From: a virus | Strand: one strand, 5' to 3' | Virus record (IMG/VR): IMGVR_UViG_3300042820_000065 | Location: 4,934 to 68,933 of that record | DNA: 64,000 nucleotides | In this document: piece by piece, positions 1 through 64,000 of the stretch | Position numbering within the stretch: the first letter of the stretch is position 1 | Layout: every line of letters starts with the position of its first letter | Notes under the pieces: generated by a model | What the model was told of the DNA's origin: nothing | The model's input: the letters and a program-made list of their open reading frames with translations, nothing else | Databases searched by the model: none | Made by a program: the position numbers and the translations under genes

Positions 1-872
1 AGGGCGAGTCCTGGCCCGCTCCGAACGATATCGGCCAGGTGCCTGCCTTCGAGTTGCCCAACAATCCGCGCCTTCTCATCGGCGGCCGGAGCGAATTGTT
101 CGACCTCTGCGACATCCAGGACCGGATCAACAAGACAATCGTTGACCGGCTGATGACGCAGGACTACGGCGCGTTCCCGCAGAAGTGGGCGACCGGCTGG
201 CCCGAAGAAGACCCGAGCGGCAACCCGACCCAGCGGATCGACGTCGGTCGGGACCGGATGATCACAACCGACGTGCCGGACACGAAGTTCGGCCAGTTCG
301 CTTCGGCCGCGCTCGATGGCTACCTGATGGGCAAGAAGGAGGACGTTCACGACATGGCGGCCCGGTCCCGGACGCCTGCTCAGTACCTCCTGGGCGAATT
401 CAGCAACGTGAACGGCGAGACCCTGAAGGCGTCAGAATCGGGGCTGGTGGCCAAGGTTCGGCAGCGGATGCGCGGCATGGACGACCCGACCGAGTCCGCG
501 ATGCGTCTCGCCCGGAAGTTGGCCGGTGAGACCGTTCCTGACGACGTCATGATGGAAATCATTTGGCAGAACCCGGAATTCAGGACTGAAGGGGAACTGG
601 TCGACGCCCTGACCAAGATGGCCACGCTCGCGGTGCCGAACGAGGTGCTGTGGGAGAAGTGGGGCGCCAGTCCGCAGGAGATCGGCCGGTGGAAGGCGAT
701 CAATGAGGAAGAGGCCCAGAAGGCCGCCGCGAACGACGCCACTGCTCTCCTGGCCGACTCCTACCGGAAGAAGGCTGCTGGCGTCGGATCGAGCGCGCCG
801 GGCCAGGGCGCCAGCCCGGCTCGCGGGTCGCAGGGCGGAGCCAGTAACGCCCCGAAGAAGCCCGCCGCCTGA
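1..872 (+). CDS. Portal protein, C-terminal part (SPP1 gp6-like); 5'-truncated by the window edge
   Basis: Frame is open from base 3. Sequence (DIQDRINKTIVDRL..AFPQKW..IWQNPEFRT) resembles actinophage portals. First gene of the head module; TGA overlaps the next ATG. Confidence 0.8.
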   Translation, partial: GESWPAPNDIGQVPAFELPNNPRLLIGGRSELFDLCDIQDRINKTIVDRLMTQDYGAFPQKWATGWPEEDPSGNPTQRIDVGRDRMITTDVPDTKFGQFASAALDGYLMGKKEDVHDMAARSRTPAQYLLGEFSNVNGETLKASESGLVAKVRQRMRGMDDPTESAMRLARKLAGETVPDDVMMEIIWQNPEFRTEGELVDALTKMATLAVPNEVLWEKWGASPQEIGRWKAINEEEAQKAAANDATALLADSYRKKAAGVGSSAPGQGASPARGSQGGASNAPKKPAA

Positions 873-2998
873 TGGCCTTCTCGCTCGGTGCTGCGGCCGT
901 AGCCGTCGCGACGTCGCATCAGGCCGACATGAATGGGATCCGGGCCGTGCAGTTGGCGAAAGCGATTCGGGCCTTCCGGGATCTCGATCCTGACCACCCG
1001 ATCAAGTCGTGGATCGAGAACGTCGGCGAGCGGGTATACGTCGCCGTCTCCAGCGGCCAGGAAGCGGCGGCCGGACGGGCGGCTGACTACACCCGGCGGG
1101 CCCTGCTCGTGCAGCATCTCGATGCGATTCTGCCGGACATCAACGCCGAGAATTTCGCTGGTATCGCTTCCGACGGACGAGACATGGAGAGCCTGCTCGC
1201 CGGTGCCGCGATTCGGGTCAGTCAGGGCAAGCGGAAGGGCATGAGCAACGCGCAGGCGATGCAGGCTGGCGAGAATTGGCTCCGAATGGTCGTCTCGACC
1301 CAGATTCAGGACGCGGGTCGAGCGGCCGATTCGGTTGGTGTGGCCACGGCCGACGTGCGCCAAATGACGAGCGATGAGGTGCGGCAGCAGGCCGTTCGAG
1401 ACGGCCTGAGCGACCGGGAGAGGCTGTTGCGGCAGTTGCGTGATGCTCGGTCCACGACTGCCCTTTCTCCCTCGCGACAGGCCGACGTGGCGCGGCGGAA
1501 GCAGGAGACCCTGGATCGGATCGCTCGCAATCGAGCAGATCGACAGGCCGCTAAGAAACCGCCACCGGCCAAGATGATCGACCGGAAGCGAGTCGAGATC
1601 GGGTACATACGACTCCTGACGCCACCGTCGTGTGCCCGCTGCGTCATCCTGGCCGGGAGGTTCTATCGCTGGTCTGATGGCTTCAAAAGGCATCCGAACT
1701 GCTTCCCAGCCGGAACGATCGTCTCGGGACCGCACGCCCTAGCGGCCACGAGGCGGTGGTACGAGGGCGAACTCGTTACCATCCGCACTACCGGCGGAAA
1801 GGAGTTGTCCGTTACCGCCAATCACCCGATACTCACTGAGCGGGGTTGGATTCCGGCGACGTTCCTCCACGAAGGCGACCGCGTAGTCAGCAGCGACCGG
1901 AGTCAGGGCGCTACGCCCCTCGTAGTCCCAGACGAAAAGCAAATCCCAACCAAGATCGAGGATCTCGCTGGTCCGCTCGGCATGGCTCGTTTTAGCCGAG
2001 TGCCAACCACCCCCAAGGACTTCCATGGCGATGGGTACGACGGCGAGGTCGACGTTGTACTTACCGATAGATTTCTGGGGAATCGGTATCAGTCCTCGTT
2101 CCCGAAGCCAGACGGAGAACTTGCGCTCGCCTTCCGAGTCGTAGCCTCCGCGCTGCTCTCTTCCGAGCGACTTTTCGACGAGCCTCTCACGCGAGTGCTT
2201 CACTCCGCGCACTGCGTCGTGAGCAGGGGAGGATTGAGCGAGACGTTCAGCCGGAGTCATTCGGGACGCTCTAGTTTTCCCGGCGGCCGAACGGTTTCTG
2301 ATTTCGACACCGTGCTCCAGCAGGCGACGGCGGATTACGTTTCGACTCACTCCGTAGGAGGCGGCAATGACCAACTCGCTTTCGCCGGAGGCGTATCGCT
2401 CGACTACTCCCTGAACGTCAAGGGTGATCTCTCGCCTCGGTGGGATGCCCCGACGGGTCCTCTCTCGGTGGAAAACGCTAGTGGATATTCCAGTCGCGGC
2501 TTGGGTCTCAGCGAACGGCTCGCCGAGCAGGTATCGCTCGATTGCATCGTCGAGGTCACTAGGAATCGTTGGTCTGGCCATGTCTACAATCTGACGTCAT
2601 CGGAGGGCTGGTTCGCTGCCAACGGCATCATAGCATCGAATTGCGACTGCGTACACATTCCTGCCGTTCGGGACGTCGCTGACGACATCGCGACGGATCC
2701 GAAGCAGTACTTCAATTCGCTGTCCGAAGCGGAGCAGGACCGTCAGTTCGGGAAAGCGAACGCACAGGCCATTCGGGATGGTGCGTCCATCGGCAAGGTC
2801 GTGAATGCGCAGTCCGGAATGTATACGGCCGACGACGGAAAGCGCTACACGAACGTCGGAACGAAGAAGACGCGCAGGGGTCCTCGCGGGGGTCCGCCCG
2901 TTCTGAGGCCGACCGTGTGGCAAATCTATAAGGATGCACAGGGCAACCGCGAGCGTGCTAAGTCACTCTTGAAGTCGTACGGATACACTTCCAACTGA
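872..2998 (+). CDS. MuF-like minor head/capsid maturation protein, intein-containing (about 394 aa after splicing)
   Basis: Lies between portal and scaffold. CARC...HPN|CDCVH motif is rebuilt when residues 277-590 are removed. Confidence 0.85.
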   Translation: MAFSLGAAAVAVATSHQADMNGIRAVQLAKAIRAFRDLDPDHPIKSWIENVGERVYVAVSSGQEAAAGRAADYTRRALLVQHLDAILPDINAENFAGIASDGRDMESLLAGAAIRVSQGKRKGMSNAQAMQAGENWLRMVVSTQIQDAGRAADSVGVATADVRQMTSDEVRQQAVRDGLSDRERLLRQLRDARSTTALSPSRQADVARRKQETLDRIARNRADRQAAKKPPPAKMIDRKRVEIGYIRLLTPPSCARCVILAGRFYRWSDGFKRHPNCFPAGTIVSGPHALAATRRWYEGELVTIRTTGGKELSVTANHPILTERGWIPATFLHEGDRVVSSDRSQGATPLVVPDEKQIPTKIEDLAGPLGMARFSRVPTTPKDFHGDGYDGEVDVVLTDRFLGNRYQSSFPKPDGELALAFRVVASALLSSERLFDEPLTRVLHSAHCVVSRGGLSETFSRSHSGRSSFPGGRTVSDFDTVLQQATADYVSTHSVGGGNDQLAFAGGVSLDYSLNVKGDLSPRWDAPTGPLSVENASGYSSRGLGLSERLAEQVSLDCIVEVTRNRWSGHVYNLTSSEGWFAANGIIASNCDCVHIPAVRDVADDIATDPKQYFNSLSEAEQDRQFGKANAQAIRDGASIGKVVNAQSGMYTADDGKRYTNVGTKKTRRGPRGGPPVLRPTVWQIYKDAQGNRERAKSLLKSYGYTSN
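1700..2641 (+). mobile_element. Intein (314 aa) in the MuF-like gene
   Basis: Block A CFPAGT at 1700, block B VTANHP, block F/G HVYNLT..ANGIIASN ending at 2641, followed by Cys+1. Flanking exteins rejoin as HPNCDC. Confidence 0.93.
1739..2581 (-). CDS. Putative homing endonuclease (2 HTH-like repeats + Vsr/DUF559-type nuclease), encoded antisense inside the intein
   Basis: 280-aa ATG ORF. C-terminal SEGE..QKSIGKYNVDLAV..IAMEVLGGGWH..LGWDLLFVW matches the DUF559/Vsr pattern. N-terminus has two IERYxxGE..GIS..V.RR..G[IV] repeats. Confidence 0.85.
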   Translation of the reverse strand: MARPTIPSDLDDAIERYLLGEPFAETQAATGISTSVFHRERTRRGIPPRREITLDVQGVVERYASGESELVIAASYGVSRNVIRRRLLEHGVEIRNRSAAGKTRASRMTPAERLAQSSPAHDAVRGVKHSRERLVEKSLGREQRGGYDSEGERKFSVWLRERGLIPIPQKSIGKYNVDLAVVPIAMEVLGGGWHSAKTSHAERTSEILDLGWDLLFVWDYEGRSALTPVAADYAVAFVEERRRNPTPLSEYRVIGGNGQLLSAGSADGNEFALVPPPRGR

Positions 2999-3033
2999 TA
3001 GGCCAGCGCGAGGCTGGCACCCCATAGCAACGG

Positions 3034-3786
3034 ATGGCGCGAGGCCACCCAACTTTCGAGGAAGCAGAGACGTCCATGTCGATGTCGTTGGTACGCAAGA
3101 CGCTCTCCCCGATCGGATCCAGGCGGGACGGAAGTCTCATTTGGCCGGTCTTCGGCGCTGAAGGTGAAGGCGACGGAGGTGGGGATGGAGGCGAAGGCGG
3201 GACCGGCGATGGGAACGAGGACGACGATGGCGATTCGGAAGACGAGGACGGCGTGCTCGGTGACGCAGGTAAGGCTGCGGTCGAGCGTGAGCGCAAGGCG
3301 GCCGACCGGCTCCGCAAGAGCCTGAAGCCTTTTGCGCAACTGCGTAAAGAGACCGGGATGACGGTCGAGGAGATGCGAGAGCGCCTGCTCGGGAGTGGTT
3401 CTGGTGGATCGAACGGCAAGGGCGGCAAGGCCGATGGCGATTCGGCGGACGCGGAAGCGATCCGGCGCGAGGCGACCATCAAGGCCCAGGAGAAATCCGA
3501 TGCTCGCTACCGAAAGATGGCCGTCAAGGCCGAAGCGGTGGCATTGCTCAACGATCCTGACGACGCACACCGATACCTCGACCTGTCTTCGTACGAGGTG
3601 GACGACGACGGCGAAGTCGATTCCCGGGCAATCAAGCGGGACTTGAAGGCGCTGATCGAAGACCGCCCCTATCTGGCGAAGACGAAGAAGGCCACCGACT
3701 ATGAGGGCGGACCTCGCGGCTCCTCCGCCAAGAACGAAGGCGGAATGAGCGAAATCATCCGTCGTCAGGCCGGGTACATCCGATAG
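3034..3786 (+). CDS. Capsid scaffolding protein (alternative start 3076)
   Basis: Acidic Gly/Asp-rich N-region, then a coiled-coil-like body and a basic C-terminus. Directly upstream of the major capsid gene. Confidence 0.8.
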   Translation: MARGHPTFEEAETSMSMSLVRKTLSPIGSRRDGSLIWPVFGAEGEGDGGGDGGEGGTGDGNEDDDGDSEDEDGVLGDAGKAAVERERKAADRLRKSLKPFAQLRKETGMTVEEMRERLLGSGSGGSNGKGGKADGDSADAEAIRREATIKAQEKSDARYRKMAVKAEAVALLNDPDDAHRYLDLSSYEVDDDGEVDSRAIKRDLKALIEDRPYLAKTKKATDYEGGPRGSSAKNEGGMSEIIRRQAGYIR

Positions 3787-3840
3787 TTCCCGCTCACCAC
3801 TGCGGGGCTATCCCGTCCGGACCTTTTGGAGGTTCCAGTG

Positions 3841-4872
3841 GTGAACGTGATGTCGACTCCGATCGGCTACCGGCGCAACGGTATGCCGATCTTCGGAGTC
3901 TCCGGTGGGGCGTACAACGCCGTCACCACTCGTACCGACGTCGGCGCGCTGATCCCTGAAGAGGTCAGCAATACGATGCTCGGCAAGGCCACCGACGGTT
4001 CGGCCACGCTCGCGCTGTTCGGGTCGATTCCCGTCGGCCGGGCTCAGGTCCGACTGCCCGTCCTGGCCAGCCTGCCCGTCGCCTACTGGGTCACCGGCGA
4101 CACCGGCCTCAAGCAGACGACCGAGATCTCGTGGGCCAACAAGTACCTCAACATTGAAGAGATCGCCGTTATCATGCCGGTCCCAGACAATGTCCTGGCC
4201 GACGTTGAGGTCGACATCTGGGACGAGTCGATGCCCCTGATCGCAGAGGCTTTCGGCCGGACCCTCGATGCTGCGGTCTTCTTCGGGGCTGCTGCTCCCG
4301 CCTCGTTCCCGACCAACGTCACCGCCGCCGCGCTCGCTGCTGGCAACACGGTCGACGTCGGTACCAACGCCACGGCGGCCGGTGGTTTCTTCGGTGACAT
4401 CGACGACCTGTACGGCAAGATCGAACAGGACGGTTTCGAGGTCTCCGGCTTCGTCGGCCCGACGTCGCTGAAGGCGAAACTGCGGAAGGTTCGCGGAACC
4501 GACGGCCGGAAGTTGGACGAGGGCCGGACATCCGGCGACCTGCGGTCTCTCGACGGCTACCCGATCTCCTACTCCATGAAGTCGATGTGGCCGCTGGCCG
4601 GTGGCGCTGGCGTCAACGGCGTCCAGGCCATCGCTGGCGACTGGAGTCAGTTCGTCGTCGGCGTCCGGCAGGACATCACGATGAAGATCCTGACCGAGGC
4701 CGTCATCCAGGACAACACGGGCGCGATCGTGTTCAACCTGGCGCAGCAGGACATGACGGCCGTCCGGCTCACCTTTCGGGCGGGCTGGCAGGTCGCCAAC
4801 ACCATCAACAACGAGAACATGGTCGAATCGACCCGTTACCCGGCGGGCTACCTCCGAACGGTTGGTGCATAA
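3841..4872 (+). CDS. Major capsid protein (HK97 fold)
   Basis: GGAGG at 3828-3832 favours GTG at 3838/3841. GALIPEEV, AYWVTG..KQTT, EEIAVI and GDWSQ..GVRQDI are typical HK97-type capsid motifs. Confidence 0.92.
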   Translation: MNVMSTPIGYRRNGMPIFGVSGGAYNAVTTRTDVGALIPEEVSNTMLGKATDGSATLALFGSIPVGRAQVRLPVLASLPVAYWVTGDTGLKQTTEISWANKYLNIEEIAVIMPVPDNVLADVEVDIWDESMPLIAEAFGRTLDAAVFFGAAAPASFPTNVTAAALAAGNTVDVGTNATAAGGFFGDIDDLYGKIEQDGFEVSGFVGPTSLKAKLRKVRGTDGRKLDEGRTSGDLRSLDGYPISYSMKSMWPLAGGAGVNGVQAIAGDWSQFVVGVRQDITMKILTEAVIQDNTGAIVFNLAQQDMTAVRLTFRAGWQVANTINNENMVESTRYPAGYLRTVGA

Positions 4873-5279
4873 TGCCTGATTCCTCTCCGCTCGTCAGGAC
4901 CGTCGAGGTCGAACTCCCGGCCTCGACCATCCTGGCTACCACGTCCGAGAATGTTCGGTCGCCGTTCGCCGGGACCGTGCAGGCCGTTCGGTATCTGCCG
5001 CTGGCCTCGGTCACCGGCGCGGCGTCGCCGTCCAGCCGGACCTTGTCGCTGGTGAACCGGGGCCAGGACGGCAGCGGCTCGACCGTTGTCGCTTCGCTGG
5101 CCCTGGTCGCCACGGTCAACCTCGTCGCGTTCGACGAGAAGACCATCACGCTATCGGCTGTCGCCGGTGCGACCACCGTTGCCGAGGGTGACGTTCTGGA
5201 GTTCCGGTCGGCCGCTGTCGGCGGTACCGGACTGGTCGAGGGTGGCGGCACTGCCATCGTCGAGATTGCGAGGGTGTAA
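4872..5279 (+). CDS. Virion protein, possible capsid decoration
   Basis: TAATG coupling to the capsid gene; beta-rich, 135 aa. Confidence 0.5.
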   Translation: MPDSSPLVRTVEVELPASTILATTSENVRSPFAGTVQAVRYLPLASVTGAASPSSRTLSLVNRGQDGSGSTVVASLALVATVNLVAFDEKTITLSAVAGATTVAEGDVLEFRSAAVGGTGLVEGGGTAIVEIARV

Positions 5280-5587
5280 TGGTCGAGAAGAAGGACGTCG
5301 ATCCCCAGGGCCGGAAGGTCGATCCCGTGACCGGCAATGCCCGGCGCGTCTCGGGCAAGGACTCCGGCCTGCCCGCTGATGCGGTGGCCGAGCCCGCCAT
5401 TCAGGACCTCCACGACCAGATGGCGCTCGAACGCGAGCAGGGATTCCGTGGCGAGCCTGCGGACCCGACTCCGAACGAGCACTACACCGTGGCGGGCGTG
5501 CTCGACCCGAGCAAGCACGTTCCGGAAGAGTTCAAGCAGCAGACCGGCGTTCGGGTCATGCCGGACCCGAACTACGGCCAGAAGTAG
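5279..5587 (+). CDS. Hypothetical protein
   Basis: Translationally coupled 102-aa ORF in the head operon. Confidence 0.55.
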   Translation: MVEKKDVDPQGRKVDPVTGNARRVSGKDSGLPADAVAEPAIQDLHDQMALEREQGFRGEPADPTPNEHYTVAGVLDPSKHVPEEFKQQTGVRVMPDPNYGQK

Positions 5588-5599
5588 GAGGTCGCGCCA

Positions 5600-6067
5600 G
5601 TGTCCTACCCGGTGACTCCAGCCGATGTGGTGGCTCGCTGGCGCGCGCTTTCTGACGACGAGACGGCGGTCGCAGCAGTTCTTATCGACGATCTGTGTTC
5701 GGATCTCGATCTGCTGCGACCGTCTCTCGCTGCGGTTTTCGCCGACGCGACCGATCCTGAACTGACGGTCCTCAGCAAGACCGTCGTCCGCGTGGTAGCG
5801 CTGGCCGTGAAGCGGGCAATGCGCAACCCAGACACCCTCTCGTCCACAAACATCTCGGCCGACGGCGGGATTGCAGTTGGCTACGACAACCGGATCGAAG
5901 ACCTGAAGTCGACGAGCGCTTACCTCTCGAATGAGGATCTGGCCCTGATCGACCGGGCCATCGCGGTCGTTACCGGCGATGTCTACTCCAGCGTTCGATC
6001 CGTGAAACTGCTCGCGAATTCGCAGTACTATCCGCCCGGCGACCTGACCATTCTTCCGACACCGTGA
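5600..6067 (+). CDS. Head-to-tail adaptor
   Basis: GGAGG RBS. PVTPADV.ARWRAL..VV..AVKRAMRNPD pattern of actinophage adaptors; expected position. Confidence 0.75.
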   Translation: MSYPVTPADVVARWRALSDDETAVAAVLIDDLCSDLDLLRPSLAAVFADATDPELTVLSKTVVRVVALAVKRAMRNPDTLSSTNISADGGIAVGYDNRIEDLKSTSAYLSNEDLALIDRAIAVVTGDVYSSVRSVKLLANSQYYPPGDLTILPTP

Positions 6068-6075
6068 GGAACGAA

Positions 6076-6753
6076 ATGAACCACGAGATCAAGCCTTCCG
6101 GTCGACTGTCCCTGAAGAAGATCACCGTCCCGAAGCGGCCGAGCATCAACAGCATTAAGGACGCGATGCGCTACGGCTCCTCTCGTACGCGCTTGACGCG
6201 GCTCGGCCGGTGGCAGCACGAGAACCGTGAGAACTTCGAGCGGTCCCTGCACGATCAGGACCTTTTCGACCGGGGGCGACTCTTCGCCATCGGTCACCTC
6301 TGGCTCCAGAAGATCCGGCTCGATGGACTGGTCGAAGACTTCGGCTTGGTGTCGTGCCGCGTCGTGACCGACACCGGCGTGGCATTTATCGTGGACGCGT
6401 TCCAGAACCTCACGGAACTGGAGAACATGAAGTTCCACGCCCTTGGCACTGGCACCACGGCCGAAGCGGCGAGCCAGACCGCTCTCGTAACGGAACTGAC
6501 GACCCAGTACGCGGTTTCGTCGACACGCCCGACCGGAACGCTCGGCGAGAAGTCCGGCGACGCGAAGACGTACGAAACTGCGGCGACCATCACCACTTCT
6601 GCGACCGTGGCCGCGACCGAGCACGCCATCATGAGCCAAGCCGCGACCGGCGGTGGCGTCATGCTCGACCGGAGCGTCTTCTCCGTCGTTAACCTCGCGT
6701 CCGGCGAATCATTGCAAGCCACGTATGATTTGACCTTCCCTTCGGGTTCGTGA
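6076..6753 (+). CDS. Virion structural protein (gene 1 of fibre-like cassette A)
   Basis: ALGTGTTAEAASQTALVTE motif is common in phage fibre/baseplate proteins. Confidence 0.55.
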   Translation: MNHEIKPSGRLSLKKITVPKRPSINSIKDAMRYGSSRTRLTRLGRWQHENRENFERSLHDQDLFDRGRLFAIGHLWLQKIRLDGLVEDFGLVSCRVVTDTGVAFIVDAFQNLTELENMKFHALGTGTTAEAASQTALVTELTTQYAVSSTRPTGTLGEKSGDAKTYETAATITTSATVAATEHAIMSQAATGGGVMLDRSVFSVVNLASGESLQATYDLTFPSGS

Positions 6754-6802
6754 CCATCATGCACTAGCGTTGGCCATGATCCGACCCGCGTGGAGGTGAA
6801 AC

Positions 6803-7873
6803 ATGACCGGTACTGACCTGATGCCCAGTGGTGCCGTCATGGACACCTTTACGGGCGCGAACAACGCGGCACCGGATACGACCAACTGGTCGATGTCGTA
6901 CAACACCGGTGCAGCATCGGCGATTTCGATCCAGAGCAACCAATGCCGCCTGCGTACGGGGGCGACGAATGGCAACCGCATCTCAATGCGGCTACTCACG
7001 GCCTCTGTCTTGGGCATGGAGGTGCTGTTCGACTGGGTCGTTACGTCTTCGGGTAGTTCGGTCCCGGCCGTGTGGTTTCATACCGGCACGACGCAGGACA
7101 CGGCATACGGTCACTACTTCACTCTGAGCGATGCCGGAATGGACGTTGGGTATTCGACCGTAGCCAGTCCATACAACACCGTTGGCATCGGTAGTTATAG
7201 TCATGGATTTGTGGTCGGACAGGCCGTCAGGACGCGCATCGCTTGCTTTACTTCAGGCAGCGTAACGACGTTGAAGGCTCGGACGTGGCTTCAGTCCGGA
7301 ACCGAGAACACGAACGTATGGCAGATAAGCACTACTGATGCGCACGTTCTGACTGGCGGATATACCGGTCTGACTCACGCATCATTCAGCGCTGGGTCGA
7401 AAGACTTCTTCATCGACAACTTCGATGCCTGGGACACGGAAACCCCTACGGCGAAGACGATCGCGGTCGGTGGCTCGATCACGGTGACCGGAGCGCTGGT
7501 CAAGTCGATGCCGAAATTGTTCTCCGGCTCGATCACGGCGACTGGGGCACTGGCCAAGACTCGTGTCGTAGTGCGGGCTTTCTCCGGCTCGATCACGGCG
7601 ACCGGGACCTTCAGCAAGTTCGCGCGAAAGAAGTTCGCCGGATCAGTGATCCCGTCTGGACTCTTCGCGAAGCGGACCGGCAAGGTGTTCTCCGGCTCGA
7701 TCACGGCGACCGGGACCTCCAGCAAGTTCGCGCGAAAGAAGTTCGCCGGATCAATCACGGCCGTCAGCGACCTGACCCTCATGTCTCTGGGGCGAATCTT
7801 CGGCGTTCCTGGCATTGTTGTGGTTACGGTCCGAAAGGCCGGGGAACTGCGGGCCAGATTCAGGAGGACGTGA
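6803..7873 (+). CDS. Repeat-containing fibre-like protein (gene 2 of cassette A)
   Basis: GGAGG RBS. Beta-sandwich-like N-domain followed by about six (F/V)xGS(I/V)TxTG repeats. Confidence 0.6.
   Translation: MTGTDLMPSGAVMDTFTGANNAAPDTTNWSMSYNTGAASAISIQSNQCRLRTGATNGNRISMRLLTASVLGMEVLFDWVVTSSGSSVPAVWFHTGTTQDTAYGHYFTLSDAGMDVGYSTVASPYNTVGIGSYSHGFVVGQAVRTRIACFTSGSVTTLKARTWLQSGTENTNVWQISTTDAHVLTGGYTGLTHASFSAGSKDFFIDNFDAWDTETPTAKTIAVGGSITVTGALVKSMPKLFSGSITATGALAKTRVVVRAFSGSITATGTFSKFARKKFAGSVIPSGLFAKRTGKVFSGSITATGTSSKFARKKFAGSITAVSDLTLMSLGRIFGVPGIVVVTVRKAGELRARFRRT
7580..7753 (+). repeat. 66-bp direct repeat (7580-7645 and 7688-7753, 1 mismatch)
   Basis: ttctccggctcgatcacggcgaccgggacct(t/c)cagcaagttcgcgcgaaagaagttcgccggatca occurs twice, 108 bp apart. 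The first 23 nt also occur at about 7520. Confidence 0.9.
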
Positions 7874-8166
7874 TGGCCAGTTCGGATTACTACGAGGGCC
7901 AGCGCGCTCTGATCGAAGCCGAGTTCCGGCTCCTGGGCGTGCCGACGGACCCGACCATCATCCAGGTCATATCTCGCTCGCCGAGCGGCTCCGTCTCCGT
8001 CTTGACGTATCCAGCGGTCGAGTTGACCAGGCGTGACACCGGCCTGTTCGAGGCATCCGTGCTGCTCGGCGATTCCGGCCAGTGGCACTTCCGTGTCATC
8101 GGCGAAGGTGTTGTCGATGCGGTCACGGAGATCAATCTGGATGTTCTGCAATCGAATGTTGTCTGA
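7870..8166 (+). CDS. Small beta-rich virion protein (gene 3 of cassette A)
   Basis: 98 aa, coupled to the upstream gene, Ig-like pattern (TGLFEA..GQWHFRV.G.G). Confidence 0.5.
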   Translation: MMASSDYYEGQRALIEAEFRLLGVPTDPTIIQVISRSPSGSVSVLTYPAVELTRRDTGLFEASVLLGDSGQWHFRVIGEGVVDAVTEINLDVLQSNVV

Positions 8167-8177
8167 GAGGAAATGAA

Positions 8178-8366
8178 ATGGCCAAGCAGGAAGCCCCGCT
8201 CGAACAGCCGACTCCAGCACCGGAGCCGGTCAAGGATAAGTCCGGCGTGCATGACGGCCCGCTGCGTGACGTCGTCGCCGAGCCGTATCCCGACCGGCCG
8301 TACAGGGATGCTGTCACTCCCGAACACCTTGAAGCACTGAAGGCCGCAGGGCAGGAGCCTCGCTGA
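8178..8366 (+). CDS. Hypothetical protein
   Basis: GAGAGG RBS; 62 aa. Confidence 0.5.
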   Translation: MAKQEAPLEQPTPAPEPVKDKSGVHDGPLRDVVAEPYPDRPYRDAVTPEHLEALKAAGQEPR

Positions 8367-8367
8367 A

Positions 8368-8733
8368 ATGTCTATCATGTCGATCGTCGCCTCCGGACGT
8401 CGCCTGATCGCAACGTCGTTTCTCGACGAGGCGTACATCAGCGACCGTACGGTGGTGAAGGATTCGACTGGTGGGACGAAGCAGACCTGGATCGAACGGC
8501 CTGATCCGGTATTGAGCCGGTTCGTCGCTCTGTCCGACGATATCGCCGAGCAAGCCAACGGTACCGAATTCGGCCAGGCGACAGCGATGTGGCTGGCTCC
8601 GCTCGGAACGGATGCCGCCGAAGGCGACAAGATCCGCAATCCGATCGACGGTGGAATGTGGATCGTCACGCGCGACATCACGCCCCCGTCGAATCTAGCG
8701 ATCAGCGTCCGACTCGGGATCAGGGAGGTGTAG
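8368..8733 (+). CDS. Head-closure (stopper) protein
   Basis: DSTGG.KQTW..; size and position match SPP1 gp16-like proteins. Confidence 0.7.
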   Translation: MSIMSIVASGRRLIATSFLDEAYISDRTVVKDSTGGTKQTWIERPDPVLSRFVALSDDIAEQANGTEFGQATAMWLAPLGTDAAEGDKIRNPIDGGMWIVTRDITPPSNLAISVRLGIREV

Positions 8734-8735
8734 AC

Positions 8736-9092
8736 GTGCCGATCCGAATTCGCGTTGTCTACAACAAACTGCCGAAGATCATCGACGCGCTTCCGGTGAA
8801 CATCGACAAGGAAGTGAACGACGCAGCCACGGATATCGCGGACGTCCTGAAATCCCGCCTGTGGGTCGACACTGGAACGCTTCGTCGCGTAACGACCGAC
8901 TTCACGCCAGGCTTCAACCATGCCGAGGTGTGGATCGGTTACTACCTGGGCAAGGGGTTCTACTCCGGCTTCCAGGAGTGGGGAACGGTGAAGCAGGACG
9001 CGCGTCCGATCGTCGGTCCGACGGCTCACCAGTACGAGACGGTTTACGCCTCGAACATGGAGAAGGCCGTCCGAAAGGCGTGTGGGACGTGA
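8736..9092 (+). CDS. Neck/tail-completion protein (HK97 gp10-like)
   Basis: VDTGTLR and Y.GFQEWGTVKQ.ARP motifs; GGAGG RBS. Confidence 0.75.
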   Translation: MPIRIRVVYNKLPKIIDALPVNIDKEVNDAATDIADVLKSRLWVDTGTLRRVTTDFTPGFNHAEVWIGYYLGKGFYSGFQEWGTVKQDARPIVGPTAHQYETVYASNMEKAVRKACGT

Positions 9093-9532
9093 CGGTTTAC
9101 GACGCGGGCGAGACTGTCGACCTTATCGAGCCGTGGATTTACGCGTCTCTCCTGGCCGACTCCGACCTGATGGATCTCGTTGGCGTGGGGTCGATTTCGG
9201 GCACCCTGTCGGTCGGTGATCTAGAACCGCCCTACGTCACGTTCCTGAACCAGGACAGCCGGGACATCGTCGGAAATGCCGGGCTGATCATCTCGACATC
9301 CAATCTGTACGCGATCAAGGCGGTGGCTCGGACCGGTTCATGGGATGACGTCCGTCCGATCGCGGCCAGGATCAAGGCCCTGTTTCACCTCCCCGGCCGA
9401 GAAGTGATGGTTCCCGGCGGCAGCCTCACGAGCAATCGTGAAATATTGATCAACTACGCCGAGATCACCGAAGGCGTGCAGTATCGACATCTCGGAGCGG
9501 TCTTTCGTATCCGGGCCTCAAGAGACGAGTGA
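9089..9532 (+). CDS. Tail terminator protein
   Basis: Position; PPYVTF motif and C-terminal YRHLG..FRI. Confidence 0.65.
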   Translation: MTVYDAGETVDLIEPWIYASLLADSDLMDLVGVGSISGTLSVGDLEPPYVTFLNQDSRDIVGNAGLIISTSNLYAIKAVARTGSWDDVRPIAARIKALFHLPGREVMVPGGSLTSNREILINYAEITEGVQYRHLGAVFRIRASRDE

Positions 9533-11097
9533 TGATGAAGAAGATCAGCCCGTGGACCGGCGGCTTCGTCGCCGTGGCTGCGCTGTGTCTCGTCGGGACG
9601 GTGGCGTTCGCGGACGTCAATTCTCCCGATGGTTCGACGGCAGGAATCACGAATCCGACCCAGCAGCAGGCGCTCGATGCGAACGACACCGTCCGCAACT
9701 ACATCAACGCCCATCCTGACGCGCCCGACCCGACGACCCCTCCGGCGACAACGACCACGACGAGCAGCCCGACTCCGACCACCGACACCACGCTGCCTTC
9801 AAATTTTAAGGCGACGGCCGGTGATCAGAAGATCGTCCTGACGTGGGCGAAGCCGCTGGGCGGCACACCGACCGGATACATCTACGGTCGGGGCGGAGTC
9901 GACTCGACGGGCTACGGCCAGTACGACTCGCCGGTTCAGCCCGCCACGACGCTGACCGTCACGCTCGACAAGTTGCTCAACAACACGTCGTATCCGGTCT
10001 ATGTCGAGGCGGTGTATTCCACTGGGAACAAACGTGTCTCGCTTTCCGCTACTCCGAAAGCCACGGCCACCCCGACCGCAACCGCGACTCCCACGGCCAC
10101 AGCAACCACGGCCAGTCCGAGTCCGGCCGTAACGACGACGCCTTCGAGCGGTGGGCGAGTTTCCGGTCTGGCATGGAGTTCTGGCGTCTGGAACGACCAG
10201 GACCCAACGCAGACGGGACGTTTCGTTTCGACCGTACGCGGCGGCAAGAACGTCGACAACATTCTCGTCTACACCACGCGGACGAACCTCGCGGCCGAGA
10301 ACAACCCGACCGCATGGCGCGCCGCCCTTCCATCGACCTTCAATGGCGTGAACCAGGACATCGTTCTGGCCGTCACGACGTGGACGTCGGATGGTGCGTT
10401 CATGACGCAGGCACAGGGCCAGGCCATCGGAGCGTCGCTCTGCACGGTTGATGCGACCACGCCGAAGGTTCGGCTCGACTGGGAGATGAACCTGACCGAT
10501 GGCGCTGGATCGAACGGCGCGGCATTGACGGCCAGCAACTACGCGGCCTGGGTTGCTCGATTCCGCGCTGTCGCAACGGGAATGAAGGCCGGTTGCGCCG
10601 GACTTCAGATCGACTTCAACCCGAACCACGGAGCCGATCAGACGGCCGGTTGCAACACGAGCCCGGTCACGAGCATGTGTACCAGGCGGGCATTTCAGTC
10701 ATTGAAGGACGTCATCGACATCTACGGAATCGACACCTACGATTCCTACCCGCCGGTCAAGGCCGACAACTCGGGATGGGGCACGCGGACCAACGCGGCG
10801 AACACGAACGAGTTGGAGAATGCTCGCGCGTACGCCGTTGCGAACGGGAAGAAGTTCTCGGTCCCGGAATGGGGTACGGCCTGTAACACGAGCGGCTGCC
10901 AGTGGTCCGGCAACGCAGGTGGCGACGATCCGAACTACGCGCACCAGATGCTCGCGTGGTTCAACGTCCATGCTTCCGACATGTCATACGAGACGTACTT
11001 CAATGAGCCCGCCTCGTATATCAATTCGGATCTGATCGACTCCAGCCCGAACACCCGGGCGCAGTATCGCTCGGACGTGCTCGCGCTGGCTACGTAA
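9529..11097 (+). CDS. Signal-peptide-bearing glycoside hydrolase (FN3-like + Pro/Thr linker + GH26-like domain)
   Basis: Hydrophobic N-terminus ending AFA-D. RLDWEMN (acid/base Glu), IDIYGIDTYD and KKFSVPEWG (nucleophile Glu) fit the clan GH-A pattern. Confidence 0.7.
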   Translation: MMMKKISPWTGGFVAVAALCLVGTVAFADVNSPDGSTAGITNPTQQQALDANDTVRNYINAHPDAPDPTTPPATTTTTSSPTPTTDTTLPSNFKATAGDQKIVLTWAKPLGGTPTGYIYGRGGVDSTGYGQYDSPVQPATTLTVTLDKLLNNTSYPVYVEAVYSTGNKRVSLSATPKATATPTATATPTATATTASPSPAVTTTPSSGGRVSGLAWSSGVWNDQDPTQTGRFVSTVRGGKNVDNILVYTTRTNLAAENNPTAWRAALPSTFNGVNQDIVLAVTTWTSDGAFMTQAQGQAIGASLCTVDATTPKVRLDWEMNLTDGAGSNGAALTASNYAAWVARFRAVATGMKAGCAGLQIDFNPNHGADQTAGCNTSPVTSMCTRRAFQSLKDVIDIYGIDTYDSYPPVKADNSGWGTRTNAANTNELENARAYAVANGKKFSVPEWGTACNTSGCQWSGNAGGDDPNYAHQMLAWFNVHASDMSYETYFNEPASYINSDLIDSSPNTRAQYRSDVLALAT

Positions 11098-11782
11098 TTC
11101 CGACAGGATTCGTCGGATCGTAGTCGCCGTAACGCCCGCCGTGCCGCTTCAGGTGACACGGCGGGCACACGGTAACCAGGTTGCCAAGAGCGTTGGCGGC
11201 CTTCCAGTCACCATCGAACGAACGAAGGGATTTGATGTGATGAACGTGCGGAGTCTGACCGTTCATCAAGTCAGCGTTGCAGTCGACGCATTTCCCGTTG
11301 TCGCGCGTGATGGCGAAGGCCCGCTGGATCTGCCAGTTCGGACCGTAGTAGAACCGGCCGGGCGTAGTGCCAGACTTGCTTTGGCCGTAGCAGAACGAGG
11401 AGCAGTGGACGCGTGGCCACGACTGATAGAACTGGAATCCCTTACCGCAGTAGGCGCAGATTCCATCAATCAATGTGGCTTTCGTTCGGCACTCGCGCGA
11501 GCAGTGCTCAACGTCGCGCCACGACGGAACCTCAAACTCCTTGTGACAACCGGGGCACGTCTTCGTCGTCCACTTCGATTCGTCACGCGGTCGACCTGTA
11601 CCGCACTGACGGGAGCAGAAACGACCGACTCGGCTTGCCTTGTCCTCGAACGTCTTTCCGCAGGTTTCACAAGCGCCAACCTTTCGTTGACCGGAGCGTC
11701 GACAAGCCATCGAGCAGTATCGTGGTGTTCGGTCGGTCCGATGGGTGAATGTGTTCCCGCAGTGATTACAGATGCTGTCCAT
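11090..11782 (-). CDS. Free-standing HNH endonuclease with tandem Zn-ribbon repeats
   Basis: Four CxxCGK.F....xCSxxC repeats. C-terminal CVDC..HVHHI..NLVTVCPPCH. Probable start ATG 11782. Confidence 0.85.
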   Translation of the reverse strand: MDSICNHCGNTFTHRTDRTPRYCSMACRRSGQRKVGACETCGKTFEDKASRVGRFCSRQCGTGRPRDESKWTTKTCPGCHKEFEVPSWRDVEHCSRECRTKATLIDGICAYCGKGFQFYQSWPRVHCSSFCYGQSKSGTTPGRFYYGPNWQIQRAFAITRDNGKCVDCNADLMNGQTPHVHHIKSLRSFDGDWKAANALGNLVTVCPPCHLKRHGGRYGDYDPTNPVGIT

Positions 11783-11825
11783 ACGGACAACGTTACCACA
11801 ACTAGTTACGAAGAAGGTGGACGAT

Positions 11826-12833
11826 ATCGCTGAGAGAAGTACGATCACCCAGAGTGTTCAGATCGGCGTGGAATCGGTTCCCGGAACTGCGGTCGCTGCG
11901 AACAAGCGGCTCGGCTCCATGGGTTTCTCGCTCGGCCCGGCGACCGACTTCAACGACCTGCGGCCGATCGGCCAGAAGTACCCGTCGCTTCAGATTCTCG
12001 GCAAGGAGTGGGCGGAGGCTGATCTCGACGGATCGCCGGTCTACACCGAACTGCCGTACGCCTTCGCCTCGGTCGTCAACACTCCGACCATCGTGGAGAT
12101 TCTGGACACGGCGATCCACACCGGTGCGTACCGCTGGACGTTCCAGTCGAACACCTTCGGCGATGACAGTCCGAAAACCTTCACGGTTGAACAGGGTTCG
12201 TCGTTCCGGGCCCATCGGGTGAGTAACTGTATCCTCACCGAGTACGGGATGAAGTGGAGCCGGGACGAGATCGAACTGGACGGCTCATGGCTGGCCAAGG
12301 CGATCGACGACGGCATCACGATGACGGCCAGCCCGACCCAGTTGCCGCAGATCCCGGTGAAGCCAGCCGACCTGTCGGTCTACCTGGATCCCGAGTACGG
12401 CGACATCGGGACCACGAAGATGCTCCGGGCCCTGAAGGGCGAATTTAACATTCAGGACCGGTTCGAGCCCCTGTGGGTGGTCGATGCGGCCCAGCCGTCG
12501 TTCGTCTCCACCGTCGAGGGCGAGCCGACCGTCGAATTCAAGATGACTCAGATGGCCGATGCTCAGGCGATGGCCAACCTGACCGCGATGCGCGGTGGCG
12601 TGACTCTGTTCCTTCGGCTCGAAGGCATCGGGCCGGTCATCTACACCCCCGCTTCGGGCGACCCGATCACCCACTCGGTGAAGATCGACATCGCCGGTCA
12701 GATCTCCGACATCTCCTCATTCGATGACGAGGACGGGGTCTACGCGATCGAGTGGACCTTCGGTGCGGTCCATGACCCGGGATGGGGCAAGGCGTTCAAG
12801 ATCGAGGTCGTTACGACCACGGCAACGCTGTAA
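11826..12833 (+). CDS. Major tail protein (start ATC 11826 or GTG 11817, uncertain)
   Basis: AERSTITQSVQIGVES.PGT N-terminus; located upstream of the chaperone and tape measure genes; followed by a terminator hairpin. Confidence 0.8.
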   Translation: MAERSTITQSVQIGVESVPGTAVAANKRLGSMGFSLGPATDFNDLRPIGQKYPSLQILGKEWAEADLDGSPVYTELPYAFASVVNTPTIVEILDTAIHTGAYRWTFQSNTFGDDSPKTFTVEQGSSFRAHRVSNCILTEYGMKWSRDEIELDGSWLAKAIDDGITMTASPTQLPQIPVKPADLSVYLDPEYGDIGTTKMLRALKGEFNIQDRFEPLWVVDAAQPSFVSTVEGEPTVEFKMTQMADAQAMANLTAMRGGVTLFLRLEGIGPVIYTPASGDPITHSVKIDIAGQISDISSFDDEDGVYAIEWTFGAVHDPGWGKAFKIEVVTTTATL

Positions 12834-12850
12834 CCGACCGAGGTATGGTG

Positions 12851-12883
12851 AGGGCCGCTTCCGTTATGCGGGGCGGCCCTTTC
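12851..12883 (+). terminator. Hairpin terminator after the major tail gene
   Basis: agggccgcttccg-ttatg-cggggcggccct, a 13-bp stem including G-U pairs, followed by ttcc. Confidence 0.65.
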
Positions 12884-12905
12884 CGTACACACGACAGGAC
12901 AACTC

Positions 12906-13450
12906 ATGCGAATCTCCGGCGCACTGGCCAAGGCGAAGCCTCTCGATGTGGCTTTCGAGGGCGACGCACTGCACATCACCTATCGCCCCTCGTCTTACAC
13001 GGTCGAGGAACTGGAGAAACTGGTCGCTGACGAAGCGTCCGGCGAGAAGAAGATCGAACCGAGCCGGATCATCGACCTGGTTCAGCAGATGATCATCACC
13101 TGGGACCTGACCGAAGAGAACGGTGAGCCGATTCACCTCACCGATCGAGCACGACTGAAGCAACTCCCCTCCTCCGTTTTCACCGTCATTCTTCAGACCG
13201 TGAAGGCGGATCAGTCCGTGGGGGAAGCGGAAAGGCCCTCCGACGCTTCCTAGCGACTGAGGGGGCCGCCGGTGAGGAACCGGAATGGTACCCGCTATTG
13301 AAGGCCGCGAAGTGGATGGGTGTCCCCCCGTGGGATCTGGCCCAGAAGCCGAAATGGTGGCTCGACATAGCATTGACGGCGATGTCCGCAGAGAGTGCGG
13401 CGCAGAAGCAGAAGGCGAAGAAAGCAAATGCCAACCGTAGCCGAACTTGA
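12906..13450 (+). CDS. Tail assembly chaperone pair: G 12906-13253; GT via -1 frameshift to TGA at 13450
   Basis: Slippery G GGG GAA at 13220-13226. The -1 frame is open (SGKALRRFLA..WYPLLKAAKWMGVPPWDL) to 13450. Directly upstream of tape measure. Confidence 0.85.
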
Positions 13451-16400
13451 CATCCAGATTGATGCCGAAGACAACGCTACGGCTGTGCTCGCCGAGGTCG
13501 ACGCCCTCATCAAATCCATGGCTGGTGAGGACGTCGGCATCGACGTTGACGCTGCCACCGCAGACGCGATCCGGAACCTTCAGTCCGTCAGTGATCTGAT
13601 CGACCACATCAACGGAATGACTGCGAAGGTCAACGTTGACGCCGATACGGCTGCGGCCGAGGCGGATCTCAATGCCGTGCAGGAGGAGGTGCGAAACCTC
13701 TCCAATACGATCGCGACCATAGAAGTCAATCTCGACGACGTGCAGGTACTGACCGGATTCGCCGAGATCGAGTCAGGCATTCGGGCCATCACCGCCGATG
13801 TCGTCGAGATCCTGGTCGAGATGGATGCGTCCGATGTCCTGGCCGACATGCTTGAGATCGAGTCCGGCATGAAGGCGATTGAATCCGGCAGTCCGATCCG
13901 CATCGCGATCGAGGGGTCCGGCTTCGACACTGTCGGAAACGAACTCGTTGTCATTCAGGACCAGATGACCGCACTCGATCACGACGCCGTGACGATCTCG
14001 GTCGAGATCGTCGACCTCCCGAAACTCACTGCCGATATCGCTGCGATCGAGTCCGGCCTGAAGGATCTGGACGCCGAAGCCGTCAGTATCGAAATCGACA
14101 TTGACGACGCGAATGCGCAGCGGACCATCGCCGACATCATGACCGAACTCCAGGCGATGAAGAATAGCGCCCTGATCGACGTCGATTTCGATACGGCAGC
14201 GGCGCGCGCGAAGTTGGACGAACTCAAGGCCGAGATGAAGGAGATGCGCGATAACGACATTGCTGTCGATGCGGATATCTCCAAGGCCCTGGCCAAGATT
14301 GCGACGCTAACGTTCCTGCTGAACCGGATGGACAAGCAGGACGTCGAGATCGACGTCGATAAGGACGGTAAGGCCAGGGCCACGCTGGACCAGATCGCCA
14401 GTAAGGCCCGAACGGCTGGTCAGGGAGTCTCAGGGTTCGCCTCCGCAGTGGCGCTCATCGGCCCAGCGCTGGTCCCTCTGGGTGCTGCGGCCATCGTCGG
14501 GATAGGTGGCCTGGGTACGGCCTTCGCATCGGCTGGAATCGCCGCTGGCGCCTTCGCGCTTGTGGCCAAGACTGCCTTCTCGAACGTGATGCAGGCGAAC
14601 AAGGACCTGACCACGGCCCAGAAGCAGTACAACGAGGCCGTCACGGACAAGCAGCGGGACGCGGCCCTGGCGAAGATGAAGGCGATCTGGGATTCGCTGA
14701 CTCCGGCCGAGCAGGATGCACTGCACGCTATCAAGGACTTCTCGAAGGAGTGGCAGAGTTTCGTTGGCCAGTTCAAGCCCGAGATTCTGGACCTGGGCAC
14801 GAAGGCGCTTCAGGGATTCGCGAACTTGCTTCCCACATTGACTCCGCTCGTTGCCGGAATGGTCAAGCAGATGGGCGACCTGGAGGATGCTTCCTTCAAG
14901 GCCCTGAGTGGCAACTGGTGGCAGCAGTGGATTAACGACTTCGGCACGCAGGCTCCGTTGATCTTCGGAGACCTGGCCCGGACCGCAGGTAACCTTGTCA
15001 CCGCGTTCGCTGGAATCGTGCAGGCATTCCTACCGATGGCTACCGATATGGCGTCTGCCCTGGCGAGGTTGTCTTCCGGATGGGCCGACTGGGGGCAGAA
15101 TCTCGGTACTAACAGTGGTTTCCAGTCCTTCATGAAGTTCGTTAAGGACAATATGCCGACAGTCACCGGATTCATCGGTGCATTGGTCGAGGCGTTCGGA
15201 GATCTGTTGCAGGCCGCTGCGCCGGTCGGCGTTGCGGTCCTGGAGATTGCTACCGGCATGTTAGATCTCTGGTCTGCGTTTCAGAACGCGAACCCGGCCC
15301 TTGCCACTGCCGCCGTTGCTTTCGCCGGTATTTCGCTGGCTCTAGTCAACATCGTCGGCCCGGTGCTATCCATCGTGTCCGCTTTTTCTGCCATCGCCGA
15401 AGTGCTCGGCGTGTCGTCTCTGGCTCTATTCGGCTGGATCGCCGCAATCGTTGCGATTGGCGTTGCTCTCGTCGAGTTGTATAGCCATAGCGGCACATTC
15501 AGGGCCTTCGTCGATCTGATCGGCAGCGGTCTGGTCGGGGCCTTCAAGTTGGCCGTCAAGGCGGTGCAGGGCTTCGTTGACTTCGTCAAGCCAGCGATAG
15601 ATGCGGTCGTCACGTATATCCAGACGAAGATGGACGAGATCAAGGACTGGGCGAAAGAGTGGGGCCCGACGTTGTCAGCCGCCTGGGACAACATCACCAC
15701 TGCTGCCCAACACGTTTGGGATGCGGTTACGGCGATCTTCAAGGCCGTGAGCCCAATCCTCCTCGGTTACGTCAAGGGCATCTGGGACGGTGTCAAGGGA
15801 ATCATCGACGGGGCCATCAGCGTGATCGAGGGCATCCTCGAAATCGCGGCCGGTGTCATTTCCGGTGACTGGTCAGCCATTTGGGAAGGATTCCAGGACA
15901 TCCTCACCGGCGTCTGGGGTGGGATCACCGGATACCTGCGTGGCATCTGGGACATCATCAAGGGCATCCTCGAAGCCGGTAAGAACGTGTTCGGTCCGAT
16001 CTGGTCAGCGATTTGGGATGCCGCGAAGACTGCATTCAAGGCTGGGATCGACGCTGTCGTCACGCTCGTCAAGGACCTGCCGAACCTGATCTTGAATGGA
16101 ATCCCTGACGCTGCAACGTGGTTGGTGAAGACCGGCGCCGACATCATCGGCGGCTTGATCAGCGGAATCGCTACGGCCGCCCAGGCGGTCGGGACGTGGT
16201 TCCTAGCCCTGCCGGGCCTGATCGCCGGATGGGTCACCAGTGCTGCGACCTGGCTCCTGACGACCGGCGTCGACATGATCACCGGTCTGATCACCGGAGC
16301 ACAGCAGGCAGGCGTCAATCTCGGAGTCTGGCTCGCCGGGCTCCCGGCGCTCATCATCGGCTGGGTCGGTGATGCTCTTTCGTGGCTGGTGGCCAAGGGC

Positions 16401-18047
16401 TCCGATATGATCCAGGGCCTAATCACCGGAGCCGTGGCTGCTGCAATCAACCTTGGCATTTGGCTCGGCACGCTCGCGACGCAGATTCCGGCGATGATCG
16501 GCGATGCGACGCAATGGCTGATGCAGCATGGGGCAGACATGATCCAGGGACTCATCAACGGGGCCATTACTGCCGCAGTCAATCTCGGAACCTGGCTCTC
16601 GACGCTTCCGGCGCAGATTCAGGGCTGGGTCGTGGGCGCGATCACCTGGATCCAGCAGAACGGCATGGACCTGATCACCGGCTTCATCAATGGCATCGTG
16701 ACCAATCTTCCATTGATTACGTTGGCGCTGGCTGCCATTCCGCTGCTTATCCTGGCCGCGCTCTTGGCTATCCCGCTACTACTGGTCGCCATGGGTGTCG
16801 CTCTGATCGTCGGATTCATCCAGGGCATTCTCCAGGCCGTACCGCAGATTTCGACCGTGCTCGCAACGATCGGTGCTGTGATCACGGCTGGCTTCCAGGC
16901 GATCGTCACGAACCTCGTTACGATCGGGGCCTCGATCCTCCTGGCCGTCACTACCACCTGGCAGAGCGTCCAGACCGCGATCACGACCGCCATGACGACG
17001 ATCGGCACGGCCATATCTACTGGCTGGGCCACGATTTCGACCGCGATCAGCACGGCGATGACGGCCATCGGTACCGCTGTTACAACCGGCTGGGCAGCCA
17101 TTAGTACGACCATTACGACGGCAATGACAACGATTGGTACGGCTGTTTCTACCGGCTGGCAGGCAATCCAGACAGCGATCACGACCGCGCTCGATGCCAT
17201 CAAGACGGCAGTGACGACCGCTTGGCAGGCAATCAAGACCGCGATCACGACCGCTATGGACGCCATCAAGACGGCGATTACGACCGCTTGGGACGCAATC
17301 AAGACCGCGATCACGACGGCGATGGATTCGATCAAGACCGCGATCACTACGGCTTGGTCGGCAATCAAAACCGCTGTTACGACCGCCATGTCGGACATCA
17401 AGACGGCTATCAGCAACGGTTTTGCCGATATGCTTTCGGCCGCGAAGACCGGCATGTCGAATATCGTTAATGCGGTCAAGGACGGCTTCTCTTCAGCCAA
17501 GACGGCCGTGTCCAACGGAATCTCCGACATGCTCAGTCTCATTACCGGAAAGGTCGGAGACTTCAGGACCGCCGGTGCATCGCTGATGACTAACTTCGCC
17601 CAGGGGATTCTTGGTGGGCTGGGCTCGGCTGTTGATGCTGTCAAGAACGCCGTCAGCACGATCGGCGGACTGCTTCCCGGATCGCCCGCGAAGTGGGGTC
17701 CTCTGTCCGGCCAGGGGTGGACACAGATCCGAGGCCAGCACTTGGTGGAAGACCTGGCCGCCGGTATGGACAGCAGGACGGACAAGGTCTCGGCCGTTGC
17801 GCAGGACATCGCGGACTTAATGACGCTCGGCTCGAATTCGGCCCTGGCCTACGATCAGATCACCAGCCCGCTATCTACGGGCGGATCGGGCAGTGGATCC
17901 GGCTCCGGCTATACCATCAACGTGCAGCCCGGTGCTGTTTCCGTGCAGGTCGCGGCCGGTGCCGATCCGGCAGAAGCCAGAGCCGCATTCGACGGAGCGG
18001 ACGACCAGTTGGCAGAGAGCCTGCTGAACGCATTGAAGCGGAGGTAA
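13428..18047 (+). CDS. Tape measure protein (about 1539 aa)
   Basis: Longest ORF; Ala/Gly-rich amphipathic sequence with W-periodic and 11-aa AIKTAITTAWD-type repeats. Confidence 0.95.
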   Translation: MPTVAELDIQIDAEDNATAVLAEVDALIKSMAGEDVGIDVDAATADAIRNLQSVSDLIDHINGMTAKVNVDADTAAAEADLNAVQEEVRNLSNTIATIEVNLDDVQVLTGFAEIESGIRAITADVVEILVEMDASDVLADMLEIESGMKAIESGSPIRIAIEGSGFDTVGNELVVIQDQMTALDHDAVTISVEIVDLPKLTADIAAIESGLKDLDAEAVSIEIDIDDANAQRTIADIMTELQAMKNSALIDVDFDTAAARAKLDELKAEMKEMRDNDIAVDADISKALAKIATLTFLLNRMDKQDVEIDVDKDGKARATLDQIASKARTAGQGVSGFASAVALIGPALVPLGAAAIVGIGGLGTAFASAGIAAGAFALVAKTAFSNVMQANKDLTTAQKQYNEAVTDKQRDAALAKMKAIWDSLTPAEQDALHAIKDFSKEWQSFVGQFKPEILDLGTKALQGFANLLPTLTPLVAGMVKQMGDLEDASFKALSGNWWQQWINDFGTQAPLIFGDLARTAGNLVTAFAGIVQAFLPMATDMASALARLSSGWADWGQNLGTNSGFQSFMKFVKDNMPTVTGFIGALVEAFGDLLQAAAPVGVAVLEIATGMLDLWSAFQNANPALATAAVAFAGISLALVNIVGPVLSIVSAFSAIAEVLGVSSLALFGWIAAIVAIGVALVELYSHSGTFRAFVDLIGSGLVGAFKLAVKAVQGFVDFVKPAIDAVVTYIQTKMDEIKDWAKEWGPTLSAAWDNITTAAQHVWDAVTAIFKAVSPILLGYVKGIWDGVKGIIDGAISVIEGILEIAAGVISGDWSAIWEGFQDILTGVWGGITGYLRGIWDIIKGILEAGKNVFGPIWSAIWDAAKTAFKAGIDAVVTLVKDLPNLILNGIPDAATWLVKTGADIIGGLISGIATAAQAVGTWFLALPGLIAGWVTSAATWLLTTGVDMITGLITGAQQAGVNLGVWLAGLPALIIGWVGDALSWLVAKGSDMIQGLITGAVAAAINLGIWLGTLATQIPAMIGDATQWLMQHGADMIQGLINGAITAAVNLGTWLSTLPAQIQGWVVGAITWIQQNGMDLITGFINGIVTNLPLITLALAAIPLLILAALLAIPLLLVAMGVALIVGFIQGILQAVPQISTVLATIGAVITAGFQAIVTNLVTIGASILLAVTTTWQSVQTAITTAMTTIGTAISTGWATISTAISTAMTAIGTAVTTGWAAISTTITTAMTTIGTAVSTGWQAIQTAITTALDAIKTAVTTAWQAIKTAITTAMDAIKTAITTAWDAIKTAITTAMDSIKTAITTAWSAIKTAVTTAMSDIKTAISNGFADMLSAAKTGMSNIVNAVKDGFSSAKTAVSNGISDMLSLITGKVGDFRTAGASLMTNFAQGILGGLGSAVDAVKNAVSTIGGLLPGSPAKWGPLSGQGWTQIRGQHLVEDLAAGMDSRTDKVSAVAQDIADLMTLGSNSALAYDQITSPLSTGGSGSGSGSGYTINVQPGAVSVQVAAGADPAEARAAFDGADDQLAESLLNALKRR

Positions 18048-18050
18048 CCC

Positions 18051-21000
18051 GTGGCGACGCTGATCACGGCTGCGAATCACGGCGACAGCCTTCAGGGTTC
18101 GCCGGAGAAGCGGCTCTGCTACGGGCCGGACGGAACGCTCTGGGCACTGATCGTCGTGCAGGGCGGCCCCGGAAAGGCCCGGTTCTTCAAGAGCACGAAC
18201 GGCGGCTCAACATGGACCTACGCCGGATCGTCGGACATCGGCCTGCTTCAATCGTCAGCCGTCCCGTCATTCTTCATCGACAAGGACGGATACGCTCACG
18301 TTTCCTGGTGCACCTGGGCTCTCGATCCGCAGGTCATCAAATACGCCCGAGGCACGCCGACGACCGGTGGCGGATGGTCCTGGGCCATCACGACCGTCAG
18401 TCCGGCCGCCGGGCGGCTGAACGTCGATACCGATATCATCGCGTTCCGGAATGGAACCGGCTGGGTCGTCTGGATCGCCTACACCGTCGCATCAACCGCC
18501 GACCGCGTGGCCCGATTGAACGTAACGGCGGCCGGAGCCATCACGGTCGCCGCGACCGTGAGCGGCCCGAGCGGCGGCGCGCTGGTGAACCAGGTTGGCT
18601 CGCTCGAATTCGTGTCGACCGGTGACGGATTGACCCCGGCCGCCGTGCCGCACGTTTTCCATACCACGGCGCAGCAGGGCGCGGCCGGAGCGATCTACCT
18701 GAACAGGGCCGTCTATTCCGGCGGGAACTGGACGTGGCAGTCCGCAGTTTCGCTCGTAGCCAGCGCCCGAGTCGACAACACGACCCTCTGCACCGTTCAT
18801 GACGGCACGTACCTGATGATCGCGTACTCCGCGAACTCGGCAACGATCAACGTCTACGAATGGGACGGCACGAACACGCCGACGGCCAGGAATCCACCGG
18901 CCGCTCCGGGCGGGACTGGCAACGTACTCGGCCTGAGCATGTCCGTCGACCCGAGCACCACGAACATCTACCTCGCGTACTACGACGCGACCGACGGCGA
19001 CATCCGCTACAGCGTCTTCACTCGCGGAGCGAACACGTGGTCGGCGTGGGCCATCGCGGTCAGCCAGACTCCGCCGAGCAGCGGCGACGACGGCAAGGTC
19101 CAGTTGGTTCGTCATCCGCCAAAAGACTCTGTGGACATGATTTTCGCTCAGGGCGGCGGCACGTCCTGGTCGATCTACTACCAGCAGTTGGCGGCCCTGA
19201 CCCGCACGCCGACCGCGCCGACGCTCGTCAGTCCGGCGTCCGGCGCACTGGTCGACCTGGCCGTGGGCGGGACGTTCAAGTGGACCTACAATCAGGTGTC
19301 CGCTGGAGATACGCAGCAGGCGTGGGCTTTCCGCCGTACGCTCGGTGCCGTCGTGGACTACTGGAACAACTCGACGCAGGCTTTCCAGAGCGGCAGCGTT
19401 TACAACACCAGCGCCGCTACCTTGCCGTCCCAGGTCGCATTCCCGGCCGGGAAGTGGACGGACGGCAATACCTATCTCTGGTCCGTGAGCACGAAGTCGA
19501 GCACCGGAGCCAACTCGGCCTACGCCACCGACCGAACCGTGGTAGCCACGGCCGCACCGGTCGTCGTCGTGACCGCACCGATCGGTATTGCGTACGGCGA
19601 ATCGACCCCGCTGGTCACCTGGTCGTACACCGGACTCGATGCGCAGCGCGATTACCGCGTCCGGATCTTCACCGAAACAGTGGCTTCAGGTGGAGGTTTC
19701 GATCCATCGACCAGTACGAGCGTGTGGGACTCCGGCGTCGTCACGAGCAGCATCGCGCGATCCGTGAGAGTCGGCACGGCCCTGGGCGATTCGGTCGCAT
19801 ATCGGGCCTACCTGATCGTCACGTCTTCGGCCAGCGTGTCTTCGGCGTGGACTTACTCGGCCTTCACTGTCTCGATCAACCCTCCGCTCGGTCCGCTGAT
19901 CCAGTTGCGTGACGAGATCTGGTACGGCACAAACGTTCCCAGAGTGCGCATGGATGTACTCGGCCAGAGTAACTTTCTGTCTCTGGCGGCAGCGAACGGC
20001 CAGGGAGAGTGGGAGAACGACGCCAACGCGACGATCGCCGTGCAGGCCGACGACTCCGCCTCGCAACTCCTGGCCGGAATCAAGATGACCTCGCTGGCGT
20101 CCGGCCTGATGTCCGCCCGGACGGTGGTCGGCACGGCGCCGGTAGCGCCGTACGGTCAGCCGCAGCCGCTCGGACCGCTGTCGTTTCCGGTCATTCCCGG
20201 TGTCGTCTACACGGCGATCGGTTCGTTCAAGTCGCCGAGTACCGTTCGGGCGGCGCGCCTTTCGATTCGCTGGTACGACGCTGACGATGGAACCGGATCG
20301 CTGATCCAGCAGGATGACGGCGGCCAGGTCGCCTTGACGACGTCGGCCTACTACCAGGGTTTCGCCACGTTCACCGCACCGGTCGGTGCGAAACTGGCCC
20401 GCGTCGTCGTCAGCGTGCTCGGAGCGCTGGCCGCTGGTGAGATCTACTACGTCTCCCGGCTGGCGTTCGCCCCGGGCCGCTCGACGACCTGGCAGCAGGG
20501 CGGTTACGCCACCACGCAGACGGTTCAGGTGGAGCGGTCGCTCGATGGCGGATCGACCTGGGCCGTCGTCGTGGACCGGCTGAAGACCGACCTGTATCAG
20601 CAGGCCATCGCCCGGGACCGGCTCATGCCGTACAACACGGACGTGAAGTATCGGGCCTTCACCGTTGTCGATATCGGTGCTGCGAGCGCCCTTTCGTCGC
20701 AATCATCGCTGGTGTCGACGATCAACCTTACGCCTGACGTCTGGGCCCTGCGTGATCCGCTCGACGATGACGGCGAGATGAATGCCTACGTCATTGACTA
20801 CCAGCGCAATGACGATGAATCGAGCAGCGTCCATCGTCCGGCTGGCCGCGTCTATCCGGTCGTCGATACCGAAGGTGAGCAGGCCGCGACCGGCTCATTC
20901 ATCATCTGGGTCAAGCAGGCCGACATCGACACGGCCGTCGACGTGATCCGCAGGACGGTACCGATGATCGTGCAGTCGCCGCGTGGTGAGGTCTTCACGG

Positions 21001-21086
21001 CCAGGTTCATCCGGCGCAACTACGATGTCGATGCCCTGCGACACCGGAAGATGACCGTGACCTGGATCGAGATTCAGTCGACGTGA
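18051..21086 (+). CDS. Large minor tail protein
   Basis: GGAGG RBS; 1011 aa, beta-rich, with FN3-like and carbohydrate-binding-like segments; follows tape measure. Confidence 0.75.
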   Translation: MATLITAANHGDSLQGSPEKRLCYGPDGTLWALIVVQGGPGKARFFKSTNGGSTWTYAGSSDIGLLQSSAVPSFFIDKDGYAHVSWCTWALDPQVIKYARGTPTTGGGWSWAITTVSPAAGRLNVDTDIIAFRNGTGWVVWIAYTVASTADRVARLNVTAAGAITVAATVSGPSGGALVNQVGSLEFVSTGDGLTPAAVPHVFHTTAQQGAAGAIYLNRAVYSGGNWTWQSAVSLVASARVDNTTLCTVHDGTYLMIAYSANSATINVYEWDGTNTPTARNPPAAPGGTGNVLGLSMSVDPSTTNIYLAYYDATDGDIRYSVFTRGANTWSAWAIAVSQTPPSSGDDGKVQLVRHPPKDSVDMIFAQGGGTSWSIYYQQLAALTRTPTAPTLVSPASGALVDLAVGGTFKWTYNQVSAGDTQQAWAFRRTLGAVVDYWNNSTQAFQSGSVYNTSAATLPSQVAFPAGKWTDGNTYLWSVSTKSSTGANSAYATDRTVVATAAPVVVVTAPIGIAYGESTPLVTWSYTGLDAQRDYRVRIFTETVASGGGFDPSTSTSVWDSGVVTSSIARSVRVGTALGDSVAYRAYLIVTSSASVSSAWTYSAFTVSINPPLGPLIQLRDEIWYGTNVPRVRMDVLGQSNFLSLAAANGQGEWENDANATIAVQADDSASQLLAGIKMTSLASGLMSARTVVGTAPVAPYGQPQPLGPLSFPVIPGVVYTAIGSFKSPSTVRAARLSIRWYDADDGTGSLIQQDDGGQVALTTSAYYQGFATFTAPVGAKLARVVVSVLGALAAGEIYYVSRLAFAPGRSTTWQQGGYATTQTVQVERSLDGGSTWAVVVDRLKTDLYQQAIARDRLMPYNTDVKYRAFTVVDIGAASALSSQSSLVSTINLTPDVWALRDPLDDDGEMNAYVIDYQRNDDESSSVHRPAGRVYPVVDTEGEQAATGSFIIWVKQADIDTAVDVIRRTVPMIVQSPRGEVFTARFIRRNYDVDALRHRKMTVTWIEIQST

Positions 21087-21102
21087 GAGGAGGGCGGTAG
21101 CC

Positions 21103-22206
21103 ATCTACGCACAGAGCGATGCATTCACTGAGCAACTGAAGTCGAACAGCAGACAGTGGTCGACGCGAGCCGAGATCCTTTACAAGGGGACGGCAACCAC
21201 GGTCGATGCCGTCATCGACTCCGGTTACGTCGGCATGGACGCAGTTGCCGTTCGGCGCGAACTGCACGTCACGCTGGTTGATGCCGACGGCATCCTTACA
21301 CCCGCTTCCGCGCGAGACCTCCTGGCCCCCAAGGGGACTGAGATCCGTATGGCCAGAGGTTTGTGGATCCCCTCGATCGACGATTATGAGTGGATCCCGC
21401 TCGGTGTGTTCGGCGTGATCGAACCCGAAGTCAGAAGCCATAGCGAAGGTACAGTGCTGACGATCAAGGGATTCGACCGGGTTGATGCCATCCGGCGCCG
21501 ACGCTTCTCGTCACCGTGGACCATCACGAAAGGCACGCTGATCGAACAGGCCATCAGCGACATTGTCACGTCCCGCTTGGCCGTTCCGGTGAAGATCACG
21601 CCGACCGGCCGGACCACGACCGAGGCCGTCTTCCCGACCCTGCACGATCCATGGGACGCGATCGAGCAGTTGTGCGACGCCGGTTCGATGCAGGCATTCT
21701 TCGATCCGCTCGGCAGCCTGGTCATCGGTCCGGCGGGTGACGTCGATACCGGCATCACCTACACCGTCGGATCGGAAGTCGCTGAACTGATGAACGTTTC
21801 ACGCACGATCGACGCTGACACGACCTATTCCGGCGTCATCGTGACGGCAACGCATCCGGATCAGGACACCATTACCAGCGTCCTGTGGGATATGGATCCG
21901 GCCAGCCCGACCTACGTGCTCGGCGATTATGGTTACCAGCCCTACGGTTTCAGTTCGTCGCTGATTACTACCCAGGCCCAGGCCGACGCTGTTGCGGCGG
22001 GCCTGCTACCGCAGGTGAGCCGGATGGCGCAGGAGGTCGAGATCTACACCGTCGGCACGCCGGGGCACGACATCGGCGACACCTTCACCGTGATCGACCC
22101 GCGCAGCCGGACGAACGGAAAGTACACCGTCATCTCGGCCACGATCCCACTCCGGCCGACCCAGGAAGACCTGCTCCGCTGGCGCTGCTCTGAGAAGGTG
22201 TCCTGA
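21103..22206 (+). CDS. Minor tail/baseplate hub protein; probable ATC start
   Basis: GAGGAGG at 21087-93 precedes ATC-TAC-GCA-CAG (xYAQSDAF). No ATG/GTG/TTG in frame until 21235. Confidence 0.7.
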   Translation: MYAQSDAFTEQLKSNSRQWSTRAEILYKGTATTVDAVIDSGYVGMDAVAVRRELHVTLVDADGILTPASARDLLAPKGTEIRMARGLWIPSIDDYEWIPLGVFGVIEPEVRSHSEGTVLTIKGFDRVDAIRRRRFSSPWTITKGTLIEQAISDIVTSRLAVPVKITPTGRTTTEAVFPTLHDPWDAIEQLCDAGSMQAFFDPLGSLVIGPAGDVDTGITYTVGSEVAELMNVSRTIDADTTYSGVIVTATHPDQDTITSVLWDMDPASPTYVLGDYGYQPYGFSSSLITTQAQADAVAAGLLPQVSRMAQEVEIYTVGTPGHDIGDTFTVIDPRSRTNGKYTVISATIPLRPTQEDLLRWRCSEKVS

Positions 22207-22922
22207 TGCCCGATACGATCACCTCCCTGGCCGACGCCATCGGAGACCAACCGGCCAGCACGGCCTTCCTCGTCGGAAAGATCACGACATTGGAAGGCAC
22301 CGGCTCGTACCGGGTCAAGACCGACGTCACCGGCACCGGCTGGATCAGCCGCGACGCGGAGGCGACACTGTCCGTCGGCGATCGGGTGTGGATCCTTCAG
22401 CAGGGGCCGGTATTCTTCGTCGCCGGTAAATTGGCTGGCGCTTCAGCCTCTCCGGTCGGCGTGCTTCAGCCGTACGCCGGGGCGACCGCGCCCGTCGGCT
22501 GGTTGCTGTGCGACGGCTCGGCCGTGAGCAGGACGACGTACGCGGCGTTGTTCGGGGTCTGCGGCACAACGTACGGAGCGGGCAATGGATCGACGACGTT
22601 CAATCTCCCCAACCTGACGGACAAGGTTCCGGTCGGTACCGGCGCTAACGCCCGTGGCGCCACCGGCGGCGCGAGCACGGTCAGCCTGTCCGTGGCGCAA
22701 ATGCCAGGGCACAGCCACAATGCATCGGGTGCTCACACGCATACCGTCGTGACGACAGGGACCGCGACGGTTCAGTCTGGAACGGGCGCAACGGTCGCAT
22801 CAAATTCATCCGGAAACACCGGAGGCACCGGAACGCACCTTCATGACACAGTTGGTTCCGGATCGGCGCACGAGAACATGCCACCGTTCCAGAGTTTTCC
22901 ATACATCATCCGCGCACTATGA
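22206..22922 (+). CDS. Tail collar-domain protein
   Basis: PVGVLQPYAGATAPVGWLLCDGSAVSRTTYAALF...FNLPNL..HENMPPF is the tail-collar signature. Confidence 0.85.
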   Translation: MPDTITSLADAIGDQPASTAFLVGKITTLEGTGSYRVKTDVTGTGWISRDAEATLSVGDRVWILQQGPVFFVAGKLAGASASPVGVLQPYAGATAPVGWLLCDGSAVSRTTYAALFGVCGTTYGAGNGSTTFNLPNLTDKVPVGTGANARGATGGASTVSLSVAQMPGHSHNASGAHTHTVVTTGTATVQSGTGATVASNSSGNTGGTGTHLHDTVGSGSAHENMPPFQSFPYIIRAL

Positions 22923-22934
22923 AAAGGAGACGCC

Positions 22935-23384
22935 GTGCCGAACAGGCGAGCCAGGGCGCGCAGGCGCATCCTCGGGCTGCGCATTCCTATGACGATCGCG
23001 GAGTACCCACTCGAAGTGGGCCTGTGTTTCTGGGGCATGTTGGCCTGGGTGAACATCGTCACCGGCACCGCCCCATCGAATTCACTACGGTCCCTGCCGG
23101 ATCAGATCCAAACCGTATGGGCTGCGCTGATGATCGTGGCCACACTGACCGTCGCTTTCGGGTTGTTTCTCTGGAAGTCAGCGATCGGCCGAGGTATGTA
23201 CCTGTTCGGGACCATCCTGATCGCTTACGCAGCAGCCATTTTCGGCTTCAGCGGTTGGCACAGGGGCGGAGCCGTCGGCGGCTTCCTGCTGATGATCGGG
23301 ATCGTTTGCTTTCTCCGGGGGTGGTGGCTGAAGGAACAGGACCACGCGCTGCGCAGGGCGATGCAGAAAACCGAAGGAGACTGA
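22935..23384 (+). CDS. 4-TM membrane protein
   Basis: AAGGAG RBS; four hydrophobic segments. Confidence 0.6.
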   Translation: MPNRRARARRRILGLRIPMTIAEYPLEVGLCFWGMLAWVNIVTGTAPSNSLRSLPDQIQTVWAALMIVATLTVAFGLFLWKSAIGRGMYLFGTILIAYAAAIFGFSGWHRGGAVGGFLLMIGIVCFLRGWWLKEQDHALRRAMQKTEGD

Positions 23385-23818
23385 TGTCGGCGACCACACC
23401 GAGCCCCTGGGTGGCCGTCTTCCTGGCCATCATTTCGGGCGGCGGCCTGAAGTACCTCTACGACTCTCTGAAGGATTGGCGCAACGCAACGCCTTCGGAG
23501 ATCCGAAAGCAGTCCGTCGTCGATGCCTCGATCGTTACGGTCAGCCGGGCGCGAGATGAACTTGAGGACGACAACACCCGCATTCGGAAAGAGCGGGACG
23601 ACGATCGAACGGCCTGGCAGAATGAACGTGACCGCTACGAACGAGAGCGGGCCGCGTGGACGGCCGAGCGGCTGGCCCTGCGCAGCGAGATCGACGCGCT
23701 CCGTGAGCAACTGCTGAAGGAGCGAGAAGAATCGACCCGTCGTTACGACCGGCTCCTTGATCGCCTGGCCGACCTCTCTGCCCGCCACACCACTAGCGAA
23801 AACGAGGCTCCGAAATGA
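23384..23818 (+). CDS. Membrane-anchored coiled-coil protein (lysis region)
   Basis: N-terminal TM and charged heptad C-terminus; coupled to both neighbours. Confidence 0.6.
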   Translation: MSATTPSPWVAVFLAIISGGGLKYLYDSLKDWRNATPSEIRKQSVVDASIVTVSRARDELEDDNTRIRKERDDDRTAWQNERDRYERERAAWTAERLALRSEIDALREQLLKEREESTRRYDRLLDRLADLSARHTTSENEAPK

Positions 23819-24552
23819 CATTCACGTTCATCAAGCCGGGCCGGGGCGCATGGTCCACGGACTCGGCCAGTCACGGCCTGTACCTGCGGATCACTCCGAC
23901 TTCGACCAACCGAGCCGGTTTCATCCGCAGCCCGCTCGGCAACGAGCAGATGATCGGATCGGCCTGGGCTCGGAAGACCGACGTCACGTTCCCGTCGGAG
24001 GTGGTGTTCGAGGCCGCGAAGGTTGTACAGCGGCTCGTCGGTGCTGAACCGGACGGGCTGATCGGCGACGGAACCGGCCTGATGATCGCGAACGCCCAGA
24101 GCACACACGGCCTGAAGCGGGATGCCGTGTTCGGTCCGGTCACGGCGCGCGCTCTGGTGACGCCGATCATTGAGGAAGCGGCCGACGAGTTCAACATCCC
24201 GATCGCGGACATCGGCGGCATCGCCGTCCACGAGTCGTCCATGGATCCTGGGGCCGTGGGCGCCGTTACGGGATCCGACGTATCCTGGTTTCAGATCAAC
24301 ATGAATGCCGCAGCCGCAGCCAAGTTCACCATCGCTCAGGTGTGCGACCCGGTATTCGCGTCCCACTTCACCGCGAAAGGCATGGCGGCCTTCGTGAAGA
24401 AGTGGAAGCCGAAGGTCGGCGAGGCCCTGGCCCGTACTGGTGCCATCGCCAATCACAACTCGCCGCTTCAGGCCCAGAAATGGATGGAGACCGGCAGTCC
24501 ACAGGCTGCCTTCATTTCTCAGTACGTTTCTGACGTACGGGATGCGTGGTGA
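23815..24552 (+). CDS. Endolysin 1: peptidoglycan-binding + transglycosylase-like domain
   Basis: PG-binding VQRLVG..PDG.IG..T and D.VFGPVT; IAVHESS..WFQIN resembles the SLT catalytic motif. Confidence 0.65.
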   Translation: MTFTFIKPGRGAWSTDSASHGLYLRITPTSTNRAGFIRSPLGNEQMIGSAWARKTDVTFPSEVVFEAAKVVQRLVGAEPDGLIGDGTGLMIANAQSTHGLKRDAVFGPVTARALVTPIIEEAADEFNIPIADIGGIAVHESSMDPGAVGAVTGSDVSWFQINMNAAAAAKFTIAQVCDPVFASHFTAKGMAAFVKKWKPKVGEALARTGAIANHNSPLQAQKWMETGSPQAAFISQYVSDVRDAW

Positions 24553-25358
24553 TGATGAACGAGGACTTCTCGCCCTGGGGCGACGATTTCGATGACACCG
24601 AGCCGAACGGCGAGTATGCCTGGCTGCGGACGAAGGTCGACACCCTGGTCCCGATGGACCTGGCGATCGAGACCGGCGGCCACGAAGAGGGGGACGCCGG
24701 AGACGATTGGGCGGACAACTCCGGCGCGGACCTGTCCGGCGAACCCGTTCCCGACGAGGATGGCTTCAGGCTCCCGGACGCTGGCCGGGGAGCGGTGAGG
24801 ACGGCCAGCAAGGCGGAGGTCACGGCGATCCTGAAGGGCCTGGGGTGGCGGATCCGGACTACCGGCGAATACCGACAGGCCGTCGGAAACTTCCAGGCCG
24901 CCTACGCTATCGGTGCGAAATTGACCGTCGATCGTGCGGTCGGACCGAAAACCAGTGCGGCGCTACGGCAGGCCGACTCCCGGCGCAAGACCGGCCTGCC
25001 GACGGCGAGCGCTCACTTCTCGCTGAAGGAGTTCGGCTGCAAGTGCGGTGGGAAGTACTTGGCCTGCGCCCGGATCTGGATCAAGCGGGCTCAGATCCTC
25101 GATCTCGAAAAGTACCGCCGAGATCTCGGGGCCGGAGTTCCGATCGTGTCCGGCTGTCGCTGCGTCGGACATAACCACGACGTCGGTGGCGTTCCGAAGT
25201 CGCGCCACATGGTCGGCGATGCCACGGACATGCCGGACCGCCGGAGTCCATCCTGGTTCCGCGCGCGGGGGATCGGCAATGGATTGGGGTACAACCATTC
25301 CAACAACGAGGTCCGTCACTTCGACCAGGGCGGCGTCCGCACCTGGATCTACGTCTAG
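24546..25358 (+). CDS. Endolysin 2: PG-binding + M15-type Zn peptidase
   Basis: HFSLKEFGCKCG, SGCRC..HN..VGGVPKSRHMVGDATD and RHFD motifs. Confidence 0.85.
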   Translation: MVMMNEDFSPWGDDFDDTEPNGEYAWLRTKVDTLVPMDLAIETGGHEEGDAGDDWADNSGADLSGEPVPDEDGFRLPDAGRGAVRTASKAEVTAILKGLGWRIRTTGEYRQAVGNFQAAYAIGAKLTVDRAVGPKTSAALRQADSRRKTGLPTASAHFSLKEFGCKCGGKYLACARIWIKRAQILDLEKYRRDLGAGVPIVSGCRCVGHNHDVGGVPKSRHMVGDATDMPDRRSPSWFRARGIGNGLGYNHSNNEVRHFDQGGVRTWIYV

Positions 25359-25370
25359 GAAGGCATCAAC

Positions 25371-25718
25371 ATGCTCGGCATCGAGAAACTGATCCAGTAC
25401 GTTCTGATCGCGGTCCTGGGATCGACCGGCGCGACCGCGCTGATCACCCGCGACTTCGACCGGACCGTGGTCATCGGCCTGGTCGTCACCGCGCTCGGTG
25501 CGGCGGGCACTTACCTGGCCGCGAACACCCCGCGCCAGCCGTGGGCGAAGCAGGCCGTCGGCATCTTCACCGCTGCCGTCCTGATCATCGTCGACGCCTG
25601 GACCGATCACACCTTCACTCCGGCCGAGGTCGTTCAGGTCATTCTGGCGGCCGTCGGGGCCTGGCAGGTCGGCACCGTAGCGAACACTCTGCACGGGCCT
25701 GCTCCGATCTCGGAGTAA
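25371..25718 (+). CDS. Holin
   Basis: 115 aa, four TM segments, directly after the endolysins. Confidence 0.7.
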   Translation: MLGIEKLIQYVLIAVLGSTGATALITRDFDRTVVIGLVVTALGAAGTYLAANTPRQPWAKQAVGIFTAAVLIIVDAWTDHTFTPAEVVQVILAAVGAWQVGTVANTLHGPAPISE

Positions 25719-25733
25719 GCCTCAAATCGGACA

Positions 25734-25769
25734 CGACGGCCCCGCTGGCTCCGACTGGCGGGGCCGTCG
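25734..25769 (+). terminator. GC-rich hairpin ending the late operon
   Basis: cgacggccccgc / gcggggccgtcg, a perfect 12-bp stem. Confidence 0.65.
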
Positions 25770-25833
25770 CCGTCCCATCACGCAGAGTCATTCGGCCAGG
25801 TGAGGGGGCTGGGTCGGCGACATGGATTAGGTC

Positions 25834-25922
25834 TGTACGCGATGTTTCCGCAGGACTCAATCTCTGCTAATGTTCCTCGTACGAAGAGAGAGTATGGACG
25901 TTGCGGAAACATCGCGTACACG
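25834..25922. repeat. Inverted-repeat element A (ori/att-like)
   Basis: tgtacgcgatgtttccgca (25834-52) and its exact reverse complement (25902-20) flank an AT-richer core; homologous to 63603-63721. Confidence 0.85.
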
Positions 25923-25966
25923 GCTCGGTCTTCGGTCCCGATGTTCTACGAATTGAGGCTCCTGCG

Positions 25967-28378
25967 ATGTCCCTGCAAGCCCTGGATTACGAAGGCTCCA
26001 CTCCGTTCCGACAGGCAGCGATGGCGCTGTGGAAGTCCGGATGGAGCAACCCCCTGCCGATCGGGAACGGCAAGAGCCTCCCGCCAGCGGGCTACACGGG
26101 ATACGAGGGTCGCTCCGTCTCCTGGCCGGATCTTCAAGCATGGCTCGACGACGAGAGCACCCCGCCGAACGTAGGCATCCGGCTACAGCAGACCGTCGTC
26201 GGGATCGACGTGGACGCCTACGACGACAAGCAGGGCGCGAGCACGATCCTCCTGGCCGAAGAGACGTTGGGAAACCTGCCCGCCACGTACACCAGCACGT
26301 CCAGAGGGCCCGATCAGCCGTCCCGGATCCACTTCTACAAGGTGCCGATCGGAACGTCCCTGAAGGGGGCGGAGCGGCGTTTCGTTGAGGCGTTCGGAGC
26401 GGACGTCGAGATTATCCACTTCGGTCATCGGTATGCCGTCGTCGCGCCGTCGATCCACCCTCGCACCGGCGCGGCCTATTGCTGGTACGACAAGAACGGT
26501 GACGCACTGAAGGACGTCCCGCCGATGGACGCCATTCCGGACCTGCCGCAGCCCTGGCTGGCTGTCTTCATCACCCCATCGGAAACCGCATCATCGCATC
26601 CGAGCGACGAAGAGCGACGCTTCACGGCCCAGGCGGCAGCGTCCTGGGTCGAGAGATATGCTCTGGCGAAACTTCGGAATGCACGGAACGGTGAGATTAA
26701 TACCAGGGTCAATGAGGCCGGTGCGGTGTTCTCGCACTTCGTGCCGCTGTTCTATTCGCAAGGCGAAGCAGAGCAGATGATCTGGGCCGCTCGGGCTGAA
26801 ACTGTCGCTGATGAGGCGACGGAGGATCGTGATCGCGGTTCGATGCGCTCTGGTCTCAGTACCGAGGGATGGAAAGCGACCAAACAAATTGAAGTGGACG
26901 ATGAAGTGTCTGCTGTCGATTTCTTTACTGATGCCAGACTCGGTCCTGAATTCGCGAAGGATCGTCTGGTTGGTAAGTACAAGTTCGCCAACAAAATGTG
27001 GCTGAAATGGGACGGCCGTCGCTGGGCCGAATGCACTGAGGATGCCGCTCTGGAAGAGGCCCGCGATTGGGTGGCCGGTCGCATGGAGGGTGCCGTACGG
27101 AAGATGCGAGACGGTGCTCCCTCTCGTCCGGACGGTAAGAATCTTATCGACTGCTGGAAAACGTTCATGAAGTTGGAGAGAGTGAAGGCCGTCCTTCGCC
27201 TGAGTCGTGGCGTCCCCGGCGTTGCCGCTTCGCTGGCCGACTTTGATAGGAATCGGGACATCCTGAATACCGCGTCCGGTATCGTCAACCTTCGCACCGG
27301 AGAACTTGCCCCGTCCGACCCGAAGGCAATGTGCATGAAGTTGGCTCCGGTTCGCTACGTAGCCGGAGCCGAGAGCAAGTCGTGGACGAAAGCCCTGGAG
27401 GCGGTTCCGGAGGACTGCGTAGATTGGTTCCAGATTTTCATGGGCCAGGCGATCACTGGTTACGAGCCGACCGAAGACCGACTGCTCGTCATGCAAGGAT
27501 CTGGCGAGAACGGCAAGACGTTGGTGTTATCGCTTGGGATCCGAAACGTGATGGGCGATTACTACACCGTTCTGGACGATAAGGTTCTTCTCGGCGAGCA
27601 GGGCAGTGGTCCAAGTCCTGAACTGATGGCGTTGCGCGGCGCTCGTATCGCCGTGCTGGAGGAGACGCAAGAAGCCCGGCATCTCGATACGCAGCGATTG
27701 AAAAAAATCGTCGGCACCGGAGTCTTGACCGGCCGCTATCTGTTCAAAGACACCGTTACGTTCGACACGTCGCACACGATGATCATCAACACGAATTATC
27801 TGCCTCGGGTGAAAGAGAACGATCGAGGAACGTGGCGTCGACTTATGACTCTTCCTTTTCCGTACACGTACGTCAAGGGGAATCATGAATTACGTGAAAA
27901 TCAGCGCGTAGGTGACGTGAAATTGAAATCGAAACTCAGTAGCGACGAAGCAAAAGAGGCAATCCTTGCGTGGTTGATTGAAGGTGCGAAACTCTGGTAC
28001 CAGAACGACAAGCAGATGGACGATGAGCCGAAGCGCGTAGAGGAAGCGACGACGAAGTGGCGGGCTGAGAACGATGTCGTCCTTTCATTCATTCAGGCTG
28101 GCATCATCGAGCCGAGCATTGGGAGCCATGTGCTTTCTACGGATCTTCTAACGGCCGTTAACGGTTACCTACGAGAGCAGGGCGCTCACGAATGGACGGA
28201 CAGACTGATGGCTGATCGCTTCGGCAATCATCCAATGATGGTGAATTCGCGTGTCGAGAAGAAGCGCGTTCGAGTGAATTCACCATCAGCCGGTCCGCTA
28301 TCTCGTCCAGTTCAGGCCCACGGCCTGCCGCCGACGAGCGGGACGTACGTCGCCTGGATCGGTCTGAAGTTCGCGTGA
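25967..28378 (+). CDS. Bifunctional primase/polymerase (Prim-Pol) fused to a P4/D5-like SF3 helicase
   Basis: N-terminal NVGI..GIDVD.YD..G..T..S..HFY. C-terminal D5_N region, Walker A GSGENGKT, VLEET and INTNYLP. Confidence 0.88.
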   Translation: MSLQALDYEGSTPFRQAAMALWKSGWSNPLPIGNGKSLPPAGYTGYEGRSVSWPDLQAWLDDESTPPNVGIRLQQTVVGIDVDAYDDKQGASTILLAEETLGNLPATYTSTSRGPDQPSRIHFYKVPIGTSLKGAERRFVEAFGADVEIIHFGHRYAVVAPSIHPRTGAAYCWYDKNGDALKDVPPMDAIPDLPQPWLAVFITPSETASSHPSDEERRFTAQAAASWVERYALAKLRNARNGEINTRVNEAGAVFSHFVPLFYSQGEAEQMIWAARAETVADEATEDRDRGSMRSGLSTEGWKATKQIEVDDEVSAVDFFTDARLGPEFAKDRLVGKYKFANKMWLKWDGRRWAECTEDAALEEARDWVAGRMEGAVRKMRDGAPSRPDGKNLIDCWKTFMKLERVKAVLRLSRGVPGVAASLADFDRNRDILNTASGIVNLRTGELAPSDPKAMCMKLAPVRYVAGAESKSWTKALEAVPEDCVDWFQIFMGQAITGYEPTEDRLLVMQGSGENGKTLVLSLGIRNVMGDYYTVLDDKVLLGEQGSGPSPELMALRGARIAVLEETQEARHLDTQRLKKIVGTGVLTGRYLFKDTVTFDTSHTMIINTNYLPRVKENDRGTWRRLMTLPFPYTYVKGNHELRENQRVGDVKLKSKLSSDEAKEAILAWLIEGAKLWYQNDKQMDDEPKRVEEATTKWRAENDVVLSFIQAGIIEPSIGSHVLSTDLLTAVNGYLREQGAHEWTDRLMADRFGNHPMMVNSRVEKKRVRVNSPSAGPLSRPVQAHGLPPTSGTYVAWIGLKFA

Positions 28379-28407
28379 TGGACTGGGTCTACAACTTCCT
28401 GTAGACT
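28379..28407 (+). promoter_or_regulatory. SigA-like promoter of the conjugation operon with an overlapping palindrome
   Basis: TGGACT-N17-TAGACT. GTCTACA-N6-TGTAGAC inverted repeat at 28387-28406. Confidence 0.55.
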
Positions 28408-28429
28408 CTGCAACTCAACGACGAGGGAG

Positions 28430-28711
28430 ATGCCCATGCACGCCGCGACCATACTTGCCAAGACTCCGAATATTGACCTGAACAGCGGCATGGATACCGT
28501 TCGGCTGCTGGCGATTGCAGCGCTTGGTGTCGCCCTGATTGTTGTGTCCGTGGCTGCCGTCTTCACGGCGGGCCGCCGGGGCAACGCGAGCAAGGGCGCA
28601 AGCATCGTCGGGACCGTCGCGCTCTGTCTGATCCCGGCCGGACTCGGCACCGGCATCATCGCCATCGCCTTCGGTCGGGCCCTGATCGGTCTTATCGGCT
28701 TCAGCGCGTGA
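28430..28711 (+). CDS. Small hydrophobic T4SS protein (pilin/VirB2-like position)
   Basis: GAGGGAG RBS; 2-3 TM segments; first gene of the operon leading to VirB4. Confidence 0.5.
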   Translation: MPMHAATILAKTPNIDLNSGMDTVRLLAIAALGVALIVVSVAAVFTAGRRGNASKGASIVGTVALCLIPAGLGTGIIAIAFGRALIGLIGFSA

Positions 28712-29220
28712 GCCTGCGCCAGGTCGCCGATGGGGCTGCGAGGCAGATGAAACGGGTGTGGCTCGGGCCGAAAGGGATGCGTTGGCCGTTCGATGCGACG
28801 TTCGTTCAGTTCGGCGTGGGCGTGCTGTTCGTCGTGGCCTACTTCTTCCTGCTCTGGCTGGTCGTGCCGCCGGTCATTGCGGTCGGGGTGGCCGTGTGGC
28901 AGTTCAGCACCCGGCTGGCCCGCCTCCTCTCGGCCGAACATGAGGTGCGTACTCGGCGTCTCCTGGCCGGTTCCTGCTGGCTCCTGCTGGTCCTCCTGGC
29001 CCCGAACCCGTCCCTCTGGGTGTTCCCCATGCCGTTCTGGCTCGCCGGTCCGGCAGCGGCCATCCTCGGCGTCCTGAGCGTGCGTCAGGTCGGTCGCTTC
29101 ATCGACTGGAACCGGCCGGTCGGGTACTGGCTCGCGATGCCCCGGCGCGTCGCGGCCGGGCCCCGGCTCCGGCCGGAGCGAGAGATCAATCCCGAAGCCC
29201 TGCGACTGGAGGAATCATGA
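28708..29220 (+). CDS. TcpE/VirB3-like conjugation membrane protein
   Basis: W.GP..MRWPF..TFVQFG N-terminus, multiple TMs, immediately upstream of VirB4. Confidence 0.6.
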   Translation: MSLRQVADGAARQMKRVWLGPKGMRWPFDATFVQFGVGVLFVVAYFFLLWLVVPPVIAVGVAVWQFSTRLARLLSAEHEVRTRRLLAGSCWLLLVLLAPNPSLWVFPMPFWLAGPAAAILGVLSVRQVGRFIDWNRPVGYWLAMPRRVAAGPRLRPEREINPEALRLEES

Positions 29221-31781
29221 GGAGAGCGACGCCGAAGCCATTCATGCTCGCGCCGGAAACGAAAGAGATCATCGACAACCTGATGCTGCTGCGGGATGGC
29301 CGGGTGCTGGCCGGTTACCGCATCGGCATCCAGCGCTGGGACTACACCGGAGACGACGAGAAAATCAACCGGATCCAGTCGGCCGCTGACGTTTACGGTG
29401 CCCTGGGTGGCCGCTTCTTCCACGAGCGGGTGACGACCCGCCCGCATCCGGTCCGCGATTGGGCTGCCGCTCTGGACCGGCGCACACCCAACCCTCTACC
29501 TCAGGTCGATGGTTGCGACGAGACCTGGAACCGGCACCTGGCGCGGATGCAGGCCCGCATCGCCTCAACCGGTATGGACGACAAGTTGGTCTTCCGGTAC
29601 TTCAGCGTCGGGACCGTGTCGCCGAAAGCGCACCTGCGGGACGGAACTGACGATGCGGTGATGGCGGCCTGGGTCGAGGAACGACGCCTTTCCGACATCG
29701 TGTCCGGTTGGAACGGACGCCGGATGACCGTTCGGGAGCAGGCGTGGCTGCGAGCCCGCAGCCTGGCCCCCGGAGTGCATCCGGACGCGAAGAACTATGA
29801 CGGACCGTGGCGCGAATCGTCCCTCCCCGCCCTGTCGAATGATGTCCGCTGGAGCGAGGAGCCTTTCGACCGGACCGTTGCGATCCGTGCGTGGCAGGAC
29901 GGGATGCGGCAGGATCGGGCGGTTCAGGTGCTCACGGTCAGCCGCATGGACGACCTGCGCTACCCCGACAGCGGACTGGAGCCGTGGCAGACCTACGCCG
30001 AGCGGGCCGTCGATGCTGACGGTCGCCCGTTCGGTGTCGAGTGGTCGATCGTCGGGTATTTGAAGACCGGCCAGGAGATCAAGGGCGCGGCCGAGATGGA
30101 CCTGCGGAAGGCCATCTACCTGGAACAGGACTACCGCGATCATCAGGAGCCACCGCCCGCATCGATCGAAAAGGGTATCGGCGTAGCGAAATCCACGCGG
30201 GATCAGGTGACCGAAGGCAACGCGACGGTCGCGGGCCGGTTCGTCGGCACGATCAACGTGCTGATCTCGGGCGAGGCTCAGTATCGGGACAGGCGGATGG
30301 TCAAGTCGGCTGCCGACGTCGTCGAGGAACGGTCTGCTGCGTTCGTCCGGCTCTACTCCGGCAACGACCTGCGGATGGAATTCACTGCGGCGCGGCCACA
30401 ATCGACGAAGTTGATCGAGACGATCGTCGGCGAGCCGCACGATCGGTTCTTCAATCAGCAGCAGGTCAGGCTCGATTACCTCGCAGCCGGTCTCCCGTCC
30501 GTCTCTACCGCAGTCGGTGACGGTGCCGGTCCCTACCTCGGCTACACGCGGGGCGCGGCCCGGCGGCCGTTCATGCACGACAGCCATTACGCCACGGAAG
30601 GGCGCGGAAACCTGGGGCGTGGCAACAACATGTGGCTCATTGCCGGAGCGCTCGGGTCCGGCAAGACGATGCTCGCGGGTAGCATTATCTACCAGGCGGC
30701 CCGGCGGAACGAGCGGTGTATCTTCTCCGACCCGTCCGGCCCGATGGCGAAACTGTGCAGCCTGCCGGAACTCGCTCCCCATTCGCAGGTGATCGACCTG
30801 TTGCAGGGTGACGACGGAATTCTCAACGTTCCCAGTCTCATTCGCGAGCCATGGGCCACGGAGTACGACAAGGAAGGGGAATGGGGCCGGGCCGTCGACC
30901 GGGCCAAGGCCGAGCGCCGTGACCTCGTCGTCGACATCGCCCGCCGGTGTCTCGATTCGGATCAGTATGCCGACCCGACGACGCTCGCCGTCCTGAGGGA
31001 GGCGGCCAGGAGAGTGGACTGGTACGCCACGAAGTCGCTCTGGGATCTGGTCGACCAACTGAACCTGGACGAGTCGCCTGCGGCGCGCGCGGTGGCCGCC
31101 TCCCTGGCCGACGCTTCTCAGGCCCCGTTCCTGCGACTGCTGTTCCCTCCACGCGGCCGGATCGGTACGGCGCAACAGTTCTCAGTGATGGACAAGCGGT
31201 TCACGGTCATCTGCACGCCCGGTATCACCCGCGCTCCCGATGGCGTGCCCCGCTCGGACTGGACCGACAAGGAGAAGGGCGCGGACGCGATCCTGCGGCT
31301 GGTGGCCCTGTTCACGGACCGGCTGATCTATACCAAGCCCCGTGACGAGCGGTGCGTTGTGATCTTCGACGAGGCCGAGAGCCTGACCGATTTCGGCCCC
31401 GGCCGGGGCTTCCTGTCCCGGCTTGGCCGCGACCATAGCAAGTGGAACACGGCCGTCTATCTGTGCGTGAAATCCATTAGCGAGCAGATGCTTTCGGGGG
31501 AGTTGAGGAACTTCCTGGCCGGTGCCTGGGTCGGGCGGATGGCGAATATCGATGCCGCTACGGACATGCTGAACGTGCTGAACGTCGCGGATCGCAAGCA
31601 TGCCCGCTCGCTGATGCGGCTGTCCGAGTCGGCCCCCGGCGAGTTCGTGCATCTGGATGCCGACGGCAACGTCGGTGGCGTCCGGATCGATCTCGACTAC
31701 CATCCCCGACTGAAGGCCGCACTCCTGACCAATCCGATGCCCGATGGTGTCGACGGCTGGAACACGGAGGTGACGGTGTGA
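29217..31781 (+). CDS. virB4: VirB4-family conjugation ATPase (TcpF/ConE-like)
   Basis: 854 aa. Walker A AGALGSGKT, FSDPSG, Walker B VVIFDEAE, GRDHSKWN..V...SI and C-terminal LDADGNVG.V.ID match the Gram-positive VirB4 layout. Confidence 0.88.
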   Translation: MRRATPKPFMLAPETKEIIDNLMLLRDGRVLAGYRIGIQRWDYTGDDEKINRIQSAADVYGALGGRFFHERVTTRPHPVRDWAAALDRRTPNPLPQVDGCDETWNRHLARMQARIASTGMDDKLVFRYFSVGTVSPKAHLRDGTDDAVMAAWVEERRLSDIVSGWNGRRMTVREQAWLRARSLAPGVHPDAKNYDGPWRESSLPALSNDVRWSEEPFDRTVAIRAWQDGMRQDRAVQVLTVSRMDDLRYPDSGLEPWQTYAERAVDADGRPFGVEWSIVGYLKTGQEIKGAAEMDLRKAIYLEQDYRDHQEPPPASIEKGIGVAKSTRDQVTEGNATVAGRFVGTINVLISGEAQYRDRRMVKSAADVVEERSAAFVRLYSGNDLRMEFTAARPQSTKLIETIVGEPHDRFFNQQQVRLDYLAAGLPSVSTAVGDGAGPYLGYTRGAARRPFMHDSHYATEGRGNLGRGNNMWLIAGALGSGKTMLAGSIIYQAARRNERCIFSDPSGPMAKLCSLPELAPHSQVIDLLQGDDGILNVPSLIREPWATEYDKEGEWGRAVDRAKAERRDLVVDIARRCLDSDQYADPTTLAVLREAARRVDWYATKSLWDLVDQLNLDESPAARAVAASLADASQAPFLRLLFPPRGRIGTAQQFSVMDKRFTVICTPGITRAPDGVPRSDWTDKEKGADAILRLVALFTDRLIYTKPRDERCVVIFDEAESLTDFGPGRGFLSRLGRDHSKWNTAVYLCVKSISEQMLSGELRNFLAGAWVGRMANIDAATDMLNVLNVADRKHARSLMRLSESAPGEFVHLDADGNVGGVRIDLDYHPRLKAALLTNPMPDGVDGWNTEVTV

Positions 31782-33613
31782 GGCGCATCCGGATCGTCAT
31801 TCTCGCAGCCCTGGCTGCCGTCCTACTGCTCGCCTTCACCGCCCCGTCGGCGAAGGCCGTCGGCATTCCTGGGATCGACCTGTGTCCGAAGACGGCTCCG
31901 TTCGCAGCCTTGCCGAACGAGGGCCTGATCGGTGTGGTCGGTGAACAGCCGCAGCAGATCAGCAGTTTCAGCACATCGACCATCTGGTCAAATGGTGGAT
32001 TCGCCGGAATGTATACCACCCCATACGATCTCGGGTGCGCAGCGAACCCGGCGTCGTATCTGAAGTTGGGGTCGGCGAAAGCCAATGCGGCCACGACGAA
32101 CGCGATCCTCGGCGTCGGCTACATGGCCACGTCCGTCACGGACTCGATCGACCGACGGGCCTGGGCCCCGCAATGGATCGGTGCCTTCCTGGGCGACTTC
32201 ACGAGCCGAGCGACCGACGTCATCAGCACGAAGATCATCTATCCATTGCTCGGACTGGGCCTGATCGTCTCGTCCTGCTACATGCTGATCCGTTTCCGGG
32301 GCGGCAACGTGGCCGGAGCATCGTCTGCCGTCGGGTGGGTCTTCATCGTCCTGGCCCTCACCGCATTCGTCATCATCAGCCCCGTCTTCATCTCCTCCAG
32401 TACGCAGCGGGCCGGTGATATCGCGGTCTCGACTCTGAATGGTGGTGATAATGCATCGGATTCAACGACCGATCGAATCGTTGAGGCCGTCCACTATCAG
32501 GGCTGGCTACGCCGTACGTTCGGAACTGCCGATTCGCCGGTCGCGAAGAAGTATGGCCCGAGCCTGCTCGCGTCGGAACGTATCTCCTGGGCCGAACTCG
32601 CCTCGAACAACGATCCGGACGAGATCAAGGCATTGCGGACCGAAAAGGCCAAGCAGTTCAAGGAAATCGCTGCCAACGTCAAGGATGAGGATCCGGGCGC
32701 GTACCGCTGGCTGACCGGCGAGGCGGACGGTTCCGGCATCGCCCTGACGGAAACCCTGTACGCGCTGACGGCGTCGTTCTTCCGGTTCGCCGTCGACCTC
32801 CTGCTCGTCATGGCCACCATCCTGATCGCCATCCTCTGCCTGGTCTGGCTGGCCGGATCGCCCTACTTCGTGACCCCGTTCGGTCGGATAACCGCTGTCG
32901 GGGTACTGAATTCGACGGTCCGGTCGGTCGTCTACGTGCTTGAGGCGGCCGTCGGGTCCTGGCTGTTCGGGATCTACATGCAGGTCTCGATGCAGCCCGG
33001 CCAGAGTACCTGGTGGTCAATCCTGCTCCTGTTCGTCGGGACGCTGACGGCATGGACACTGATCCGGCCGGACCGGAAGATGCTCGCGCTGGCCACGATG
33101 GGCCATGTTCGCGGCCACGGCCGGATCGTCCGGCTCCTGACGACGATGGCGATGGCTTACCTCGGCGGTCGTACGGCAGGACGGGCTGCGGCCCGGCAGT
33201 TCCAGGAGGAGGAGGTCGACATCACGCCCGGCCGCAGCGAGGACTACGTCGCTGCTCCGCTGGGCCAGCCGGTCCACGTCCGGGTCCGGCCGGTCATGGC
33301 CGACGAGCGGGGCATCGACTCTCCGGCGGCTCCGGCGGGCGTGGTCGAGGGCGAGGTCATCTGGGACTCGGCGGACATGCCGACCCTGCCGAGCGGCGAC
33401 GTCTATCAGCGACCGCTCGCGCCGGACGGGCCGATGCCGACGCCTCCTCCGGCCGGTTCGCTCGGCGAGGTCGAGGTCTATCAGCGACCCACGCCGGTTC
33501 ACGAGGATGATCAGTACGTAACATGCCCTTGGTGCCACGGCAACGGCTGCGGCCATTGCGAATATGATGGCGTCATACCGAAATGGGTGCGGGATCAGGT
33601 GAGTCCGGAATGA
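31778..33613 (+). CDS. VirB6/TcpH-like polytopic membrane protein
   Basis: Signal-like N-terminus, about 7 TM segments, Pro-rich cytoplasmic tail; follows VirB4. Confidence 0.7.
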   Translation: MRRIRIVILAALAAVLLLAFTAPSAKAVGIPGIDLCPKTAPFAALPNEGLIGVVGEQPQQISSFSTSTIWSNGGFAGMYTTPYDLGCAANPASYLKLGSAKANAATTNAILGVGYMATSVTDSIDRRAWAPQWIGAFLGDFTSRATDVISTKIIYPLLGLGLIVSSCYMLIRFRGGNVAGASSAVGWVFIVLALTAFVIISPVFISSSTQRAGDIAVSTLNGGDNASDSTTDRIVEAVHYQGWLRRTFGTADSPVAKKYGPSLLASERISWAELASNNDPDEIKALRTEKAKQFKEIAANVKDEDPGAYRWLTGEADGSGIALTETLYALTASFFRFAVDLLLVMATILIAILCLVWLAGSPYFVTPFGRITAVGVLNSTVRSVVYVLEAAVGSWLFGIYMQVSMQPGQSTWWSILLLFVGTLTAWTLIRPDRKMLALATMGHVRGHGRIVRLLTTMAMAYLGGRTAGRAAARQFQEEEVDITPGRSEDYVAAPLGQPVHVRVRPVMADERGIDSPAAPAGVVEGEVIWDSADMPTLPSGDVYQRPLAPDGPMPTPPPAGSLGEVEVYQRPTPVHEDDQYVTCPWCHGNGCGHCEYDGVIPKWVRDQVSPE

Positions 33614-34122
33614 GAAAACTGGTCAATTGGATCTTCTACTCGAAAGAGAATCTGACCCTGGCCTTCGTTACCATGATCACCGTCATGGCCGTGGCCTTCC
33701 TGGTGTTCGTCCTGATCCAGATCCCGAAAGGTGGAGGGGCCGGTTCGCCCGTTTATCCGACCGCGACCGCCCGGCCCATCCACACCGAACTCATCCCGCC
33801 GACGACGGAGGCCCTGCCGACGATCACGAAGTCGTACGGCCCGTCCCAGCCGATCGCGCTGGAGGCCGCAGACGCCTTCCTCTCGCACGATCTGATCCGG
33901 TTCGGACGGGTGGCTCTGCCTGCTGCCGTTGAGGCCGTCAGCGACGCGCCAGAGCCTCCCGCTGCCGCCCGGGACGTGACCGGCCCGGTCGTCGTCCGCC
34001 AGGGCGGCACGACGCAGCAGACGGACGAGATCCCGACGTCCGGAGGCATGCTTCAACTGGTCATGGTGATCTCCGGCGGCCGGTGGCAGGTCAGCATGAT
34101 CCGATACGCCCCGCTGACCTGA
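33610..34122 (+). CDS. VirB8/TcpC-like bitopic protein
   Basis: Single TM, Pro/Thr linker, then an NTF2-like domain ending L.MV..GGRWQV. Confidence 0.5.
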   Translation: MRKLVNWIFYSKENLTLAFVTMITVMAVAFLVFVLIQIPKGGGAGSPVYPTATARPIHTELIPPTTEALPTITKSYGPSQPIALEAADAFLSHDLIRFGRVALPAAVEAVSDAPEPPAAARDVTGPVVVRQGGTTQQTDEIPTSGGMLQLVMVISGGRWQVSMIRYAPLT

Positions 34123-34166
34123 GCGGATAGACTGGGAAGCCCAGACCAAAAGACAGGGTGGACCCA

Positions 34167-34694
34167 ATGGCAATCGTGGCAGCGGACATCGTAAAGCGTT
34201 TCAGCGTATCGGCGGCGGCCGGTGACACGACGGCCGGAACAGCGGCCACGTCACTCGGCGACCAGATCTCAACGACCGCAATCACCGACGCGACGCTGAA
34301 CAACCTCTTCGACGACGTGTCCGGCGCGGAAGCGGCTGCCGGGATGGTCGACTACCGGTGCATCTTCGTTCTGAACAACCACGCCACGCTGACGCTGACC
34401 GGCGCGAGCATCACGATCCTGAGCCAAACCGCGCTCGGTGGCCTGATTGACATCGCGCTCGACAACATCGCCATCTCGGCGAAGGCCAGCGCATCGGCCC
34501 AGGCCGCAGCGATCGGAGCCGAAACCACCACGCCAACGGGTATCGGGGCGTTCGGGGCTGGCCCGCTGGCCATCGGTGATATCGCACCCGGTCAGGTGAA
34601 GGGCGTCTGGCTCCGCCGGACCGTGACCGCTGGCGCTGCCGCTCTGAACCCCGACGGCGTGATCCTGCGCATCTCCGGCGACACCCTCCCGTAA
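34167..34694 (+). CDS. Virion-type structural protein (gene 1 of fibre-like cassette B)
   Basis: MAIVAADIVKRFS..SLG.QIS..NNLFDDVSG.E..AG.VDYRC is a common phage hypothetical pattern. Confidence 0.55.
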   Translation: MAIVAADIVKRFSVSAAAGDTTAGTAATSLGDQISTTAITDATLNNLFDDVSGAEAAAGMVDYRCIFVLNNHATLTLTGASITILSQTALGGLIDIALDNIAISAKASASAQAAAIGAETTTPTGIGAFGAGPLAIGDIAPGQVKGVWLRRTVTAGAAALNPDGVILRISGDTLP

Positions 34695-34704
34695 GGGCTG
34701 ATCA

Positions 34705-36270
34705 GTGACGGCTCTGAGCAACACATTTGAGGGAGGCACGTCCGGAACCAACATCACGGTCGGGAACTCCGGCGGTGGTTCCGGCGACGCCTTCAGCGCG
34801 GTGTCGGTCGATGCCGCGTCGACCTGTGCGTTCGATACGTCACGAGCCGGTCATGGCCTTCAATCGCTGAAGATCGTCGGGTCGAGCAACACCGACTATG
34901 TAGCATGGACGATCTCGGGAAGTGCGGCTTATTTCCGCTGGACGTTCAGCGCTGATGCGGCACCGGCGTCGAACTCAAACATCTTCCGAATCCTCAACGG
35001 TACGACCATTATGGCCACCGTCAGGATCAACTCGACCGGGAAACTGGCGTTCCTCTACTCGTCTGGAACGCTCGGAGCAACCACCACGAACTCGGTCAAT
35101 CTGAACGGGACGTTCTTCCGGATCGAGATGTCCATCGACGCATCGGCCGGAAACATCACCCTCTACCTGTTCAACTCGCAGGATAGCAGCACGCCGACGG
35201 AAACCATCTCGGTCACGAGCAAGGCCCTGGGTGCAACGACGATGACGTCGGCCCGGCTCGGCTTCGTCGCGAACAACACATGGACGTGCTGGCTCGACGA
35301 TTTCGCCTACTCCGACGTCGGTTTGATCGGCCCCGTCTCATCCGGAACGGTCGTTACCTCCGACCTGGATCTCAGATGGCCGGTCCGTTCCATCGCGACG
35401 TCAGACCTGGATCTCCGCTGGCCGGTCCGTTCCATCGCGACGTCAGACCTGGATCTCCGCTGGCCGGTCCGTTCCATCGCGACGTCAGACCTGGATCTCA
35501 GATGGGCCGTCCGATCGGCGATCACATCGGACCTCGATACACGCTGGGCCGTCCGATCGGCGATCACATCGGACCTCGATACACGCTGGGCCGTGCGGTC
35601 TTCCGTCGTCTCGGACCTCGATACACGCTGGATCGTCAGGGCACTCCTGGCCTCGGACCTGGATCTCAGATGGGCCGTTCGGCATCTGGTCACTTCAGAT
35701 CTCGACCTTCGCTGGTCGGTTCACTCTGCCGTCACTTCAGATCTCGACGTCCGCTGGGCCGTGCGCTCGATCGTCGCGTCCGACCTTGACCTGCGCTGGG
35801 CCGTTGATGCTTCGGTCGGTGTCGTCAATTCCGATCTGAATCTCCAATGGGCGCAGCGGAACTCGGTCACATTCGACTCAGACCTACGATGGTCGGTGCG
35901 GGCCGCTATCGCGTCCGATCTGAATCTGTGCTGGGCCGTTCGGTCTTCCGTCGGTTCGGATCTCGACGTCCGCTGGCTAGTGACCGGTTCGGTCGTCAGT
36001 GACGCCGACCTGCGGTGGTCCGTCCGTTCGGTAGTCGTATCCGACGCCGATCTGCGGTGGTCGATTCGGTCCGTCCTGACATCCGATGCCGATCTTCGCT
36101 GGGCCATCAGGTCTTTCGTGCTATCGGAGTTGGATCTCCGCTGGCGTGTCCTGAACGATGGGCAGCGGAACGTCACCCTGGCCGCTCTCCTGGCCGATCA
36201 GCCTTTCACTTCTGCCGTCCTGGCGAGTCGGCCAGGACGGACTGCCACGTTAGGAGCCCAGAATGGCTAG
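34705..36270 (+). CDS. Fibre/adhesin-like protein: lectin-like N-domain + 19 x 14-aa repeats (gene 2 of cassette B)
   Basis: NTFEGG..W.DD beta-sandwich, then (T/V/A)SDLDLRWxVRSxx repeats. Confidence 0.7.
   Translation: MTALSNTFEGGTSGTNITVGNSGGGSGDAFSAVSVDAASTCAFDTSRAGHGLQSLKIVGSSNTDYVAWTISGSAAYFRWTFSADAAPASNSNIFRILNGTTIMATVRINSTGKLAFLYSSGTLGATTTNSVNLNGTFFRIEMSIDASAGNITLYLFNSQDSSTPTETISVTSKALGATTMTSARLGFVANNTWTCWLDDFAYSDVGLIGPVSSGTVVTSDLDLRWPVRSIATSDLDLRWPVRSIATSDLDLRWPVRSIATSDLDLRWAVRSAITSDLDTRWAVRSAITSDLDTRWAVRSSVVSDLDTRWIVRALLASDLDLRWAVRHLVTSDLDLRWSVHSAVTSDLDVRWAVRSIVASDLDLRWAVDASVGVVNSDLNLQWAQRNSVTFDSDLRWSVRAAIASDLNLCWAVRSSVGSDLDVRWLVTGSVVSDADLRWSVRSVVVSDADLRWSIRSVLTSDADLRWAIRSFVLSELDLRWRVLNDGQRNVTLAALLADQPFTSAVLASRPGRTATLGAQNG
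35356..36162 (+). repeat. Tandem 42-bp coding repeat, 19 units
   Basis: Units counted from the translation. The first units are near-identical DNA (tcagacctggatctccgctggccggtccgttccatcgcgacg). Confidence 0.93.
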
Positions 36271-36559
36271 TACGCTGACGCAATGGAGCCTTGCGGCCGA
36301 GACGAAAGAGTGGGTCGGCCCGATCACGGTGCTGGTCGATGACGATCCGGTGACTGGGTTCGAGATCGCCCTGACCGAGCCCGGAGCGCGGCCGACGACT
36401 TGGTCCAGCCCGACCGCCCTCGATGAAGGTCAGGGAGCCCTGGTCGGTGTCGGAACATCCTTCCCACTGGTACCGTTCAAGATATATACCCTCTGGGTCA
36501 GGTACACCGACAGCCCAGAGGTTCCGGTGCAGAAATGCGGAGAGATCAAGGTCTACTAG
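36263..36559 (+). CDS. Small beta-rich protein (gene 3 of cassette B)
   Basis: 98 aa; Y.LWVRYTDSPEVPV C-terminus, BppU-like. Confidence 0.5.
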   Translation: MASTLTQWSLAAETKEWVGPITVLVDDDPVTGFEIALTEPGARPTTWSSPTALDEGQGALVGVGTSFPLVPFKIYTLWVRYTDSPEVPVQKCGEIKVY

Positions 36560-36562
36560 CCC

Positions 36563-37450
36563 ATGAAGCCAGTCATCGCAGCGGTTATCGCCGCGCCGGT
36601 GGCTGGCCTTGCCGCCATCAGTCTCTCCCTGAGCCTGGTGACCGGCGGAGTCCCGAGTTTCAATGGGGGCGCCGTCGCTGCGCTGACGCATACGACATGC
36701 TCTGTCGGCGCCGGTCCTATGGATGGGCAGAAGGTCGCCGCTCTTGCCTATGCCGCAGGCTGGCGTGGCGAAGACCTATCGATCGCGGTGGCCATCGCAC
36801 GGGCTGAATCGAACTGGAGCGCTACGGCCAGGAACCTCAACGCCGACGGATCCACGGACTTCGGCCTGTTTCAGATCAACAGCGTGCATGCGTCGATCCT
36901 GGCCGGAGGCGACTGGGCCGATCCGGCTGCGAATGCCGTGATGGCACACCAGGTCTGGCTTGAAGCGGGAGGCTCGTTCTCCCCATGGGTCACGTTCTGG
37001 GACGGCACGTACCGACGCTACCTGGTCGACGTCACGACGTCCTGTACTGCAACGGATCCCGGAGCCGGTCCGCAGGGTGCTGACGGGCTGCGGCCCCGGG
37101 CGGAGAATGTGAAAGGGCTGGCCACGAGCCGCTGGGGAATCACGGACGTCGGCGGCTACTCATACCGTGTCATCGCTGGGACCGGCGTGCTGTCCGATCA
37201 CGCTGCCGGTCGAGCCGTCGACATCATGCTCGGGACGGACTACCAGTCCGCCGCGAAACGAGTCGAGGGCTACGACATCTCGCGATTCTTCGCAGAGAAT
37301 GCCGCAGCCCTCGGAGTGAAGTACGTGATCTACTACGACCAGATCAACACCGGGTCAGGTTGGCGTCCGTACCATCATCCGGGATGTGCCAACCCGTGCC
37401 GCGATCCGAACCTGGAACACCAGAACCACGTTCATGTGTCGGTGAAGTAG
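36563..37450 (+). CDS. Lytic transglycosylase with C-terminal peptidase-like domain (VirB1/CwlT role)
   Basis: N-terminal TM, AIARAES..DFGLFQIN (SLT), then SDHAAGRAVD..HQNHVHVS. Confidence 0.82.
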   Translation: MKPVIAAVIAAPVAGLAAISLSLSLVTGGVPSFNGGAVAALTHTTCSVGAGPMDGQKVAALAYAAGWRGEDLSIAVAIARAESNWSATARNLNADGSTDFGLFQINSVHASILAGGDWADPAANAVMAHQVWLEAGGSFSPWVTFWDGTYRRYLVDVTTSCTATDPGAGPQGADGLRPRAENVKGLATSRWGITDVGGYSYRVIAGTGVLSDHAAGRAVDIMLGTDYQSAAKRVEGYDISRFFAENAAALGVKYVIYYDQINTGSGWRPYHHPGCANPCRDPNLEHQNHVHVSVK

Positions 37451-37575
37451 GACTCGTCCAGATCGACTGGAATCAGATCGCCATCCTCGTTGACGCGATA
37501 TAACTGGTTGCCGTCATTCAGGATCTCGATGATCAGCCTGCCGATACGGATCAGTTCTTCGTCGCTCAGGTTCAC
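37432..37575 (-). CDS. Hypothetical protein
   Basis: GTG start overlaps the upstream stop; converges on the T4SS operon. Confidence 0.4.
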   Translation of the reverse strand: MNLSDEELIRIGRLIIEILNDGNQLYRVNEDGDLIPVDLDESYFTDT

Positions 37576-37763
37576 AGCGTCGCGCGGCCGGTCTTGGCGA
37601 GATCCCAGACCACGTTGGCGGCCTGAATCCACGCCTCCCGGATGGTTTCCGACTGTTCGTCGAACGTCGGCAGGGGTTCACCGTGAATCGACTTGAAGTC
37701 GACCTTCCGGCAGTAGGCCGTGTACGCGATACGGCCCCTGGATTCCCTCGTGGTGGTTGTCAT
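37572..37763 (-). CDS. Hypothetical protein
   Basis: GAGGG RBS; coupled; 63 aa. Confidence 0.55.
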   Translation of the reverse strand: MTTTTRESRGRIAYTAYCRKVDFKSIHGEPLPTFDEQSETIREAWIQAANVVWDLAKTGRATL

Positions 37764-38332
37764 TACGGTTCCCTCTCGACTCTGCTGGTCAGGTTGACGT
37801 GGTTGCATCGGCGGTACTCTTCGATCCGTACGTCCAGTCCCTGCAACTGGTAGTCCGTCAGGTGCGACTGGATCTCGCGTAGCACATCGCCCTCGCGCCC
37901 GTTCAGTTCGAGCCACTCGCTCGATTCATGCACACCGTCGTCCATGTCGATGATCCGGTACTGGATGTGGTGCCCGTGCGCGTTCGCATCTGAATGGACG
38001 ACGACGATCTGCTCAGTCACGGTGTGACTGCCGTCTTTTCGTTGCTTCAGGGCCTGTACTTCGTAGTAGACCGCCCGCAATAGATCGTCCGGACTGAGCG
38101 CATCGACGTTCAGATGTCCCTGGCCAAGTTCCATCAGGATTCTCGGCAGCCATGCGCTGTCCCGCAGCGCTTCTCGCGATTCAGCGGACACATTCTCTCC
38201 TCTCGGTTCTGATCCGTCGGTTGGAATGATGACTTCGACATAAATATCGGGAGTACGGGTCTCCCTCGCGAGGGCCGCGAGATCATCGAGAGGCGTGCCC
38301 GACCAATCGTCCCCGACGTAATGGATCGTCAC
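37763..38332 (-). CDS. Hypothetical protein
   Basis: GTG at 38332 overlaps the upstream stop. Confidence 0.55.
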   Translation of the reverse strand: MTIHYVGDDWSGTPLDDLAALARETRTPDIYVEVIIPTDGSEPRGENVSAESREALRDSAWLPRILMELGQGHLNVDALSPDDLLRAVYYEVQALKQRKDGSHTVTEQIVVVHSDANAHGHHIQYRIIDMDDGVHESSEWLELNGREGDVLREIQSHLTDYQLQGLDVRIEEYRRCNHVNLTSRVEREP

Positions 38333-38769
38333 ATCCGACCCTTGAAGTAGTCGGGGTCGTGGTGGTGCGGCTCCATATCGTTCGGTTCCCGGTGCAACTG
38401 GTCGTGCCAGTGCCGGAGCGCGGCCAGGTGAGCCTCCCCGTTGCCGGTCACCTTGTGGAAGAGGTAGCCGTGGGACAGGAGGCTGGCGGGGTCGGAGAAG
38501 ACGGACGGGACCAGCCAGACATCGTTCGGCCCTTTCCGTGCCACCTCTTCTCCGCCGAGTACGACCTGCGTGATGGCCTTCGCCTTCTCCATCTCCAGCG
38601 CGGCCGTCGAGATCACCTCGACCTGGCCTTTCGGCTCGCCGATGAACGGCGGCCGATGCTCGCGAGTCAGCGTAACCTGGGGGCCTCTCCTGGCCGAGAT
38701 CTCCCAGGTGTAGCCATCTTTCCCGCGCACCAGGTCGCCGACATCGAGGTCGGACCAGTCCATCATCAT
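38329..38769 (-). CDS. Hypothetical protein
   Basis: Coupled ORF with an SH3-like N-terminus (LDVGDLVRGKDG.TWEI). Confidence 0.6.
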   Translation of the reverse strand: MMMDWSDLDVGDLVRGKDGYTWEISARRGPQVTLTREHRPPFIGEPKGQVEVISTAALEMEKAKAITQVVLGGEEVARKGPNDVWLVPSVFSDPASLLSHGYLFHKVTGNGEAHLAALRHWHDQLHREPNDMEPHHHDPDYFKGRM

Positions 38770-38996
38770 CAGGTCCTGTCCTTCGTGATGAGTTTCCGAC
38801 ACCTCTGGCAGTCATCCATGTAGCGCAGGCACGTCCGCTCGATCTGCGAGCCGGTTCCGTACCAACCGCCGCCGAACCACTTCGGGCCTGCACCGCAGCG
38901 GGCGGACGCCATGCTGCTAGGCGACTTCCGGTCGTCGAGGAAATGCGCCTTCCCCTGACTGCTGAGAAATAGCCGCTGGTACCCCTTCTCGTCCAT
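38769..38996 (-). CDS. Small Cys-containing hypothetical protein
   Basis: Coupled; ARCG..CQRC. Confidence 0.55.
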   Translation of the reverse strand: MDEKGYQRLFLSSQGKAHFLDDRKSPSSMASARCGAGPKWFGGGWYGTGSQIERTCLRYMDDCQRCRKLITKDRT

Positions 38997-39277
38997 CAGC
39001 CCACCTTGGCGGATCGGGTCAGGATGCCGATCAGATGCTCGGTCTGCTTCAGGATGAGAAGGGTCTCCAACGACAGGTCCTGGATCTCGTAGCCGGGGTT
39101 GGACGAACTGGTCGCGACGACGAGCGCCTTCCAGCCGGACAGCATGATGTTCGCGGCAGTGCCGATCTGTTGCGCGTCCCTAGTCGTGATGCTGCTGTCG
39201 AGCACGGCCGCGAGGACGAGCGCGTTGATGTCCGTCAGCAGGTCGCCGCGCGGACCGAACAGGTTCCCGATGCTCAT
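38996..39277 (-). CDS. Hypothetical protein, first gene of the leftward operon
   Basis: GGGAGG RBS; downstream of a leftward promoter. Confidence 0.6.
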   Translation of the reverse strand: MSIGNLFGPRGDLLTDINALVLAAVLDSSITTRDAQQIGTAANIMLSGWKALVVATSSSNPGYEIQDLSLETLLILKQTEHLIGILTRSAKVG

Positions 39278-39290
39278 CGTGCCTCCCGTG

Positions 39291-39346
39291 GAGTTGTAAA
39301 GTCGGGACCAGAGTAGTTGACGAGTTGTAAAGAGTCAAGGTATCGT
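39291..39346. promoter_or_regulatory. Overlapping divergent promoters with two TTTACAACTC boxes
   Basis: Minus strand TTGACT(39338-33)-N17-TACTCT; plus strand TTGACG(39317-22)-N18-TATCGT. Boxes at 39291-300 and 39322-31. Confidence 0.7.
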
Positions 39347-39390
39347 CGGGCTGACAGAAACCGCAGGTAGATCGCCCATGGAGGGTACAA

Positions 39391-39570
39391 ATGGCACTTG
39401 AGGCCAACTACACCGATGGCTTCGGCGTCGTCGTCAGACCCGAGACCAAGGCGGTGATCAGGGAGGCCGCGAGGAAGCGGCACGTCAGCATGGCCCAACT
39501 CGTCCGGGACGCGCTCGATGCTCATCTCGACCTGATCGACGGGCGTCCGAAGAAGAGGCGCCGGGCCTGA
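39391..39570 (+). CDS. Ribbon-helix-helix (CopG-like) DNA-binding protein
   Basis: Not in the ORF track (59 aa). FGVVVRPETKAVIREAARKRHVSMAQLVRDALDAHL; GGAGGG RBS. Confidence 0.75.
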   Translation: MALEANYTDGFGVVVRPETKAVIREAARKRHVSMAQLVRDALDAHLDLIDGRPKKRRRA

Positions 39571-39776
39571 TGTTCGATACGGTCTGGTGCGTCGTGCTGG
39601 TCGTCCCCGGTTCCGGGCTCCGCGTCGTCTCGCGGCACGTCACCAGGCCGTACGCCGTGCTGATGTCAGCCCCCTACGGCCGGGCAAGAGTCATGCACGA
39701 GCGGGACGTAAGAGAGATTCAGGCCATCTATCTCAGGAGCAAACTGCATGAAGCACGTCAATATTCGCCACGTTGA
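39570..39776 (+). CDS. Hypothetical protein
   Basis: TGATG coupling. Confidence 0.45.
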   Translation: MFDTVWCVVLVVPGSGLRVVSRHVTRPYAVLMSAPYGRARVMHERDVREIQAIYLRSKLHEARQYSPR

Positions 39777-40212
39777 TCCGTTCGGATACCTCGTCAGCGA
39801 GACCTATTCATACCTGGCTGCCGCCCGCCAGGACGCGGGACCGGGCGACCAGACCGTGACCACGGACCAAGCCGCCGCCATGCTCATGCAGGAGGCGCAG
39901 GAGTCGGATCGTCGGCTGCGGATCGCCAAGCACATGAAGAACATGAGCACCGTTCTGGACGAGAACGCCCTCCTGAAGAACCAGACCCTCACCGCGCCCG
40001 AACCGACGCTGGCCCTGTCGGACGTCCCGGAGAAGGTCTGGACCATGCTCGCGTCGCTCCGGCTCGCGATGCACGGCGTCGGGCACGTCCGACCCCGAAT
40101 CCTGGCCGATGGCAGGGCATCTACGCATGAGGTCGAGTTGGTTCTGGCCGAACACGAGGTCGCTGAACTGCTGGAGAGACTGTCGGTGGCTGGCGAGAAG
40201 GTGACCACATGA
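39748..40212 (+). CDS. Hypothetical protein
   Basis: 154 aa; coupled to the exonuclease gene. Confidence 0.55.
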   Translation: MKHVNIRHVDPFGYLVSETYSYLAAARQDAGPGDQTVTTDQAAAMLMQEAQESDRRLRIAKHMKNMSTVLDENALLKNQTLTAPEPTLALSDVPEKVWTMLASLRLAMHGVGHVRPRILADGRASTHEVELVLAEHEVAELLERLSVAGEKVTT

Positions 40213-41264
40213 AGACTGATGCACTGTTCGACAAGCCGGACGATTTCTACGGCGCCGAGGATGACCCGTTCGAGCGGCCGGATCGTACCGAAGATCGCGT
40301 TCCCCGCGACGGTAATGACTGGCCGAGGATTCTTCCGCCCGGAATGGTCATGCCCGACACCATGTCCAAGCGGGACAAGGTGCTCCGGTCGTACATGCGA
40401 CCATCCGGCGCTGGCGACATCCTCGACAACCGGCACATGCTGGAACTCTGGTATCAGCGGAAGGCCGCCGAGGGCACGGCGATGAGCAAGACGCTCCAAT
40501 TGGAGTGGGCCGCAGTCGATCCGGAGGATCGTCGGAAACAGAACGGCCTCGTGAAGAAGGCGCTCGAACTGGCCCGAACGGATGAATCGGCCAGAGAGGG
40601 GACCGCCGTCCACGCCCTGACGGAACGGCACGATCTCGGCCTACCGATTCGATTCCTGCCCGATGAGTATGAGCGGGACATCCCGGCATGGATCGGCGCC
40701 ACGAAAGACTTCAAGATCCTCGACGTCGAGTGCTTCGTCGTCGAGGACATGTACCGGGCCGCAGGGACTTTCGATCGCCTGGTCTACTACTGGATACCCT
40801 GCGACATCTGCGGTAAGCACAACCGGATCCTCGACCTGAAGACCGGCCGGTCCGCCTTCGGCAAGGCCGGGATGGCGATGCAGTTGGGCATCTACGCGCA
40901 CGGCCGTTACTACGACCCGAGCACCGGCCTGCGCACGGACCTTCCGGACGTCTGCTTGTGCCGGGGAATCATCGTCCGGCTCCCCGCCGGTTCCGGTGAG
41001 GCCCATCTCGAATGGATCAACATCGGCCAGGCGTGGGAGAAGGGCCTGCCGCTACGGGTCGAACTTCAGGAGTATCAGGCCAAGAAGAACTGGGCCGTTC
41101 AGTTCGAGACCCAGCCTGACTTCACGCCCGAGATCGAGGCGTGCAACACCCGCGACGAACTGAACGCTGTGTGGCACAAGCACCGCTCGCTCTGGCTCCC
41201 CCAGCACACGCTGGCCGGAGAGAACCGAATGGAGCAGGTCCGCCTGCTCGCGGAAGGAATCTGA
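40209..41264 (+). CDS. PD-(D/E)XK exonuclease (RecB/Cas4-like)
   Basis: EGTAVH, AAGTFDRL, ILDLKTG and QLGIYA motifs. Confidence 0.85.
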   Translation: MKTDALFDKPDDFYGAEDDPFERPDRTEDRVPRDGNDWPRILPPGMVMPDTMSKRDKVLRSYMRPSGAGDILDNRHMLELWYQRKAAEGTAMSKTLQLEWAAVDPEDRRKQNGLVKKALELARTDESAREGTAVHALTERHDLGLPIRFLPDEYERDIPAWIGATKDFKILDVECFVVEDMYRAAGTFDRLVYYWIPCDICGKHNRILDLKTGRSAFGKAGMAMQLGIYAHGRYYDPSTGLRTDLPDVCLCRGIIVRLPAGSGEAHLEWINIGQAWEKGLPLRVELQEYQAKKNWAVQFETQPDFTPEIEACNTRDELNAVWHKHRSLWLPQHTLAGENRMEQVRLLAEGI

Positions 41265-41635
41265 TGGGATACCCAACGTACGAAAAGGATTTGTCGCTTG
41301 TGATGGGCGGCCGGTTGACGGACATCAGCAAGTGGATCGACGAGGCCCCGGCCAATGCCGGGAAGTCGGCGCTGGAGAATCTGCTCCTGCGTACGACGGC
41401 CAAGTTGTCCGAGGAGGTCGGTGAAGTCGGGGCCGCACTGATAGGTATGACCGGGCAGAATCCTCGCAAGGGCGTGACGCACACGATCGAGGACGTCCGG
41501 AAGGAACTGCTCGACGTGGCCCTGACTGCACTCGCGGCCGTAGAGCACCTCTCGGACAACAACGGGACGGCCGTCGATCAACTGGACGAGCACATCTTCA
41601 ACGTCTACAACCGGATGGCGAAGTCCGATGGGTAG
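41264..41635 (+). CDS. MazG-like nucleotide pyrophosphohydrolase
   Basis: KLSEEVGEV..A...KELLDVA motif. Confidence 0.8.
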   Translation: MGYPTYEKDLSLVMGGRLTDISKWIDEAPANAGKSALENLLLRTTAKLSEEVGEVGAALIGMTGQNPRKGVTHTIEDVRKELLDVALTALAAVEHLSDNNGTAVDQLDEHIFNVYNRMAKSDG

Positions 41636-41939
41636 GGACCTGTCCGACGCGTTCGACGCGATCATGCGCGAAGTCTTGGATGAGACGGCGAGCGGGTCGC
41701 GTTCCATGCACGTCGCCATCGTGATCATCGAAGAGTTCGACAAGTTGGGCTGGGACACGCACGACGAATGTAAGACCCGCGAGAACGACTGGATCGACGC
41801 AGCATTCGAGAGGACCGGTCATGTACGAGAAGCCGATCGAGCAGAGCATGCCAACGATGCTGCCGATGGGGAGCGGAACGGACCGGCCGTTTCGGGGAAG
41901 CGACCTGCGGCTAGTCGTCGGCGGCCCGGCCAACGGTGA
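41628..41939 (+). CDS. Hypothetical protein
   Basis: Overlaps the upstream stop. Confidence 0.45.
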   Translation: MGRDLSDAFDAIMREVLDETASGSRSMHVAIVIIEEFDKLGWDTHDECKTRENDWIDAAFERTGHVREADRAEHANDAADGERNGPAVSGKRPAASRRRPGQR

Positions 41940-42201
41940 GACACGCCAGGGGGCCAGTCCTGATGCGCCTCGCCTTTCCGTACAGACGCTGGCCGGTCCG
42001 ATTGACTATCTCGCGGAAGACGGCAAGACGGTTGCGGCTGTTACGACTGAATATGTGGCAAGTCGAGTTACGTTCGGTGGCCGTGTGTACCGAACCTGGC
42101 GATTGCCTTCTGATCGGCCGGAAGTGCACGCTGTCGCCACCGTGCTCGCGATGATCGACACAGATCCGCAGAAGGTGAAGTGGTGTCGCGAGATCGACTG
42201 A
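41821..42201 (+). CDS. Hypothetical protein (start uncertain)
   Basis: LVVGGPANGE motif also occurs in 47588-47818. Confidence 0.45.
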   Translation: MYEKPIEQSMPTMLPMGSGTDRPFRGSDLRLVVGGPANGETRQGASPDAPRLSVQTLAGPIDYLAEDGKTVAAVTTEYVASRVTFGGRVYRTWRLPSDRPEVHAVATVLAMIDTDPQKVKWCREID

Positions 42202-42205
42202 GCAG

Positions 42206-42233
42206 TTGACATGCACTCGCGAACCTGTAGACT
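42206..42233 (+). promoter_or_regulatory. SigA-like promoter
   Basis: TTGACA-N16-TAGACT upstream of the SSB-like gene. Confidence 0.55.
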
Positions 42234-42287
42234 GAACTCGTTCAGCAAGACGCATCGGAACGCTTCCGAACAGTCCGAAGAGAAGGA

Positions 42288-42908
42288 ATGCAAATGAGCA
42301 CTGGACCCGGCGATTTCTACGGCGACACTTCGGGTGGACCGCCGATCATTTCCTGGGATTCCCCCCGGCCCGGCGACGGCTTCAGCGGCGTGCTCCTGCC
42401 GGTCGACGTGAACGCCCCCGACGTCTCGTACGAGACGGAGTTCTCCACCAAGGTCGGCGGCGACCCGGACTACTGGCCACTGAAGGCTGGTGAAACGGAC
42501 GCGGACCTGCGTCAGAAGACCCACGCTGTCCACTACGTCAAGACGGACTTCAAGAGCAATGAGCAGATGTCGCTCAACGCCAAAAAGCGCCGGACCGAGG
42601 ACGGCGTTGAGGACGACGGGCTGCGCCGGTACTTCGTCAAGGGCGCGTCGGCCAGCAAGGGCATGACGGCGGCCCGAAAGGCTGCCGGTCTCAAGAGCAA
42701 CCAGCCCCCCCAGGTCGGCATGTACCTCACGGTGAAGTTGGTCGAGGTGCGGCCGAACGCGAAGGGCAAGGAGAATATCTTCGACGTCTCGCTGCGACCG
42801 GCCGACGCCGCGTCGAAGAAGGTCGTCGCGGACTATATCGCGGCCGAGAGCGCCAAGGTCGAGTCGGACGAGAGCGACTACCCCGGTACGGACGAACCGC
42901 CCTTCTAG
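42288..42908 (+). CDS. Single-stranded DNA-binding-like protein
   Basis: Acidic C-terminal tail ending EPPF; actinophage SSB-like pattern (RRYFVKG..A.RKAG..P.VG). Confidence 0.65.
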   Translation: MQMSTGPGDFYGDTSGGPPIISWDSPRPGDGFSGVLLPVDVNAPDVSYETEFSTKVGGDPDYWPLKAGETDADLRQKTHAVHYVKTDFKSNEQMSLNAKKRRTEDGVEDDGLRRYFVKGASASKGMTAARKAAGLKSNQPPQVGMYLTVKLVEVRPNAKGKENIFDVSLRPADAASKKVVADYIAAESAKVESDESDYPGTDEPPF

Positions 42909-43028
42909 GTCTGCGTTCCGGACGAGAGTCCCGACAAGGTGTAGCGAATGAGCCACCTAGGCGGTCCGGCCCCGTACCGTGCGCACACGGGGCACCCCCA
43001 AGCCATTTCAACCGAAAGGCAACACATC

Positions 43029-43367
43029 ATGGCGAAGACCGCAGCGGAGAAGCAGGCCGACCTGCTCTCGAAGAACCAGGCCAAGATCGACGCCATCACG
43101 GCCAAGATCGCGGACAAGGGCGACACCGACGGGGACAAGGTCGAGAAGTTGACGGCCACGGTTGCCCAGCGGGAGAAGTCGCTCGCGAAGGCTAAGGAAC
43201 TCCTGGCCAAGGCCCAGGATCCGGCCTCCAGCCTGAACGCTCAGAAGGTCGCACTGGAGAGCGAGCGGGCCTGGCTTCAGAGCATGCCGGTCGGCGGCGC
43301 AACGGTCACTCAGGACCCGCTGTTCCCGGAGGACGAGGAGATCGACGAGGACGCCGACGCGATCTGA
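43029..43367 (+). CDS. Coiled-coil hypothetical protein
   Basis: GAAAGG RBS; Lys/Ala-rich helices and an acidic tail. Confidence 0.6.
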   Translation: MAKTAAEKQADLLSKNQAKIDAITAKIADKGDTDGDKVEKLTATVAQREKSLAKAKELLAKAQDPASSLNAQKVALESERAWLQSMPVGGATVTQDPLFPEDEEIDEDADAI

Positions 43368-43372
43368 TCGAG

Positions 43373-44008
43373 ATGAACGTCAGCACCGGTTCTGCTCAGA
43401 ATGTTGGGCGGGGCCGGTGTTTTCGTTATGCTCTCGATGTGTCCACGAAGCCATGCATGACCTGTAGCCACGGCACCCGCCGACCGGGCGGCCAGAAGTG
43501 CGAGGAGTGCTGGCTCCGGACGCAACCGATCGAGGTTCGGCAGAAGGCGGCCCGGCTACGCTCCCTGGCCGTCCCGAAACCACTGCACGCCGAACGCGTC
43601 CCGACATCGGCATGGCCCGCAGGACGCCGCTGGTGCGCCGGTTGTCAATCGTTCGTGCTGCTGAAGGATTGCGGCAAGACCGCGTCCCGCTGCCGGACCT
43701 GCACCTCCGTCTCGGCCCACGCCGGAATGATTCAGCGGACGTATGGAATCACCGCCGATGAATATGCGGCGATCTTCAAGGCGCAGGGTGGTAAGTGTGG
43801 AATTTGTGGTGGACGGCCTCGTTCTGAGCGACTTGCAATTGACCATGACCACACGACTCAAGAGGTGCGAGGTCTGCTATGCTCTCGTTGTAACCACGAG
43901 TTGTTAGGAGCGGCCCATGACAGCCTTGATCTTCTTAGGAAAGCCGTTGCCTACATGGAGGAGCCTCCCGCCGGACCTATCATCGCTGCTAACCGACGAT
44001 CCGCGTAG
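43373..44008 (+). CDS. Endonuclease VII-like (Holliday junction resolvase family)
   Basis: YGIT.DEY..I...QGGKCGIC..IDHDH.T.EVRGLLCSRCN motif. Confidence 0.88.
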   Translation: MNVSTGSAQNVGRGRCFRYALDVSTKPCMTCSHGTRRPGGQKCEECWLRTQPIEVRQKAARLRSLAVPKPLHAERVPTSAWPAGRRWCAGCQSFVLLKDCGKTASRCRTCTSVSAHAGMIQRTYGITADEYAAIFKAQGGKCGICGGRPRSERLAIDHDHTTQEVRGLLCSRCNHELLGAAHDSLDLLRKAVAYMEEPPAGPIIAANRRSA

Positions 44009-44432
44009 AAATCTACGGAGATTTTCTCCAGATACTTCACTACGAGAACGAATATTGCTTCGATTCGTAGTGAAATCTTCCGGCTGCTGGGAATACTCAA
44101 AATCGAAACACTCTGCTGGCTATGGTGTGATTCGGTACGAAGGTATAACTGAGTACGTTCATCGCGTTTCGTATAGCGAGTTCGTTGGTCCCCTGATCGA
44201 GGACATGACGATTGGTCACCTCTGTCACAATCGGCCCTGCGGTAACCCATTCCACCTCCAGCAGGTAACTAATCTGGAGAACATCCTGCGTGGCACTGGT
44301 GCTTCCGCTACGAATGCCCGAAAGACTCACTGCCTGTACGGACATGAGTGGACCCAGGAGAATACGTACTGGCGACCAGACGGCGAGGGACGTCAGTGTC
44401 GGACCTGCATTCGTCGACGCTCGCACGCTTGA
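43917..44432 (+). CDS. HNH homing-endonuclease-like protein (start uncertain)
   Basis: GCWEY..GYG..YVHRVSY..HLCHNRPCGNP.HL..VT..EN..KTHC..GHE; locally lower GC. Confidence 0.8.
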   Translation: MTALIFLGKPLPTWRSLPPDLSSLLTDDPRRNLRRFSPDTSLRERILLRFVVKSSGCWEYSKSKHSAGYGVIRYEGITEYVHRVSYSEFVGPLIEDMTIGHLCHNRPCGNPFHLQQVTNLENILRGTGASATNARKTHCLYGHEWTQENTYWRPDGEGRQCRTCIRRRSHA

Positions 44433-44464
44433 CAACTCTTCTACAGGTGGTGCATACTGGTCAC
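44429..44464 (+). promoter_or_regulatory. Conserved phage promoter
   Basis: TTGACA-N18-CATACT-GGTCAC. Confidence 0.8.
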
Positions 44465-44495
44465 GCAAGCCAAGGCGAACTCAACGGAGGCCAGC

Positions 44496-44786
44496 GTGCA
44501 GATCCGCAACCGCAAGATTCGTCCCATCGCCCTCGGCTCGGCCGGGCTGGTCAGCCTCGTCGTGCTCCTTTCGGCGGGTTCCTGCGACAACAAGGTGTCC
44601 GAACCGTTCCACGACGCGCCGCGCTCGGCTCACGCCAACTCCGATCCGGCCACTGTGATCGAGATGCCGGACGGCTTCAGCAATCTGGCAACCAAGTGCA
44701 TCGCGCCCGGCATCAGGGGCACCGTCGTCTTCAAGAACGACCGATCCTACGGGTCCGTCTCGACCGTGATCGATCCGAAGTGCTGA
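44496..44786 (+). CDS. Putative lipoprotein
   Basis: Basic N-terminus, hydrophobic stretch, lipobox-like AGSC. Confidence 0.6.
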   Translation: MQIRNRKIRPIALGSAGLVSLVVLLSAGSCDNKVSEPFHDAPRSAHANSDPATVIEMPDGFSNLATKCIAPGIRGTVVFKNDRSYGSVSTVIDPKC

Positions 44787-44959
44787 ATGATCCCCTGCCC
44801 TACCCGACCGAGGAGGAATTCATGGGTGGCCTGTTCAAGTGCAACTGCGGCAACTCGTTCGACACGAACATCGAACTTCAATTCCATCGCAACAGCACGC
44901 ATCTCGCTTCAACGGTAGTTGCGCTGCCGAAGATCCTCTGGAAGCGGAAGAACCGCTGA
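44783..44959 (+). CDS. Small Zn-finger-like protein
   Basis: FKCNCG..F......H....H. Confidence 0.45.
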   Translation: MNDPLPYPTEEEFMGGLFKCNCGNSFDTNIELQFHRNSTHLASTVVALPKILWKRKNR

Positions 44960-45092
44960 TGGCCGATGACGGAGGCTACAAGGAGCAGACCTGGGTCGGC
45001 GGCAAGGCCGTCAAGACGAAGATCGTCCGCTCCATCCCGAAGACCCCGAAGCCGAAGATCGTGTTCGGGAAGAAGCGGAAGGGCTCACACTG

Positions 45093-45407
45093 ATGGACAA
45101 CGAAACGACGCTGGTCGCCGGAAAGATCCCGACGAACTGGTTCACGTCAAGGTCGGAGGAGCGGGCCCTGCGGTTCGTCTCGCACGAGGACCTGCTCGAT
45201 TCACCGAATGCGATCTACGTCCAGATCGTCAGGGACTCGTGGTGGTCAGTTCATCCGACACTCGGCTACATCTTCGCCGGGAAGTCGCCGCAGTGCAACG
45301 TAAGCAAGGTTCTCGCGAGACGGCTGACCGACAGGCTGTACCCAGGCGCCGACGTCCGCTTCGTGCATCGGGCTCTCGTCCCGATCGACCTTCGGGACTT
45401 TCTGTGA
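45093..45407 (+). CDS. Hypothetical protein
   Basis: Coupled ORF, 104 aa. Confidence 0.5.
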   Translation: MDNETTLVAGKIPTNWFTSRSEERALRFVSHEDLLDSPNAIYVQIVRDSWWSVHPTLGYIFAGKSPQCNVSKVLARRLTDRLYPGADVRFVHRALVPIDLRDFL

Positions 45408-45535
45408 ACCGCTGCGAGGTCTGTGACTATTCCCTGGCCCGGCACCTGGTCTGCGGCATGCAGGTCTGCGGCGAGCACATCTGGGCGGCCGTGGAGACGT
45501 CTCTCACCCGGGACCCATACGTCTCCGTTGCAGAG

Positions 45536-45570
45536 TTGACAACTCCGCCCAGTTAGTGCATAATGGTCAC
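45536..45570 (+). promoter_or_regulatory. Conserved phage promoter (leaderless)
   Basis: TTGACA-N17-CATAAT-GGTCAC-ATG. Confidence 0.85.
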
Positions 45571-45655
45571 ATGGGCGAAGACGAAGCCCTACGAGAGATC
45601 GTCGGGAAGATCTCGTTCCGCAACTGAATCATTCCTCGGACAGGAAGAGGTCCCC

Positions 45656-45988
45656 ATGGGAACCAAGACCGCTGGCGAGCGCTCGCACCTCACGATCGTC
45701 AACTCCGACCCGGCCAACATTCTGACCGGCGTCTCCATCCAACTCGCCATCGTCTCCGAGGCGCAGCGTCGCCCGCACCTGATGGACGGGATCTCGACGG
45801 TCCAGTGGAATCGTGACAACGGCGTGTCCGTCCTGGTGAACGACGCCGGGATCCGGCAGCACCTCGCGAACGCGCTGGGTTTCGAGCCGAAGGTCGAAGA
45901 GTACGGCATCCGGGAACTCGGAACCGGGTTCGCCCGGACCGGTGAGATGGCCGGTGTGCCGGTCATGATCTGGAACGTGGAAGCGTAA
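45656..45988 (+). CDS. Hypothetical protein
   Basis: GGAAGAGG RBS. Confidence 0.55.
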   Translation: MGTKTAGERSHLTIVNSDPANILTGVSIQLAIVSEAQRRPHLMDGISTVQWNRDNGVSVLVNDAGIRQHLANALGFEPKVEEYGIRELGTGFARTGEMAGVPVMIWNVEA

Positions 45989-46620
45989 TGCTCGGCCGCA
46001 CCCACATGCTCGGCGGCGTCGTCGCCTGGGAACTGGTCGCTCCGGCCGTCCCGGCACCGGCGGCCGTCCGGGTCGTGGGTGCGGCCTTCGCGTTGTGGGG
46101 ATCCCTCGGGCCGGACATGGATCACGTCCACTCAACCTGGTCCAACTCGTTCACCGGCGGGCCGTGGATTGCCAAGCGTCTCGGCAGGGCTGTCGGTGGG
46201 CACCGGCAGGGGACGCACAGCCTCCTCTCGATCCCGCTGTCCGGCCTGATCGTGCTGGGTCTGCTCCTCCTGGCCGAGCCTTTCATCGCCCTGCCGCAGG
46301 CCGCCCCGGTCGCCTGGGCCGTCGCTTTCTCCGTTGGCTGGACAAGTCACATCCTGGAAGACATGCTCACTGTGCAGGGAGTCGGCATCCTCTACCCGAT
46401 GACGAAACGTCGGATCAGGGTCGGTAACCTGCGCACGTCGAAAGATCGTCGCCACCTCAACTTCGGCGAGCGGCTGGTGTTCGTCACGCTGGCTGCAACC
46501 GGGTTGCTGATGGCATTGAGCATGCTCGGAGGATTCATTGACCAGACCGGACGACACGCCCCTCTCGATCACGGCGGCAGCGCTGCAAGCCGCATCGGCA
46601 CACTGCCTGCACAACCGTGA
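45988..46620 (+). CDS. Membrane metal-dependent hydrolase (YdjM-like)
   Basis: GRTH, GPDMDH, HRQGTHSLL and SHILEDMLT..G motifs. Confidence 0.82.
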   Translation: MLGRTHMLGGVVAWELVAPAVPAPAAVRVVGAAFALWGSLGPDMDHVHSTWSNSFTGGPWIAKRLGRAVGGHRQGTHSLLSIPLSGLIVLGLLLLAEPFIALPQAAPVAWAVAFSVGWTSHILEDMLTVQGVGILYPMTKRRIRVGNLRTSKDRRHLNFGERLVFVTLAATGLLMALSMLGGFIDQTGRHAPLDHGGSAASRIGTLPAQP

Positions 46621-47359
46621 CGTTGAGTCGTGCGGATACATTTTCGGCAAGAACGGTGTCGGCGATCGAGTCGTCGCCGTAGAGAACACAGCGATTGACC
46701 CGGCCGGATCGTTCGTCATGAATCCGGACGGGATACTCTCGGCCTTCGCCGAGGCGGACGGGCGGGACGAATCCCTGATCGCCGTCTACCACTCGCACCC
46801 CCGCTCGGAAGCGATCCCATCCGAAACCGACCAATCCGTACCGGATATCGAACCGGCCCAACTGGTCATCTCCCTTGCCGACGGAGCGCCACGAGCGCGG
46901 GCCTGGCGACTGCACATACCGTTCATCGGCCAGCGGGGGGCGATCGAGGTTCTCCTGCACGTTTCGGACGATGGGCAGCCGTTCCTGATGAGCCCGCCGA
47001 AGTTCCCGTGGGCCCTGATGGTCGGCAATACGGTCCAGATCTCCTACAGCCGCTACGGGCACGCCGAACACCGGACGATCCAGGCGAAAGTCATTGCCCA
47101 TGAAGGGGATGGCGTCAGGCTGGAGACACAGAAGAAGATCGACCCCCGCTCCCTGCCGATAGAACGGGTCAAGCGGGTGGCTGTTGTTGACGAGTCGGAC
47201 GCGGCGAAACGGATGCGGCAGAAGATGGTCCTGCTGGCCAGGCATGCCGGACACCTCCTGGCCGTCGGTGATTTCGAGGAGGTGTCCCGCGTGGTCGAGA
47301 TCCTGGCCGCTGCCTTCCCCACCACGATCGAACACTACGAACCGAGGAGAGGAAAATAA
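46538..47359 (+). CDS. JAB/MPN (JAMM) metalloprotease with C-terminal extension
   Basis: E.CG..G...VYHSHP...PSETD; GGAGG before TTG at 46538. Confidence 0.85.
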   Translation: MTRPDDTPLSITAAALQAASAHCLHNRDVESCGYIFGKNGVGDRVVAVENTAIDPAGSFVMNPDGILSAFAEADGRDESLIAVYHSHPRSEAIPSETDQSVPDIEPAQLVISLADGAPRARAWRLHIPFIGQRGAIEVLLHVSDDGQPFLMSPPKFPWALMVGNTVQISYSRYGHAEHRTIQAKVIAHEGDGVRLETQKKIDPRSLPIERVKRVAVVDESDAAKRMRQKMVLLARHAGHLLAVGDFEEVSRVVEILAAAFPTTIEHYEPRRGK

Positions 47360-47931
47360 TGGACGAGTTCGCCGTCGCCCTGTACGGGGCCATGCTGTCC
47401 GGGTTGGTGACCGGAGTGGCCTGGCGGAGCAGGTTTTTCGTCTGCACCTGCGGGACCGTTGCCGGTGGCGAACTCCTCTGGCTGACGTTCCTTTCCGATG
47501 TCCTGCCCGGTTCGTCCTGGCTGCACATCGGGACCGGCGTCGTGCTGATCGCTGTGTCCGCTACCTACAATCCGCCGAGAGGAAGAGATGAACCGCATAG
47601 ACGCAGTCGTGCTCGGAGGCCCGATGGACGGCCGAGAGGTCGTCATCGCGAAGGGAGCGAAGCATTGGGTATATCCGACGACGACCGGCGGGACGTTCCC
47701 TACGGAAGTGGAGCGATATCCGGTCGAGCGGAACTCGAACGGGAAATGGTTCGCCGTCTATCCGCCGCTGCACAAGAAGATCGAGGAGGCGAAAAGCCGT
47801 GGGGAACAATGGCCCTGAGCCCGACGACGACCTTGCGCTTGAGCCGGTCTGCGAAGGCTGCTCCGGTCGCGCCGGTTTCACCCGAGACTGGCATTCCGAT
47901 CTCGACCGATGGATATGTGCCGCCTGCCTGA
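47359..47931 (+). CDS. Membrane protein (C-terminal part doubtful)
   Basis: Three TM segments in the first 70 aa; the remainder overlaps other ORFs. Confidence 0.4.
   Translation: MDEFAVALYGAMLSGLVTGVAWRSRFFVCTCGTVAGGELLWLTFLSDVLPGSSWLHIGTGVVLIAVSATYNPPRGRDEPHRRSRARRPDGRPRGRHREGSEALGISDDDRRDVPYGSGAISGRAELEREMVRRLSAAAQEDRGGEKPWGTMALSPTTTLRLSRSAKAAPVAPVSPETGIPISTDGYVPPA
47588..47818 (+). CDS. Hypothetical protein
   Basis: GAGGAAGAG RBS; VLGGPMDG motif. Confidence 0.55.
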   Translation: MNRIDAVVLGGPMDGREVVIAKGAKHWVYPTTTGGTFPTEVERYPVERNSNGKWFAVYPPLHKKIEEAKSRGEQWP

Positions 47932-47989
47932 GACCGACTCGATCGACGGCGCTTAGGATTCGCACAGCGGTAGGTCGTACCATGCGCTC

Positions 47990-48871
47990 ATGAGCGAATC
48001 CTTCACGGTGACCCGAAAGACAATCGACAGTAGCGATCCCCGGCTCGGCCGTCATGTGAACCACGACAGCCGCAGCCGGGCTTTCGCGTTCCGGGCCCCG
48101 GTGGCCGTGACCTACAAGAGCGTGCTGCACGAGCGGTACATCCCGATCCTGGATCAGGGCGACCTTGGCTCCTGCACCGGCAACGCCGCGACCGGCCACA
48201 TCGGGACCGGTGACTTCTACGCACCGGCCGTGGCGCTGCACCCGACGTTCTCCGGGGATGAAACCGAAGCCCTGGCCCTCTACTCCAAGGCGACCGAACT
48301 GGACGGGTACAGCGGCACCTATCCGCCGAACGACACGGGTTCTGACGGGCTCTCGGTAGCCAAGGCCGCGAAGCAGGCCGGTTTCATCAGCGGATACCTG
48401 CACACCTTCTCGTTCGACGACTTCATGGCGGCCGTGCAGAAGCAGCCCGTCATTGTCGGCGTCAACTGGTACAGCAACATGTTCAACCCGGACGGGCGTG
48501 GGCTCGTCACGATCCCGAAAGGCGACACGGTAGAGGGCGGGCACGAGTTCGTGATCCGTGGCTACGACGACCCGACGGGGGAACTCCTGGCCGACAATTC
48601 CTGGGGGACCGGCTGGGGCGCGGCCGGTTCGTTCCGTCTCGACTCAGCCACCATGAAGCGGCTTCTATCCGAGGACGGGGACTGCACGATGTTCGTCCCG
48701 CTCACGTCATCCCCGCCCGTGCCGGACCCGGTGACGCCCGTGCCGTCCGGTGCTGACGCAGCACTGGTGACGGCCGGGAACGCGTGGGAGAAGTCGATCC
48801 TCTCGAAGATCAGCAAGGCCGGGAAACTCCGGTCTGCTTTTGACAACTGGAAGGCAGCGAACGGATACTGA
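47990..48871 (+). CDS. Papain-like (C1A) cysteine peptidase
   Basis: DQG.LGSCTG (oxyanion Gln and catalytic Cys), GGH...GYD, NSWG..WG. Confidence 0.9.
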   Translation: MSESFTVTRKTIDSSDPRLGRHVNHDSRSRAFAFRAPVAVTYKSVLHERYIPILDQGDLGSCTGNAATGHIGTGDFYAPAVALHPTFSGDETEALALYSKATELDGYSGTYPPNDTGSDGLSVAKAAKQAGFISGYLHTFSFDDFMAAVQKQPVIVGVNWYSNMFNPDGRGLVTIPKGDTVEGGHEFVIRGYDDPTGELLADNSWGTGWGAAGSFRLDSATMKRLLSEDGDCTMFVPLTSSPPVPDPVTPVPSGADAALVTAGNAWEKSILSKISKAGKLRSAFDNWKAANGY

Positions 48872-49144
48872 TCCTGCCCTATGTGGGGGTCGCTGCTGAA
48901 ATGGCATGACGAAGGCCCGGACGATTGGAAACCGTCCGGGCCTTCTGCTATTTCAGGATGTCCAGGGATCGTTGTCCCATGGGTCGGATGGGCCAGGTGC
49001 CCACGGGCCAGTGGCCTGTGCCTTTCGGCCGAAACAGGCTCTCGGCCAGGCCGGGTATGTCGTGGCCAGCCTCTCGCTCGCAACGCCAGCCGCCGGATTC
49101 CGTTGCGACGCAGCGCTTCGGAAGTCGGCGCTCGAATCGGAAAC

Positions 49145-50155
49145 TCACTTCATCACCAGGACCCTGGTGTCCGAAACGAGTTTCCGCGTCTCGGACTGAC
49201 TCTGGACGAACACGGTGTAGAGCGGGTTGTCGGTCGGCGACATCGTGATGCCTTCGCGATCCGGCAGGCCGATCAGGTGGCGCGCGTCCTGGCCACCGAA
49301 GACCTTGCCGGTCGCCTTCTCCTCGATCATGACGGCCTTCTTCCAGCCGATCGTTTCGCGCTTCGTCAACTGGTAGAACGACTTTCCCCGGCTGAACGAC
49401 CCGACGTACCGCGTCACAAACGGAGCGATCACTTCGCCAACCTGACCGACCCTCAGGTCGTGGTAAGCCTTCTTCGGGATCGGAACGAGCGCGGCTGCCG
49501 CAACGGTCTGCGGGTTCAGCGCGTCCAGGCCGGTCGAGAAGAGGGTGCGGGTGCCGCGAACGCCCGTGGCCCGCATGGTCATGAAGTTGTCGGTGGCGCG
49601 CTGGATCACCGACCCGACGTGAGCCACGCCAGCGCTCGACTTCGCGTCCCAGATCTCGCAGTTGTCGGCCGGAAAGCCGTACTGCCGGGCCTTGTCCAGA
49701 CTCCGGTGATCTGGCACGAGGGTCGCGAGGGTGAAGTTGTCCGGCTGCGTAGCGAGTAGGACAACGAGATCTTTAGGGTCGTTGTCCCGCGACGCGTTCT
49801 CCAGCCCATCCGTCACGACGAAGGTCAGGAAGGCATGATCCCCGTACATGGTTGCGGTTCTCGCCAGATCCTCCTGACTCTGGACCGTCGCGTCAATCAG
49901 CGCGGTCATGTCGCCGATGCTGTACAGGTTCGCGATCGACGGCAGGCGCAGGACGTCCTTGTCGAAGATCACGCATCGAACGTCCTTGTCGAACGTGTAG
50001 ACGCTGACTCGAACCTCGCGGTCGAGATCCTTGGAACGTCGCGCCAGGTATTCGATCTGGCCATCGACGACCTTGATCACGTCACGCTTGTGGCCGGACA
50101 TCGAGCCGGACGCGTCCATGACGATGGCGATGTGGTCGATCTGGTTTTGGATCAT
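49145..50155 (-). CDS. von Willebrand factor A domain protein
   Basis: MIDAS DASGSM, TALIDA, VVTDGLEN; GAGAGG RBS. Confidence 0.85.
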   Translation of the reverse strand: MIQNQIDHIAIVMDASGSMSGHKRDVIKVVDGQIEYLARRSKDLDREVRVSVYTFDKDVRCVIFDKDVLRLPSIANLYSIGDMTALIDATVQSQEDLARTATMYGDHAFLTFVVTDGLENASRDNDPKDLVVLLATQPDNFTLATLVPDHRSLDKARQYGFPADNCEIWDAKSSAGVAHVGSVIQRATDNFMTMRATGVRGTRTLFSTGLDALNPQTVAAAALVPIPKKAYHDLRVGQVGEVIAPFVTRYVGSFSRGKSFYQLTKRETIGWKKAVMIEEKATGKVFGGQDARHLIGLPDREGITMSPTDNPLYTVFVQSQSETRKLVSDTRVLVMK

Positions 50156-50865
50156 TTCACCTCTCCCGGGCAGGTCTTGGCGTGCTGAAAGATCTTCCAT
50201 GGTGGAGTGATCCATTCGTGGCAGCCTGGGCGCCTCATCGCTTCGTCCCCTTGCAGACCCCGGCATGGATCGCCTTCGGAATCGCTCCGTTGGTGATGTC
50301 CTTGCCGCACGAAGGACACTTCACCTTCGCCGGAGGATACGGATCGCCCTTACGTCGCCCCGGACTGTCCTGGCTGTGCTTGCCCATCGTAAACTCCTAT
50401 TGCTTCGGTGGTTTCGGTCCCTTGTGGCCTGTGAGCGCGTGATGAATGCCCCACGCGAGAGCCTGTTTCGGCAGATTGAACTTGCGCCCACATGAACACT
50501 TGAAGATCATTTGTAGAATCCCCTCTTTTTGTCGTGCTTCATGTTGCCCTTCAGGTACTTCAGCCATTTCGGATAGCAAATGGCGGCCCGCGCCGCCATT
50601 TTCGCCATGTTGGCAGTCTTGTACTTGTTGCAGGGCAGGCACGTGACCTCGGGTAGGGCCGTCAGCGCGTCCAATCCTTCCCGTTCCGCAACTTCTCGTT
50701 GTACTTTCGGCCGTTCTCGTTCGATCGGTGCTGATGCTCGGCCTTGATCTTCTTCTTCGGGCTGGCCCAGCGGGACACTTTCGGACCCATCTGCGGGCGA
50801 GCACCCTTGTTGATGAAAAACCCCACGTCGACCTCCTAGATCAGGAGCAGATCCCCGCCTGCTCT

Positions 50866-50901
50866 GTGACCATCATACACCAAACGACTCGTGGTTTACA
50901 A
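50866..50901 (-). promoter_or_regulatory. Conserved phage promoter
   Basis: TTGTAA-N18-TATGAT-GGTCAC. Confidence 0.75.
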
Positions 50902-51376
50902 CTCTCGGACCGCCCGCGTTCGTCGGAGTCGATCGGCGTGACGCACGAACCGATTCGATGATGTTCTGGATCATCCCGACGTGAGCGGCCAGGCGATCGA
51001 CGACGTCGGCCGGACTGTAGCCGTCATAATGCGGAGCCGCGTCCATGGTTTCGCAATGATCGAACATTTCCCAGTAGGCGGCCTCGATGTGGTAGGAGAT
51101 CGGACCACCGGCCGTGTTCATGCCGACGATGAACATGCCATCGAACATCGATCCGTCTTCGTGCGCCTTGGAGCGCCACGTCCGCTGCGCCGACAGGGCC
51201 GTCACGACGGCGAACAGGACGGCACGGTGTTGGTACAATTCATCGAACGTGTGGTGGCCGTCGGACACCTTGCCACTGTCGATCGGGCCGACGCTGTAGG
51301 TGTCCAGAATCCGACTCAGACCGATGCGCAGGTCGTCCTGCGTCGACTCGACCGGAAAGTTAATGCTGTCGCTCAT
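50873..51376 (-). CDS. Conserved phage hypothetical protein
   Basis: SDGHHTFDELY.HR..LF..W.SK.H.DGSMFDG.FIVG..ISYH pattern. Confidence 0.7.
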   Translation of the reverse strand: MSDSINFPVESTQDDLRIGLSRILDTYSVGPIDSGKVSDGHHTFDELYQHRAVLFAVVTALSAQRTWRSKAHEDGSMFDGMFIVGMNTAGGPISYHIEAAYWEMFDHCETMDAAPHYDGYSPADVVDRLAAHVGMIQNIIESVRASRRSTPTNAGGPRVVNHESFGV

Positions 51377-51591
51377 GATTTCCCCTCAATGACGCGGATG
51401 AGGCCGTCCCGTGATCCGTACGTCCGGACCGCTTCGATGCCGCGCTGACTACATCCGGGATGCCGCCCGCACGTCTTGGTGTGACGGCTGAAATGCTTCT
51501 GGTAGATGCGGATTGCCCAGATCGTTACGGCGCGCGGCGGAACGATACCGAGGCGCGCCAGGATCGGAATGACGCTGAACGGCTTCGCCAT
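51373..51591 (-). CDS. YidD-like membrane protein insertion efficiency factor
   Basis: IRIYQKHFS..TCGRHPGCS..GIEAVRTYG..G fits the YidD pattern IR.YQ..IS..C...P.CS...EA...G..G. Confidence 0.6.
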   Translation of the reverse strand: MAKPFSVIPILARLGIVPPRAVTIWAIRIYQKHFSRHTKTCGRHPGCSQRGIEAVRTYGSRDGLIRVIEGKS

Positions 51592-51620
51592 GAAACAGTC
51601 GCCCTGCTGCTGATCTCCCA

Positions 51621-53204
51621 TTACGGCATGCCCAATCTGTGTAGTAGTGCCCAGTCCTGCTCGGTGTTCTCGCCTTCGGCGTCGGTAGGATCGGGCACGA
51701 AAAATCCCTGATCCTCTGCGTATCCGCCCTCGTTCATCTGATAAGTGAAGCGTCCCTTCAGTTCCAGCGGGATGTCACGGCCGACGGTCGCCTTGCCGTA
51801 CAGCATCATCGCCGCGTCCCGACTGAGCGGGCCGACGCTGATCCGGCCGGGGCAGTTGTCGCGGGCGTCGCCGCCGAACCATTTCGCGTCCGGCCGCTGC
51901 GTCCCGATGATGATGTGGATCCACAACTTTCGCGCCATCGCCAGGAGCGTAGCGATGGATTCGATTGGCTCGATGGGGCTGGAGATCGTCTTGCGCTTGT
52001 TCGTCCGGATGGAGTAGCGGCCCATCCGCTTCACGTACTCGCGGTACTCGTCGATGATGACGATCCACGGCGTGAACTCAGTGACCTTCGCGCCCTCATG
52101 CTCCACGGCCCGCTGCCGTCGTTCCATCTCTCGCTCGATCTCCATGGGCATGCCGTACATCTGATCGTCTTCGGTCAGAACGGCCTTGATGCCCGGCCAG
52201 CCACGAAAACCGATTAGTTCCACGCGTTTTGGATCGAAAAGGATGAGTTCGATCTCGCCCTTGGCGGCAGCGTCGGCGCAAGCAATGATCATGCTCCGGA
52301 AGATCGACGTTTTACCGGCCAGGGTGGCACCGATGACGAGCACGTGCGGCGCGACCTTCAGGTTGACGATGGTCGAGGGTCCGATCGGCAGGAGATGCCA
52401 CGGCTTGCCCGGCGCGATGCCAGGGTGGTCGATCCGGGCGGGAAGTTCGGGCCTCTTCTCGGTGTAGAACCAGTCCTCCTGCTCGTTCCAGTCGCAACGC
52501 CACCGGCCGCCCATCTTGGCCGAGATGCGTTCCTGCACCTTCAGTTTCGCGTTGTCGTCCCGGTCGGCGAAGTCGGTGCTCCGATAGGTGACCTTGAATC
52601 CGAGACGACCAGCGCCATCGGTCGGCGTGCCGGTCGGGTAGACCTTGACGTATCCCTTGTCGCCCATCTCGGCTCGGACCGCAGCAGCGATGCGCTGGGC
52701 CGGGGTCTCGCCGGTCGGCTTCACCACCTCCGGGGTGTCGTCCTGGCCGAAAGAGGCGTGGGCCAACCCATAGGCCAGGTAGAGAGCGAGCAGCACGACG
52801 TTCCACCACATCGTCACCTGATGCAGAAGGTGCAGCGCCGGAGCGATCGGCCTGCCCTGGGCCTGAAGATAGGTGAGGTAGAGCAGGTATCCGCCCGCAC
52901 TCGCGGTCAGCGCCGGGATGATGACGCGGATGGGGTTACGGTTAGCCCTCCTCCGCGCGGTAGCGCGGGCACCGGCCTCTTCTGCGGACTTTTCCTTATG
53001 GCAGGACGGCCCGGATTTCGGGTAGCAGAGGGGCTGAAGGTTCTCCGGCTCATGCCCGCCGCCCCGGTGCTCCGGGAGAATGTGGTCGACCTGCACCTCG
53101 TCCCGTGGGAAGAGGGACTGGCAGTGCGCACATTTCACGCGATCCCCGACGGCGTGCGCGTCGAGGATCTGCATCCGGAGCGACCGGGGCAGCGGGCTGC
53201 TCAT
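51621..53204 (-). CDS. HNH - 2TM - FtsK/SpoIIIE ATPase fusion (candidate coupling protein/DNA translocase)
   Basis: CAHC..VDHILP..GG..ENLQPLC..CH; two TMs; PHVLVIGATLAGKT, DPKRVE, IIDEY, ARK..IHII.GTQRP. Confidence 0.88.
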   Translation of the reverse strand: MSSPLPRSLRMQILDAHAVGDRVKCAHCQSLFPRDEVQVDHILPEHRGGGHEPENLQPLCYPKSGPSCHKEKSAEEAGARATARRRANRNPIRVIIPALTASAGGYLLYLTYLQAQGRPIAPALHLLHQVTMWWNVVLLALYLAYGLAHASFGQDDTPEVVKPTGETPAQRIAAAVRAEMGDKGYVKVYPTGTPTDGAGRLGFKVTYRSTDFADRDDNAKLKVQERISAKMGGRWRCDWNEQEDWFYTEKRPELPARIDHPGIAPGKPWHLLPIGPSTIVNLKVAPHVLVIGATLAGKTSIFRSMIIACADAAAKGEIELILFDPKRVELIGFRGWPGIKAVLTEDDQMYGMPMEIEREMERRQRAVEHEGAKVTEFTPWIVIIDEYREYVKRMGRYSIRTNKRKTISSPIEPIESIATLLAMARKLWIHIIIGTQRPDAKWFGGDARDNCPGRISVGPLSRDAAMMLYGKATVGRDIPLELKGRFTYQMNEGGYAEDQGFFVPDPTDAEGENTEQDWALLHRLGMP

Positions 53205-53207
53205 GAA

Positions 53208-53678
53208 CTAGTCGAGTCCCCCGCCGAACATGGGCTCGATCTCGATCCACTGCCCCTTGAACGTGGCCCACGCCCGGCTGAGATGGCGGACGATCTCAGA
53301 ATCGAGGTTGTCCGTCTGGACCTCGATCAGGGCTCGGGCCAGCAAGGTCGTGGCCGAGAAGAAAGTACCCTGCGGACCCTTGATCGCTACCTTCCGGTCG
53401 AGTTGCTTCGGCTCGCCCGCGACAATCCGGGGCTCGCTGGAGTGGAAGATGAGGTCGTTCATCTCCTCCGCCAGCATGATGGCGGAGGAGTGCGTCATCT
53501 CCTCACCGGCGGCCTCGCTCGCTTGGGCGACGAGATCGATGCTGGCGGTGAGGCAGATCCACTCCGCTTCGGTCGCCGTGAGCGTGATCTCCTTCTCGTC
53601 CTCGCCGAGAATGCGCATCGTCATTTCGACTGGGACGGCGAGCATCATCCGGTCCTGGCTGGTCATCTCTTCCATCAC
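53208..53678 (-). CDS. Hypothetical protein
   Basis: GGAG RBS; in the operon with the FtsK gene. Confidence 0.55.
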   Translation of the reverse strand: MMEEMTSQDRMMLAVPVEMTMRILGEDEKEITLTATEAEWICLTASIDLVAQASEAAGEEMTHSSAIMLAEEMNDLIFHSSEPRIVAGEPKQLDRKVAIKGPQGTFFSATTLLARALIEVQTDNLDSEIVRHLSRAWATFKGQWIEIEPMFGGGLD

Positions 53679-54122
53679 TCAGTTCTCCTTGCTCGCAGGG
53701 GTGACCATGGCCTGCTCGGCGAAAGTCTTGATAGCCGAGCGCATTACGGCCTCGCCGTGCTTGACGTTGTCAGGCATCGGTCCGGCCGCATCCATCTCGG
53801 ACGCGAAGGCAGCCAGCGAGACGGCCCCGGCGACGAGCGCGGCGGCCGTGATGGGGACGGTGGTGGTCGAGGTCATGTCGGCCGCGTCCTGAAACAGGGG
53901 CGGATCGGCCTGGGTCAGCAGGGACTCGGCGATCTCGATGCCGTACTTGATGCCGCAGGCGGCCCCGAGCCGATCGAGCGGATTGGTGCTGTTCTCCAGT
54001 ATCTCGCAGAGCCGGGTGTGAGCAGTGAGCAGTGCGGACCACTCTTCGTTCGTGGCCTTGACCTCGACCACGGCCTTGTGATCGACGTCGATAGACTTCA
54101 GCAGCAGGTCGGCCTGGTCCAT
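53679..54122 (-). CDS. Hypothetical protein
   Basis: GGGAG RBS; first gene after the leftward promoter. Confidence 0.55.
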   Translation of the reverse strand: MDQADLLLKSIDVDHKAVVEVKATNEEWSALLTAHTRLCEILENSTNPLDRLGAACGIKYGIEIAESLLTQADPPLFQDAADMTSTTTVPITAAALVAGAVSLAAFASEMDAAGPMPDNVKHGEAVMRSAIKTFAEQAMVTPASKEN

Positions 54123-54156
54123 GTGAACTCCCGTTCGTGGGGGACGTCTTCGGTGT

Positions 54157-54192
54157 GAGACCATCATGCACCAGTTGTAGAAGAGGTGTCAA
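54157..54192 (-). promoter_or_regulatory. Conserved phage promoter for the FtsK operon
   Basis: TTGACA-N18-CATGAT-GGTCTC. Confidence 0.8.
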
Positions 54193-54265
54193 CTCCCCAG
54201 GTCAGGATCGTGGGTGGGCGTTCGGTGGTTCAGATTTTTTTCCGCGACAGGGCCCGAACGAACCC

Positions 54266-54301
54266 TTTACAACTCGTCTACTAGTGGTGCATGATGGTCA
54301 C
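54266..54301 (+). promoter_or_regulatory. Conserved phage promoter, divergent from 54192
   Basis: TTTACA-N18-CATGAT-GGTCAC-t-ATG. Confidence 0.8.
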
Positions 54302-54302
54302 T

Positions 54303-54743
54303 ATGACGACACAACGTGAAGCCAGGTCGCTGGCCCTGCGCCTGATGAATCAGTTCGGCCTGCTCCCCAGATGGGGCCTCGGGTTTGACAATGCCCGAAG
54401 TCGAGCCGGTTGCACGCGCGGCCGGGAACGGAAGATCACTCTGTCCCGGCACTTCGTCCAGAACAATTCGCTCGACCGGATCGAGCAGACGATCCGGCAC
54501 GAGATCGCCCACGCGCTCGTCGGGACACGCCACGGTCACGACAAGGAATGGCAGGCGATGGCCAGAGAGGTCGGTCACACCGGCGAACGGTGCTACAGCG
54601 CGGCCGACACGGTGATGCCGCTGAAGCCGTGGATCGGGGTCTGCGGCTGCGATCATGAATGGGAGCGGCACCGACTGACCGAGCGGATGCGGACGGCCAC
54701 TTGCGCCGCCTGCCACCAGCCGTTGAAGTGGAGGCACCGATGA
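54303..54743 (+). CDS. SprT-like Zn metalloprotease
   Basis: FDNARSRAG..I.LS...TIRHEIAHAL...HGH..EW..C.C motif. Confidence 0.85.
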   Translation: MTTQREARSLALRLMNQFGLLPRWGLGFDNARSRAGCTRGRERKITLSRHFVQNNSLDRIEQTIRHEIAHALVGTRHGHDKEWQAMAREVGHTGERCYSAADTVMPLKPWIGVCGCDHEWERHRLTERMRTATCAACHQPLKWRHR

Positions 54744-54858
54744 GTGGCAAGCAGAGCAAGTCGGGTCAGGTCTACTGCGCCGCCTGCCGGACGAACGTCA
54801 GCGCGAAAGCCTGGCCGATCCATCAGCGCATCCTCTGCCCCGGACCACCGAAGCGATC

Positions 54859-54893
54859 TTGACTTCAAGATCGCTCTAGTGCATGATGGTCAC
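54859..54893 (+). promoter_or_regulatory. Conserved phage promoter (leaderless)
   Basis: TTGACT-N17-CATGAT-GGTCAC-ATG. Confidence 0.8.
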
Positions 54894-55100
54894 ATGTTCA
54901 ATGAGGATGCGACCGAAGTGATCGAAGCCCTGCTCAACGTACGTGGCGACATCACATCGAAGGACCTGCCGTTCGTCCATGCTCAGGTCGCTGCGAATTA
55001 TCGCGACGAGCATCCTGGCGTGCGCTACGAATGGTGGACGGAAAAGACCGGTCCCGGACGATCCGAGATCGTATGGCGCTTATCGAAGGAGATTCCATGA
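54894..55100 (+). CDS. Hypothetical protein
   Basis: Leaderless ATG at the predicted TSS. Confidence 0.55.
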   Translation: MFNEDATEVIEALLNVRGDITSKDLPFVHAQVAANYRDEHPGVRYEWWTEKTGPGRSEIVWRLSKEIP

Positions 55101-55654
55101 CTGATCCGATGTTCGATCACAAGGCCGAACTTCCGTACGGCGGCAAGAGCCGTCGGGAGAGTGAACAGCAGGAGCGAGAGGACGAATCCAGCACGACCAC
55201 GGCTCGCCAGGCGGCCACCATCGCGTTCATCAGGGACAAGGGTACCGTCGGAGCGACGTCGAAGGAATTGCAGCGACCATTCGCGTGGGGACACGGCCAG
55301 ACGTCGGGGGCGTGCAGCGTTCTGCACAAGACCGGCCACCTGGCCCGACTGACCGAGAAGCGGGACGGCTACTACGTCTACGTAGCGCCGGAGTTCGTCG
55401 GGGGGCGAGAGATGGGCGACTATCAGCCCGCCGCCGGGCCGAGCGATCCGGTCGAGGTGATCCGGCACGTCAGCACGGTCGAGATCAGGGAGGTGCCGCG
55501 CGTCCTCTCTCCCGATGATGTCGAGTTCGTGTCCAAGGTCTTCGGGGCGTTCGCGCTGGCCGAGTCGTCCGGGACGGACGTGCTGAAGATGAAGACGAAG
55601 ACTGTCCGTCGGCTGCTCACCATCGTCTCGGAACTTCAGGAGGTCAAGGGGTGA
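55097..55654 (+). CDS. Winged-HTH-like protein
   Basis: GATSKEL...HGQTSG..S.LHKTG.LARL..RDG..VY. Confidence 0.6.
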   Translation: MTDPMFDHKAELPYGGKSRRESEQQEREDESSTTTARQAATIAFIRDKGTVGATSKELQRPFAWGHGQTSGACSVLHKTGHLARLTEKRDGYYVYVAPEFVGGREMGDYQPAAGPSDPVEVIRHVSTVEIREVPRVLSPDDVEFVSKVFGAFALAESSGTDVLKMKTKTVRRLLTIVSELQEVKG

Positions 55655-56313
55655 AGATCTCACCGCGTGGATGGGCTGTGATCGGCGAACTGCTCGGGAT
55701 CGGCCTGTCCATCGCGGCGAACGCGACGGAAGCCAGCCATCGTAAGCACGGCATGGGACCGGTCGCGGTGGCTGGCTTCATCCCGATCCTCCTGTTCGTC
55801 GCGCTCCGGATCCTCACCACGGCGAAGATCCAGGGCGGGCGACGGTGGTTCCTCTGGCCCGCGTTCGCTACTCTGGCTGCCGTTTTCGCGATCACGTCTT
55901 ACTTGGACCAGAAGGCCCTCTTGCTCGATTGGTCGTTCGATCACCTCTCGGCGCACATCCTGCCGCTGGGCATCGACGGGCTGATGGTGATCTCGGCCGT
56001 CGTGCTACTGCCCGAGGCAACCGCAGCCCTTCCGGTTGCCGCAGTCCTTGTGACTAATGATCCTCCGGTCCCGATGTTTCACGTGGAACCGGAGCCGGAT
56101 TACGTACGGCCCGTGGTGATGGCCTCGGAGGCGGCCCGGCCCCGGCGGGCGACCGCTCCGGTGACAACGGCGCCGTCGGCGACGAAGGAGGACTTCCTGC
56201 TCCGGGCAGGCACCGAAAACCCGATGACGATCGACGAGATCCACGAAAGAGACGGTGGGACAAGGCGTTCCGCTGAGAGCAAGGCGTACAGATGGAAGAA
56301 GGCGATGGGCTGA
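55651..56313 (+). CDS. DUF2637/SpdA-like multi-TM protein
   Basis: Four TMs, SI.AN, SY..Q..L and A..LPL.IDGL motifs; basic C-terminus. Confidence 0.65.
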   Translation: MKISPRGWAVIGELLGIGLSIAANATEASHRKHGMGPVAVAGFIPILLFVALRILTTAKIQGGRRWFLWPAFATLAAVFAITSYLDQKALLLDWSFDHLSAHILPLGIDGLMVISAVVLLPEATAALPVAAVLVTNDPPVPMFHVEPEPDYVRPVVMASEAARPRRATAPVTTAPSATKEDFLLRAGTENPMTIDEIHERDGGTRRSAESKAYRWKKAMG

Positions 56314-56488
56314 TGGAAGAGACGGCGGCCGGGATCGAGGCCCGGTATGCAGGACGACCGCAGGAAATGGCGGCCTATTTCGCCCAGGAGCGGAAGCGGA
56401 TCATCAGGCAGGCCCGGTGGTCGATCGCGGCAACGATCGCCATCACACTGCTCGCGACCGGTCTGCTCGTTCTGCTCGCCATCGGGGC

Positions 56489-56523
56489 TTGACGCGAGCC
56501 TACAGGTGGTGCATAATAGTCAC
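56489..56523 (+). promoter_or_regulatory. Conserved phage promoter
   Basis: TTGACG-N17-CATAAT-AGTCAC. Confidence 0.8.
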
Positions 56524-56669
56524 AACGGAATCGACCGGGAGACGCACTAGTCCTCGGCGAGACCAGGCCCCGGACCGACCAGACTACAGGGCGTGCGAGT
56601 CGCCTATGGGGCGCAACGTGCAGGACGCAGTCGTGTGCGGTGGTTTCGTTACTACGGAAGGAGAATCGC

Positions 56670-57101
56670 GTGGCACTCGATCCATTGGAAGTTCTCTCGC
56701 CAGAGGCCCAGGCCCGGTATGCTGCCATCGGCGCGGCGGCCCAGGCCCTGCGATCGGTCCGGATCATGCCAGGCGGCATCGGGCCGGGCAAGGCGGTCGG
56801 CGAGACGCAGGCGTGGGAGGTTACTTACGTGGCCGAGTTCATCCTGAACGGACCGGCCAGCGACGAGGAGCACCTCTCCGAATCGATCGAAGAACTGCGG
56901 GCTCAACTCGTCGCTGGAAACGAGCGGCGCGAGCACGACGCGGCCGACTGGAATCAGGACAACCCGAGGCCGAAGTGGCAGACGATCGGCAAGCGGGCCC
57001 CGAAGGTCGACGATCGGCCGACGCAGGCCATGGATGAGATTCCGGAGAGCGAGCGCTTGCCCCGGCCGGTTCGGCCCATCAAAGACAGCCCGCAGGCTTA
57101 G
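56670..57101 (+). CDS. Hypothetical protein
   Basis: AAGGAG RBS before GTG. Confidence 0.55.
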   Translation: MALDPLEVLSPEAQARYAAIGAAAQALRSVRIMPGGIGPGKAVGETQAWEVTYVAEFILNGPASDEEHLSESIEELRAQLVAGNERREHDAADWNQDNPRPKWQTIGKRAPKVDDRPTQAMDEIPESERLPRPVRPIKDSPQA

Positions 57102-57112
57102 GGAGCATTCGC

Positions 57113-57385
57113 ATGAGTGAGGAATTCGTCGAGTTGCGCGAAGAGGGTTACGCGATGATCGCGGGCGAGCGCTGCCCGGTCGTCGGTGTGCATCTCTGCA
57201 AGGGGACCGTGTCCCTCCGGGTCATTGTTCCGGCCGGATTCAAGGGCTGTAAGGATGGCGCGATCACGCTGTTCGGGCACGACGACAAGGGGATCGCTCA
57301 GATCCCCGAATCGATCGATCTACCGCCGGTCTCGGGTGAGGATTCGTTCGGCGTTCTGGAAGTGCCACTCGGAACGATCTCATGA
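57113..57385 (+). CDS. Hypothetical protein
   Basis: GGGAG RBS. Confidence 0.5.
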   Translation: MSEEFVELREEGYAMIAGERCPVVGVHLCKGTVSLRVIVPAGFKGCKDGAITLFGHDDKGIAQIPESIDLPPVSGEDSFGVLEVPLGTIS

Positions 57386-57693
57386 TCGTCACGTTCGGGC
57401 TGAGCCACAATGCGCAGGACGGAACGAACCTCGCGAATCGCTTCGTCGATCTGGGAACGTCCGGAGACGATCACTTTTCGCGGCTACGGGCCATCATGCT
57501 GTTCGGTCAGGAGTGGGCGTTCCTGTACGACACGGAAGCGGATGCCGGAGTGGGCATGTACGACTTGACCCAGTACGTCGTGCCGAAAGGCTGGCTGGCC
57601 CACTCGGTTCCGGCACATCGGGACGGCAAGCCATGCGATACGTGCATGCGACTCAGTCATGGCGTGAGGTTGCAAGGGAGCGGTATGAGGTGA
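57382..57693 (+). CDS. Hypothetical protein
   Basis: ATGA coupling. Confidence 0.5.
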   Translation: MIVTFGLSHNAQDGTNLANRFVDLGTSGDDHFSRLRAIMLFGQEWAFLYDTEADAGVGMYDLTQYVVPKGWLAHSVPAHRDGKPCDTCMRLSHGVRLQGSGMR

Positions 57694-57920
57694 CATGACT
57701 TCGGGATAGGAGTGAATCAGGGGGGCGACTGTAATCGATTCCCCTGATTCACTCTCCCGTTCTCCGAAGGCGCGTCAACCTCTCCGCCGGATTCCAAGGT
57801 CCGGAAGTACGGAATGGATGGTCAGAGAGATGGAGTGGCCTGCCGCGACCTGAAACCCTTGGCTCCCCAGGGGCATGACCTGACCAGCGCGTGATGCGGC
57901 GGGATGCATACCGTCAGCAC

Positions 57921-57963
57921 CGGCCCGGCCCTTGACTCACGAGGGGCCGGGCCGCTTCTGTTT
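57921..57963 (+). terminator. Intrinsic terminator
   Basis: cggcccggccc / ggccgggccg stem followed by cttctgttt. Confidence 0.7.
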
Positions 57964-57996
57964 GACATGGCCTTATGTTCGGTGCATAATGGTCAC
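57962..57996 (+). promoter_or_regulatory. Conserved phage promoter (leaderless)
   Basis: TTGACA-N17-CATAAT-GGTCAC-ATG. Confidence 0.85.
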
Positions 57997-58292
57997 ATGA
58001 TTGATGGACATTGGTGGGCGCAGGCATGGCCCGCGTTCGTGATGGCTGGGCTGGCCGTCCTGTGCTTTTGGCTCGGGCGTAGACTCAGCGAAAGGGTTGA
58101 TCCGAAATGACTATCGTCCTGATCTCGCTCATTCCGACCGCTCTGATGAGCAGTGCGTTGGCGTACATGCTGCTGCACATCCACAACGGACGCGTGAAGC
58201 ACAGGGAGCGGATGTTGAACCTACAGGCCGGTTCTGCTCTGAATCGGCACCTGCGAAATTCGAAAGCCACGAAAGATCGCGACGCGGCTTGA
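57997..58292 (+). CDS. Two coupled small membrane proteins (57997-58110 and 58107-58292)
   Basis: One TM each; leaderless start, then ATGA coupling. Confidence 0.5.
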
Positions 58293-58323
58293 CTTATTCC
58301 CCAGCCTAGTGCATGATAGTCAC
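58289..58323 (+). promoter_or_regulatory. Conserved phage promoter (leaderless)
   Basis: TTGACT-N17-CATGAT-AGTCAC-ATG. Confidence 0.8.
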
Positions 58324-58367
58324 ATGAACCGGATAATATTTCGGATCATTCCAGACCGACGAGGGAG

Positions 58368-58700
58368 ATGCGCATGCTGGCTGAAGTGACCGAGGCGATT
58401 GCCGAGGCGCACGGGTTCGACATTGCCATGGCGGTCGAGATCGGCGTCGTCCTGACGAACGCCCTGCTGTTTCTGGCCACCGTCATCACCGCGCTCTACA
58501 TGCGCAACGAGGCCCTGCGTCACCGGGTCGAGTCACAGGCGCAGCACGATCAACACGAGGAGCACATCGTGGACGGGATCGAGGCGCACGACGCGGCCGA
58601 ACTGGCGCGGATGGCGCGGATCATCGAGAAGGTGATCGATGACCAGAAGGCTTCCGGGCACGTCATTGACGACGGCGTGCCGAATCTGCGCTCGGCCTGA
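58368..58700 (+). CDS. Single-TM hypothetical protein
   Basis: GAGGGAG RBS. Confidence 0.55.
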   Translation: MRMLAEVTEAIAEAHGFDIAMAVEIGVVLTNALLFLATVITALYMRNEALRHRVESQAQHDQHEEHIVDGIEAHDAAELARMARIIEKVIDDQKASGHVIDDGVPNLRSA

Positions 58701-58712
58701 TCCGTTCCGTCA

Positions 58713-58753
58713 GTCCCGCTCGGCCTTCGGGCCCGGCGGGGCTTTCGGTTTTT
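58713..58753 (+). terminator. Intrinsic terminator with UUCG loop
   Basis: cccgctcggcc-ttcg-ggcccggcggg followed by ctttcggttttt. Confidence 0.8.
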
Positions 58754-58780
58754 AGGGCGCGGCGGCATCCGGATGATGGC

Positions 58781-58816
58781 TTGACAACTCTTCTACAGGT
58801 GGTGCATAATAGTCAC
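58781..58816 (+). promoter_or_regulatory. Conserved phage promoter (leaderless)
   Basis: TTGACA-N18-CATAAT-AGTCAC-ATG; 28 bp identical to 44429-44456. Confidence 0.85.
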
Positions 58817-58918
58817 ATGACGACGACACGGATCCCCATCCCCTGGTTCATCTTCTGGACCATCGGACTCGTCGGGTTCATCAAGATCCGTATTAACAAC
58901 CACTAGAAAGGGAACCTC

Positions 58919-59900
58919 ATGTCCAAGACGTATCGGGTCGCGAATCCGGAACGAATCCAGCGGGTGATGCACCTGCGTTCCTCGAACGCTGCCGTGCCGA
59001 TCCCGTCCCGCAAGTCGGCCACGCGCCGAGCCAACACGAAAAGCGCCGTACGAACGGCTCTACGGAAGGAATTCGCATGAGCGAGGCAACGGAATCTGTG
59101 GCCGTGACACTGATCAATGCAATGGACTCGGCCAGCGGGTTAGAGTCGCAGTTCCGGGTGGACGACGATCCGGACGACGACGTGCGCTCCGGAGGAACGA
59201 TTTTCGGAATGATCGACGACGAGACGGGCGAGCGGTTCGACGTCATCGTCTCGCGGTCGGACCGGTGAACGGCTCCGTGCCCGGCTCGGCGCTGGGAGCG
59301 AAAGAGGATGACGTCGTGGACTTGCTGACTCTGCGGCTGATGAACTACCGCAAGCGTTTCTATGCCGACGGGAGGGCGGAATTGCAGGATACGCGGGGAG
59401 TAGCGCGCGAGATCGTTCGGAATGTAGCGGCTGTCCTCGCGGAAGGGAAGGCTCATGACGGCGCTCGGTAAGAACCAGATGGGCATGTTGCTTCTGCTCG
59501 AACTTCACGGTGGATTCTGGCACGACGGGTGCGGCTGGGTGAATGTGAACCGGTCCAACACGGAACGGCTACTCGCTACGCTCGAATCGCGCGGCCGGGT
59601 CACGTCGGAGCCGTATTACGGTTCGTTTCGGGTGTACCGCAAGATCGAGGACCTTCCGTTCGATGTCTGGAACGCATGATGGCGAGGGTCCGACAGGACG
59701 TGTGGATTTGCGACGCGCCGGAATGTGATTATGAGGAACTGGCGACCGATGAGCCGCCATCGGGTTACTCAGGTGTGGTTTCGGAGCGCGCCGGGACTGG
59801 TGTGCTGAAAGAGCCCTGGTATGCATGCTGCCGGGATCACATCACGCCCGCGATCGTGGCCGTGAGCAAGGCGGCTTACGATCGCGGGTGGATGGCTTGA
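58919..59900 (+). CDS. Run of coupled small ORFs (58919-59080, 59077-59268, 59265-59471, 59455-59679, 59676-59900)
   Basis: Overlapping start/stop codons; 53-74 aa each; the first is basic (RSSNAAVP..RK). Confidence 0.5.
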
Positions 59901-59931
59901 CACCCGGCTCCATCTAGTGCATGATGGTCAC
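59897..59931 (+). promoter_or_regulatory. Conserved phage promoter
   Basis: TTGACA-N17-CATGAT-GGTCAC. Confidence 0.85.
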
Positions 59932-59959
59932 ACGAGCAGACGAGATCACTGGGAGCGTC

Positions 59960-60460
59960 ATGAACAAGAAGGACCTGAAGGTCGGCGAGGTTTACGCCTA
60001 CTCCAGCAAGCGAAGGGACAACCCGTGCGGTCGCCTGACTCCGGTTCGGCTCATCGGGATTGACGAAGAAATCGTGGTCAGGAGGTGGCTGGACGGGTCG
60101 GTTAATAAGGCGAAAGGAATCGCCGTCGAGCAGGTCGATCCGGAGACGTTCGAGCCGCTGGAAACGCGACGACCGTTCCTGATCGATGGTCCGGCTCGCC
60201 TCTGGCGGACCTGGGCCGAGCAGGTCTCTCATGGCGCGGCGGAGAAGGAGGCGCGCCTGAAGAAGATGGAGGAACAGGCCGCTCGTCGTGCGGCCGACGA
60301 GGCTGTCAATGCAGGGCTCTGGGCCGATATCGAGTATATGATCGGTCGGGAGAAGGTCGAGGAATTCGAGGAGTCCTATCGGGACGAGCCGAACGTAACG
60401 CTCCGGATCTCGGCTGCTCGGTTGCTGGAACTATTGAGGGTCGCAAGGGGGCGTGCCTGA
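59960..60460 (+). CDS. Hypothetical protein
   Basis: GGGAG RBS; MNKKDLKVGEVYAY SH3-like start. Confidence 0.6.
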   Translation: MNKKDLKVGEVYAYSSKRRDNPCGRLTPVRLIGIDEEIVVRRWLDGSVNKAKGIAVEQVDPETFEPLETRRPFLIDGPARLWRTWAEQVSHGAAEKEARLKKMEEQAARRAADEAVNAGLWADIEYMIGREKVEEFEESYRDEPNVTLRISAARLLELLRVARGRA

Positions 60461-60687
60461 TGAATGTGACGATCGCATGGAGCGACTGGCGTATCCGAAC
60501 GTCGGCGACGCAATGATGCTGGACGTTAGGGATGTGCTCTGGCTGCTGAAGGCTGCCGACGTGGTTGATCCTGCCATCGAAAACGGCTCCGGACGACTGC
60601 ACTGCATGCGATCGTCTCGGATCGGCTCCCGATCGAAGGATGGCTGGGAATCAGGCCAAGACGTACGCGGGCGTGCGGGAATGGCTC

Positions 60688-60722
60688 TTGACACCGGACG
60701 ACTGATAGTGCATGATGGTCAC
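60688..60722 (+). promoter_or_regulatory. Conserved phage promoter (leaderless)
   Basis: TTGACA-N17-CATGAT-GGTCAC-ATG. Confidence 0.85.
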
Positions 60723-61019
60723 ATGCCGAAGGAAACCTGCGACACGCACAACATGACGACAACGGAGATCAGCAAGACGGTAGCGATGGAACTGGTGGAC
60801 CGGACGGCCCGGATGAACAGAACGGGCCGTCTGGGCACCCCCTGCGGCTCGATCAACGGCTACTCGCTCGCGGAGGCGCTCTCGACGATCGAACGCGGGA
60901 CGGCCTTTCATACCGGGACGTGGGGAGCATTCCCCGTGCTCTACGTCGACACACCGCACGGTGAACACGTCTGGTACCTCAATCTCCGTGTCGCGCCGAT
61001 CAACCCCTGGGAGTCCTGA
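60723..61019 (+). CDS. Hypothetical protein
   Basis: Leaderless ATG, in frame with the longer ORF from 60453. Confidence 0.55.
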   Translation: MPKETCDTHNMTTTEISKTVAMELVDRTARMNRTGRLGTPCGSINGYSLAEALSTIERGTAFHTGTWGAFPVLYVDTPHGEHVWYLNLRVAPINPWES

Positions 61020-61165
61020 TGCCCGACACACTCCTACTGGCAATGGCGCTAGCACCGCTGGGAACCCTCTTCTTTTCTACCGGTCGGCACTACATGGAAA
61101 TCGGGACGCTCGCCCCGGGCGAGTCCAAGACGATCCCCTGGCCACCAGCCGACTGAACGGTACAG

Positions 61166-61202
61166 ACGAACCCCCCGGATGCTTCGGCACCGGGGGGTTC
61201 GT
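61166..61202. terminator. Bidirectional terminator between convergent blocks
   Basis: acgaaccccccgg-a-tgc-ttcg-gca-ccggggggttcgt. Confidence 0.8.
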
Positions 61203-61262
61203 TATGTCTAGCGCTTCTCGCAGGCGAGGACGATGCTCGGAAGGATTCTCGTGTCGGCCAGG

Positions 61263-61622
61263 CTACCTGGTCGGATGCTTCGGCCGCTTCTGGTTGCAGG
61301 AGCGATGGACGATCCGATCCCCCTGGCTGGCCGAGTTCTGCCAGAGCGGGATCGTGTGGTCGAGATCGAGATCGTCGGCCTGTTCCATGACCTCGTTGCA
61401 AAGGGGGCACGACTTGCCGTAGGCGCGCGGGAGCAGCCGCTTGCGCATCCGATCGTGCTTCTGGTCATAACCCCGCTGCTGGCGGGTACCCCTGCGGGCC
61501 TCAAACTCGGCCAGGTGAGGGGGGCAGCGGCTCTGCCCGGCCGGAACGACGATGGGGCAGAGCCGGTCATTTCCGTCATCGGTACGGATGAGTTCGACGC
61601 ACGTCCGCTTAGCCCTGGCCAT
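61263..61622 (-). CDS. HNH endonuclease (terminase-associated gp74-like pattern)
   Basis: C..H....RGT..QRGYD..H...R...CPLC...LDHT...H.SCN. Confidence 0.8.
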   Translation of the reverse strand: MARAKRTCVELIRTDDGNDRLCPIVVPAGQSRCPPHLAEFEARRGTRQQRGYDQKHDRMRKRLLPRAYGKSCPLCNEVMEQADDLDLDHTIPLWQNSASQGDRIVHRSCNQKRPKHPTR

Positions 61623-61772
61623 CGTATTCCTCCCATTCGGTCAGGAGAGATCGGAGCAGACCGCTCAGGGCGACCTGAGTTGAATCGTGATCGTTGGTCG
61701 TAATGATCGAGCCGATCAGGAGCGGTTCCTCGTCTCCGATGCCGATGTAGATCGGGATCTCTCGCGCGTCCA

Positions 61773-62345
61773 TCACGCGTCCCCTTTCAGCCGTGCCGCG
61801 AATGTAGTTGCGCTCAGGTTCGTGATGCCGGAGCCTCTGACGTAGTCGCAGCCGTTCTCGAATGAACCGTCGACCCAGTGGCCCATGAGCACTCGCGAAA
61901 TGCCGTCAGCGTCCCGCTGGTAGCCTCTGACGAGCACTGAATCGACGGCCTCGGGCGGCTTGTGACCGGCCTGGATACGAACCCGCTGATCATCCATGTT
62001 CGGCTCATTCTCCTGCCAGATAATGGCCCGTTTCTGCGTCCCGTCCGCATTGACCGGGTAGCCACGTGCGTACGTCACGATCAGGGTCAGGTCTGGATTT
62101 CCGATGATGGACTTAGCAGCCGAATTAGCACCGGATGGCATCTTGCAGGCCGTCAGGGTCGGCCAGGCAAGGCCTCTCACGCGACCCGTCCTGGTGTAGG
62201 CGATTTCGGGCTCGACCTTGACGGCGCGAACGATCGGAGGCAAGACAACGGGCGGGGCGTACGGCTCGTGCTCGGCCGCCCATCGCCTTGCCTCTCGTGG
62301 CTCCGCGCCGAAAGGCAGCGGAGGAATCACTTCGTAACCGGTCAC
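61773..62345 (-). CDS. Hypothetical protein
   Basis: Coupled to the HTH gene. Confidence 0.55.
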   Translation of the reverse strand: MTGYEVIPPLPFGAEPREARRWAAEHEPYAPPVVLPPIVRAVKVEPEIAYTRTGRVRGLAWPTLTACKMPSGANSAAKSIIGNPDLTLIVTYARGYPVNADGTQKRAIIWQENEPNMDDQRVRIQAGHKPPEAVDSVLVRGYQRDADGISRVLMGHWVDGSFENGCDYVRGSGITNLSATTFAARLKGDA

Positions 62346-62647
62346 GCCGGGGCCCGGTCGAGATCTCCGGGCTTACTGGCTCCGGCCCGGCCGATGCCCG
62401 CATTCCACCAGTCGAGGATTTCGACCCATGAATAGATGCCTCCCATGGACACCTGCGTGATCGGGGTCGGGAATCCATTCTTCTGCGTGTCCCGCCGGTT
62501 GATCCAGGTCGAGATGTTGGACCGGGTGATTTCCTTGCCCGCGTGCTTACTGAGCCGGTCCGCGATCTCGGCCACGCCGATCAGGTCCATCGCGGTCACG
62601 TCGTCGATCTCGGCCACTTCCGTGATGTCGTTACTGTATGTGCTCAT
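62342..62647 (-). CDS. AlpA/excisionase-like HTH DNA-binding protein
   Basis: LIGVAEIADRL..TRSNISTWINR..FP.P..IYSW.EI..W; GGAGG RBS. Confidence 0.75.
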   Translation of the reverse strand: MSTYSNDITEVAEIDDVTAMDLIGVAEIADRLSKHAGKEITRSNISTWINRRDTQKNGFPTPITQVSMGGIYSWVEILDWWNAGIGRAGASKPGDLDRAPA

Positions 62648-62683
62648 GTGGTGCCTCCATGTGGGCAGGGATCTCCTGGCTCC

Positions 62684-62718
62684 GTGACCATCATGCACGT
62701 ATTGGTGACCATTGTCAA
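62684..62718 (-). promoter_or_regulatory. Conserved phage promoter for the HTH gene
   Basis: TTGACA-N17-CATGAT-GGTCAC. Confidence 0.85.
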
Positions 62719-62735
62719 CGCGGAGCGGGTGTATC

Positions 62736-63347
62736 TCAGGCCATTGGGTTACTGAGCGTAGTCATGATGTGGGCCGGAAGCGGGTCCACCGTGATCACTC
62801 TGGGTTGATATACGCGCTGGATCGCCGCGTGAGTGAGTGCCCCGGACGGACTGTCCGGATGCGTCTCCGAGTACCACTCACCCGCGTGGATTACGCGCCC
62901 CTGCGAGCGCCGGAACCGGGCACCGCGTACGCGGCCCGCAGCCGTCACGCGGTGAGTGTGGATCACGCACACGCACTCGGCCGTGCGTGAGTGAGTGTCG
63001 GTGAGTGTGCGTGAGTGAGTGTCGGTGAGTGAGTGAGTGTCGGTGAGTGAGTGAGTGTCGGCGTGTGAGTGAGTGTCGGTGAGTGAGTGAGTGTCGGCGT
63101 GTGAGTGAGTGTCGGTGAGTGCGTGGTCGTCGGTGAGGACCCAGAAGGCGCTCAGACCCTTCACGCGCGGGGCTCTGGCCCACACCTGGCCGGTCCGGGT
63201 CCACTCGGTCCCGTCAGGCTCGATCTGGGTCCACGAAACGGTCTGCGGATCGCCTCCCGTGGTCACTTTCTGGGCGTGCGAGAGAACATAGGGCTCGGCC
63301 GTCCGGATCCGAGAGGGCCAGTTCGGGTCTCGATGCCTTGAAACCAT
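62736..63347 (-). CDS. Hypothetical protein with His/Thr/Asp hexapeptide repeats
   Basis: AGGAG RBS 6 nt before the ATG; HSLTDT/HSHADT repeats. Confidence 0.55.
   Translation of the reverse strand: MVSRHRDPNWPSRIRTAEPYVLSHAQKVTTGGDPQTVSWTQIEPDGTEWTRTGQVWARAPRVKGLSAFWVLTDDHALTDTHSHADTHSLTDTHSHADTHSLTDTHSLTDTHSRTLTDTHSRTAECVCVIHTHRVTAAGRVRGARFRRSQGRVIHAGEWYSETHPDSPSGALTHAAIQRVYQPRVITVDPLPAHIMTTLSNPMA
62983..63132 (+). repeat. G/T-rich 18-bp tandem repeat, 7 units plus 1 degenerate
   Basis: Units end GAGTGAGTGTCG and are built from (GTGA)n. Confidence 0.92.
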
Positions 63348-63602
63348 GATCAACTCCTGTTTTATGCGGTCGAGTTGTAAAGATGTGGCGATCCTAGCGC
63401 AGGGGCCGAAAGGACCGCTAGAGGCGAAGATGATCTTCAGGCTCCTCGGCCAGGCTCTGACCTGCGTGTTCAGAGTGTGTACGCGTTGTACTGGATGCTC
63501 AGGAACTTTATAAATCCGGACATAATGACTCTACTACTCGTAGGGTCTGACCTGGGTATCATGCGGTTTACCCCCAACGATTCACATAATGGGGCATAAG
63601 GG

Positions 63603-63721
63603 GGCAGTTCCAAGATCATGTGCGCGTTGTTCCCGCTTCTTCCCTACTTTCGTAATGTTGCTTGCACGAAGAGATAGTTCGGGTTCATCGGAAACATCGC
63701 GTACACGATCTTGGAACTGCC
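63603..63721. repeat. Inverted-repeat element B (homologue of element A)
   Basis: 33-bp arms (63603-35 / 63689-721, 4 mismatches) around a 53-bp AT-richer core. Confidence 0.88.
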
Positions 63722-63778
63722 GTCGGGGGGCCCAATCCTGGCCGATGTCTGGGGTGTTTTCGGGACCGGTTGACGGCG

Positions 63779-63795
63779 TAGTGCATAATGGTCAC
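63779..63795 (+). promoter_or_regulatory. Conserved box without a correctly spaced -35
   Basis: TAGTGCATAATGGTCAC-c-ATG; TTGACG lies only 8 nt upstream of CATAAT. Confidence 0.65.
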
Positions 63796-63796
63796 C

Positions 63797-64000
63797 ATGA
63801 CAGCCGTCCGGGTGCCCGTGCCGACTCAGCCCGCGCTGAGTCGGGCAGACCTCTGCGGGCAATTCGAGCCGCTGGATAGCCGTCGCGCCGTCGTGAGCAA
63901 CGCCGACGGGGCTCATTGGGGCATGCGGGCCGTGGGCGGGCTCTACGAGGCCGGGGGGCACGTCTGGGTAGACGTGGTCCCGGAGGCGGATTGGTGGGCT
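63797..64000 (+). CDS. Hypothetical protein, 3'-truncated
   Basis: ATG after the conserved box; frame open to the window end. Confidence 0.45.
   Translation, partial: MTAVRVPVPTQPALSRADLCGQFEPLDSRRAVVSNADGAHWGMRAVGGLYEAGGHVWVDVVPEADWWA

Follow-up and report, generated by a model that had tools for sequence, protein, structure and literature searches.

How one stretch of phage DNA could encode a splicing element on one strand and, within it, a nuclease on the other is the question raised by a head morphogenesis gene near the start of the window, by which the whole 64,000-nucleotide stretch analyzed here is meant. A sequence-only reading had placed at 1700-2641 an intein of 314 aa with splicing blocks at both ends, and nested inside it, codon-aligned on the opposite strand, an ORF of 280 codons running from 2581 to 1739; all of these coordinates hold. 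The locus is very probably a phage MuF-like gene interrupted by a mobile intein of class 1, whose homing endonuclease (HEN) is a separate gene on the opposite strand. The sense strand is organized as follows.

872..2998, plus strand: MuF-like minor capsid / head morphogenesis gene, a 708-aa precursor (from the ORF list)
872..1699, plus strand: N-extein, 276 aa, with the C-terminal residues ...KRHPN; intein-less homologous alleles read AHPN/CRST unbroken
1700..2641, plus strand: class-1 intein, 942 nt, 314 aa, with Cys1, block B T39..H42, block F His294, terminal Ser-Asn314 and a following +1 Cys
2642..2998 (stop codon included), plus strand: C-extein, beginning CDCVHIPA; the +1 Cys is the nucleophile

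The host gene is preceded by a portal gene (3-872) and followed by a scaffold gene (3034-3786), the gene order being portal, MuF, scaffold, capsid. Both exteins match phrog_1522 (E 3e-36 and 3e-13), and MuF-like proteins of Arthrobacter phages match the N-extein. At the intein boundaries, the TGC codon at 1700-1702 is preceded by CAT CCG AAC and the AAT codon at 2639-2641 is followed by TGC GAC TGC, which gives junctions of HPN with Cys1 and of ...IIASN with CDC. The element is a class-1 intein as judged from Cys1, block B, the C-terminal Asn/+1 Cys pair and a HINT-like predicted model. Among 66 intein homologues, T39, H42, P43, G49 and N314 are invariant (block B reads T39-A-N-H42-P here), Cys1 occurs in more than 90% (a few have Ala1), and the +1 Cys is present in every complete homologue with an aligned C-junction. 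The penultimate residue is Ser here and His in many relatives; His is usual at this position of inteins, and Ser is a tolerated variation. The sense frame is unbroken in all 80 distinct homologues. Pfam returned only Intein_splicing/HINT for this frame, with Intein_splicing (E 7e-7) falling under the gathering (curated) cut-off, and neither LAGLIDADG nor HNH was detected, in agreement with the initial impression that the intein middle has no recognizable endonuclease motif of these kinds. Structure prediction with AF2 divides the intein into three parts.

1700..1975, plus strand: N-terminal HINT splicing domain, residues 1-92, with blocks A and B; pLDDT 81-97 (residues 1-70) and 85 (residues 81-90)
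1976..2446, plus strand: sense read-through of the antisense gene, residues ~93-249, an open, unstructured linker; sense dN/dS 0.88
2447..2641, plus strand: C-terminal HINT splicing domain, residues ~250-314, with blocks F and G; pLDDT 74-98

Beta-rich segments at residues 1-65 and 278-313 (pLDDT 84-98) fit the HINT fold. The pLDDT is below 50 for residues 93-122, 124-140 and 160-244, and the sense-frame middle yielded neither a Pfam domain nor a confidently predicted fold. The opposite strand of this region contains the following features.

1739..2581, minus strand: putative HEN gene, 280 aa plus stop, nested in the intein and codon-aligned with its frame
2579..2581, minus strand: antisense start codon ATG, lying opposite the block-F His294 codon, which reads CAT in the sense frame
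2207..2581, minus strand: N-terminal DNA-binding region, HEN residues 1 to ~125, with two helix-turn-helix (HTH) modules and a helical linker
1787..2143, minus strand: Vsr/DUF559-like PD-(D/E)xK nuclease domain, HEN residues 147-265
2048..2050, minus strand: codon of Asp178 in the motif YNVD, a putative catalytic residue; Val in the sense frame; aligned with the Asp of YIVD in 3hrl
2021..2023, minus strand: codon of Glu187 in the motif AxEVxGG (here AMEVLGG), a putative catalytic residue; Phe in the sense frame; aligned with the Glu of IVEADGG in 3hrl

As judged from sequence comparison and modelling, this ORF is a gene for a Vsr-like nuclease in which D178 and E187 are the likely catalytic residues. 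The antisense protein alone has weak Pfam matches to HTH_58, HTH_23 and MTES_1575, and its family clearly matches HTH_7, MTES_1575 and DUF559. The AF2 model of the antisense protein (pLDDT 91.2) shows HTH modules and a Vsr-like nuclease fold, so that the family profiles and the fold both bear out the early description of HTH repeats plus a DUF559/Vsr-like nuclease; folding of both frames, which had been suggested as a check, thus gave a confident model for the antisense product and values below 50 for the sense middle. When the whole two-domain HEN model was used, Foldseek returned only weak matches (best E 4e-3), and the Vsr match became clear only with a follow-up aligner. D178 and E187 are invariant in 78 sequences and are both kept in the window copy, which is intact over its full length, retains all invariant and nearly invariant residues, and is 57-61% identical to its nearest relatives over the whole length. 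The coding sequence for the final 63 residues of the nuclease domain faces that of the folded HINT residues 30-92. Block B falls in this part, where, as had been pointed out, the ORF overlaps a splicing block (antisense EYRVIGG is the mirror of sense TANHPIL). A codon-aligned ghost ORF of 324 aa (761..1735, minus strand) adjoins the antisense gene.

Which of the two strands is under protein-level selection was examined by dN/dS in both frames for 22 independent pairs, a comparison that had also been proposed at the outset; as the values of overlapping frames are not independent of each other, what counts is how regions differ, and the relevant result is that the intein middle shows 0.32 for antisense and 0.88 for sense, and that this is reversed in the N-splice region (1700-1888; sense 0.24, antisense 0.79), the C-splice region (2582-2641; sense 0.09, antisense 2.04) and the exteins (sense 0.33, antisense 1.17). 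The same switch is seen in the most variable codon position, which is sense position 3 in the splicing domains and exteins and sense position 1 (antisense position 3) over ~1900-2545, and amino acid identity in the middle is 0.27-0.66 for antisense versus 0.17-0.22 for sense. In the block-B overlap, sense selection dominates. The nuclease genes contain no TTA, CTA or TCA codons at all, with per-locus chances down to 2e-10 in low-GC phages (binomial values inflated by the phylogenetic relatedness of the loci), an absence so improbable by chance that the intein frame appears to be held open by selection. With the frames aligned codon by codon, each stop on one strand is the complement of one TTA, CTA or TCA codon of the opposite strand, so both frames can stay open by synonymous choice alone; the use of the -1 frame is explained by the fact that stops there mirror single codons that are replaceable synonymously. 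Regarding base composition, the GC figures of the sequence-only reading are correct (51.7% in 2041-2100 and 71.7% in 1381-1440), but the contrast is local noise; with 60.5% GC in the intein, 59.4% in the C-extein and 62.6% in the window, low GC was rejected as evidence of foreign origin.

The distribution of this arrangement is broad. HEN relatives are encoded in 128 phage records, 23 genome loci and no fewer than 542 loci of IMG/VR, and 1692 clusters (50% identity) match the antisense HEN at E<=1e-30. A nested and codon-aligned nuclease gene spanned by an open opposite-strand frame was found at 109 of 109 loci (GC 0.41-0.74). These all lie within MuF inteins at a single MuF site and come from phages and prophages that cover many phyla, and the frame relation of HEN to intein was 0 at all loci examined. 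The carriers extend beyond actinophages to phages of Salmonella, Escherichia, Pseudomonas, Klebsiella, Vibrio and Acinetobacter and to prophages of Firmicutes, Bacteroidota, Chloroflexota, Acidobacteriota and others. In the phage database, the closest relatives of the window are in Gordonia phages (tblastn E 1e-45 for Malisha and 2e-38 for Vivi2), each match lying inside that phage's own MuF gene on the opposite strand. The nuclease frame is broken and the sense frame intact in a Dubosiella prophage, and at one locus, on a contig from a nanopore metagenome, the N-terminal context is atypical.

Jersey-like Salmonella phages are polymorphic for presence of the intein. Of the 349 records that match, 58 cover the gene in its intein-bearing form over at least 80% of its length, and the other records that were sampled match the exteins only, across a span equal to the gene length minus the intein. 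In Salmonella phage T102, the one record examined base by base, there is a precise empty site (AHPN/CRSTTAPV) where vB_StyS-sam has an intein of 272 aa, and the T102 exteins are 94-96% identical to those of the intein-bearing gene. The MuF protein of Arthrobacter phage Bridgette (413 aa) is also intein-less. For the window itself, megablast of positions 1-12000 against phage records gave no match, blastn with the intein gave short patches only, no close intein-less allele was found (the nearest MuF homologue in the phage database is ~41% identical), and no near-identical copy of the intein in a divergent extein was found in phage records.

Candidate expression signals of the antisense gene were located within the codons of the C-terminal splicing blocks.

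2627..2635, minus strand: putative extended -10 element TGCTATGAT, opposite the block-G Ile-Ile-Ala codons (ATC ATA GCA)
2586..2598, minus strand: Shine-Dalgarno position of the family, on the strand opposite the block-F Asn-Leu codons; the window copy is degenerate here (TCAGATTG)

At all 73 loci scored, the antisense start (ATG in 54, GTG in 19) and the block-F His codon are reverse complements of each other. A TANNNT box at -51 or -54 is present in 53 of 70 loci compared with 0.29% of codon-aligned extein positions, and high-GC loci attain it by means of rare NTA codons; in the window the box is TATGAT, one mismatch from the consensus TATAAT. GGAG, GAGG or AGGA is present at the Shine-Dalgarno position in 56 of 73 loci (7.1% of background windows), and the block-F Leu codon is CTC in 59 of the 73; the window copy has no good Shine-Dalgarno match. 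The -10 element emerged from cross-locus comparison only: a generic scan of 1500-3100 for sigma-70 promoters (-35 box required) and terminators found none, and no copy of the phage's own 15-nt early-promoter motif lies near the intein. Their conservation suggests that the Shine-Dalgarno and -10 signals may serve in expression of the antisense gene. A soil metatranscriptome contains contigs identical over 1641-2595 and no joint skipping the intein; such contigs carry neither strand nor transcript ends and indicate presence in an RNA library rather than antisense expression.

Several other explanations of the locus were considered. In a genome of 63% GC, the length of an ORF is not significant by itself, since 29 open frames of at least 250 codons occur on the minus strand of the window, and the antisense ORF could in principle be no gene but a high-GC open frame carrying mirrored conservation of the sense protein, as the ghost ORF directly upstream and the block-B mirror (antisense EYRVI.G, sense TxxHPxL, where sense selection dominates) might suggest. 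This is extremely improbable, as the selection signature of the middle is that of the antisense frame, the ORF is kept in phages of 41-50% GC, the nuclease-fold model reaches pLDDT 91 with family matches to MTES_1575, DUF559 and HTH_7, and the sense middle is unstructured; it is by homology, selection and structure, not length, that the ORF is counted as a real gene. There is also very little to recommend a functionally split intein, in which two trans-splicing polypeptides would flank the HEN gene and the read-through would not be one chain. Vsr-like endonucleases were first tied to inteins in that 'fractured' layout (PMC2677866), but none of the complete inteins examined has a break in the sense frame, which runs across the nuclease match at each of the 109 loci, the total avoidance of TTA, CTA and TCA keeps it open, and internal start or stop signals are not needed.

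More weight, although still modest, may be given to two readings that accept the gene. It is unlikely that the family is real and the window copy a decaying or silent relic, whose intein splices and whose nuclease is poorly or not expressed and no longer homes. The degenerate Shine-Dalgarno position, the imperfect -10 box, the failure to find either a near-identical copy in a divergent extein or a close empty allele for this phage, and the decay seen in the Dubosiella prophage are in line with such a relic; the full-length ORF, its retained invariant and nearly invariant residues and its even similarity to the nearest relatives argue against it, and in Actinobacteria weak Shine-Dalgarno sequences are common, as are leaderless mRNAs. 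Somewhat less likely still is that the nuclease serves the phage instead of, or besides, homing, either by cutting the MuF genes of co-infecting rivals or as a DNA-binding regulator. The presence/absence polymorphism would fit a competitive weapon equally well, and the protein has two to three HTH modules; however, the gene occurs only inside inteins at one MuF site at all 109 loci, a restriction that a homing partnership predicts, and homing and the cutting of an empty allele in a rival do not differ in mechanism.

The preferred reading, a mobile intein with its HEN as a separate antisense gene, suggests the following course of events. Translation of the sense strand would pass straight through to give the 708-aa precursor, in which intein residues 1-92 and ~250-314 would form the HINT domain, and the ~157 residues between them, the open mirror image of the antisense gene, would stay disordered as a loop; the intein would then be spliced out by Cys1, Asn314 and the +1 Cys, as their conserved motifs imply, to leave a head protein of 394 aa. 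From the antisense strand, a 280-aa protein with two HTH modules and a Vsr/DUF559-type nuclease would be produced, starting opposite the block-F His codon and probably using the ribosome-binding site and extended -10 box conserved inside the block-F and block-G codons. In a mixed infection, the nuclease might cut an intein-less MuF allele near HPN/C, and repair of the cut copies could bring in intein and nuclease gene together. The initial proposal that a separate antisense gene supplies homing is thus supported by antisense selection, the predicted fold and the unfolded sense middle; we infer endonuclease activity, homing, splicing and antisense transcription and translation.

It is also probable, with less assurance than for the locus itself, that this is more than a chance case of an endonuclease gene inserted backwards into an intein, being an ancient, tightly integrated two-strand unit extending far beyond actinophages, with a full antisense cassette written into C-terminal splicing-motif codons (the -10 element in block-G Ile-Ile/Val, the Shine-Dalgarno sequence in block-F Asn-Leu and the start in block-F His) and avoidance of TTA, CTA and TCA keeping the intein translatable. 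If functional, the promoter, ribosome-binding site and start codon would represent regulatory signals overprinted on a catalytic protein motif. About 840 bp are read on both strands with divided labour, one strand staying open and supplying splicing blocks and the other encoding a folded enzyme, and the case favours an order of events in which splicing was there first and the intein was invaded later, by an endonuclease that had been free-standing. Annotation pipelines err at these loci, either calling one gene of the two or labelling MuF as a protease or ADP-ribosyltransferase. In addition, the family could yield long-target Vsr-type nucleases and inteins that tolerate a disordered insert of 150 residues.

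Among known systems, the closest is the 'VSR -1 ORF' of MuF-like minor capsid inteins in the Gordonia phages Malisha, Vivi2, Angelicage, Affeca and Fosterous (Gosselin, Arsenault and Gogarten, bioRxiv 10.1101/2025.01.02.630785). The architecture has already been described there for actinobacteriophages, and the window is a further example, as the sequence-only reading had surmised: it has an antisense -1 HEN in a contiguous intein, an unfolded sense region and homology to the published members, and it differs only in sequence divergence (37-39% HEN identity), coming from an uncultured soil phage. As far as the main text of that preprint was covered, the breadth beyond actinophages, the test of selection in each frame, the avoidance of codons that mirror stops and the start, Shine-Dalgarno and -10 signals in blocks F and G appear to be unreported; antisense endonucleases are not mentioned in Kelley et al. 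2016 (PMC5050341) or Gosselin et al. 2023 (PMC9957025). Antisense LAGLIDADG inteins such as Synechocystis DnaX (Gorbalenya 1998 and Gogarten 2002, as cited in bioRxiv 10.1101/2025.01.02.630785) resemble the present case, according to the description given there, in having a contiguous intein with an opposite-strand endonuclease ORF between the splicing blocks, but their nuclease is LAGLIDADG rather than Vsr/PD-(D/E)xK and their host genes are different. I-Bth0305I and other Vsr-like HENs reside in group I introns, are free-standing, or lie on the same strand between split-intein halves (PMC2677866, PMC3239194), whereas the window gene, with ~20% sequence identity to that family, is antisense inside a contiguous intein. 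The fractured genes of Dassa et al. 2009 share with it an intein and a separately translated Vsr-like HEN at one phage-gene locus; the intein is split there and unsplit here, where the sense frame is open through the HEN gene. With canonical bifunctional inteins (PI-SceI, in-frame LAGLIDADG/HNH), it shares a HINT domain divided between blocks B and F by endonuclease DNA and, probably, the homing life cycle; in those inteins the endonuclease is part of the intein polypeptide, whereas here it is encoded outside that polypeptide and a non-folding read-through loop takes its place.

The intein lies within a MuF-like minor capsid gene, and the 76-kb virus record to which the window belongs is 98% complete. 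The features are as follows.

3-872: portal gene, upstream neighbour of the MuF ORF
872-2998 (+): MuF-like minor capsid ORF, 708 aa, between the portal and scaffold genes
1700-2641 (+): intein, 942 nt = 314 aa, in frame, read in the DNA from TGC at 1700 to AAT at 2639-2641
1739-2581 (-): antisense ORF, 280 aa, entirely within the intein
3034-3786: scaffold gene, downstream of the MuF ORF
3826-4872: major capsid gene, beyond the scaffold gene

Both ends of the MuF ORF match one head-protein family, phrog_1522 (E 3e-36 and 3e-13), as well as MuF-like minor capsid proteins of Arthrobacter phages. The intein junctions are …KRHPN|CFPAGT… on the N side and …NGIIASN|CDC… on the C side, with Cys1, T39-x-x-H42 of block B, block-F His294, the terminal Asn and the +1 Cys all present. 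Neither LAGLIDADG nor HNH was detected in the intein sense frame by Pfam, the intein splicing domain being the sole match. The in-frame CAT codon of His294, read on the minus strand, is the antisense ATG, so the two frames are codon-aligned. ORF calling, DNA reading and Pfam thus bear out every element of the arrangement observed in the sequence-only reading, an intein with a fully nested, codon-aligned minus-strand ORF. The values that it quoted for a GC drop in the intein are also right, but they reflect only a local fluctuation (60.5% in the intein, 62.6% in the window).

ORF length by itself is no proof of an antisense gene in this genome, and 29 minus-strand open frames of at least 250 codons are present in the window. 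The frame at 761-1735 (-), 324 aa long, codon-aligned antisense to the MuF N-extein and located directly upstream, is a typical high-GC ghost ORF, because no antisense selection signal was found across 761-1735; it provides a useful negative control against which the adjoining antisense gene can be judged. The reality of the latter is decided by four independent lines (relatives, selection, structure and a sense frame kept open), which support the interpretation that the antisense ORF is an endonuclease gene.

With regard to selection, the most variable codon position in the codon alignment is sense position 3 throughout the exteins and both splicing domains, and this reverses from ~1900 to 2545, where sense position 1 (antisense position 3) is the most variable and amino-acid identity is higher in the antisense frame (0.27-0.66) than in the sense frame (0.17-0.29 in most bins). 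As overlapping frames are not independent, only the between-region contrast in dN/dS is informative, and this contrast is clear.

dN/dS by region (Nei-Gojobori, 22 phylogenetically independent pairs)
Intein middle: sense 0.88, antisense 0.32
N-terminal splicing domain: sense 0.24, antisense 0.79
C-terminal splicing domain: sense 0.09, antisense 2.04
Exteins: sense 0.33, antisense 1.17

The antisense protein was modelled with a mean pLDDT of 91.2 (78-sequence alignment); its N-terminal helices are similar to HTH modules of the resolvase, Tc3 and Pax types, and a sequence profile matches 3hrl (E 4.5e-6). Pfam matches within the family include MTES_1575 (49/78), HTH_7 (32/78) and DUF559 (16/78), and both Asp178 (YNVD) and Glu187 (AxEVxGG) are invariant. 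In the sense intein model (66 homologues), the HINT halves, residues 1-70 and ~250-314, are confident (pLDDT 74-98), and the sense insert does not fold as a known endonuclease, residues 93-244 having pLDDT below 50.

Relatives of the antisense protein were found by tblastn in 128 phage records, whose annotated function, where given, is a head-morphogenesis or MuF gene, many being labelled just 'hypothetical protein'; the hosts include Gordonia, Salmonella, Escherichia, Shigella, Pseudomonas, Klebsiella, Vibrio, Acinetobacter, Haemophilus and Aggregatibacter. In addition, relatives are encoded at no fewer than 542 IMG/VR loci, and another 23 loci, found in Actinomycetota, Burkholderiales, Acidobacteriota, Bacteroidales, Chloroflexota, Firmicutes, Myxococcales, Planctomycetota and Gammaproteobacteria, come from bacterial genomes or MAGs; a profile search of 1.84 billion representatives returned 1692 clusters at E<=1e-30. 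At each of the 109 loci whose DNA was examined, a longer open frame on the opposite strand encloses the nuclease ORF in the same codon-aligned register. GC ranges from 0.41 to 0.74 among the loci (Salmonella phage vB_StyS-sam, for example, has 50%), so the arrangement is also present where chance antisense ORFs do not arise. Inteins from 80 distinct loci contain no internal stops; at every C-junction that could be aligned, a terminal Asn precedes the +1 Cys, and residue 1 of the complete ones is Cys except in five with Ala (L034, L035, L038, L048 and L049; …HPNG[RK]|AE[LVI]…), which keep the terminal HN|C and may splice by a class-2-like route that omits the first acyl shift. A metagenome contig (L007:3860-5059) encodes a nuclease that has three HTH modules and ends in a Cys-rich C-terminal extension of 70 residues, in an atypical N-extein context and in a nanopore-type assembly where frameshift errors are possible. 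Public annotations mishandle such loci: in Streptomyces phaeochromogenes (L006:3788-5668) the antisense gene is called alone and the 626-aa MuF/intein ORF is absent, and in Jersey-like phages (including vB_StyS-sam, L003) the label given to MuF varies between head morphogenesis protein, structural protein and NAD+--asparagine ADP-ribosyltransferase, with the nuclease left uncalled or in fragments.

Two other explanations of the insert, a split 'fractured' gene and an intron, were considered. In the codon-aligned register, an antisense TTA, CTA or TCA codon is the complement of a sense stop, and none of the 24 loci with GC <=0.62 has any of these codons in its nuclease gene; given each phage's own Leu/Ser codon usage, the chance of such absence falls as low as 2e-10 in L048, 8e-8 in L059 and 5e-6 in L034 and L038. 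This avoidance keeps the intein frame open, which implies that the intein is translated as one chain and rules out a fractured gene. The genetic code further suggests why the -1 frame is always seen, since synonymous codon choice is enough to keep both strands open. An intron is ruled out by a soil metatranscriptome run, whose contigs are identical to 1641-2011, 1991-2184 and 2271-2595 and include no joint skipping the insert; they are stored without strand, so that insert coverage is not assignable to sense or antisense. Contig depth in the same run was 3-6 for portal and MuF versus 18-22 for scaffold and major capsid (3040-5667), suggesting that the phage was transcriptionally active in the soil sample, with the expected high late-gene expression.

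Conserved sequences around the C-terminal splicing blocks probably act as antisense expression signals. The block-F His codon, read on the opposite strand, is the nuclease start codon in all 73 scorable loci (CAT giving ATG in 54, CAC giving GTG in 19). GGAG, GAGG or AGGA occurs 5-17 nt upstream in 56/73 loci compared with 7.1% of comparable antisense extein windows; this Shine-Dalgarno-like motif is produced by the block-F Asn-Leu codons, the Leu codon being CTC in 59/73 loci, AT-rich phages included. A TANNNT hexamer lies at -51 or -54 in 53/70 loci, compared with 0.29% of codon-aligned extein positions. Phages of lower GC usually have a perfect extended -10 box here, TGnTATAAT, from block-G codons ATT ATA xCA; those of high GC have TACAAT or TACGAT via rare GTA, ATA or CTA codons (35/49 loci, against a background NTA usage of 6.6% among their Ile, Val and Leu codons). 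The window has a candidate -10 box, TGCTATGAT, at 2635-2627 (-), and its Shine-Dalgarno position is degenerate. A separate 15-nt motif, GTGCATRATRGTCAC, has 17 matches at up to 3 mismatches (3.7 expected), at 6750-6764 (-) and at 16 further sites between 44450 and 63795. A single perfect copy is found immediately past the head genes, and none of the 17 is near the intein.

The vB_StyS-sam MuF gene matched 349 Jersey-like phage records, 58 of which cover at least 80% of the query and are intein carriers; in those sampled from the remainder, mostly the exteins alone matched, over a span equal to the gene length minus the intein. Phage T102 reads …PPAHPN|CRSTTAPV… exactly at the site of the 272-aa intein of vB_StyS-sam, with exteins 94-96% identical. 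A homing element would be expected to show such a presence/absence pattern. No closely related empty allele turned up for the phage of the window; its nearest MuF homologue in the phage database is Arthrobacter phage Bridgette gp4 (413 aa, ~41% identical), which lacks an intein. In a Dubosiella newyorkensis prophage (L101:2501-3319), the nuclease frame is broken, with an open stretch of 141 aa, and the opposite-strand intein/MuF frame is open for 804 aa. This resembles an endonuclease undergoing decay within an intein that can still be translated, the decay stage of a homing cycle. In junction DNA of L003 and L112 (alignment A4), intein-bearing and intein-less Jersey alleles differ at several synonymous positions around the insertion site (for example CAT CCT AAT against CAC CCT AAC; CGT TCA ACT ACA against CGG TCG ACC ACG), which could be co-conversion tracts or target-site variation affecting cleavage.

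Alongside the observed anatomy, per-frame selection, folds, signal conservation and within-family polymorphism, we infer splicing, antisense expression, specific cleavage and homing. On the sense strand, the precursor would be translated and the HINT domain would fold around a disordered ~157-residue read-through loop; class-1 splicing (Cys1 acyl shift, +1 Cys attack, Asn314 cyclisation) would then release a 394-aa MuF-like protein. Antisense transcription would begin from the block-G -10 box, and translation from the ATG at 2581 would yield an HTH-HTH-Vsr nuclease. In a mixed infection, this nuclease may cut an intein-less MuF allele near the HPN|C codons, repair of which would copy in the whole element.

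Dassa et al. 2009 (PMC2677866) defined the Vsr-like homing endonucleases, from split inteins, introns and free-standing genes, and I-Bth0305I was characterised later (PMC3239194); antisense LAGLIDADG endonucleases in inteins date from Gorbalenya 1998, according to a 2025 preprint (Gosselin, Arsenault and Gogarten, bioRxiv 10.1101/2025.01.02.630785). The present architecture is already described in that preprint, whose supplement lists Malisha gp5, Vivi2 gp14, Angelicage, Affeca and Fosterous as 'minor capsid, MuF-like, VSR -1 ORF'; these phages are the window's best phage-database relatives. Novelty is therefore limited, and the suggestion that this is a further example of a reported kind rather than a new class agrees with the preprint's 'VSR -1 ORF' entries. 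No mention of the start, Shine-Dalgarno and -10 signals was found in its main text. Compared with the literature searched, four things appear to be added: an occurrence well beyond actinophages, a quantitative measure of selection in each frame, the avoidance of stop-mirror codons, and a cassette of start, Shine-Dalgarno and -10 signals overprinted on the codons of blocks F and G. The case is a well-supported one of dual-strand coding, with new testable details on antisense gene expression.

Follow-up and report, generated by a model that had tools for sequence, protein, structure and literature searches.

Two homologous inverted-repeat elements, A (25834–25922) and B (63603–63721), face the same way at distant positions in the stretch of virus DNA analysed here (the window, 64,000 nucleotides of a 76,061-bp record), and the question is what such a pair does for its carrier, a tailed-phage genome from a soil metagenome whose host is probably an actinobacterium. 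An earlier note on the window had offered three answers: a two-part origin served by a P4-related primase–helicase, transfer start and stop sites, or recombination sites. Our preferred reading, with an even chance, is that A and B are a two-site replication origin of the kind found in pRN1, P4 (ori–crr) and SPP1 (oriL–oriR). The analysis shows how the sites are built, that their structure is conserved and covaries, and which domains and which C-terminal fold the neighbouring protein has; we infer binding, melting, priming and any replication activity.

Structure of the Two Elements

Each element consists of inverted arms flanking an AT-rich core of 53 bp; the homology, the inverted left arm and the equal core lengths described in the earlier note were all reproduced from the sequence. 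In A, the left arm TGTACGCGATGTTTCCG (25834–25850) is a perfect 17-nt inverted copy of positions 25904–25920 in the right arm CGGAAACATCGCGTACACG (25904–25922; arms are given without a strand, cores on the plus strand). The right arm of B (63689–63721) begins with the same sequence, the inner 19 nt (63689–63707) being 19/19 identical to the A right arm as had been claimed, and continues as the outer GATCTTGGAACTGCC. The left arm of B (63603–63635) combines an outer 15 nt, GGCAGTTCCAAGATC, with a degenerate inner part (63617–63635) that matches the right arm at 15/19 positions; the outer 15-bp inverted repeat is perfect (63603–63617 and 63707–63721), giving arms of 33 nt that are 88% complementary. 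The cores (A, 25851–25903; B, 63636–63688) contain 52.8% and 56.6% AT against 37.7% for the genome, in agreement with the 53% and 57% reported before. As also reported, TAATGTT-N6-ACGAAGAGA occurs at an equal offset in both (25868–25889 and 63653–63674). The central motif reads GTTCCTCGTACGAAGA in A (25872–25887, dyad axis at 25877) and GTTGCTTGCACGAAGA in B (63657–63672, dyad axis at 63662). Within this genome the cores are only about 57% identical, as against the 19/19 of the right arms.

Allowing up to three mismatches, the 19-mer CGGAAACATCGCGTACACG has three matches in the window against 0.04 expected from shuffles (0 of 100 reach three), and in the whole record A and B are the only copies of the arm. 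The intergenic placement and direct orientation of both elements were confirmed, as was the position of A just before the primase–helicase gene, 45 bp from its ATG at 25967. The earlier description of the pair as bracketing the entire non-virion half of the genome is only approximate: about 7.4 kb of early genes past B, among them those for a DEAD-box helicase and DUF7178, fall outside the A-to-B interval, and so do some 2.5 kb at the record's left end.

The suspected degenerate further arm near B proved real. This third site (63476–63494, plus strand), about 125 bp upstream of B, is unpaired, lies in the left-arm orientation and agrees with the arm at 13/19 positions, its first nine bases GTGTACGCG being exact. 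Immediately 5' of B there is also a conserved block (63545–63602, plus strand) with a CTGACCTG box and a CATAATGG box; a box of this block recurs in relatives, and the block is about 88% identical to that of the related phage L111 despite the divergence of the adjoining arms.

Conservation in Related Phages

The element is kept upstream of the orthologous primase gene in three metagenomic phage lineages. It lies 24–45 bp from that gene in L015/L016 and L017, whose primases are 81% and 48% identical to ours, and L017 keeps the linkage although the neighbouring genes differ; at the more distant primases of L018 and L019 the element is absent. B-type copies are found in L111, which comes from the same sample as L016 (the phage of L015), and in L110 from another sample. 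Each stands upstream of an ortholog of the small gene after B, and the arms of the B-type copy are 35 nt long and 97% complementary. Orthologs of this gene mark the same locus in relatives. In L112–L115 the B locus has lineage-specific iteron arrays in place of the B-type element, and their contigs, of 25.7 kb and 74.6 kb, yielded no primase closely related to this clade.

Across lineages the asymmetric 16-nt motif in the middle of the core (GTTnCTnnnACGAAGA) is kept, while the arms vary in sequence and remain complementary. In five elements from three lineages, compared over 17 common arm positions, 16/17 positions are paired in at least four of the five elements and 10/17 show two or more Watson–Crick pair types (three positions show three types), counts that rest on few independent events because the elements are related by descent. 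In 5/5 elements one and the same nucleotide of the central motif marks the dyad axis, folding energies have z-scores of −5.4 to −10.1 against shuffles, and core AT content ranges from 53 to 65% against 38% for the genome. Template-switch mutation, too, can keep a quasi-palindrome perfectly symmetrical in the absence of selection for pairing. Within the arms, a 9-bp iteron sub-structure is clear in L015/L111 alone (7/9); the other elements show it weakly, and a period of 11 scores about equally. At the aligned position of the third site, L111 bears its own version of the arm; the site tracks each phage's own arm at 3/4 diagnostic positions and never shows the version of the other phage. Since the right arms of A and B are identical and the third site follows the arm of its own phage, sequence-specific recognition appears to be needed beside pairing.

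The Primase–Helicase and a Possible Initiation Mechanism

The gene next to A (25967–28378, plus strand) encodes an 803-aa protein of the P4 primase family with Prim-Pol, D5_N and SF3 helicase (DUF5906) domains (Pfam). It matches phrog_1156 of PHROGs at 7.9e-111, passes TIGR01613, the model of the P4-family primase C-terminus, with 160 bits (cut-off 108.7), and has PDB matches to the helicase region of the ASFV PrimPol C962R. In the AlphaFold model, residues 701–803 (28067–28375, plus strand) form a winged helix resembling the P4 origin-binding domain, with pLDDT 86–92 over most of the domain. VIA-align superimposes it on the RFX DNA-binding domain (Z 9.7) and on 1KA8, the origin-binding domain of phage P4 (Z 6.8, rmsd 2.5, 77 residues); it also matches the winged helix of Orc1/Cdc6 and, in the PrimPols of NrS-1 and ASFV, the C-terminal region. 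Between P0001 and P0002, from phages with different arms, the winged helix is the most diverged domain, with 65% identity against 79–90% elsewhere. The TIGR01613 match and the 1KA8-like fold thus favour the option of a two-part origin with a P4-related primase–helicase, and the linkage to the primase in three lineages, the two-site layout in a second phage and the divergence of the winged helix lend it further support. GC skew gave no origin signal.

The 803-aa protein is accordingly our candidate reader of the arms; the link between winged helix and arms is correlative, and the reader could be another phage protein. Two alternative candidates are an RHH protein (39391–39570) and a small ORF (62342–62647) that was guessed to be Xis-like and has no match to any Pfam or NCBIfam family.

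Each site is a long DNA palindrome with lineage-specific arms of 17–35 bp around the AT-rich core. In a two-site origin of this kind, the C-terminal winged helix of the Prim-Pol/SF3 helicase would recognise the arm sequences, the unpaired third copy near B offering an additional binding site. Two inverted arms would let helicase rings load head to head, perhaps with the help of the palindrome extruding into a cruciform or stem-loop; the AT-rich core would then melt, and the Prim-Pol domain would begin synthesis on the exposed conserved motif. With its longer arms and extra site, B may serve as another origin, or its function may be auxiliary or that of a barrier, as in P4 crr or SPP1 oriR.

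Alternative Functions of the Elements

The location of A also raises the matter of transcription. A GC-rich hairpin read from the sequence (25737–25770, plus strand) follows the last lysis-cassette gene (25371–25718) and is probably a terminator without a T-tract, insulating the primase operon from late transcription. It is kept in L015 with a compensatory C–G to T–A change, the contig of an RNA run ends beside it at 25732, and the consensus terminator scan did not call it because the T run is absent. A lies 3' of this hairpin where the RNA contig stops, in the 248-bp gap before the primase operon. Nothing else in this gap resembles a promoter, and the consensus promoters of the genome, at least 25 in number, all lie elsewhere. 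A purely transcriptional role is conceivable because A sits exactly where the primase operon requires a promoter. The A-type copies of 3/3 lineages carry an extended −10-like box, TGnTAnnnT, about 80–95 nt ahead of the primase ATG (TGCTAATGT in two, TGATAGGTT in one; 25865–25873 in the A core). In the two-site origin reading, too, A at the head of the operon possibly doubles as the primase promoter, and binding at A would therefore also autoregulate the primase gene.

That A and B serve transcription control only seems unlikely to us. The core would then be a promoter (extended −10, no −35) and the arms paired operator half-sites at which a phage-specific regulator loops or occludes the promoter, A and B forming a small regulon; the regulator could be the primase–helicase itself or another DNA-binding protein. 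An operator–repressor pair is compatible with lineage-specific arms and with the third site, but the B-type copies lack the −10-like box (the sequence there is CGTAATGT in B, where the TG is missing, and CATTCGTT in L111), the conserved part is the motif downstream of that box, and the consensus scan found no sigma-70-type site in A or B. The small gene that follows B ('gene 101', about 89–92 aa; 63797–64000 and on to 64066 past the window, plus strand) has a promoter of its own separate from B, the consensus-family gTGCATAATGGTCAC (63745–63796, plus strand, −10 at 63784–63789), and its transcript is probably leaderless; B is thus not required as its promoter. Half-sites 70 bp apart with 17–35 bp of perfect symmetry would be unusual for operators, and a role in transcription alone does not account for why the element is so strictly tied to this primase clade.

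A function as RNA, for which the hairpin predictions are strong (−40 to −62 kcal/mol, folding-energy z-scores −5.4 to −10.1 against shuffles), strikes us as quite improbable. A and B would then fold in the 5' leader into long hairpins whose apical loop is conserved, with a function in RNase III processing or in stability, or as sites for a phage RNA-binding or antitermination factor (compare nutL/nutR and putL/putR). The shared orientation of A and B, each upstream of plus-strand genes, the −10-like CATAATGG box immediately 5' of B, the compensatory arm changes and a 4–5-bp inner stem with one covarying pair and several G–U pairs on the plus strand would all fit. Neither strand is favoured, however: both fold equally well, and G–U-compatible and C–A mismatches are about equal in number. 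Rfam has no match for the elements, no convincing promoter lies upstream of A, and the one metatranscriptome holding the phage has, at low depth, no RNA contig over A. The unpaired third site and the identical right arms point to recognition of a DNA sequence, not of a fold.

Recombination (att-like direct repeats releasing a 37.8-kb circle) and transfer (oriT-like sites at which the T4SS-like machinery would start and stop) are, in our estimation, very improbable. The direct orientation, the 19-bp identical stretch and the VirB4-like, lytic transglycosylase and HNH-FtsK genes between A and B are points in their favour. Neither found support: the ORFs scanned contain no integrase, serine recombinase, transposase or relaxase domain, A and B have no target-site duplications, and there were no joints at A in contigs of three DNA runs and one RNA run and no A/B hybrid in those of the three DNA runs, contigs being prone to miss rare forms. 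The homology spans the whole element and not a short crossover core, and in two phages the arms and cores occupy syntenic positions, where they have diverged in place. The T4SS-like genes of L017 are located upstream of both element and primase, as opposed to downstream in our phage, so the gene content after A is not conserved. Both readings are disfavoured because no recombinase, relaxase or A/B junction was found. Packaging (pac/cos) or genome-terminus sites have a negligible probability: assembly breaks do fall inside the loops (that of the L110 record's end is one, and an X2 contig starts at 25871), but such breaks are a common artefact at long inverted repeats, the source contig runs straight through A, which is mid-genome, B is 7.4 kb from the record end, and a long distance separates both from the putative terminase and portal genes (about 2.5–5.8 kb of the record, assigned by position and size only).

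Comparison with Known Replication Systems

The two-site origin reading finds a close parallel beside the Prim-Pol/SF3/winged-helix replicase gene (ORF904) of plasmid pRN1, where a stem-loop of about 100 nt serves as the origin; its stem is conserved in structure and not in sequence, and a stem mutation was tolerated only with a symmetry-restoring second change (PMC4234260; PMC3869888). In Bordetella phages BPP-1/BIP-1 the authors of that work noted a comparable stem-loop next to the replicase (PMC4234260; PMC3869888). The domain order of the replicase (AEP Prim-Pol, SF3 helicase, C-terminal winged helix), the stem-loop of about 90–120 nt adjoining its gene (loop of 58 nt in pRN1, 41–53 nt here), the pairing kept without the stem sequence and the conserved flanking sequences are common to both. 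Our element lies upstream of the replicase gene and that of pRN1 downstream; point changes are tolerated in the loop of pRN1, but ours has a strongly conserved 16-nt motif at its centre; our phage has a second copy at a distance of 37.8 kb; and the setting is a tailed-phage genome with a bacterial host, probably an actinobacterium. Specific in vitro binding of the pRN1 replicase to its stem-loop could not be shown (PMC4234260), whereas here the arms identical between copies and the unpaired third copy suggest sequence-specific binding.

In the satellite phage P4, the crr units place inverted TGTTCAC(C) octamer pairs around an AT-rich spacer beside the alpha gene, each unit having a direct octamer pair, a spacer of about 35 bp and then inverted octamers, and the second site, ori, lies 4.7 kb from crr (NC_001609, annotation and sequence). 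[quoted passage not shown] Our phage likewise has two separate cis sites with common repeats, one adjoining the primase–helicase gene, a layout of repeats around an AT-rich spacer resembling crr, and a protein that passes the P4-family C-terminal model and whose last domain is predicted to have the P4 origin-binding fold. The arm sub-repeats of a relative (GTGTTCCGA and GTGTTGCCA) have TGTTC in common with the P4 octamer TGTTCACC. Unlike in P4, the primase domain is AEP Prim-Pol and not Toprim, the arms are long, nearly perfect palindromes in place of loose iteron clusters, the iteron sub-structure is weakly supported, and the sites are 37.8 kb apart instead of 4.7 kb.

SPP1 has two similarly built origins, oriL and oriR, bound by one protein, gp38, and in the model for this phage the bound second site is a barrier that triggers the switch from theta to concatemer replication (PMC6316719), which suggests a possible role for B. 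Like our phage, SPP1 is a tailed phage with two distant origins composed of binding repeats and an AT-rich unwinding element, one of them close to or inside the initiator gene; it differs in using gp38 with a DnaB-type helicase and loader, and in having direct repeats where ours are long inverted arms, with no sequence relationship between the two. In the origins of SaPI/PICI elements, iterons flank an AT-rich region and the Rep helicase reads them with its variable C-terminal part, so that element-specific repeats around an AT-rich core beside primase/helicase genes, and specificity residing in a variable C-terminal region of the helicase, are shared features; SaPIs have short hexamer iterons in two sets, as opposed to a long palindrome, and one site per element, 3' of rep. 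Sites at which a phage would start or control its DNA replication in this way thus follow a design with precedents in P4, pRN1 and SPP1.

Structure and setting of the two elements

Both inverted-repeat elements described in the earlier note were recovered, with every feature at the place reported. Element A (25834-25922) consists of a 53-bp spacer between two 17-nt arms that are perfectly inverted, and forms a hairpin of the ~100-nt class (folding energy −46 kcal/mol, z −6.4) that ends 45 bp before the ATG of the primase-helicase gene. In element B (63603-63721) the inner arms match at 15 of 19 positions, an outer 15-bp inverted repeat is perfect and the spacer is again 53 bp long. A and B have the same right arm (19/19 positions). 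A search for the arm with up to three mismatches gives three matches in the window, where shuffles lead one to expect 0.04, and none in the rest of the record. The AT content of the cores is 52.8% (A) and 56.6% (B), compared to 37.7% for the genome.

The source record, present in sequencing runs of soil metagenomes, is linear with 62% GC, is estimated to be 98% complete and carries no terminal repeats; megablast against the phage database returned no named relative, and GC skew was uninformative. The virion and lysis genes occupy the left 30 kb. A GC-rich hairpin (25737-25770) is followed by element A and then by an 11.5-kb operon, in which the gene of the 803-aa Prim-Pol/D5_N/SF3-helicase protein comes first and those of a VirB4-like ATPase and a lytic transglycosylase come next. 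This upstream hairpin is covered on the minus strand (25725-25809) by a weak Rfam hit to ctRNA_pGA1, an antisense RNA regulator of rep in a Corynebacterium plasmid; at 18.8 bits (E 0.17) the hit stays below the gathering score of 45 and probably reflects just a GC-rich hairpin. The regions 28436-37450 and 51621-53204 of this tailed-phage-like genome encode a VirB4-like AAA_10 ATPase, an SLT_3 lytic transglycosylase and an HNH nuclease-FtsK/SpoIIIE ATPase fusion, together with large proteins having no Pfam match; no relaxase was found among the ORFs scanned. The same operon is present at L015, the locus of a related phage, minus a three-gene insert (34167-36559).

The earlier statement that A and B bracket the whole non-virion half of the genome went too far in the word "whole": the A-to-B interval leaves out some 7.4 kb of early genes on the far side of B and some 2.5 kb at the left end. 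The centres of A and B lie at record positions 30810 and 68595 (window 25877 and 63662), 37,785 bp apart, leaving 38,276 bp for the remainder of the 76,061-bp record. The two elements would thus be almost exactly half a genome apart on a circle, if the record is complete and circularises. Independent assemblies break within the element loops, at position 1 of the related locus L110 (the end of its 56,875-bp record) and at window 25871; such breaks are an assembly artefact of long inverted repeats that may be mistaken for genome termini.

Conservation in related phages

Protein searches recovered only two close relatives of the primase, of 81% (P0002) and 48% (P0003) identity, and both carry the element directly upstream of the primase gene (L015/L016, which represent the same phage, and L017). 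The neighbourhood in L017 is different, with T4SS-like genes upstream of the primase. Upstream of more distant primases (35–38% identity) the element is absent.

Searching with the small gene downstream of B recovered its orthologs. L111, which shares its sample with L016, has a B-type copy upstream of the small-gene ortholog, its 35-nt arms being 97% complementary; the L110 record, from another sample, ends within the same B-type element. The two-site layout has thus been kept in a second phage. A search for extra copies with the arm 17-mer and three versions of the core motif gave chance matches only: those in viral_contigs and metagenome_contigs had no flanking inverted repeat and a mostly unrelated, lower GC content, and the 16 in genome_contigs were dismissed solely on their scattered, non-actinobacterial taxa. 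The L015 arm 20-mer had no match in metagenome_contigs, a collection that does not contain the L015 record itself.

Covariation of the arms

Twelve of the 16 positions of the central motif GTTnCTnnnACGAAGA do not vary across the five elements, and in every copy the sixth nucleotide of the motif marks the dyad axis of the arms, despite spacers ranging from 41 to 53 bp. The arms are lineage-specific (TGTACGCGATGTTTCCG in this phage, CGTGTTCCGAGTGTTGCCAG in L015 and GGGCAGGCTCGGACGGGTA in L017), with complementarity kept throughout. Of the 17 positions common to the arms, 16 pair in four or more of the five elements; at 10 of the 17 at least two Watson–Crick pair types occur, and at three of them three types. 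At one internal position the A-type and B-type arms of the relative phage diverge (A vs G), and each variant is compensated on its own opposite arm. All copies fold far better than shuffled controls (z −5.4 to −10.1), equally so on both strands.

The cores of A and B share only about 57% identity, though their right arms are the same. A third, unpaired arm-like site (63476-63494) lies about 125 bp upstream of B, and the aligned site of L111 carries L111's own version of the arm; at four unambiguous diagnostic positions the third sites have their own phage's version at three and the other phage's at none. Identical right arms beside diverged cores, and a third site that follows the arms of its own phage, indicate that pairing alone is insufficient and point to a phage-specific factor that would read the sequence in trans. 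Within the arms, adjacent 9-nt units match at 5–7 of 9 positions, a period of 11 scoring similarly. A 12-nt arm-like match inside a small gene (37719-37730) was rejected as a coding coincidence, the L015 ortholog keeping the window-like sequence and not its own arm version. An origin as a MITE or transposon is unlikely: target-site duplications are absent, two phages have the elements at syntenic positions, and the copies have diverged in place.

The primase-helicase as a candidate reader

The replicase adjoining A combines an AEP-type Prim-Pol domain (PF09250), PF08706 and an SF3 helicase (PF19263) with a C-terminal winged helix, and scores 160 bits against the cut-off of 108.7 for NCBIfam TIGR01613, the P4-family primase C-terminal region. 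The predicted structure of the last 179 residues has a pLDDT of 86–92 over most of the terminal domain, and residues 701–803 are modelled as a winged-helix fold. A VIA-align comparison of this model with 48,161 chains ranked the RFX DNA-binding domain first (Z 9.7) and the origin-binding domain of phage P4 (1KA8) third (Z 6.8, rmsd 2.5 over 77 residues, a likeness at the level of fold); behind them came the winged helix of Orc1/Cdc6 on origin DNA and the PrimPols of ASFV and NrS-1, matched in their C-terminal regions. Foldseek returned the same fold with weak E-values. Between this protein and its closest relative P0002 identity falls from 90% (Prim-Pol domain) through 83% (linker and D5_N) and 79% (helicase) to 65% (winged helix), and the arms of the two phages differ. 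On the predicted model and these comparisons, the primase-helicase is a candidate reader of the arms.

Promoters and the B locus

A purely transcriptional role of the elements seems unlikely. Besides its proposed origin function, A probably contains the promoter of the primase operon: an extended −10 box, TGnTAnnnT, stands at the right distance in all three A-type copies, and the 248-bp gap before the operon shows no other promoter. This box is missing from B and L111, however: B has no TG and L111 lacks the box altogether, while the small gene downstream of B (from 63797) has a consensus promoter of its own, so that the function conserved in the element cannot be that of a promoter. A consensus scan found no sigma-70-type promoter in A or B, and neither belongs to the family of nearly invariant promoters cTTGACA-N17-gTGCATgATGGTCAC, of which at least 25 copies on both strands (window 44400-63800; record 68000-76061, locus L021) cover almost every early transcription unit, the primase operon excepted. 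The ATG often follows these promoters immediately, so that their transcripts are expected to be mostly leaderless. A putative ECF-sigma promoter in the right arm (GGAAAC-N17-GTC) was discarded as inconsistent across B and L017, and a conserved leader peptide starting at the ATG of TAATGTT in A, B and L015 was rejected on the absence of that ATG from L017 and L111.

In the promoter immediately after B (63745-63796) and at L111:1000-1030 a TTGAC(G/A) box lies only 8 nt before the −10 and not at the usual 17; it is probably not a −35, because the 8-nt spacing is the same in both phages. Every relative examined has a CTCTGACCTGCG box ahead of its hairpin or iteron region (window 63455-63466 and 63545-63556; L017:9868; L111:696 and 775; L112:2301; L114:2190 and 2332; L115:2178), and L015 has the reverse complement, CAGGTCAG, on the upstream side of A; the box may serve as the site of a conserved factor of these phages. 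In four further relatives (L112–L115), for which no close relative of this primase clade was found, the B locus holds lineage-specific iteron arrays (L112:2139-2277; L114:2283-2448; L115:2153-2339). That of L112 consists of four copies, AAATCCTGCCCC / GGGGCAAGATTT, arranged as inverted pairs with spacers of 38–44 bp, and that of L115 of four ~25-nt direct repeats, one per 52–57 bp. This fits the B locus being a protein-binding hub whose specificity would track the replication module. The 18-bp tandem array at 63007-63137 (GTGAGTGAGTGAGTGTCG, 7.3 copies) was rejected as a set of iterons: it is part of a real gene on the minus strand (62736-63353), codes for THSLTD-like repeats there and is a recent coding expansion, since the 52% identical L111 ortholog has no array.

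RNA, recombination and packaging

A role of the hairpins as RNA is improbable. Their folding has no strand preference, the whole window gave no Rfam match at the gathering score and A and B none at E up to 1. No RNA contig covered A in the only metatranscriptome with the phage, which is of low depth, and at that depth the contigs showed no informative RNA ends at A.

Recombination or transfer sites, both offered as options in the earlier note, with use of the former releasing a ~37.8-kb circle, are highly improbable. The ORFs scanned with Pfam (those under about 90 aa in part) contain no integrase, resolvase, transposase or relaxase domain, and gene order around the element is not conserved, as the L017 neighbourhood demonstrates. 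At A the contigs of three DNA runs, an assembly product that drops rare forms, show neither hybrid junctions nor joints. An excisable or transferable half-genome is unsupported. Packaging sites are, given the positions of the elements, a reading of almost negligible probability.

Discussion

The most coherent reading of these sequence comparisons, in which we place middling confidence, is that A and B together constitute a two-site replication origin. The lineage-specific arms would be read by the winged helix of the primase-helicase, the AT-rich core would melt and the conserved central motif would become exposed, possibly as a priming template. Going further, one could suppose a distinct class of cruciform origins for bacterial Prim-Pol/SF3 replicases, in which the extruded hairpin presents the conserved 16-nt apical template GTTnCTnnnACGAAGA for a sequence-specific Prim-Pol start, the fast-evolving arms set replicon specificity via the winged helix, and of the two opposite copies one is the start site and the other a programmed barrier or switch; we regard this extension as quite unlikely.

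Should the two-site origin be correct, it would provide a concrete, testable origin for an actinobacterial-type phage family whose replication is unstudied. Two near relatives that differ in their arms and whose winged helices are 65% identical would constitute a ready-made pair for specificity swaps, and vectors could be built on A with the primase gene as a candidate minimal replicon.

A close parallel is the plasmid pRN1, whose replicase ORF904 has the same domain order and whose origin is a ~100-nt stem-loop with a 58-nt loop adjoining the replicase gene; among pRN1 relatives the stem structure is conserved and the stem sequence is not, and a stem mutation was tolerated only after a second mutation had restored the symmetry (PMC4234260, PMC3869888). 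The authors of that work also pointed to a similar stem-loop by the replicase of Bordetella phages and proposed that such replicases assemble on a stem-loop (PMC4234260, PMC3869888). Our phage shares with pRN1 the AEP Prim-Pol, SF3 helicase and C-terminal winged helix in the adjoining replicase, as well as stem pairing that is kept where the stem sequence is not (the 10 of 17 arm positions with at least two pair types in five elements); in contrast, stem-loop A lies upstream of the replicase gene and that of pRN1 downstream. If our reading is true, the pRN1 idea of Prim-Pol/SF3/winged-helix replicases assembling on a stem-loop would extend to a tailed bacterial virus. The joint natural variation of the arms, the third site and the binding domain is cleaner here than in pRN1.

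The phage SPP1 has two similarly organised origins with one binding protein, and its second origin was proposed to stall the fork and so to trigger the switch to concatemer synthesis (PMC6316719). In phage P4, as annotated, the crr units beside the alpha gene consist of two direct TGTTCAC(C) octamers, an AT-rich spacer of ~35 bp and inverted octamers, and ori is a second octamer cluster 4.7 kb from crr. In our phage the arms are common to A and B, and the TIGR01613 match and the predicted model place a P4-type origin-binding fold at the C-terminus of our primase-helicase. The latter is not a full-length homolog of P4 alpha, however, because its N-terminus is a Prim-Pol (AEP, PF09250), whereas that of P4 is of the Toprim (DnaG) type. 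What the element usefully adds is the covariation of arms, third site and binding domain, the strongly conserved apical motif and, for a complete record that circularises, the half-genome spacing of the two copies.

What the first reader, a model, noticed from the sequence alone, without database searches (positions are those of the whole stretch)
28430..37450. Tailed phage genome carrying a Gram-positive conjugation (T4SS-like) operon
Seen: between the lysis genes plus Prim-Pol/helicase and the early genes lies a coupled operon encoding a small 2-TM protein, a TcpE-like protein, a VirB4 ATPase with Walker A/B, a VirB6-like polytopic protein, a VirB8-like bitopic protein and a TM-anchored lytic transglycosylase. 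Established: this component set matches the MPF_FA class of Tn916/ICEBs1/pCW3, and tailed phages normally lack mating-pair-formation genes. Links to the virion half: the operon contains a fibre-like cassette with the same layout as one in the head operon, and the early promoter box also occurs in the late region at 6750. Inference: a phage-conjugative hybrid that could spread both as virions and by cell contact, for example between hyphae.
Basis: partly seen in the sequence, partly recalled or inferred. Interest (0 to 1): 0.95.

Follow-up and report, generated by a model that had tools for sequence, protein, structure and literature searches.

The report
Tailed phage carrying conjugation-type secretion genes
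A complete 76-kb soil phage of high-GC Gram-positive bacteria, like its whole lineage of uncultured relatives, carries the membrane-channel genes that actinobacterial plasmids use for mating, plus a plasmid-type DNA pump. This suggests, without proving it, that these viruses can also pass DNA directly from cell to cell.

Summary
Window 28430-37450 is a tightly coupled + strand operon inside a real tailed-phage genome.

Operon contents:
- Two small membrane proteins.
- A VirB4 ATPase (Pfam AAA_10, intact Walker A/B).
- A VirB6-like polytopic protein (best solved-structure match: TrwI/VirB6 of plasmid R388).
- A VirB8-like bitopic protein with an NTF2 domain (top exhaustive fold matches: DotI, IcmL, TraM, VirB8).
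- An anchored SLT + metallopeptidase wall hydrolase.
- A three-gene phage-type insert (34158-36559) that interrupts the operon in this genome only.

It is not an assembly chimera:
- Independent contigs bridge both junctions at even depth.
- At least 14 related contigs share the layout.
- All three relatives that are at least 96% complete hold capsid, VirB4 and FtsK-HNH homologues. One of them is closed by terminal repeats.

Origin: the phage VirB4s form one clade. Their nearest relatives are six-gene cassettes of Streptomyces plasmids and actinobacterial chromosomes (the SLP2 tra / cmdABCDEF kind), gene for gene.

Missing from the 76 kb: relaxase, VirD4, integrase and ParA/B. The only candidate DNA motor is an HNH-FtsK fusion (51621-53204) related to plasmid TraB-like proteins.

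Verdict: cell-to-cell DNA transfer is the leading reading but is untested. The "TcpE" label and the hyphal host are unsupported. This scan noted a similar cassette before in another phage lineage (e1-3508054).

The parts
28430..28711 (+). 93-aa protein with two hydrophobic helices; first gene of the cassette (same position as ConC/TcpD)
   Evidence: Hydropathy and RBS. Homologues at the same position in 7 related phage loci. No family match.
28708..29220 (+). 170-aa polytopic membrane protein directly upstream of VirB4 (same position as VirB3/ConD/TcpE; family membership unproven)
   Evidence: Conserved N-terminal WLGPxGxRWPFD motif and NRPxxYW motif in 13 relatives. A profile of them hits the 121-aa gene of the Streptomyces plasmid cassette (E 5.6e-07) and the matching gene in genome G231 (E 1.8e-09). 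No Pfam TcpE or VirB3 hit.
29217..31781 (+). VirB4-family ATPase, 854 aa
   Evidence: AAA_10 E 1.3e-18. TcpF is the best NCBIfam match. Walker A/B invariant. 47 homologous clusters. Full-length 27-29% identity to the 'ATP-binding protein' of Streptomyces, Nonomuraea and Rhodococcus plasmids.
31778..33613 (+). VirB6-like polytopic membrane protein, 611 aa, with a disordered C-terminal tail
   Evidence: Fold matches to TrwI/VirB6 and to AFDB TrbL/VirB6 clusters. Homologous to the 784-aa gene of the Streptomyces plasmid cassette (blastp E 7e-29; profile E 1.5e-78).
33583..34122 (+). VirB8-like bitopic protein: TM helix, proline-rich linker, NTF2-like domain. The probable start is 33610.
   Evidence: AF2 model. 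VIA exhaustive search is topped by DotI, IcmL, TraM and VirB8. A profile hits the 177-aa gene of the Streptomyces plasmid cassette, E 1.4e-14.
34158..34694 (+). 178-aa protein of a phage-only family; first gene of a three-gene insert that is absent from relatives
   Evidence: phrog_13135 E 3.2e-23. Nearest ESM Atlas clusters are 91-100% viral. No homologue in 15 related loci.
34705..36270 (+). 521-aa protein: N-terminal domain plus about 17 tandem 14-residue repeats (SDLDLRWAVRS..); part of the insert
   Evidence: Repeat listing and 42-bp tandem arrays. Weak match to phrog_2448. Absent from relatives.
36263..36559 (+). 98-aa protein; last gene of the insert
   Evidence: Its only homologue (48% identity) lies in L002, upstream of that phage's cassette and behind a 705-aa gene.
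36563..37450 (+). Membrane-anchored two-domain cell-wall hydrolase: SLT lytic transglycosylase plus LAS-type metallopeptidase motif
   Evidence: SLT_3 E 6.7e-14 and SLT E 5.3e-06. H-x6-D ... H-x-H motif in the sequence. Relatives pair SLT with M23, VanY/VldE or NlpC/P60-CHAP.
51621..53204 (-). HNH nuclease fused to a hydrophobic segment and an FtsK/SpoIIIE ATPase; candidate DNA translocase or coupling protein
   Evidence: Pfam FtsK_SpoIIIE and HNH. 29% identity over 375 aa to the TraB-like FtsK next to the Streptomyces plasmid cassette, E 3e-32. Best database matches are actinobacterial plasmids. Cultured phages match only the ATPase core. Present in 4 of 5 related viral genomes.
24546..25358 (+). 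Endolysin (context: end of the virion/lysis block)
   Evidence: phrog_894 endolysin, E 5.6e-16.
25901..28378 (+). Prim-Pol/D5-type primase-helicase directly upstream of the cassette (context)
   Evidence: Prim-Pol, D5_N and DUF5906. phrog_1156 E 1.5e-110.

Best explanation
Shown: the operon is a complete monoderm-type 'minimal' type IV secretion (mating-pair-formation) module. It comprises two small membrane proteins, a VirB4 ATPase, a VirB6-like channel protein, a VirB8-like NTF2 protein and an anchored two-domain wall hydrolase. It is a stably inherited core module of a lineage of 65-83 kb uncultured soil siphovirus-like phages of Actinomycetota. It descends from the six-gene cassette found on Streptomyces plasmids and in actinobacterial chromosomes.

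Inferred: in the infected cell these proteins build a channel through membrane and wall. The VirB4 hexamer docks on VirB3/VirB6/VirB8-like partners and the hydrolase opens the peptidoglycan. The separately encoded membrane HNH-FtsK protein then acts as a TraB/TcpA-like motor. It cuts or grips phage DNA and pumps it, probably double-stranded and without a relaxase, into a touching cell or neighbouring compartment. The phage would thus have a receptor-independent second route of spread beside virions.
For: Component identities.

Real phage context:
- Terminase-to-endolysin block.
- Same layout after the tail and lysis genes in L002, L004, L005, L006, L036 and the IMG/VR loci L008-L015.
- Capsid, VirB4 and FtsK-HNH co-occur in 3 of 3 relatives that are at least 96% complete. 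One of them has direct terminal repeats.
- Contigs from the source run bridge both junctions at depth 11.5 and 11.2. An independent soil run holds identical pieces of the tail, primase and T4SS genes.

Ancient single acquisition under constraint: the phage VirB4s are monophyletic (support 99) and diverge down to 41% identity with catalytic residues kept.

Plasmid ancestry of both halves:
- Gene-for-gene homology to the Streptomyces plasmid cassette, which sits beside a TraB-like FtsK.
- The phage FtsK domain matches plasmid FtsK proteins far better than any cultured phage protein.
- The six co-transcribed SLP2 genes of this kind are reported as required for conjugal transfer (PMC2782261).
Against: - No transfer function has been tested.
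- No relaxase, oriT, VirD4, integrase or partition genes in the 76 kb.
- The chromosomal cmdABCDEF version of this kind acts in sporulation and chromosome segregation, and deleting it did not change transfer of an SLP2-derived plasmid (PMC2782261). So the cassette type is not bound to conjugation.
- A sister cassette stands alone among housekeeping genes in an Actinomycetota MAG.
- The FtsK-HNH gene lies 14 kb away on the other strand.
- The host is unknown, and the closest cultured capsid relatives infect non-mycelial Arthrobacter.
- The VirB3/TcpE label is unproven.
Confidence: 0.45

Rival explanations
1. Cmd-like host manipulation. The cassette works like chromosomal cmdABCDEF and acts on host or phage chromosome segregation, septation or sporulation. 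For example, it could load phage DNA into spores or daughter compartments. It would not transfer DNA between separate cells.
For: The cassette kind includes cmdABCDEF. Deleting that operon causes aberrant branching, anucleate spores and defective septation, and does not change transfer of an SLP2-derived plasmid (PMC2782261). The sister of the phage clade is a stand-alone chromosomal cassette. No relaxase or oriT machinery is present.
Against: The phage also keeps a plasmid-type FtsK translocase. The plasmid versions of the cassette are tied to transfer. Direct homology to SCO4126-4131 was not tested here. The host is not known to sporulate.
Confidence: 0.2
2. An envelope channel for another phage purpose: secretion of phage proteins or effectors, exclusion of superinfecting phages or incoming plasmids, or local wall remodelling that aids release.
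For: T4SSs are repeatedly exapted for protein secretion (PMC12857230). Lytic phage SPP1 has a non-essential early VirB4/TrwB-like ATPase with membrane partners, and its role is unknown (PMC6316719). In relatives the cassette always follows the lysis genes, behind a 250-430 bp gap.
Against: No candidate effector is conserved next to the cassette. The full VirB3/4/6/8 + hydrolase set together with a DNA translocase is more than lysis or exclusion would need. SPP1 gp32 is not detectably related by sequence.
Confidence: 0.2
3. Inert or recently captured cargo from a plasmid or ICE, with no role in the phage.
For: The cassette has a plasmid origin. In this genome it tolerates a three-gene insertion.
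Against: It is kept in the same place across a clade that diverges to 41% identity, with invariant catalytic residues and all six genes intact. Seven to nine kilobases of dead weight would not persist in a packaged genome.
Confidence: 0.05
4. Assembly chimera, or a prophage contig fused to a neighbouring ICE.
For: The window comes from a metagenomic contig with no end repeats.
Against: A 27.7-kb and a 13.4-kb independent contig bridge both junctions with 0 differences and equal depth. The only break is inside the 42-bp repeats. At least 14 contigs from different samples share the layout. One relative is a genome closed by terminal repeats. GC content is uniform.
Confidence: 0.02

Closest known systems
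Six-gene transfer cassette of Streptomyces plasmids (SLP2.19-23 / pQC542.1c-6c type; tested here on the linear plasmid NZ_CP029542.1)
   Same: Same order and sizes: small TM, small TM, about 900-aa VirB4-like ATPase, large polytopic protein, about 180-aa bitopic protein, wall hydrolase. Homology was detected for four genes: ATPase 29% identity, polytopic 24%, and profile hits for the VirB8-like and VirB3-position genes. A related FtsK/TraB-like protein is present in both.
   Different: The plasmid hydrolase is NlpC/P60, not SLT + LAS. On the plasmid the FtsK gene is adjacent and divergent and lacks HNH. The plasmid has ParA and no virion genes. SLP2 itself was not compared here.
cmdABCDEF (SCO4126-4131) of Streptomyces coelicolor (PMC2782261)
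   Same: Six co-transcribed genes: five membrane proteins plus a membrane-associated VirB4-like ATPase whose conserved lysines are needed for function. No relaxase. The paper reports that they resemble the SLP2 genes.
   Different: It is chromosomal and developmentally regulated. The deletion phenotype is in sporulation, chromosome segregation and actinorhodin production, and deletion did not change transfer of an SLP2-derived plasmid.
Firmicute monoderm conjugative T4SSs (pCW3 Tcp, ICEBs1 Con, pIP501 Tra, pCF10 Prg)
   Same: The same minimal component set and a similar gene order (ConC-ConD-ConE-ConG-CwlT). TcpF is the best curated match for the ATPase. TraM, TraH, PrgL and TcpC are among the fold matches of the VirB8-like protein. 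pCW3 also uses an FtsK-like coupling protein.
   Different: Sequence identity is very low: 22% over half of VirB4 to Firmicute ICE genes. The TcpF score is far below the family cut-off. There is no relaxase. The context here is a phage.
Streptomyces plasmid-phage pZL12 (Zhong et al. 2010, as cited in PMC3583192 and PMC4487206)
   Same: One replicon that makes tailed virions and also carries a conjugal transfer locus in an actinomycete.
   Different: pZL12 is a plasmid with ParA/ParB and a TraB-type tra gene plus two adjacent genes. No VirB4 homologue of this family was retrieved from any pZL12 or pSLE1 record in the plasmid collection. The present genome shows no plasmid maintenance genes. The pZL12 paper itself could not be read.
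SPP1 gp31.1-gp31.2-gp32 early cassette (PMC6316719)
   Same: A tailed phage encoding a large VirB4/TrwB/FtsK-like ATPase next to small membrane proteins, proposed to form a translocon.
   Different: It has no VirB6-like, VirB8-like or hydrolase partners. It is not retrieved by sequence from this VirB4. Its function is also unknown.

Membership tests
Monoderm (Gram-positive) conjugative T4SS / MPF module | VirB4-family ATPase with Walker A and B | tested here: met
   AAA_10 67.7 bits against a cut-off of 27.5. G480/G482/K483 and D718/E719 are invariant.
Monoderm (Gram-positive) conjugative T4SS / MPF module | VirB6-like polytopic channel protein | tested here: met
   The top PDB matches are TrwI/VirB6 (probability 1.0, TM 0.52), and AFDB TrbL/VirB6 clusters match at E down to 1.6e-13. 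Model quality is only moderate (pLDDT 64).
Monoderm (Gram-positive) conjugative T4SS / MPF module | VirB8-like bitopic protein with an extracytoplasmic NTF2-like domain | tested here: met
   TM helix plus NTF2 domain. DotI, IcmL, TraM and VirB8 top an exhaustive search of 48,161 chains, Z 9.2-10.2.
Monoderm (Gram-positive) conjugative T4SS / MPF module | Dedicated peptidoglycan hydrolase (VirB1/CwlT/TcpG type), usually with two domains | tested here: met
   Anchor + SLT_3/SLT + LAS motif. Relatives swap the second domain (M23, VanY, NlpC/P60).
Monoderm (Gram-positive) conjugative T4SS / MPF module | VirB3/TcpE/ConD-like small membrane partner of VirB4 | tested here: inconclusive
   Position and topology are right. 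No Pfam TcpE or VirB3 hit in 13 members.
Monoderm (Gram-positive) conjugative T4SS / MPF module | Coupling protein (VirD4 type, or FtsK-like as in TcpA) | tested here: inconclusive
   No VirD4 (PF02534) in the six frames of the genome. A membrane FtsK-like protein related to plasmid TraB-like proteins exists 14 kb away. Its coupling role is unshown.
Self-transmissible conjugative element | Relaxase and oriT | tested here: not met
   No PF03432, PF08751 or PF02486 match in 76 kb. Other MOB families and oriT were not searched.
MPF_FA class (CONJscan/MacSyFinder definition) | Hits to the class-specific CONJscan profiles | not testable with these tools
   CONJscan profiles are not available here. 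Only TcpF (NCBIfam) could be used as a stand-in, and the hit is far below its cut-off.
Actinobacterial six-gene cassette (SLP2 tra / cmdABCDEF kind) | Six co-directional genes: five membrane proteins plus one VirB4-like ATPase | tested here: met
   The same layout is found in L007, L032 and the related phages.
Actinobacterial six-gene cassette (SLP2 tra / cmdABCDEF kind) | Gene-for-gene homology to a Streptomyces plasmid cassette | tested here: met
   ATPase E 1.3e-82, polytopic E 7e-29 (profile 1.5e-78), VirB8-like E 1.4e-14, VirB3-position gene E 5.6e-07. The first small gene was not compared. The hydrolase of the plasmid cassette is NlpC/P60 and gave no blastp match.
Actinobacterial six-gene cassette (SLP2 tra / cmdABCDEF kind) | Homology to SCO4126-4131 or SLP2.19-23 themselves | not tested
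The link rests on PMC2782261 and on plasmid NZ_CP029542.1 standing in for the SLP2 type.
Tailed phage (Caudoviricetes) | Terminase, portal, HK97-fold capsid, tape measure and lysis genes on one molecule | tested here: met
   CheckV completeness is 98%. A relative has direct terminal repeats.
Phage-plasmid | Plasmid replication and partition genes beside virion genes | tested here: not met
   No ParB_N or ParA (AAA_31) match. No integrase either. Unknown maintenance genes cannot be excluded.

The most novel reading that the evidence does not exclude
This is a lineage of apparently virulent tailed phages with two transmission routes. One is virions. The other is relaxase-free, contact-dependent pumping of double-stranded phage DNA into neighbouring cells, through the phage's own T4SS-like channel, driven by an HNH-FtsK motor. 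That second route would be a bacterial counterpart of viral cell-to-cell movement and would bypass receptor-based resistance.
Probability: 0.3. Interest if true: 0.95.

Novelty: new variant of a known kind. Interest (0 to 1): 0.8.

Why it matters
[quoted passage not shown] A 2025 T4SS nomenclature review does not contain the word 'bacteriophage' at all. Here a whole clade of complete phage genomes keeps a full monoderm T4SS module plus a plasmid-type DNA pump.

If the module moves DNA, several things follow:
- Phages could spread without free virions or receptors. That would change how phage host range, resistance and gene flow in soil Actinomycetota are modelled.
- It would give a tractable minimal T4SS: six genes and no relaxase.
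- The unexplained cmdABCDEF kind of operon would become testable in a simpler genetic background.

If the module does something else, it is still a new use of T4SS parts by a virus.

Tried and rejected
- Megablast of the operon against phages: no match.
- First scan of viral contigs with the single protein: nothing found. The alignment-based scan worked.
- Complex prediction of the VirB4 N-terminal half with the 170-aa protein: no verdict (score 0.12, below the mark). This is no evidence either way.
- Pfam on all 13 members of the 170-aa family for TcpE or VirB3: none.
- Foldseek of the VirB8-like model against the PDB gave only generic NTF2 matches at E above 0.001. The exhaustive aligner resolved it.
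- Promoter and terminator scan of 23-40 kb: no more sites than in shuffles.
- blastp of the three insert proteins against every ORF of the genome: no similarity, so the 'same layout as the head-operon cassette' link is layout only. PHROGs on the head-operon genes gave nothing.
- Reading the pZL12 paper: not held.
- Chimera, ICE-contamination and phage-plasmid readings were considered and rejected, as set out under the rival explanations and membership tests.

Full report
WHAT THE MOLECULE IS. The window is bases 4934-68933 of a 76,061-bp IMG/VR viral contig. The contig is linear and CheckV estimates it as 98% complete. G+C is even at 0.59-0.65 throughout. The left half encodes a 552-aa terminase-position gene upstream of the window, an SPP1-type portal, a scaffold protein and an HK97-type capsid protein. 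It also encodes a 1550-aa tape measure, large tail proteins and an endolysin at 24546-25358. The capsid protein is 65% identical to those of Arthrobacter phages such as Eileen and Judy. A Prim-Pol/D5 primase-helicase follows at 25901-28378. The right half holds small early-type genes behind a repeated promoter-like motif. It also holds an exonuclease, an endonuclease VII, JAB, YdjM and papain-like proteins, and an HNH-FtsK fusion.

THE OPERON. Nine + strand ORFs run from 28430 to 37450 with overlapping or nearly abutting stops and starts.
- The 854-aa protein is a VirB4-family ATPase. Pfam AAA_10 gives E 1.3e-18, above the gathering score. The best NCBIfam match is the pCW3 ATPase TcpF, at E 2.7e-16, which is far below that model's equivalog cut-off. 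Walker A and B residues are invariant in 15 diverse relatives.
- The 611-aa protein has a signal-like N-terminus, a helical membrane core and a disordered tail. Its AF2 model (pLDDT 64, core 70-90) finds TrwI/VirB6 of the R388 system as the only confident PDB matches. It also finds AlphaFold clusters named TrbL/VirB6.
- The 179-aa protein probably starts at 33610. It is a bitopic protein whose C-terminal domain (pLDDT about 95) is NTF2-like. In an exhaustive comparison with 48,161 chains, the four best matches are the VirB8-family proteins DotI, IcmL-like, TraM and VirB8. TraM and TraH of pIP501, PrgL and TcpC also appear.
- The 295-aa protein is an anchored SLT lytic transglycosylase with a C-terminal H-x6-D ... 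H-x-H metallopeptidase motif. This is the two-domain design typical of monoderm T4SS hydrolases.
- The 93-aa and 170-aa proteins are small membrane proteins at the ConC/ConD (TcpD/TcpE) positions. No profile supports the TcpE or VirB3 name, and a complex prediction with VirB4 gave no verdict.

THE INSERT. Genes 34158-36559 encode three proteins: a 178-aa member of a phage-only family, a 521-aa protein with about 17 fourteen-residue repeats, and a 98-aa protein. They sit between the VirB8-like gene and the hydrolase gene. None of the 15 related loci has them inside the cassette. Only the 98-aa gene has a homologue, and that one lies upstream of the cassette in L002, behind a 705-aa gene. The insert is a mobile phage-type gene set.

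NOT A CHIMERA.
- Logan contigs of the probable source run cover 23000-35406 and 35565-40000 with no differences, at depths 11.5 and 11.2. The only break lies inside the 42-bp tandem repeats.
- An independent soil run from another study holds identical short contigs from the tail, lysis, primase and T4SS genes at similar depth.
- A soil metatranscriptome also holds pieces of the region. This is weak evidence of expression, because DNA carry-over is possible.
- The VirB4 protein has 47 homologous clusters, all from metagenomes. Several lie on contigs of 63-83 kb.
- In every context examined the cassette follows tail genes and an endolysin and is followed by replication genes. The contexts are NCBI MAG contig JAGELC010000018.1, JGI, ENA and Logan contigs, and eight IMG/VR contigs.
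- In all three relatives that are at least 96% complete, capsid (63-80% identity), VirB4 and HNH-FtsK (38-44% identity) lie on one molecule. One of these, at 77,934 bp, is closed by direct terminal repeats.

WHERE THE CASSETTE COMES FROM. A tblastn search of 50,697 deposited phage records returns two Firmicute records, matching only the C-terminal half of the protein at 22% identity. One match lies in a gene annotated as a conjugative-transposon protein. The other record carries no annotation.

The plasmid collection instead gives full-length matches at 27-29% identity in Streptomyces, Nonomuraea, Pseudonocardia, Rhodococcus and Prescottella plasmids. The linear Streptomyces plasmid NZ_CP029542.1 has the same six-gene layout (89, 121, 899, 784, 177 and 345 aa, the last an NlpC/P60 protein). 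It sits next to a divergent FtsK/SpoIIIE gene and ParA. Four of its genes are detectably homologous to the phage genes.

This layout matches the six co-transcribed SLP2 genes reported as required for conjugal transfer. Their chromosomal look-alikes are cmdABCDEF of S. coelicolor: five membrane proteins plus the VirB4-like CmdB. Deleting cmdABCDEF disturbs sporulation and chromosome segregation but did not change transfer of an SLP2-derived plasmid (PMC2782261). I could not compare SLP2 or SCO4126-4131 directly.

In a sample of 401 Actinomycetota genomes, 12 have VirB4 matches at E 1e-10 or better. An uncultured Actinomycetota MAG carries a stand-alone copy of the cassette between an M20 peptidase gene and an InhA-like protease gene, with no mobility genes nearby. 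In a maximum-likelihood tree the phage proteins form one clade (support 99). That MAG copy is their sister (support 100). The Streptomyces plasmid and chromosomal versions lie outside. This points to one old acquisition followed by vertical inheritance in the phage lineage.

WHAT IS MISSING, AND THE FtsK-HNH PROTEIN. Six-frame profile searches of the whole genome were run for the following families, and none matched:
- MobA-type relaxase
- TrwC relaxase
- Rep_trans
- VirD4
- tyrosine recombinase
- serine recombinase
- ParB
- ParA

The genome therefore looks virulent and cannot perform classical relaxase-driven transfer. The 527-aa protein at 51621-53204 joins an HNH nuclease, a hydrophobic segment and an FtsK/SpoIIIE ATPase. 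Its ATPase part matches the TraB-like protein beside the Streptomyces plasmid cassette at E 3e-32. It also matches FtsK proteins of many actinobacterial plasmids at E down to 2e-36. Cultured phages match only about 200 residues at E 1e-11. Three Streptomyces plasmids appear in both the VirB4 and the FtsK hit lists. The phage lineage has therefore kept both halves of an actinobacterial plasmid transfer apparatus.

HOW IT MOST LIKELY WORKS. The components, their ancestry and their conservation are shown. The rest of this paragraph is inferred. The six proteins would assemble an envelope-spanning channel in the infected cell. The HNH-FtsK protein would serve as a TraB/TcpA-like motor that moves double-stranded phage DNA into an adjoining cell or compartment. 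I put this reading at about 0.3-0.45.

The main rivals are a Cmd-like role in segregation or septation (0.2) and another channel function such as protein secretion, exclusion or help with release (0.2). Inert cargo (0.05) and assembly artefact (0.02) are unlikely. In relatives the cassette is preceded by a 250-430 bp gap and so has its own control region. In this genome it follows the primase, whose upstream 55-nt element recurs at 63653.

NOVELTY. The literature searches found no description of a complete VirB4/VirB6/VirB8/hydrolase set in a tailed-phage lineage. [quoted passage not shown]

Partial precedents exist. The Streptomyces plasmid-phage pZL12 has a TraB-type tra locus. SPP1 has a gp32 ATPase with membrane partners. 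Earlier notes of this scan describe a similar cassette with a DNA-pump/nuclease fusion in another phage lineage (e1-3508054) and a relaxase-less cmd-type chromosomal operon (e1-2169007). These notes are leads, not independent evidence.

I rate this a new variant of a known kind, of high interest.

Noticed in passing
window 63007-63137: A tandem array of 7.3 copies of an 18-bp unit (GTGAGTGAGTGAGTGTCG), inside or overlapping a - strand ORF (62736-63353). It could be a coding repeat, iterons or a clt-like recognition array for the FtsK-type protein.
   Followed up: no
window 25868-25922 and 63653-63707; 63603-63635 with 63689-63721: A 55-nt element just upstream of the primase gene recurs at 78% identity near the right end of the window, where it is part of a 33-nt inverted repeat. 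It may be a shared regulatory or replication element bracketing the non-virion half.
   Followed up: partly
window 33530-33590 (C-terminal tail of the 611-aa protein): The disordered cytoplasmic tail of the VirB6-like protein ends in a CxxCxGxGCxxC zinc-ribbon-like motif. Its conservation in relatives was not checked.
   Followed up: no
window 872-2998: The 708-aa ORF after the portal gene carries an intein splicing domain (Pfam Intein_splicing, E 6.5e-06, residues 291-590), below the gathering score.
   Followed up: no
window 44427-62718, plus 6750-6791: A family of about 10 promoter-like sites (TTGAC..N..GTGCATRATRGTCAC) lies in the early region. One reverse-oriented box lies in the late region. 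None lies in 28.4-37.5 kb.
   Followed up: partly
L007 6254-13074 (Actinomycetota MAG CAWIXB010000001.1): A stand-alone six-gene cassette (88, 160, 864, 629, 190 and 347 aa, the last with NlpC/P60-CHAP) sits between housekeeping genes. Its VirB4 is the sister of the whole phage clade. It may be the donor type or a domesticated phage remnant.
   Followed up: partly
window 45988-48871; L006 17091-21814: YdjM-like membrane protein, prokaryotic JAB and papain-like peptidase genes are present. JAB, YdjM and an AcrVA2-like gene recur near the FtsK-HNH gene in a distant relative.
   Followed up: no
window 33843-35159: A soil metatranscriptome run holds a 1317-nt contig over the 178-aa gene and the start of the 521-aa gene, at the highest depth of the region (9.4). 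This hints that the insert is well expressed, but DNA carry-over is not excluded.
   Followed up: no
G318 (L028/L029, joined coordinates 14531-23073): A 73% G+C, 7-Mb actinobacterial genome has a related cassette whose VirB4 carries a roughly 430-residue disordered, Ala/Arg/Glu-rich N-terminal extension.
   Followed up: partly
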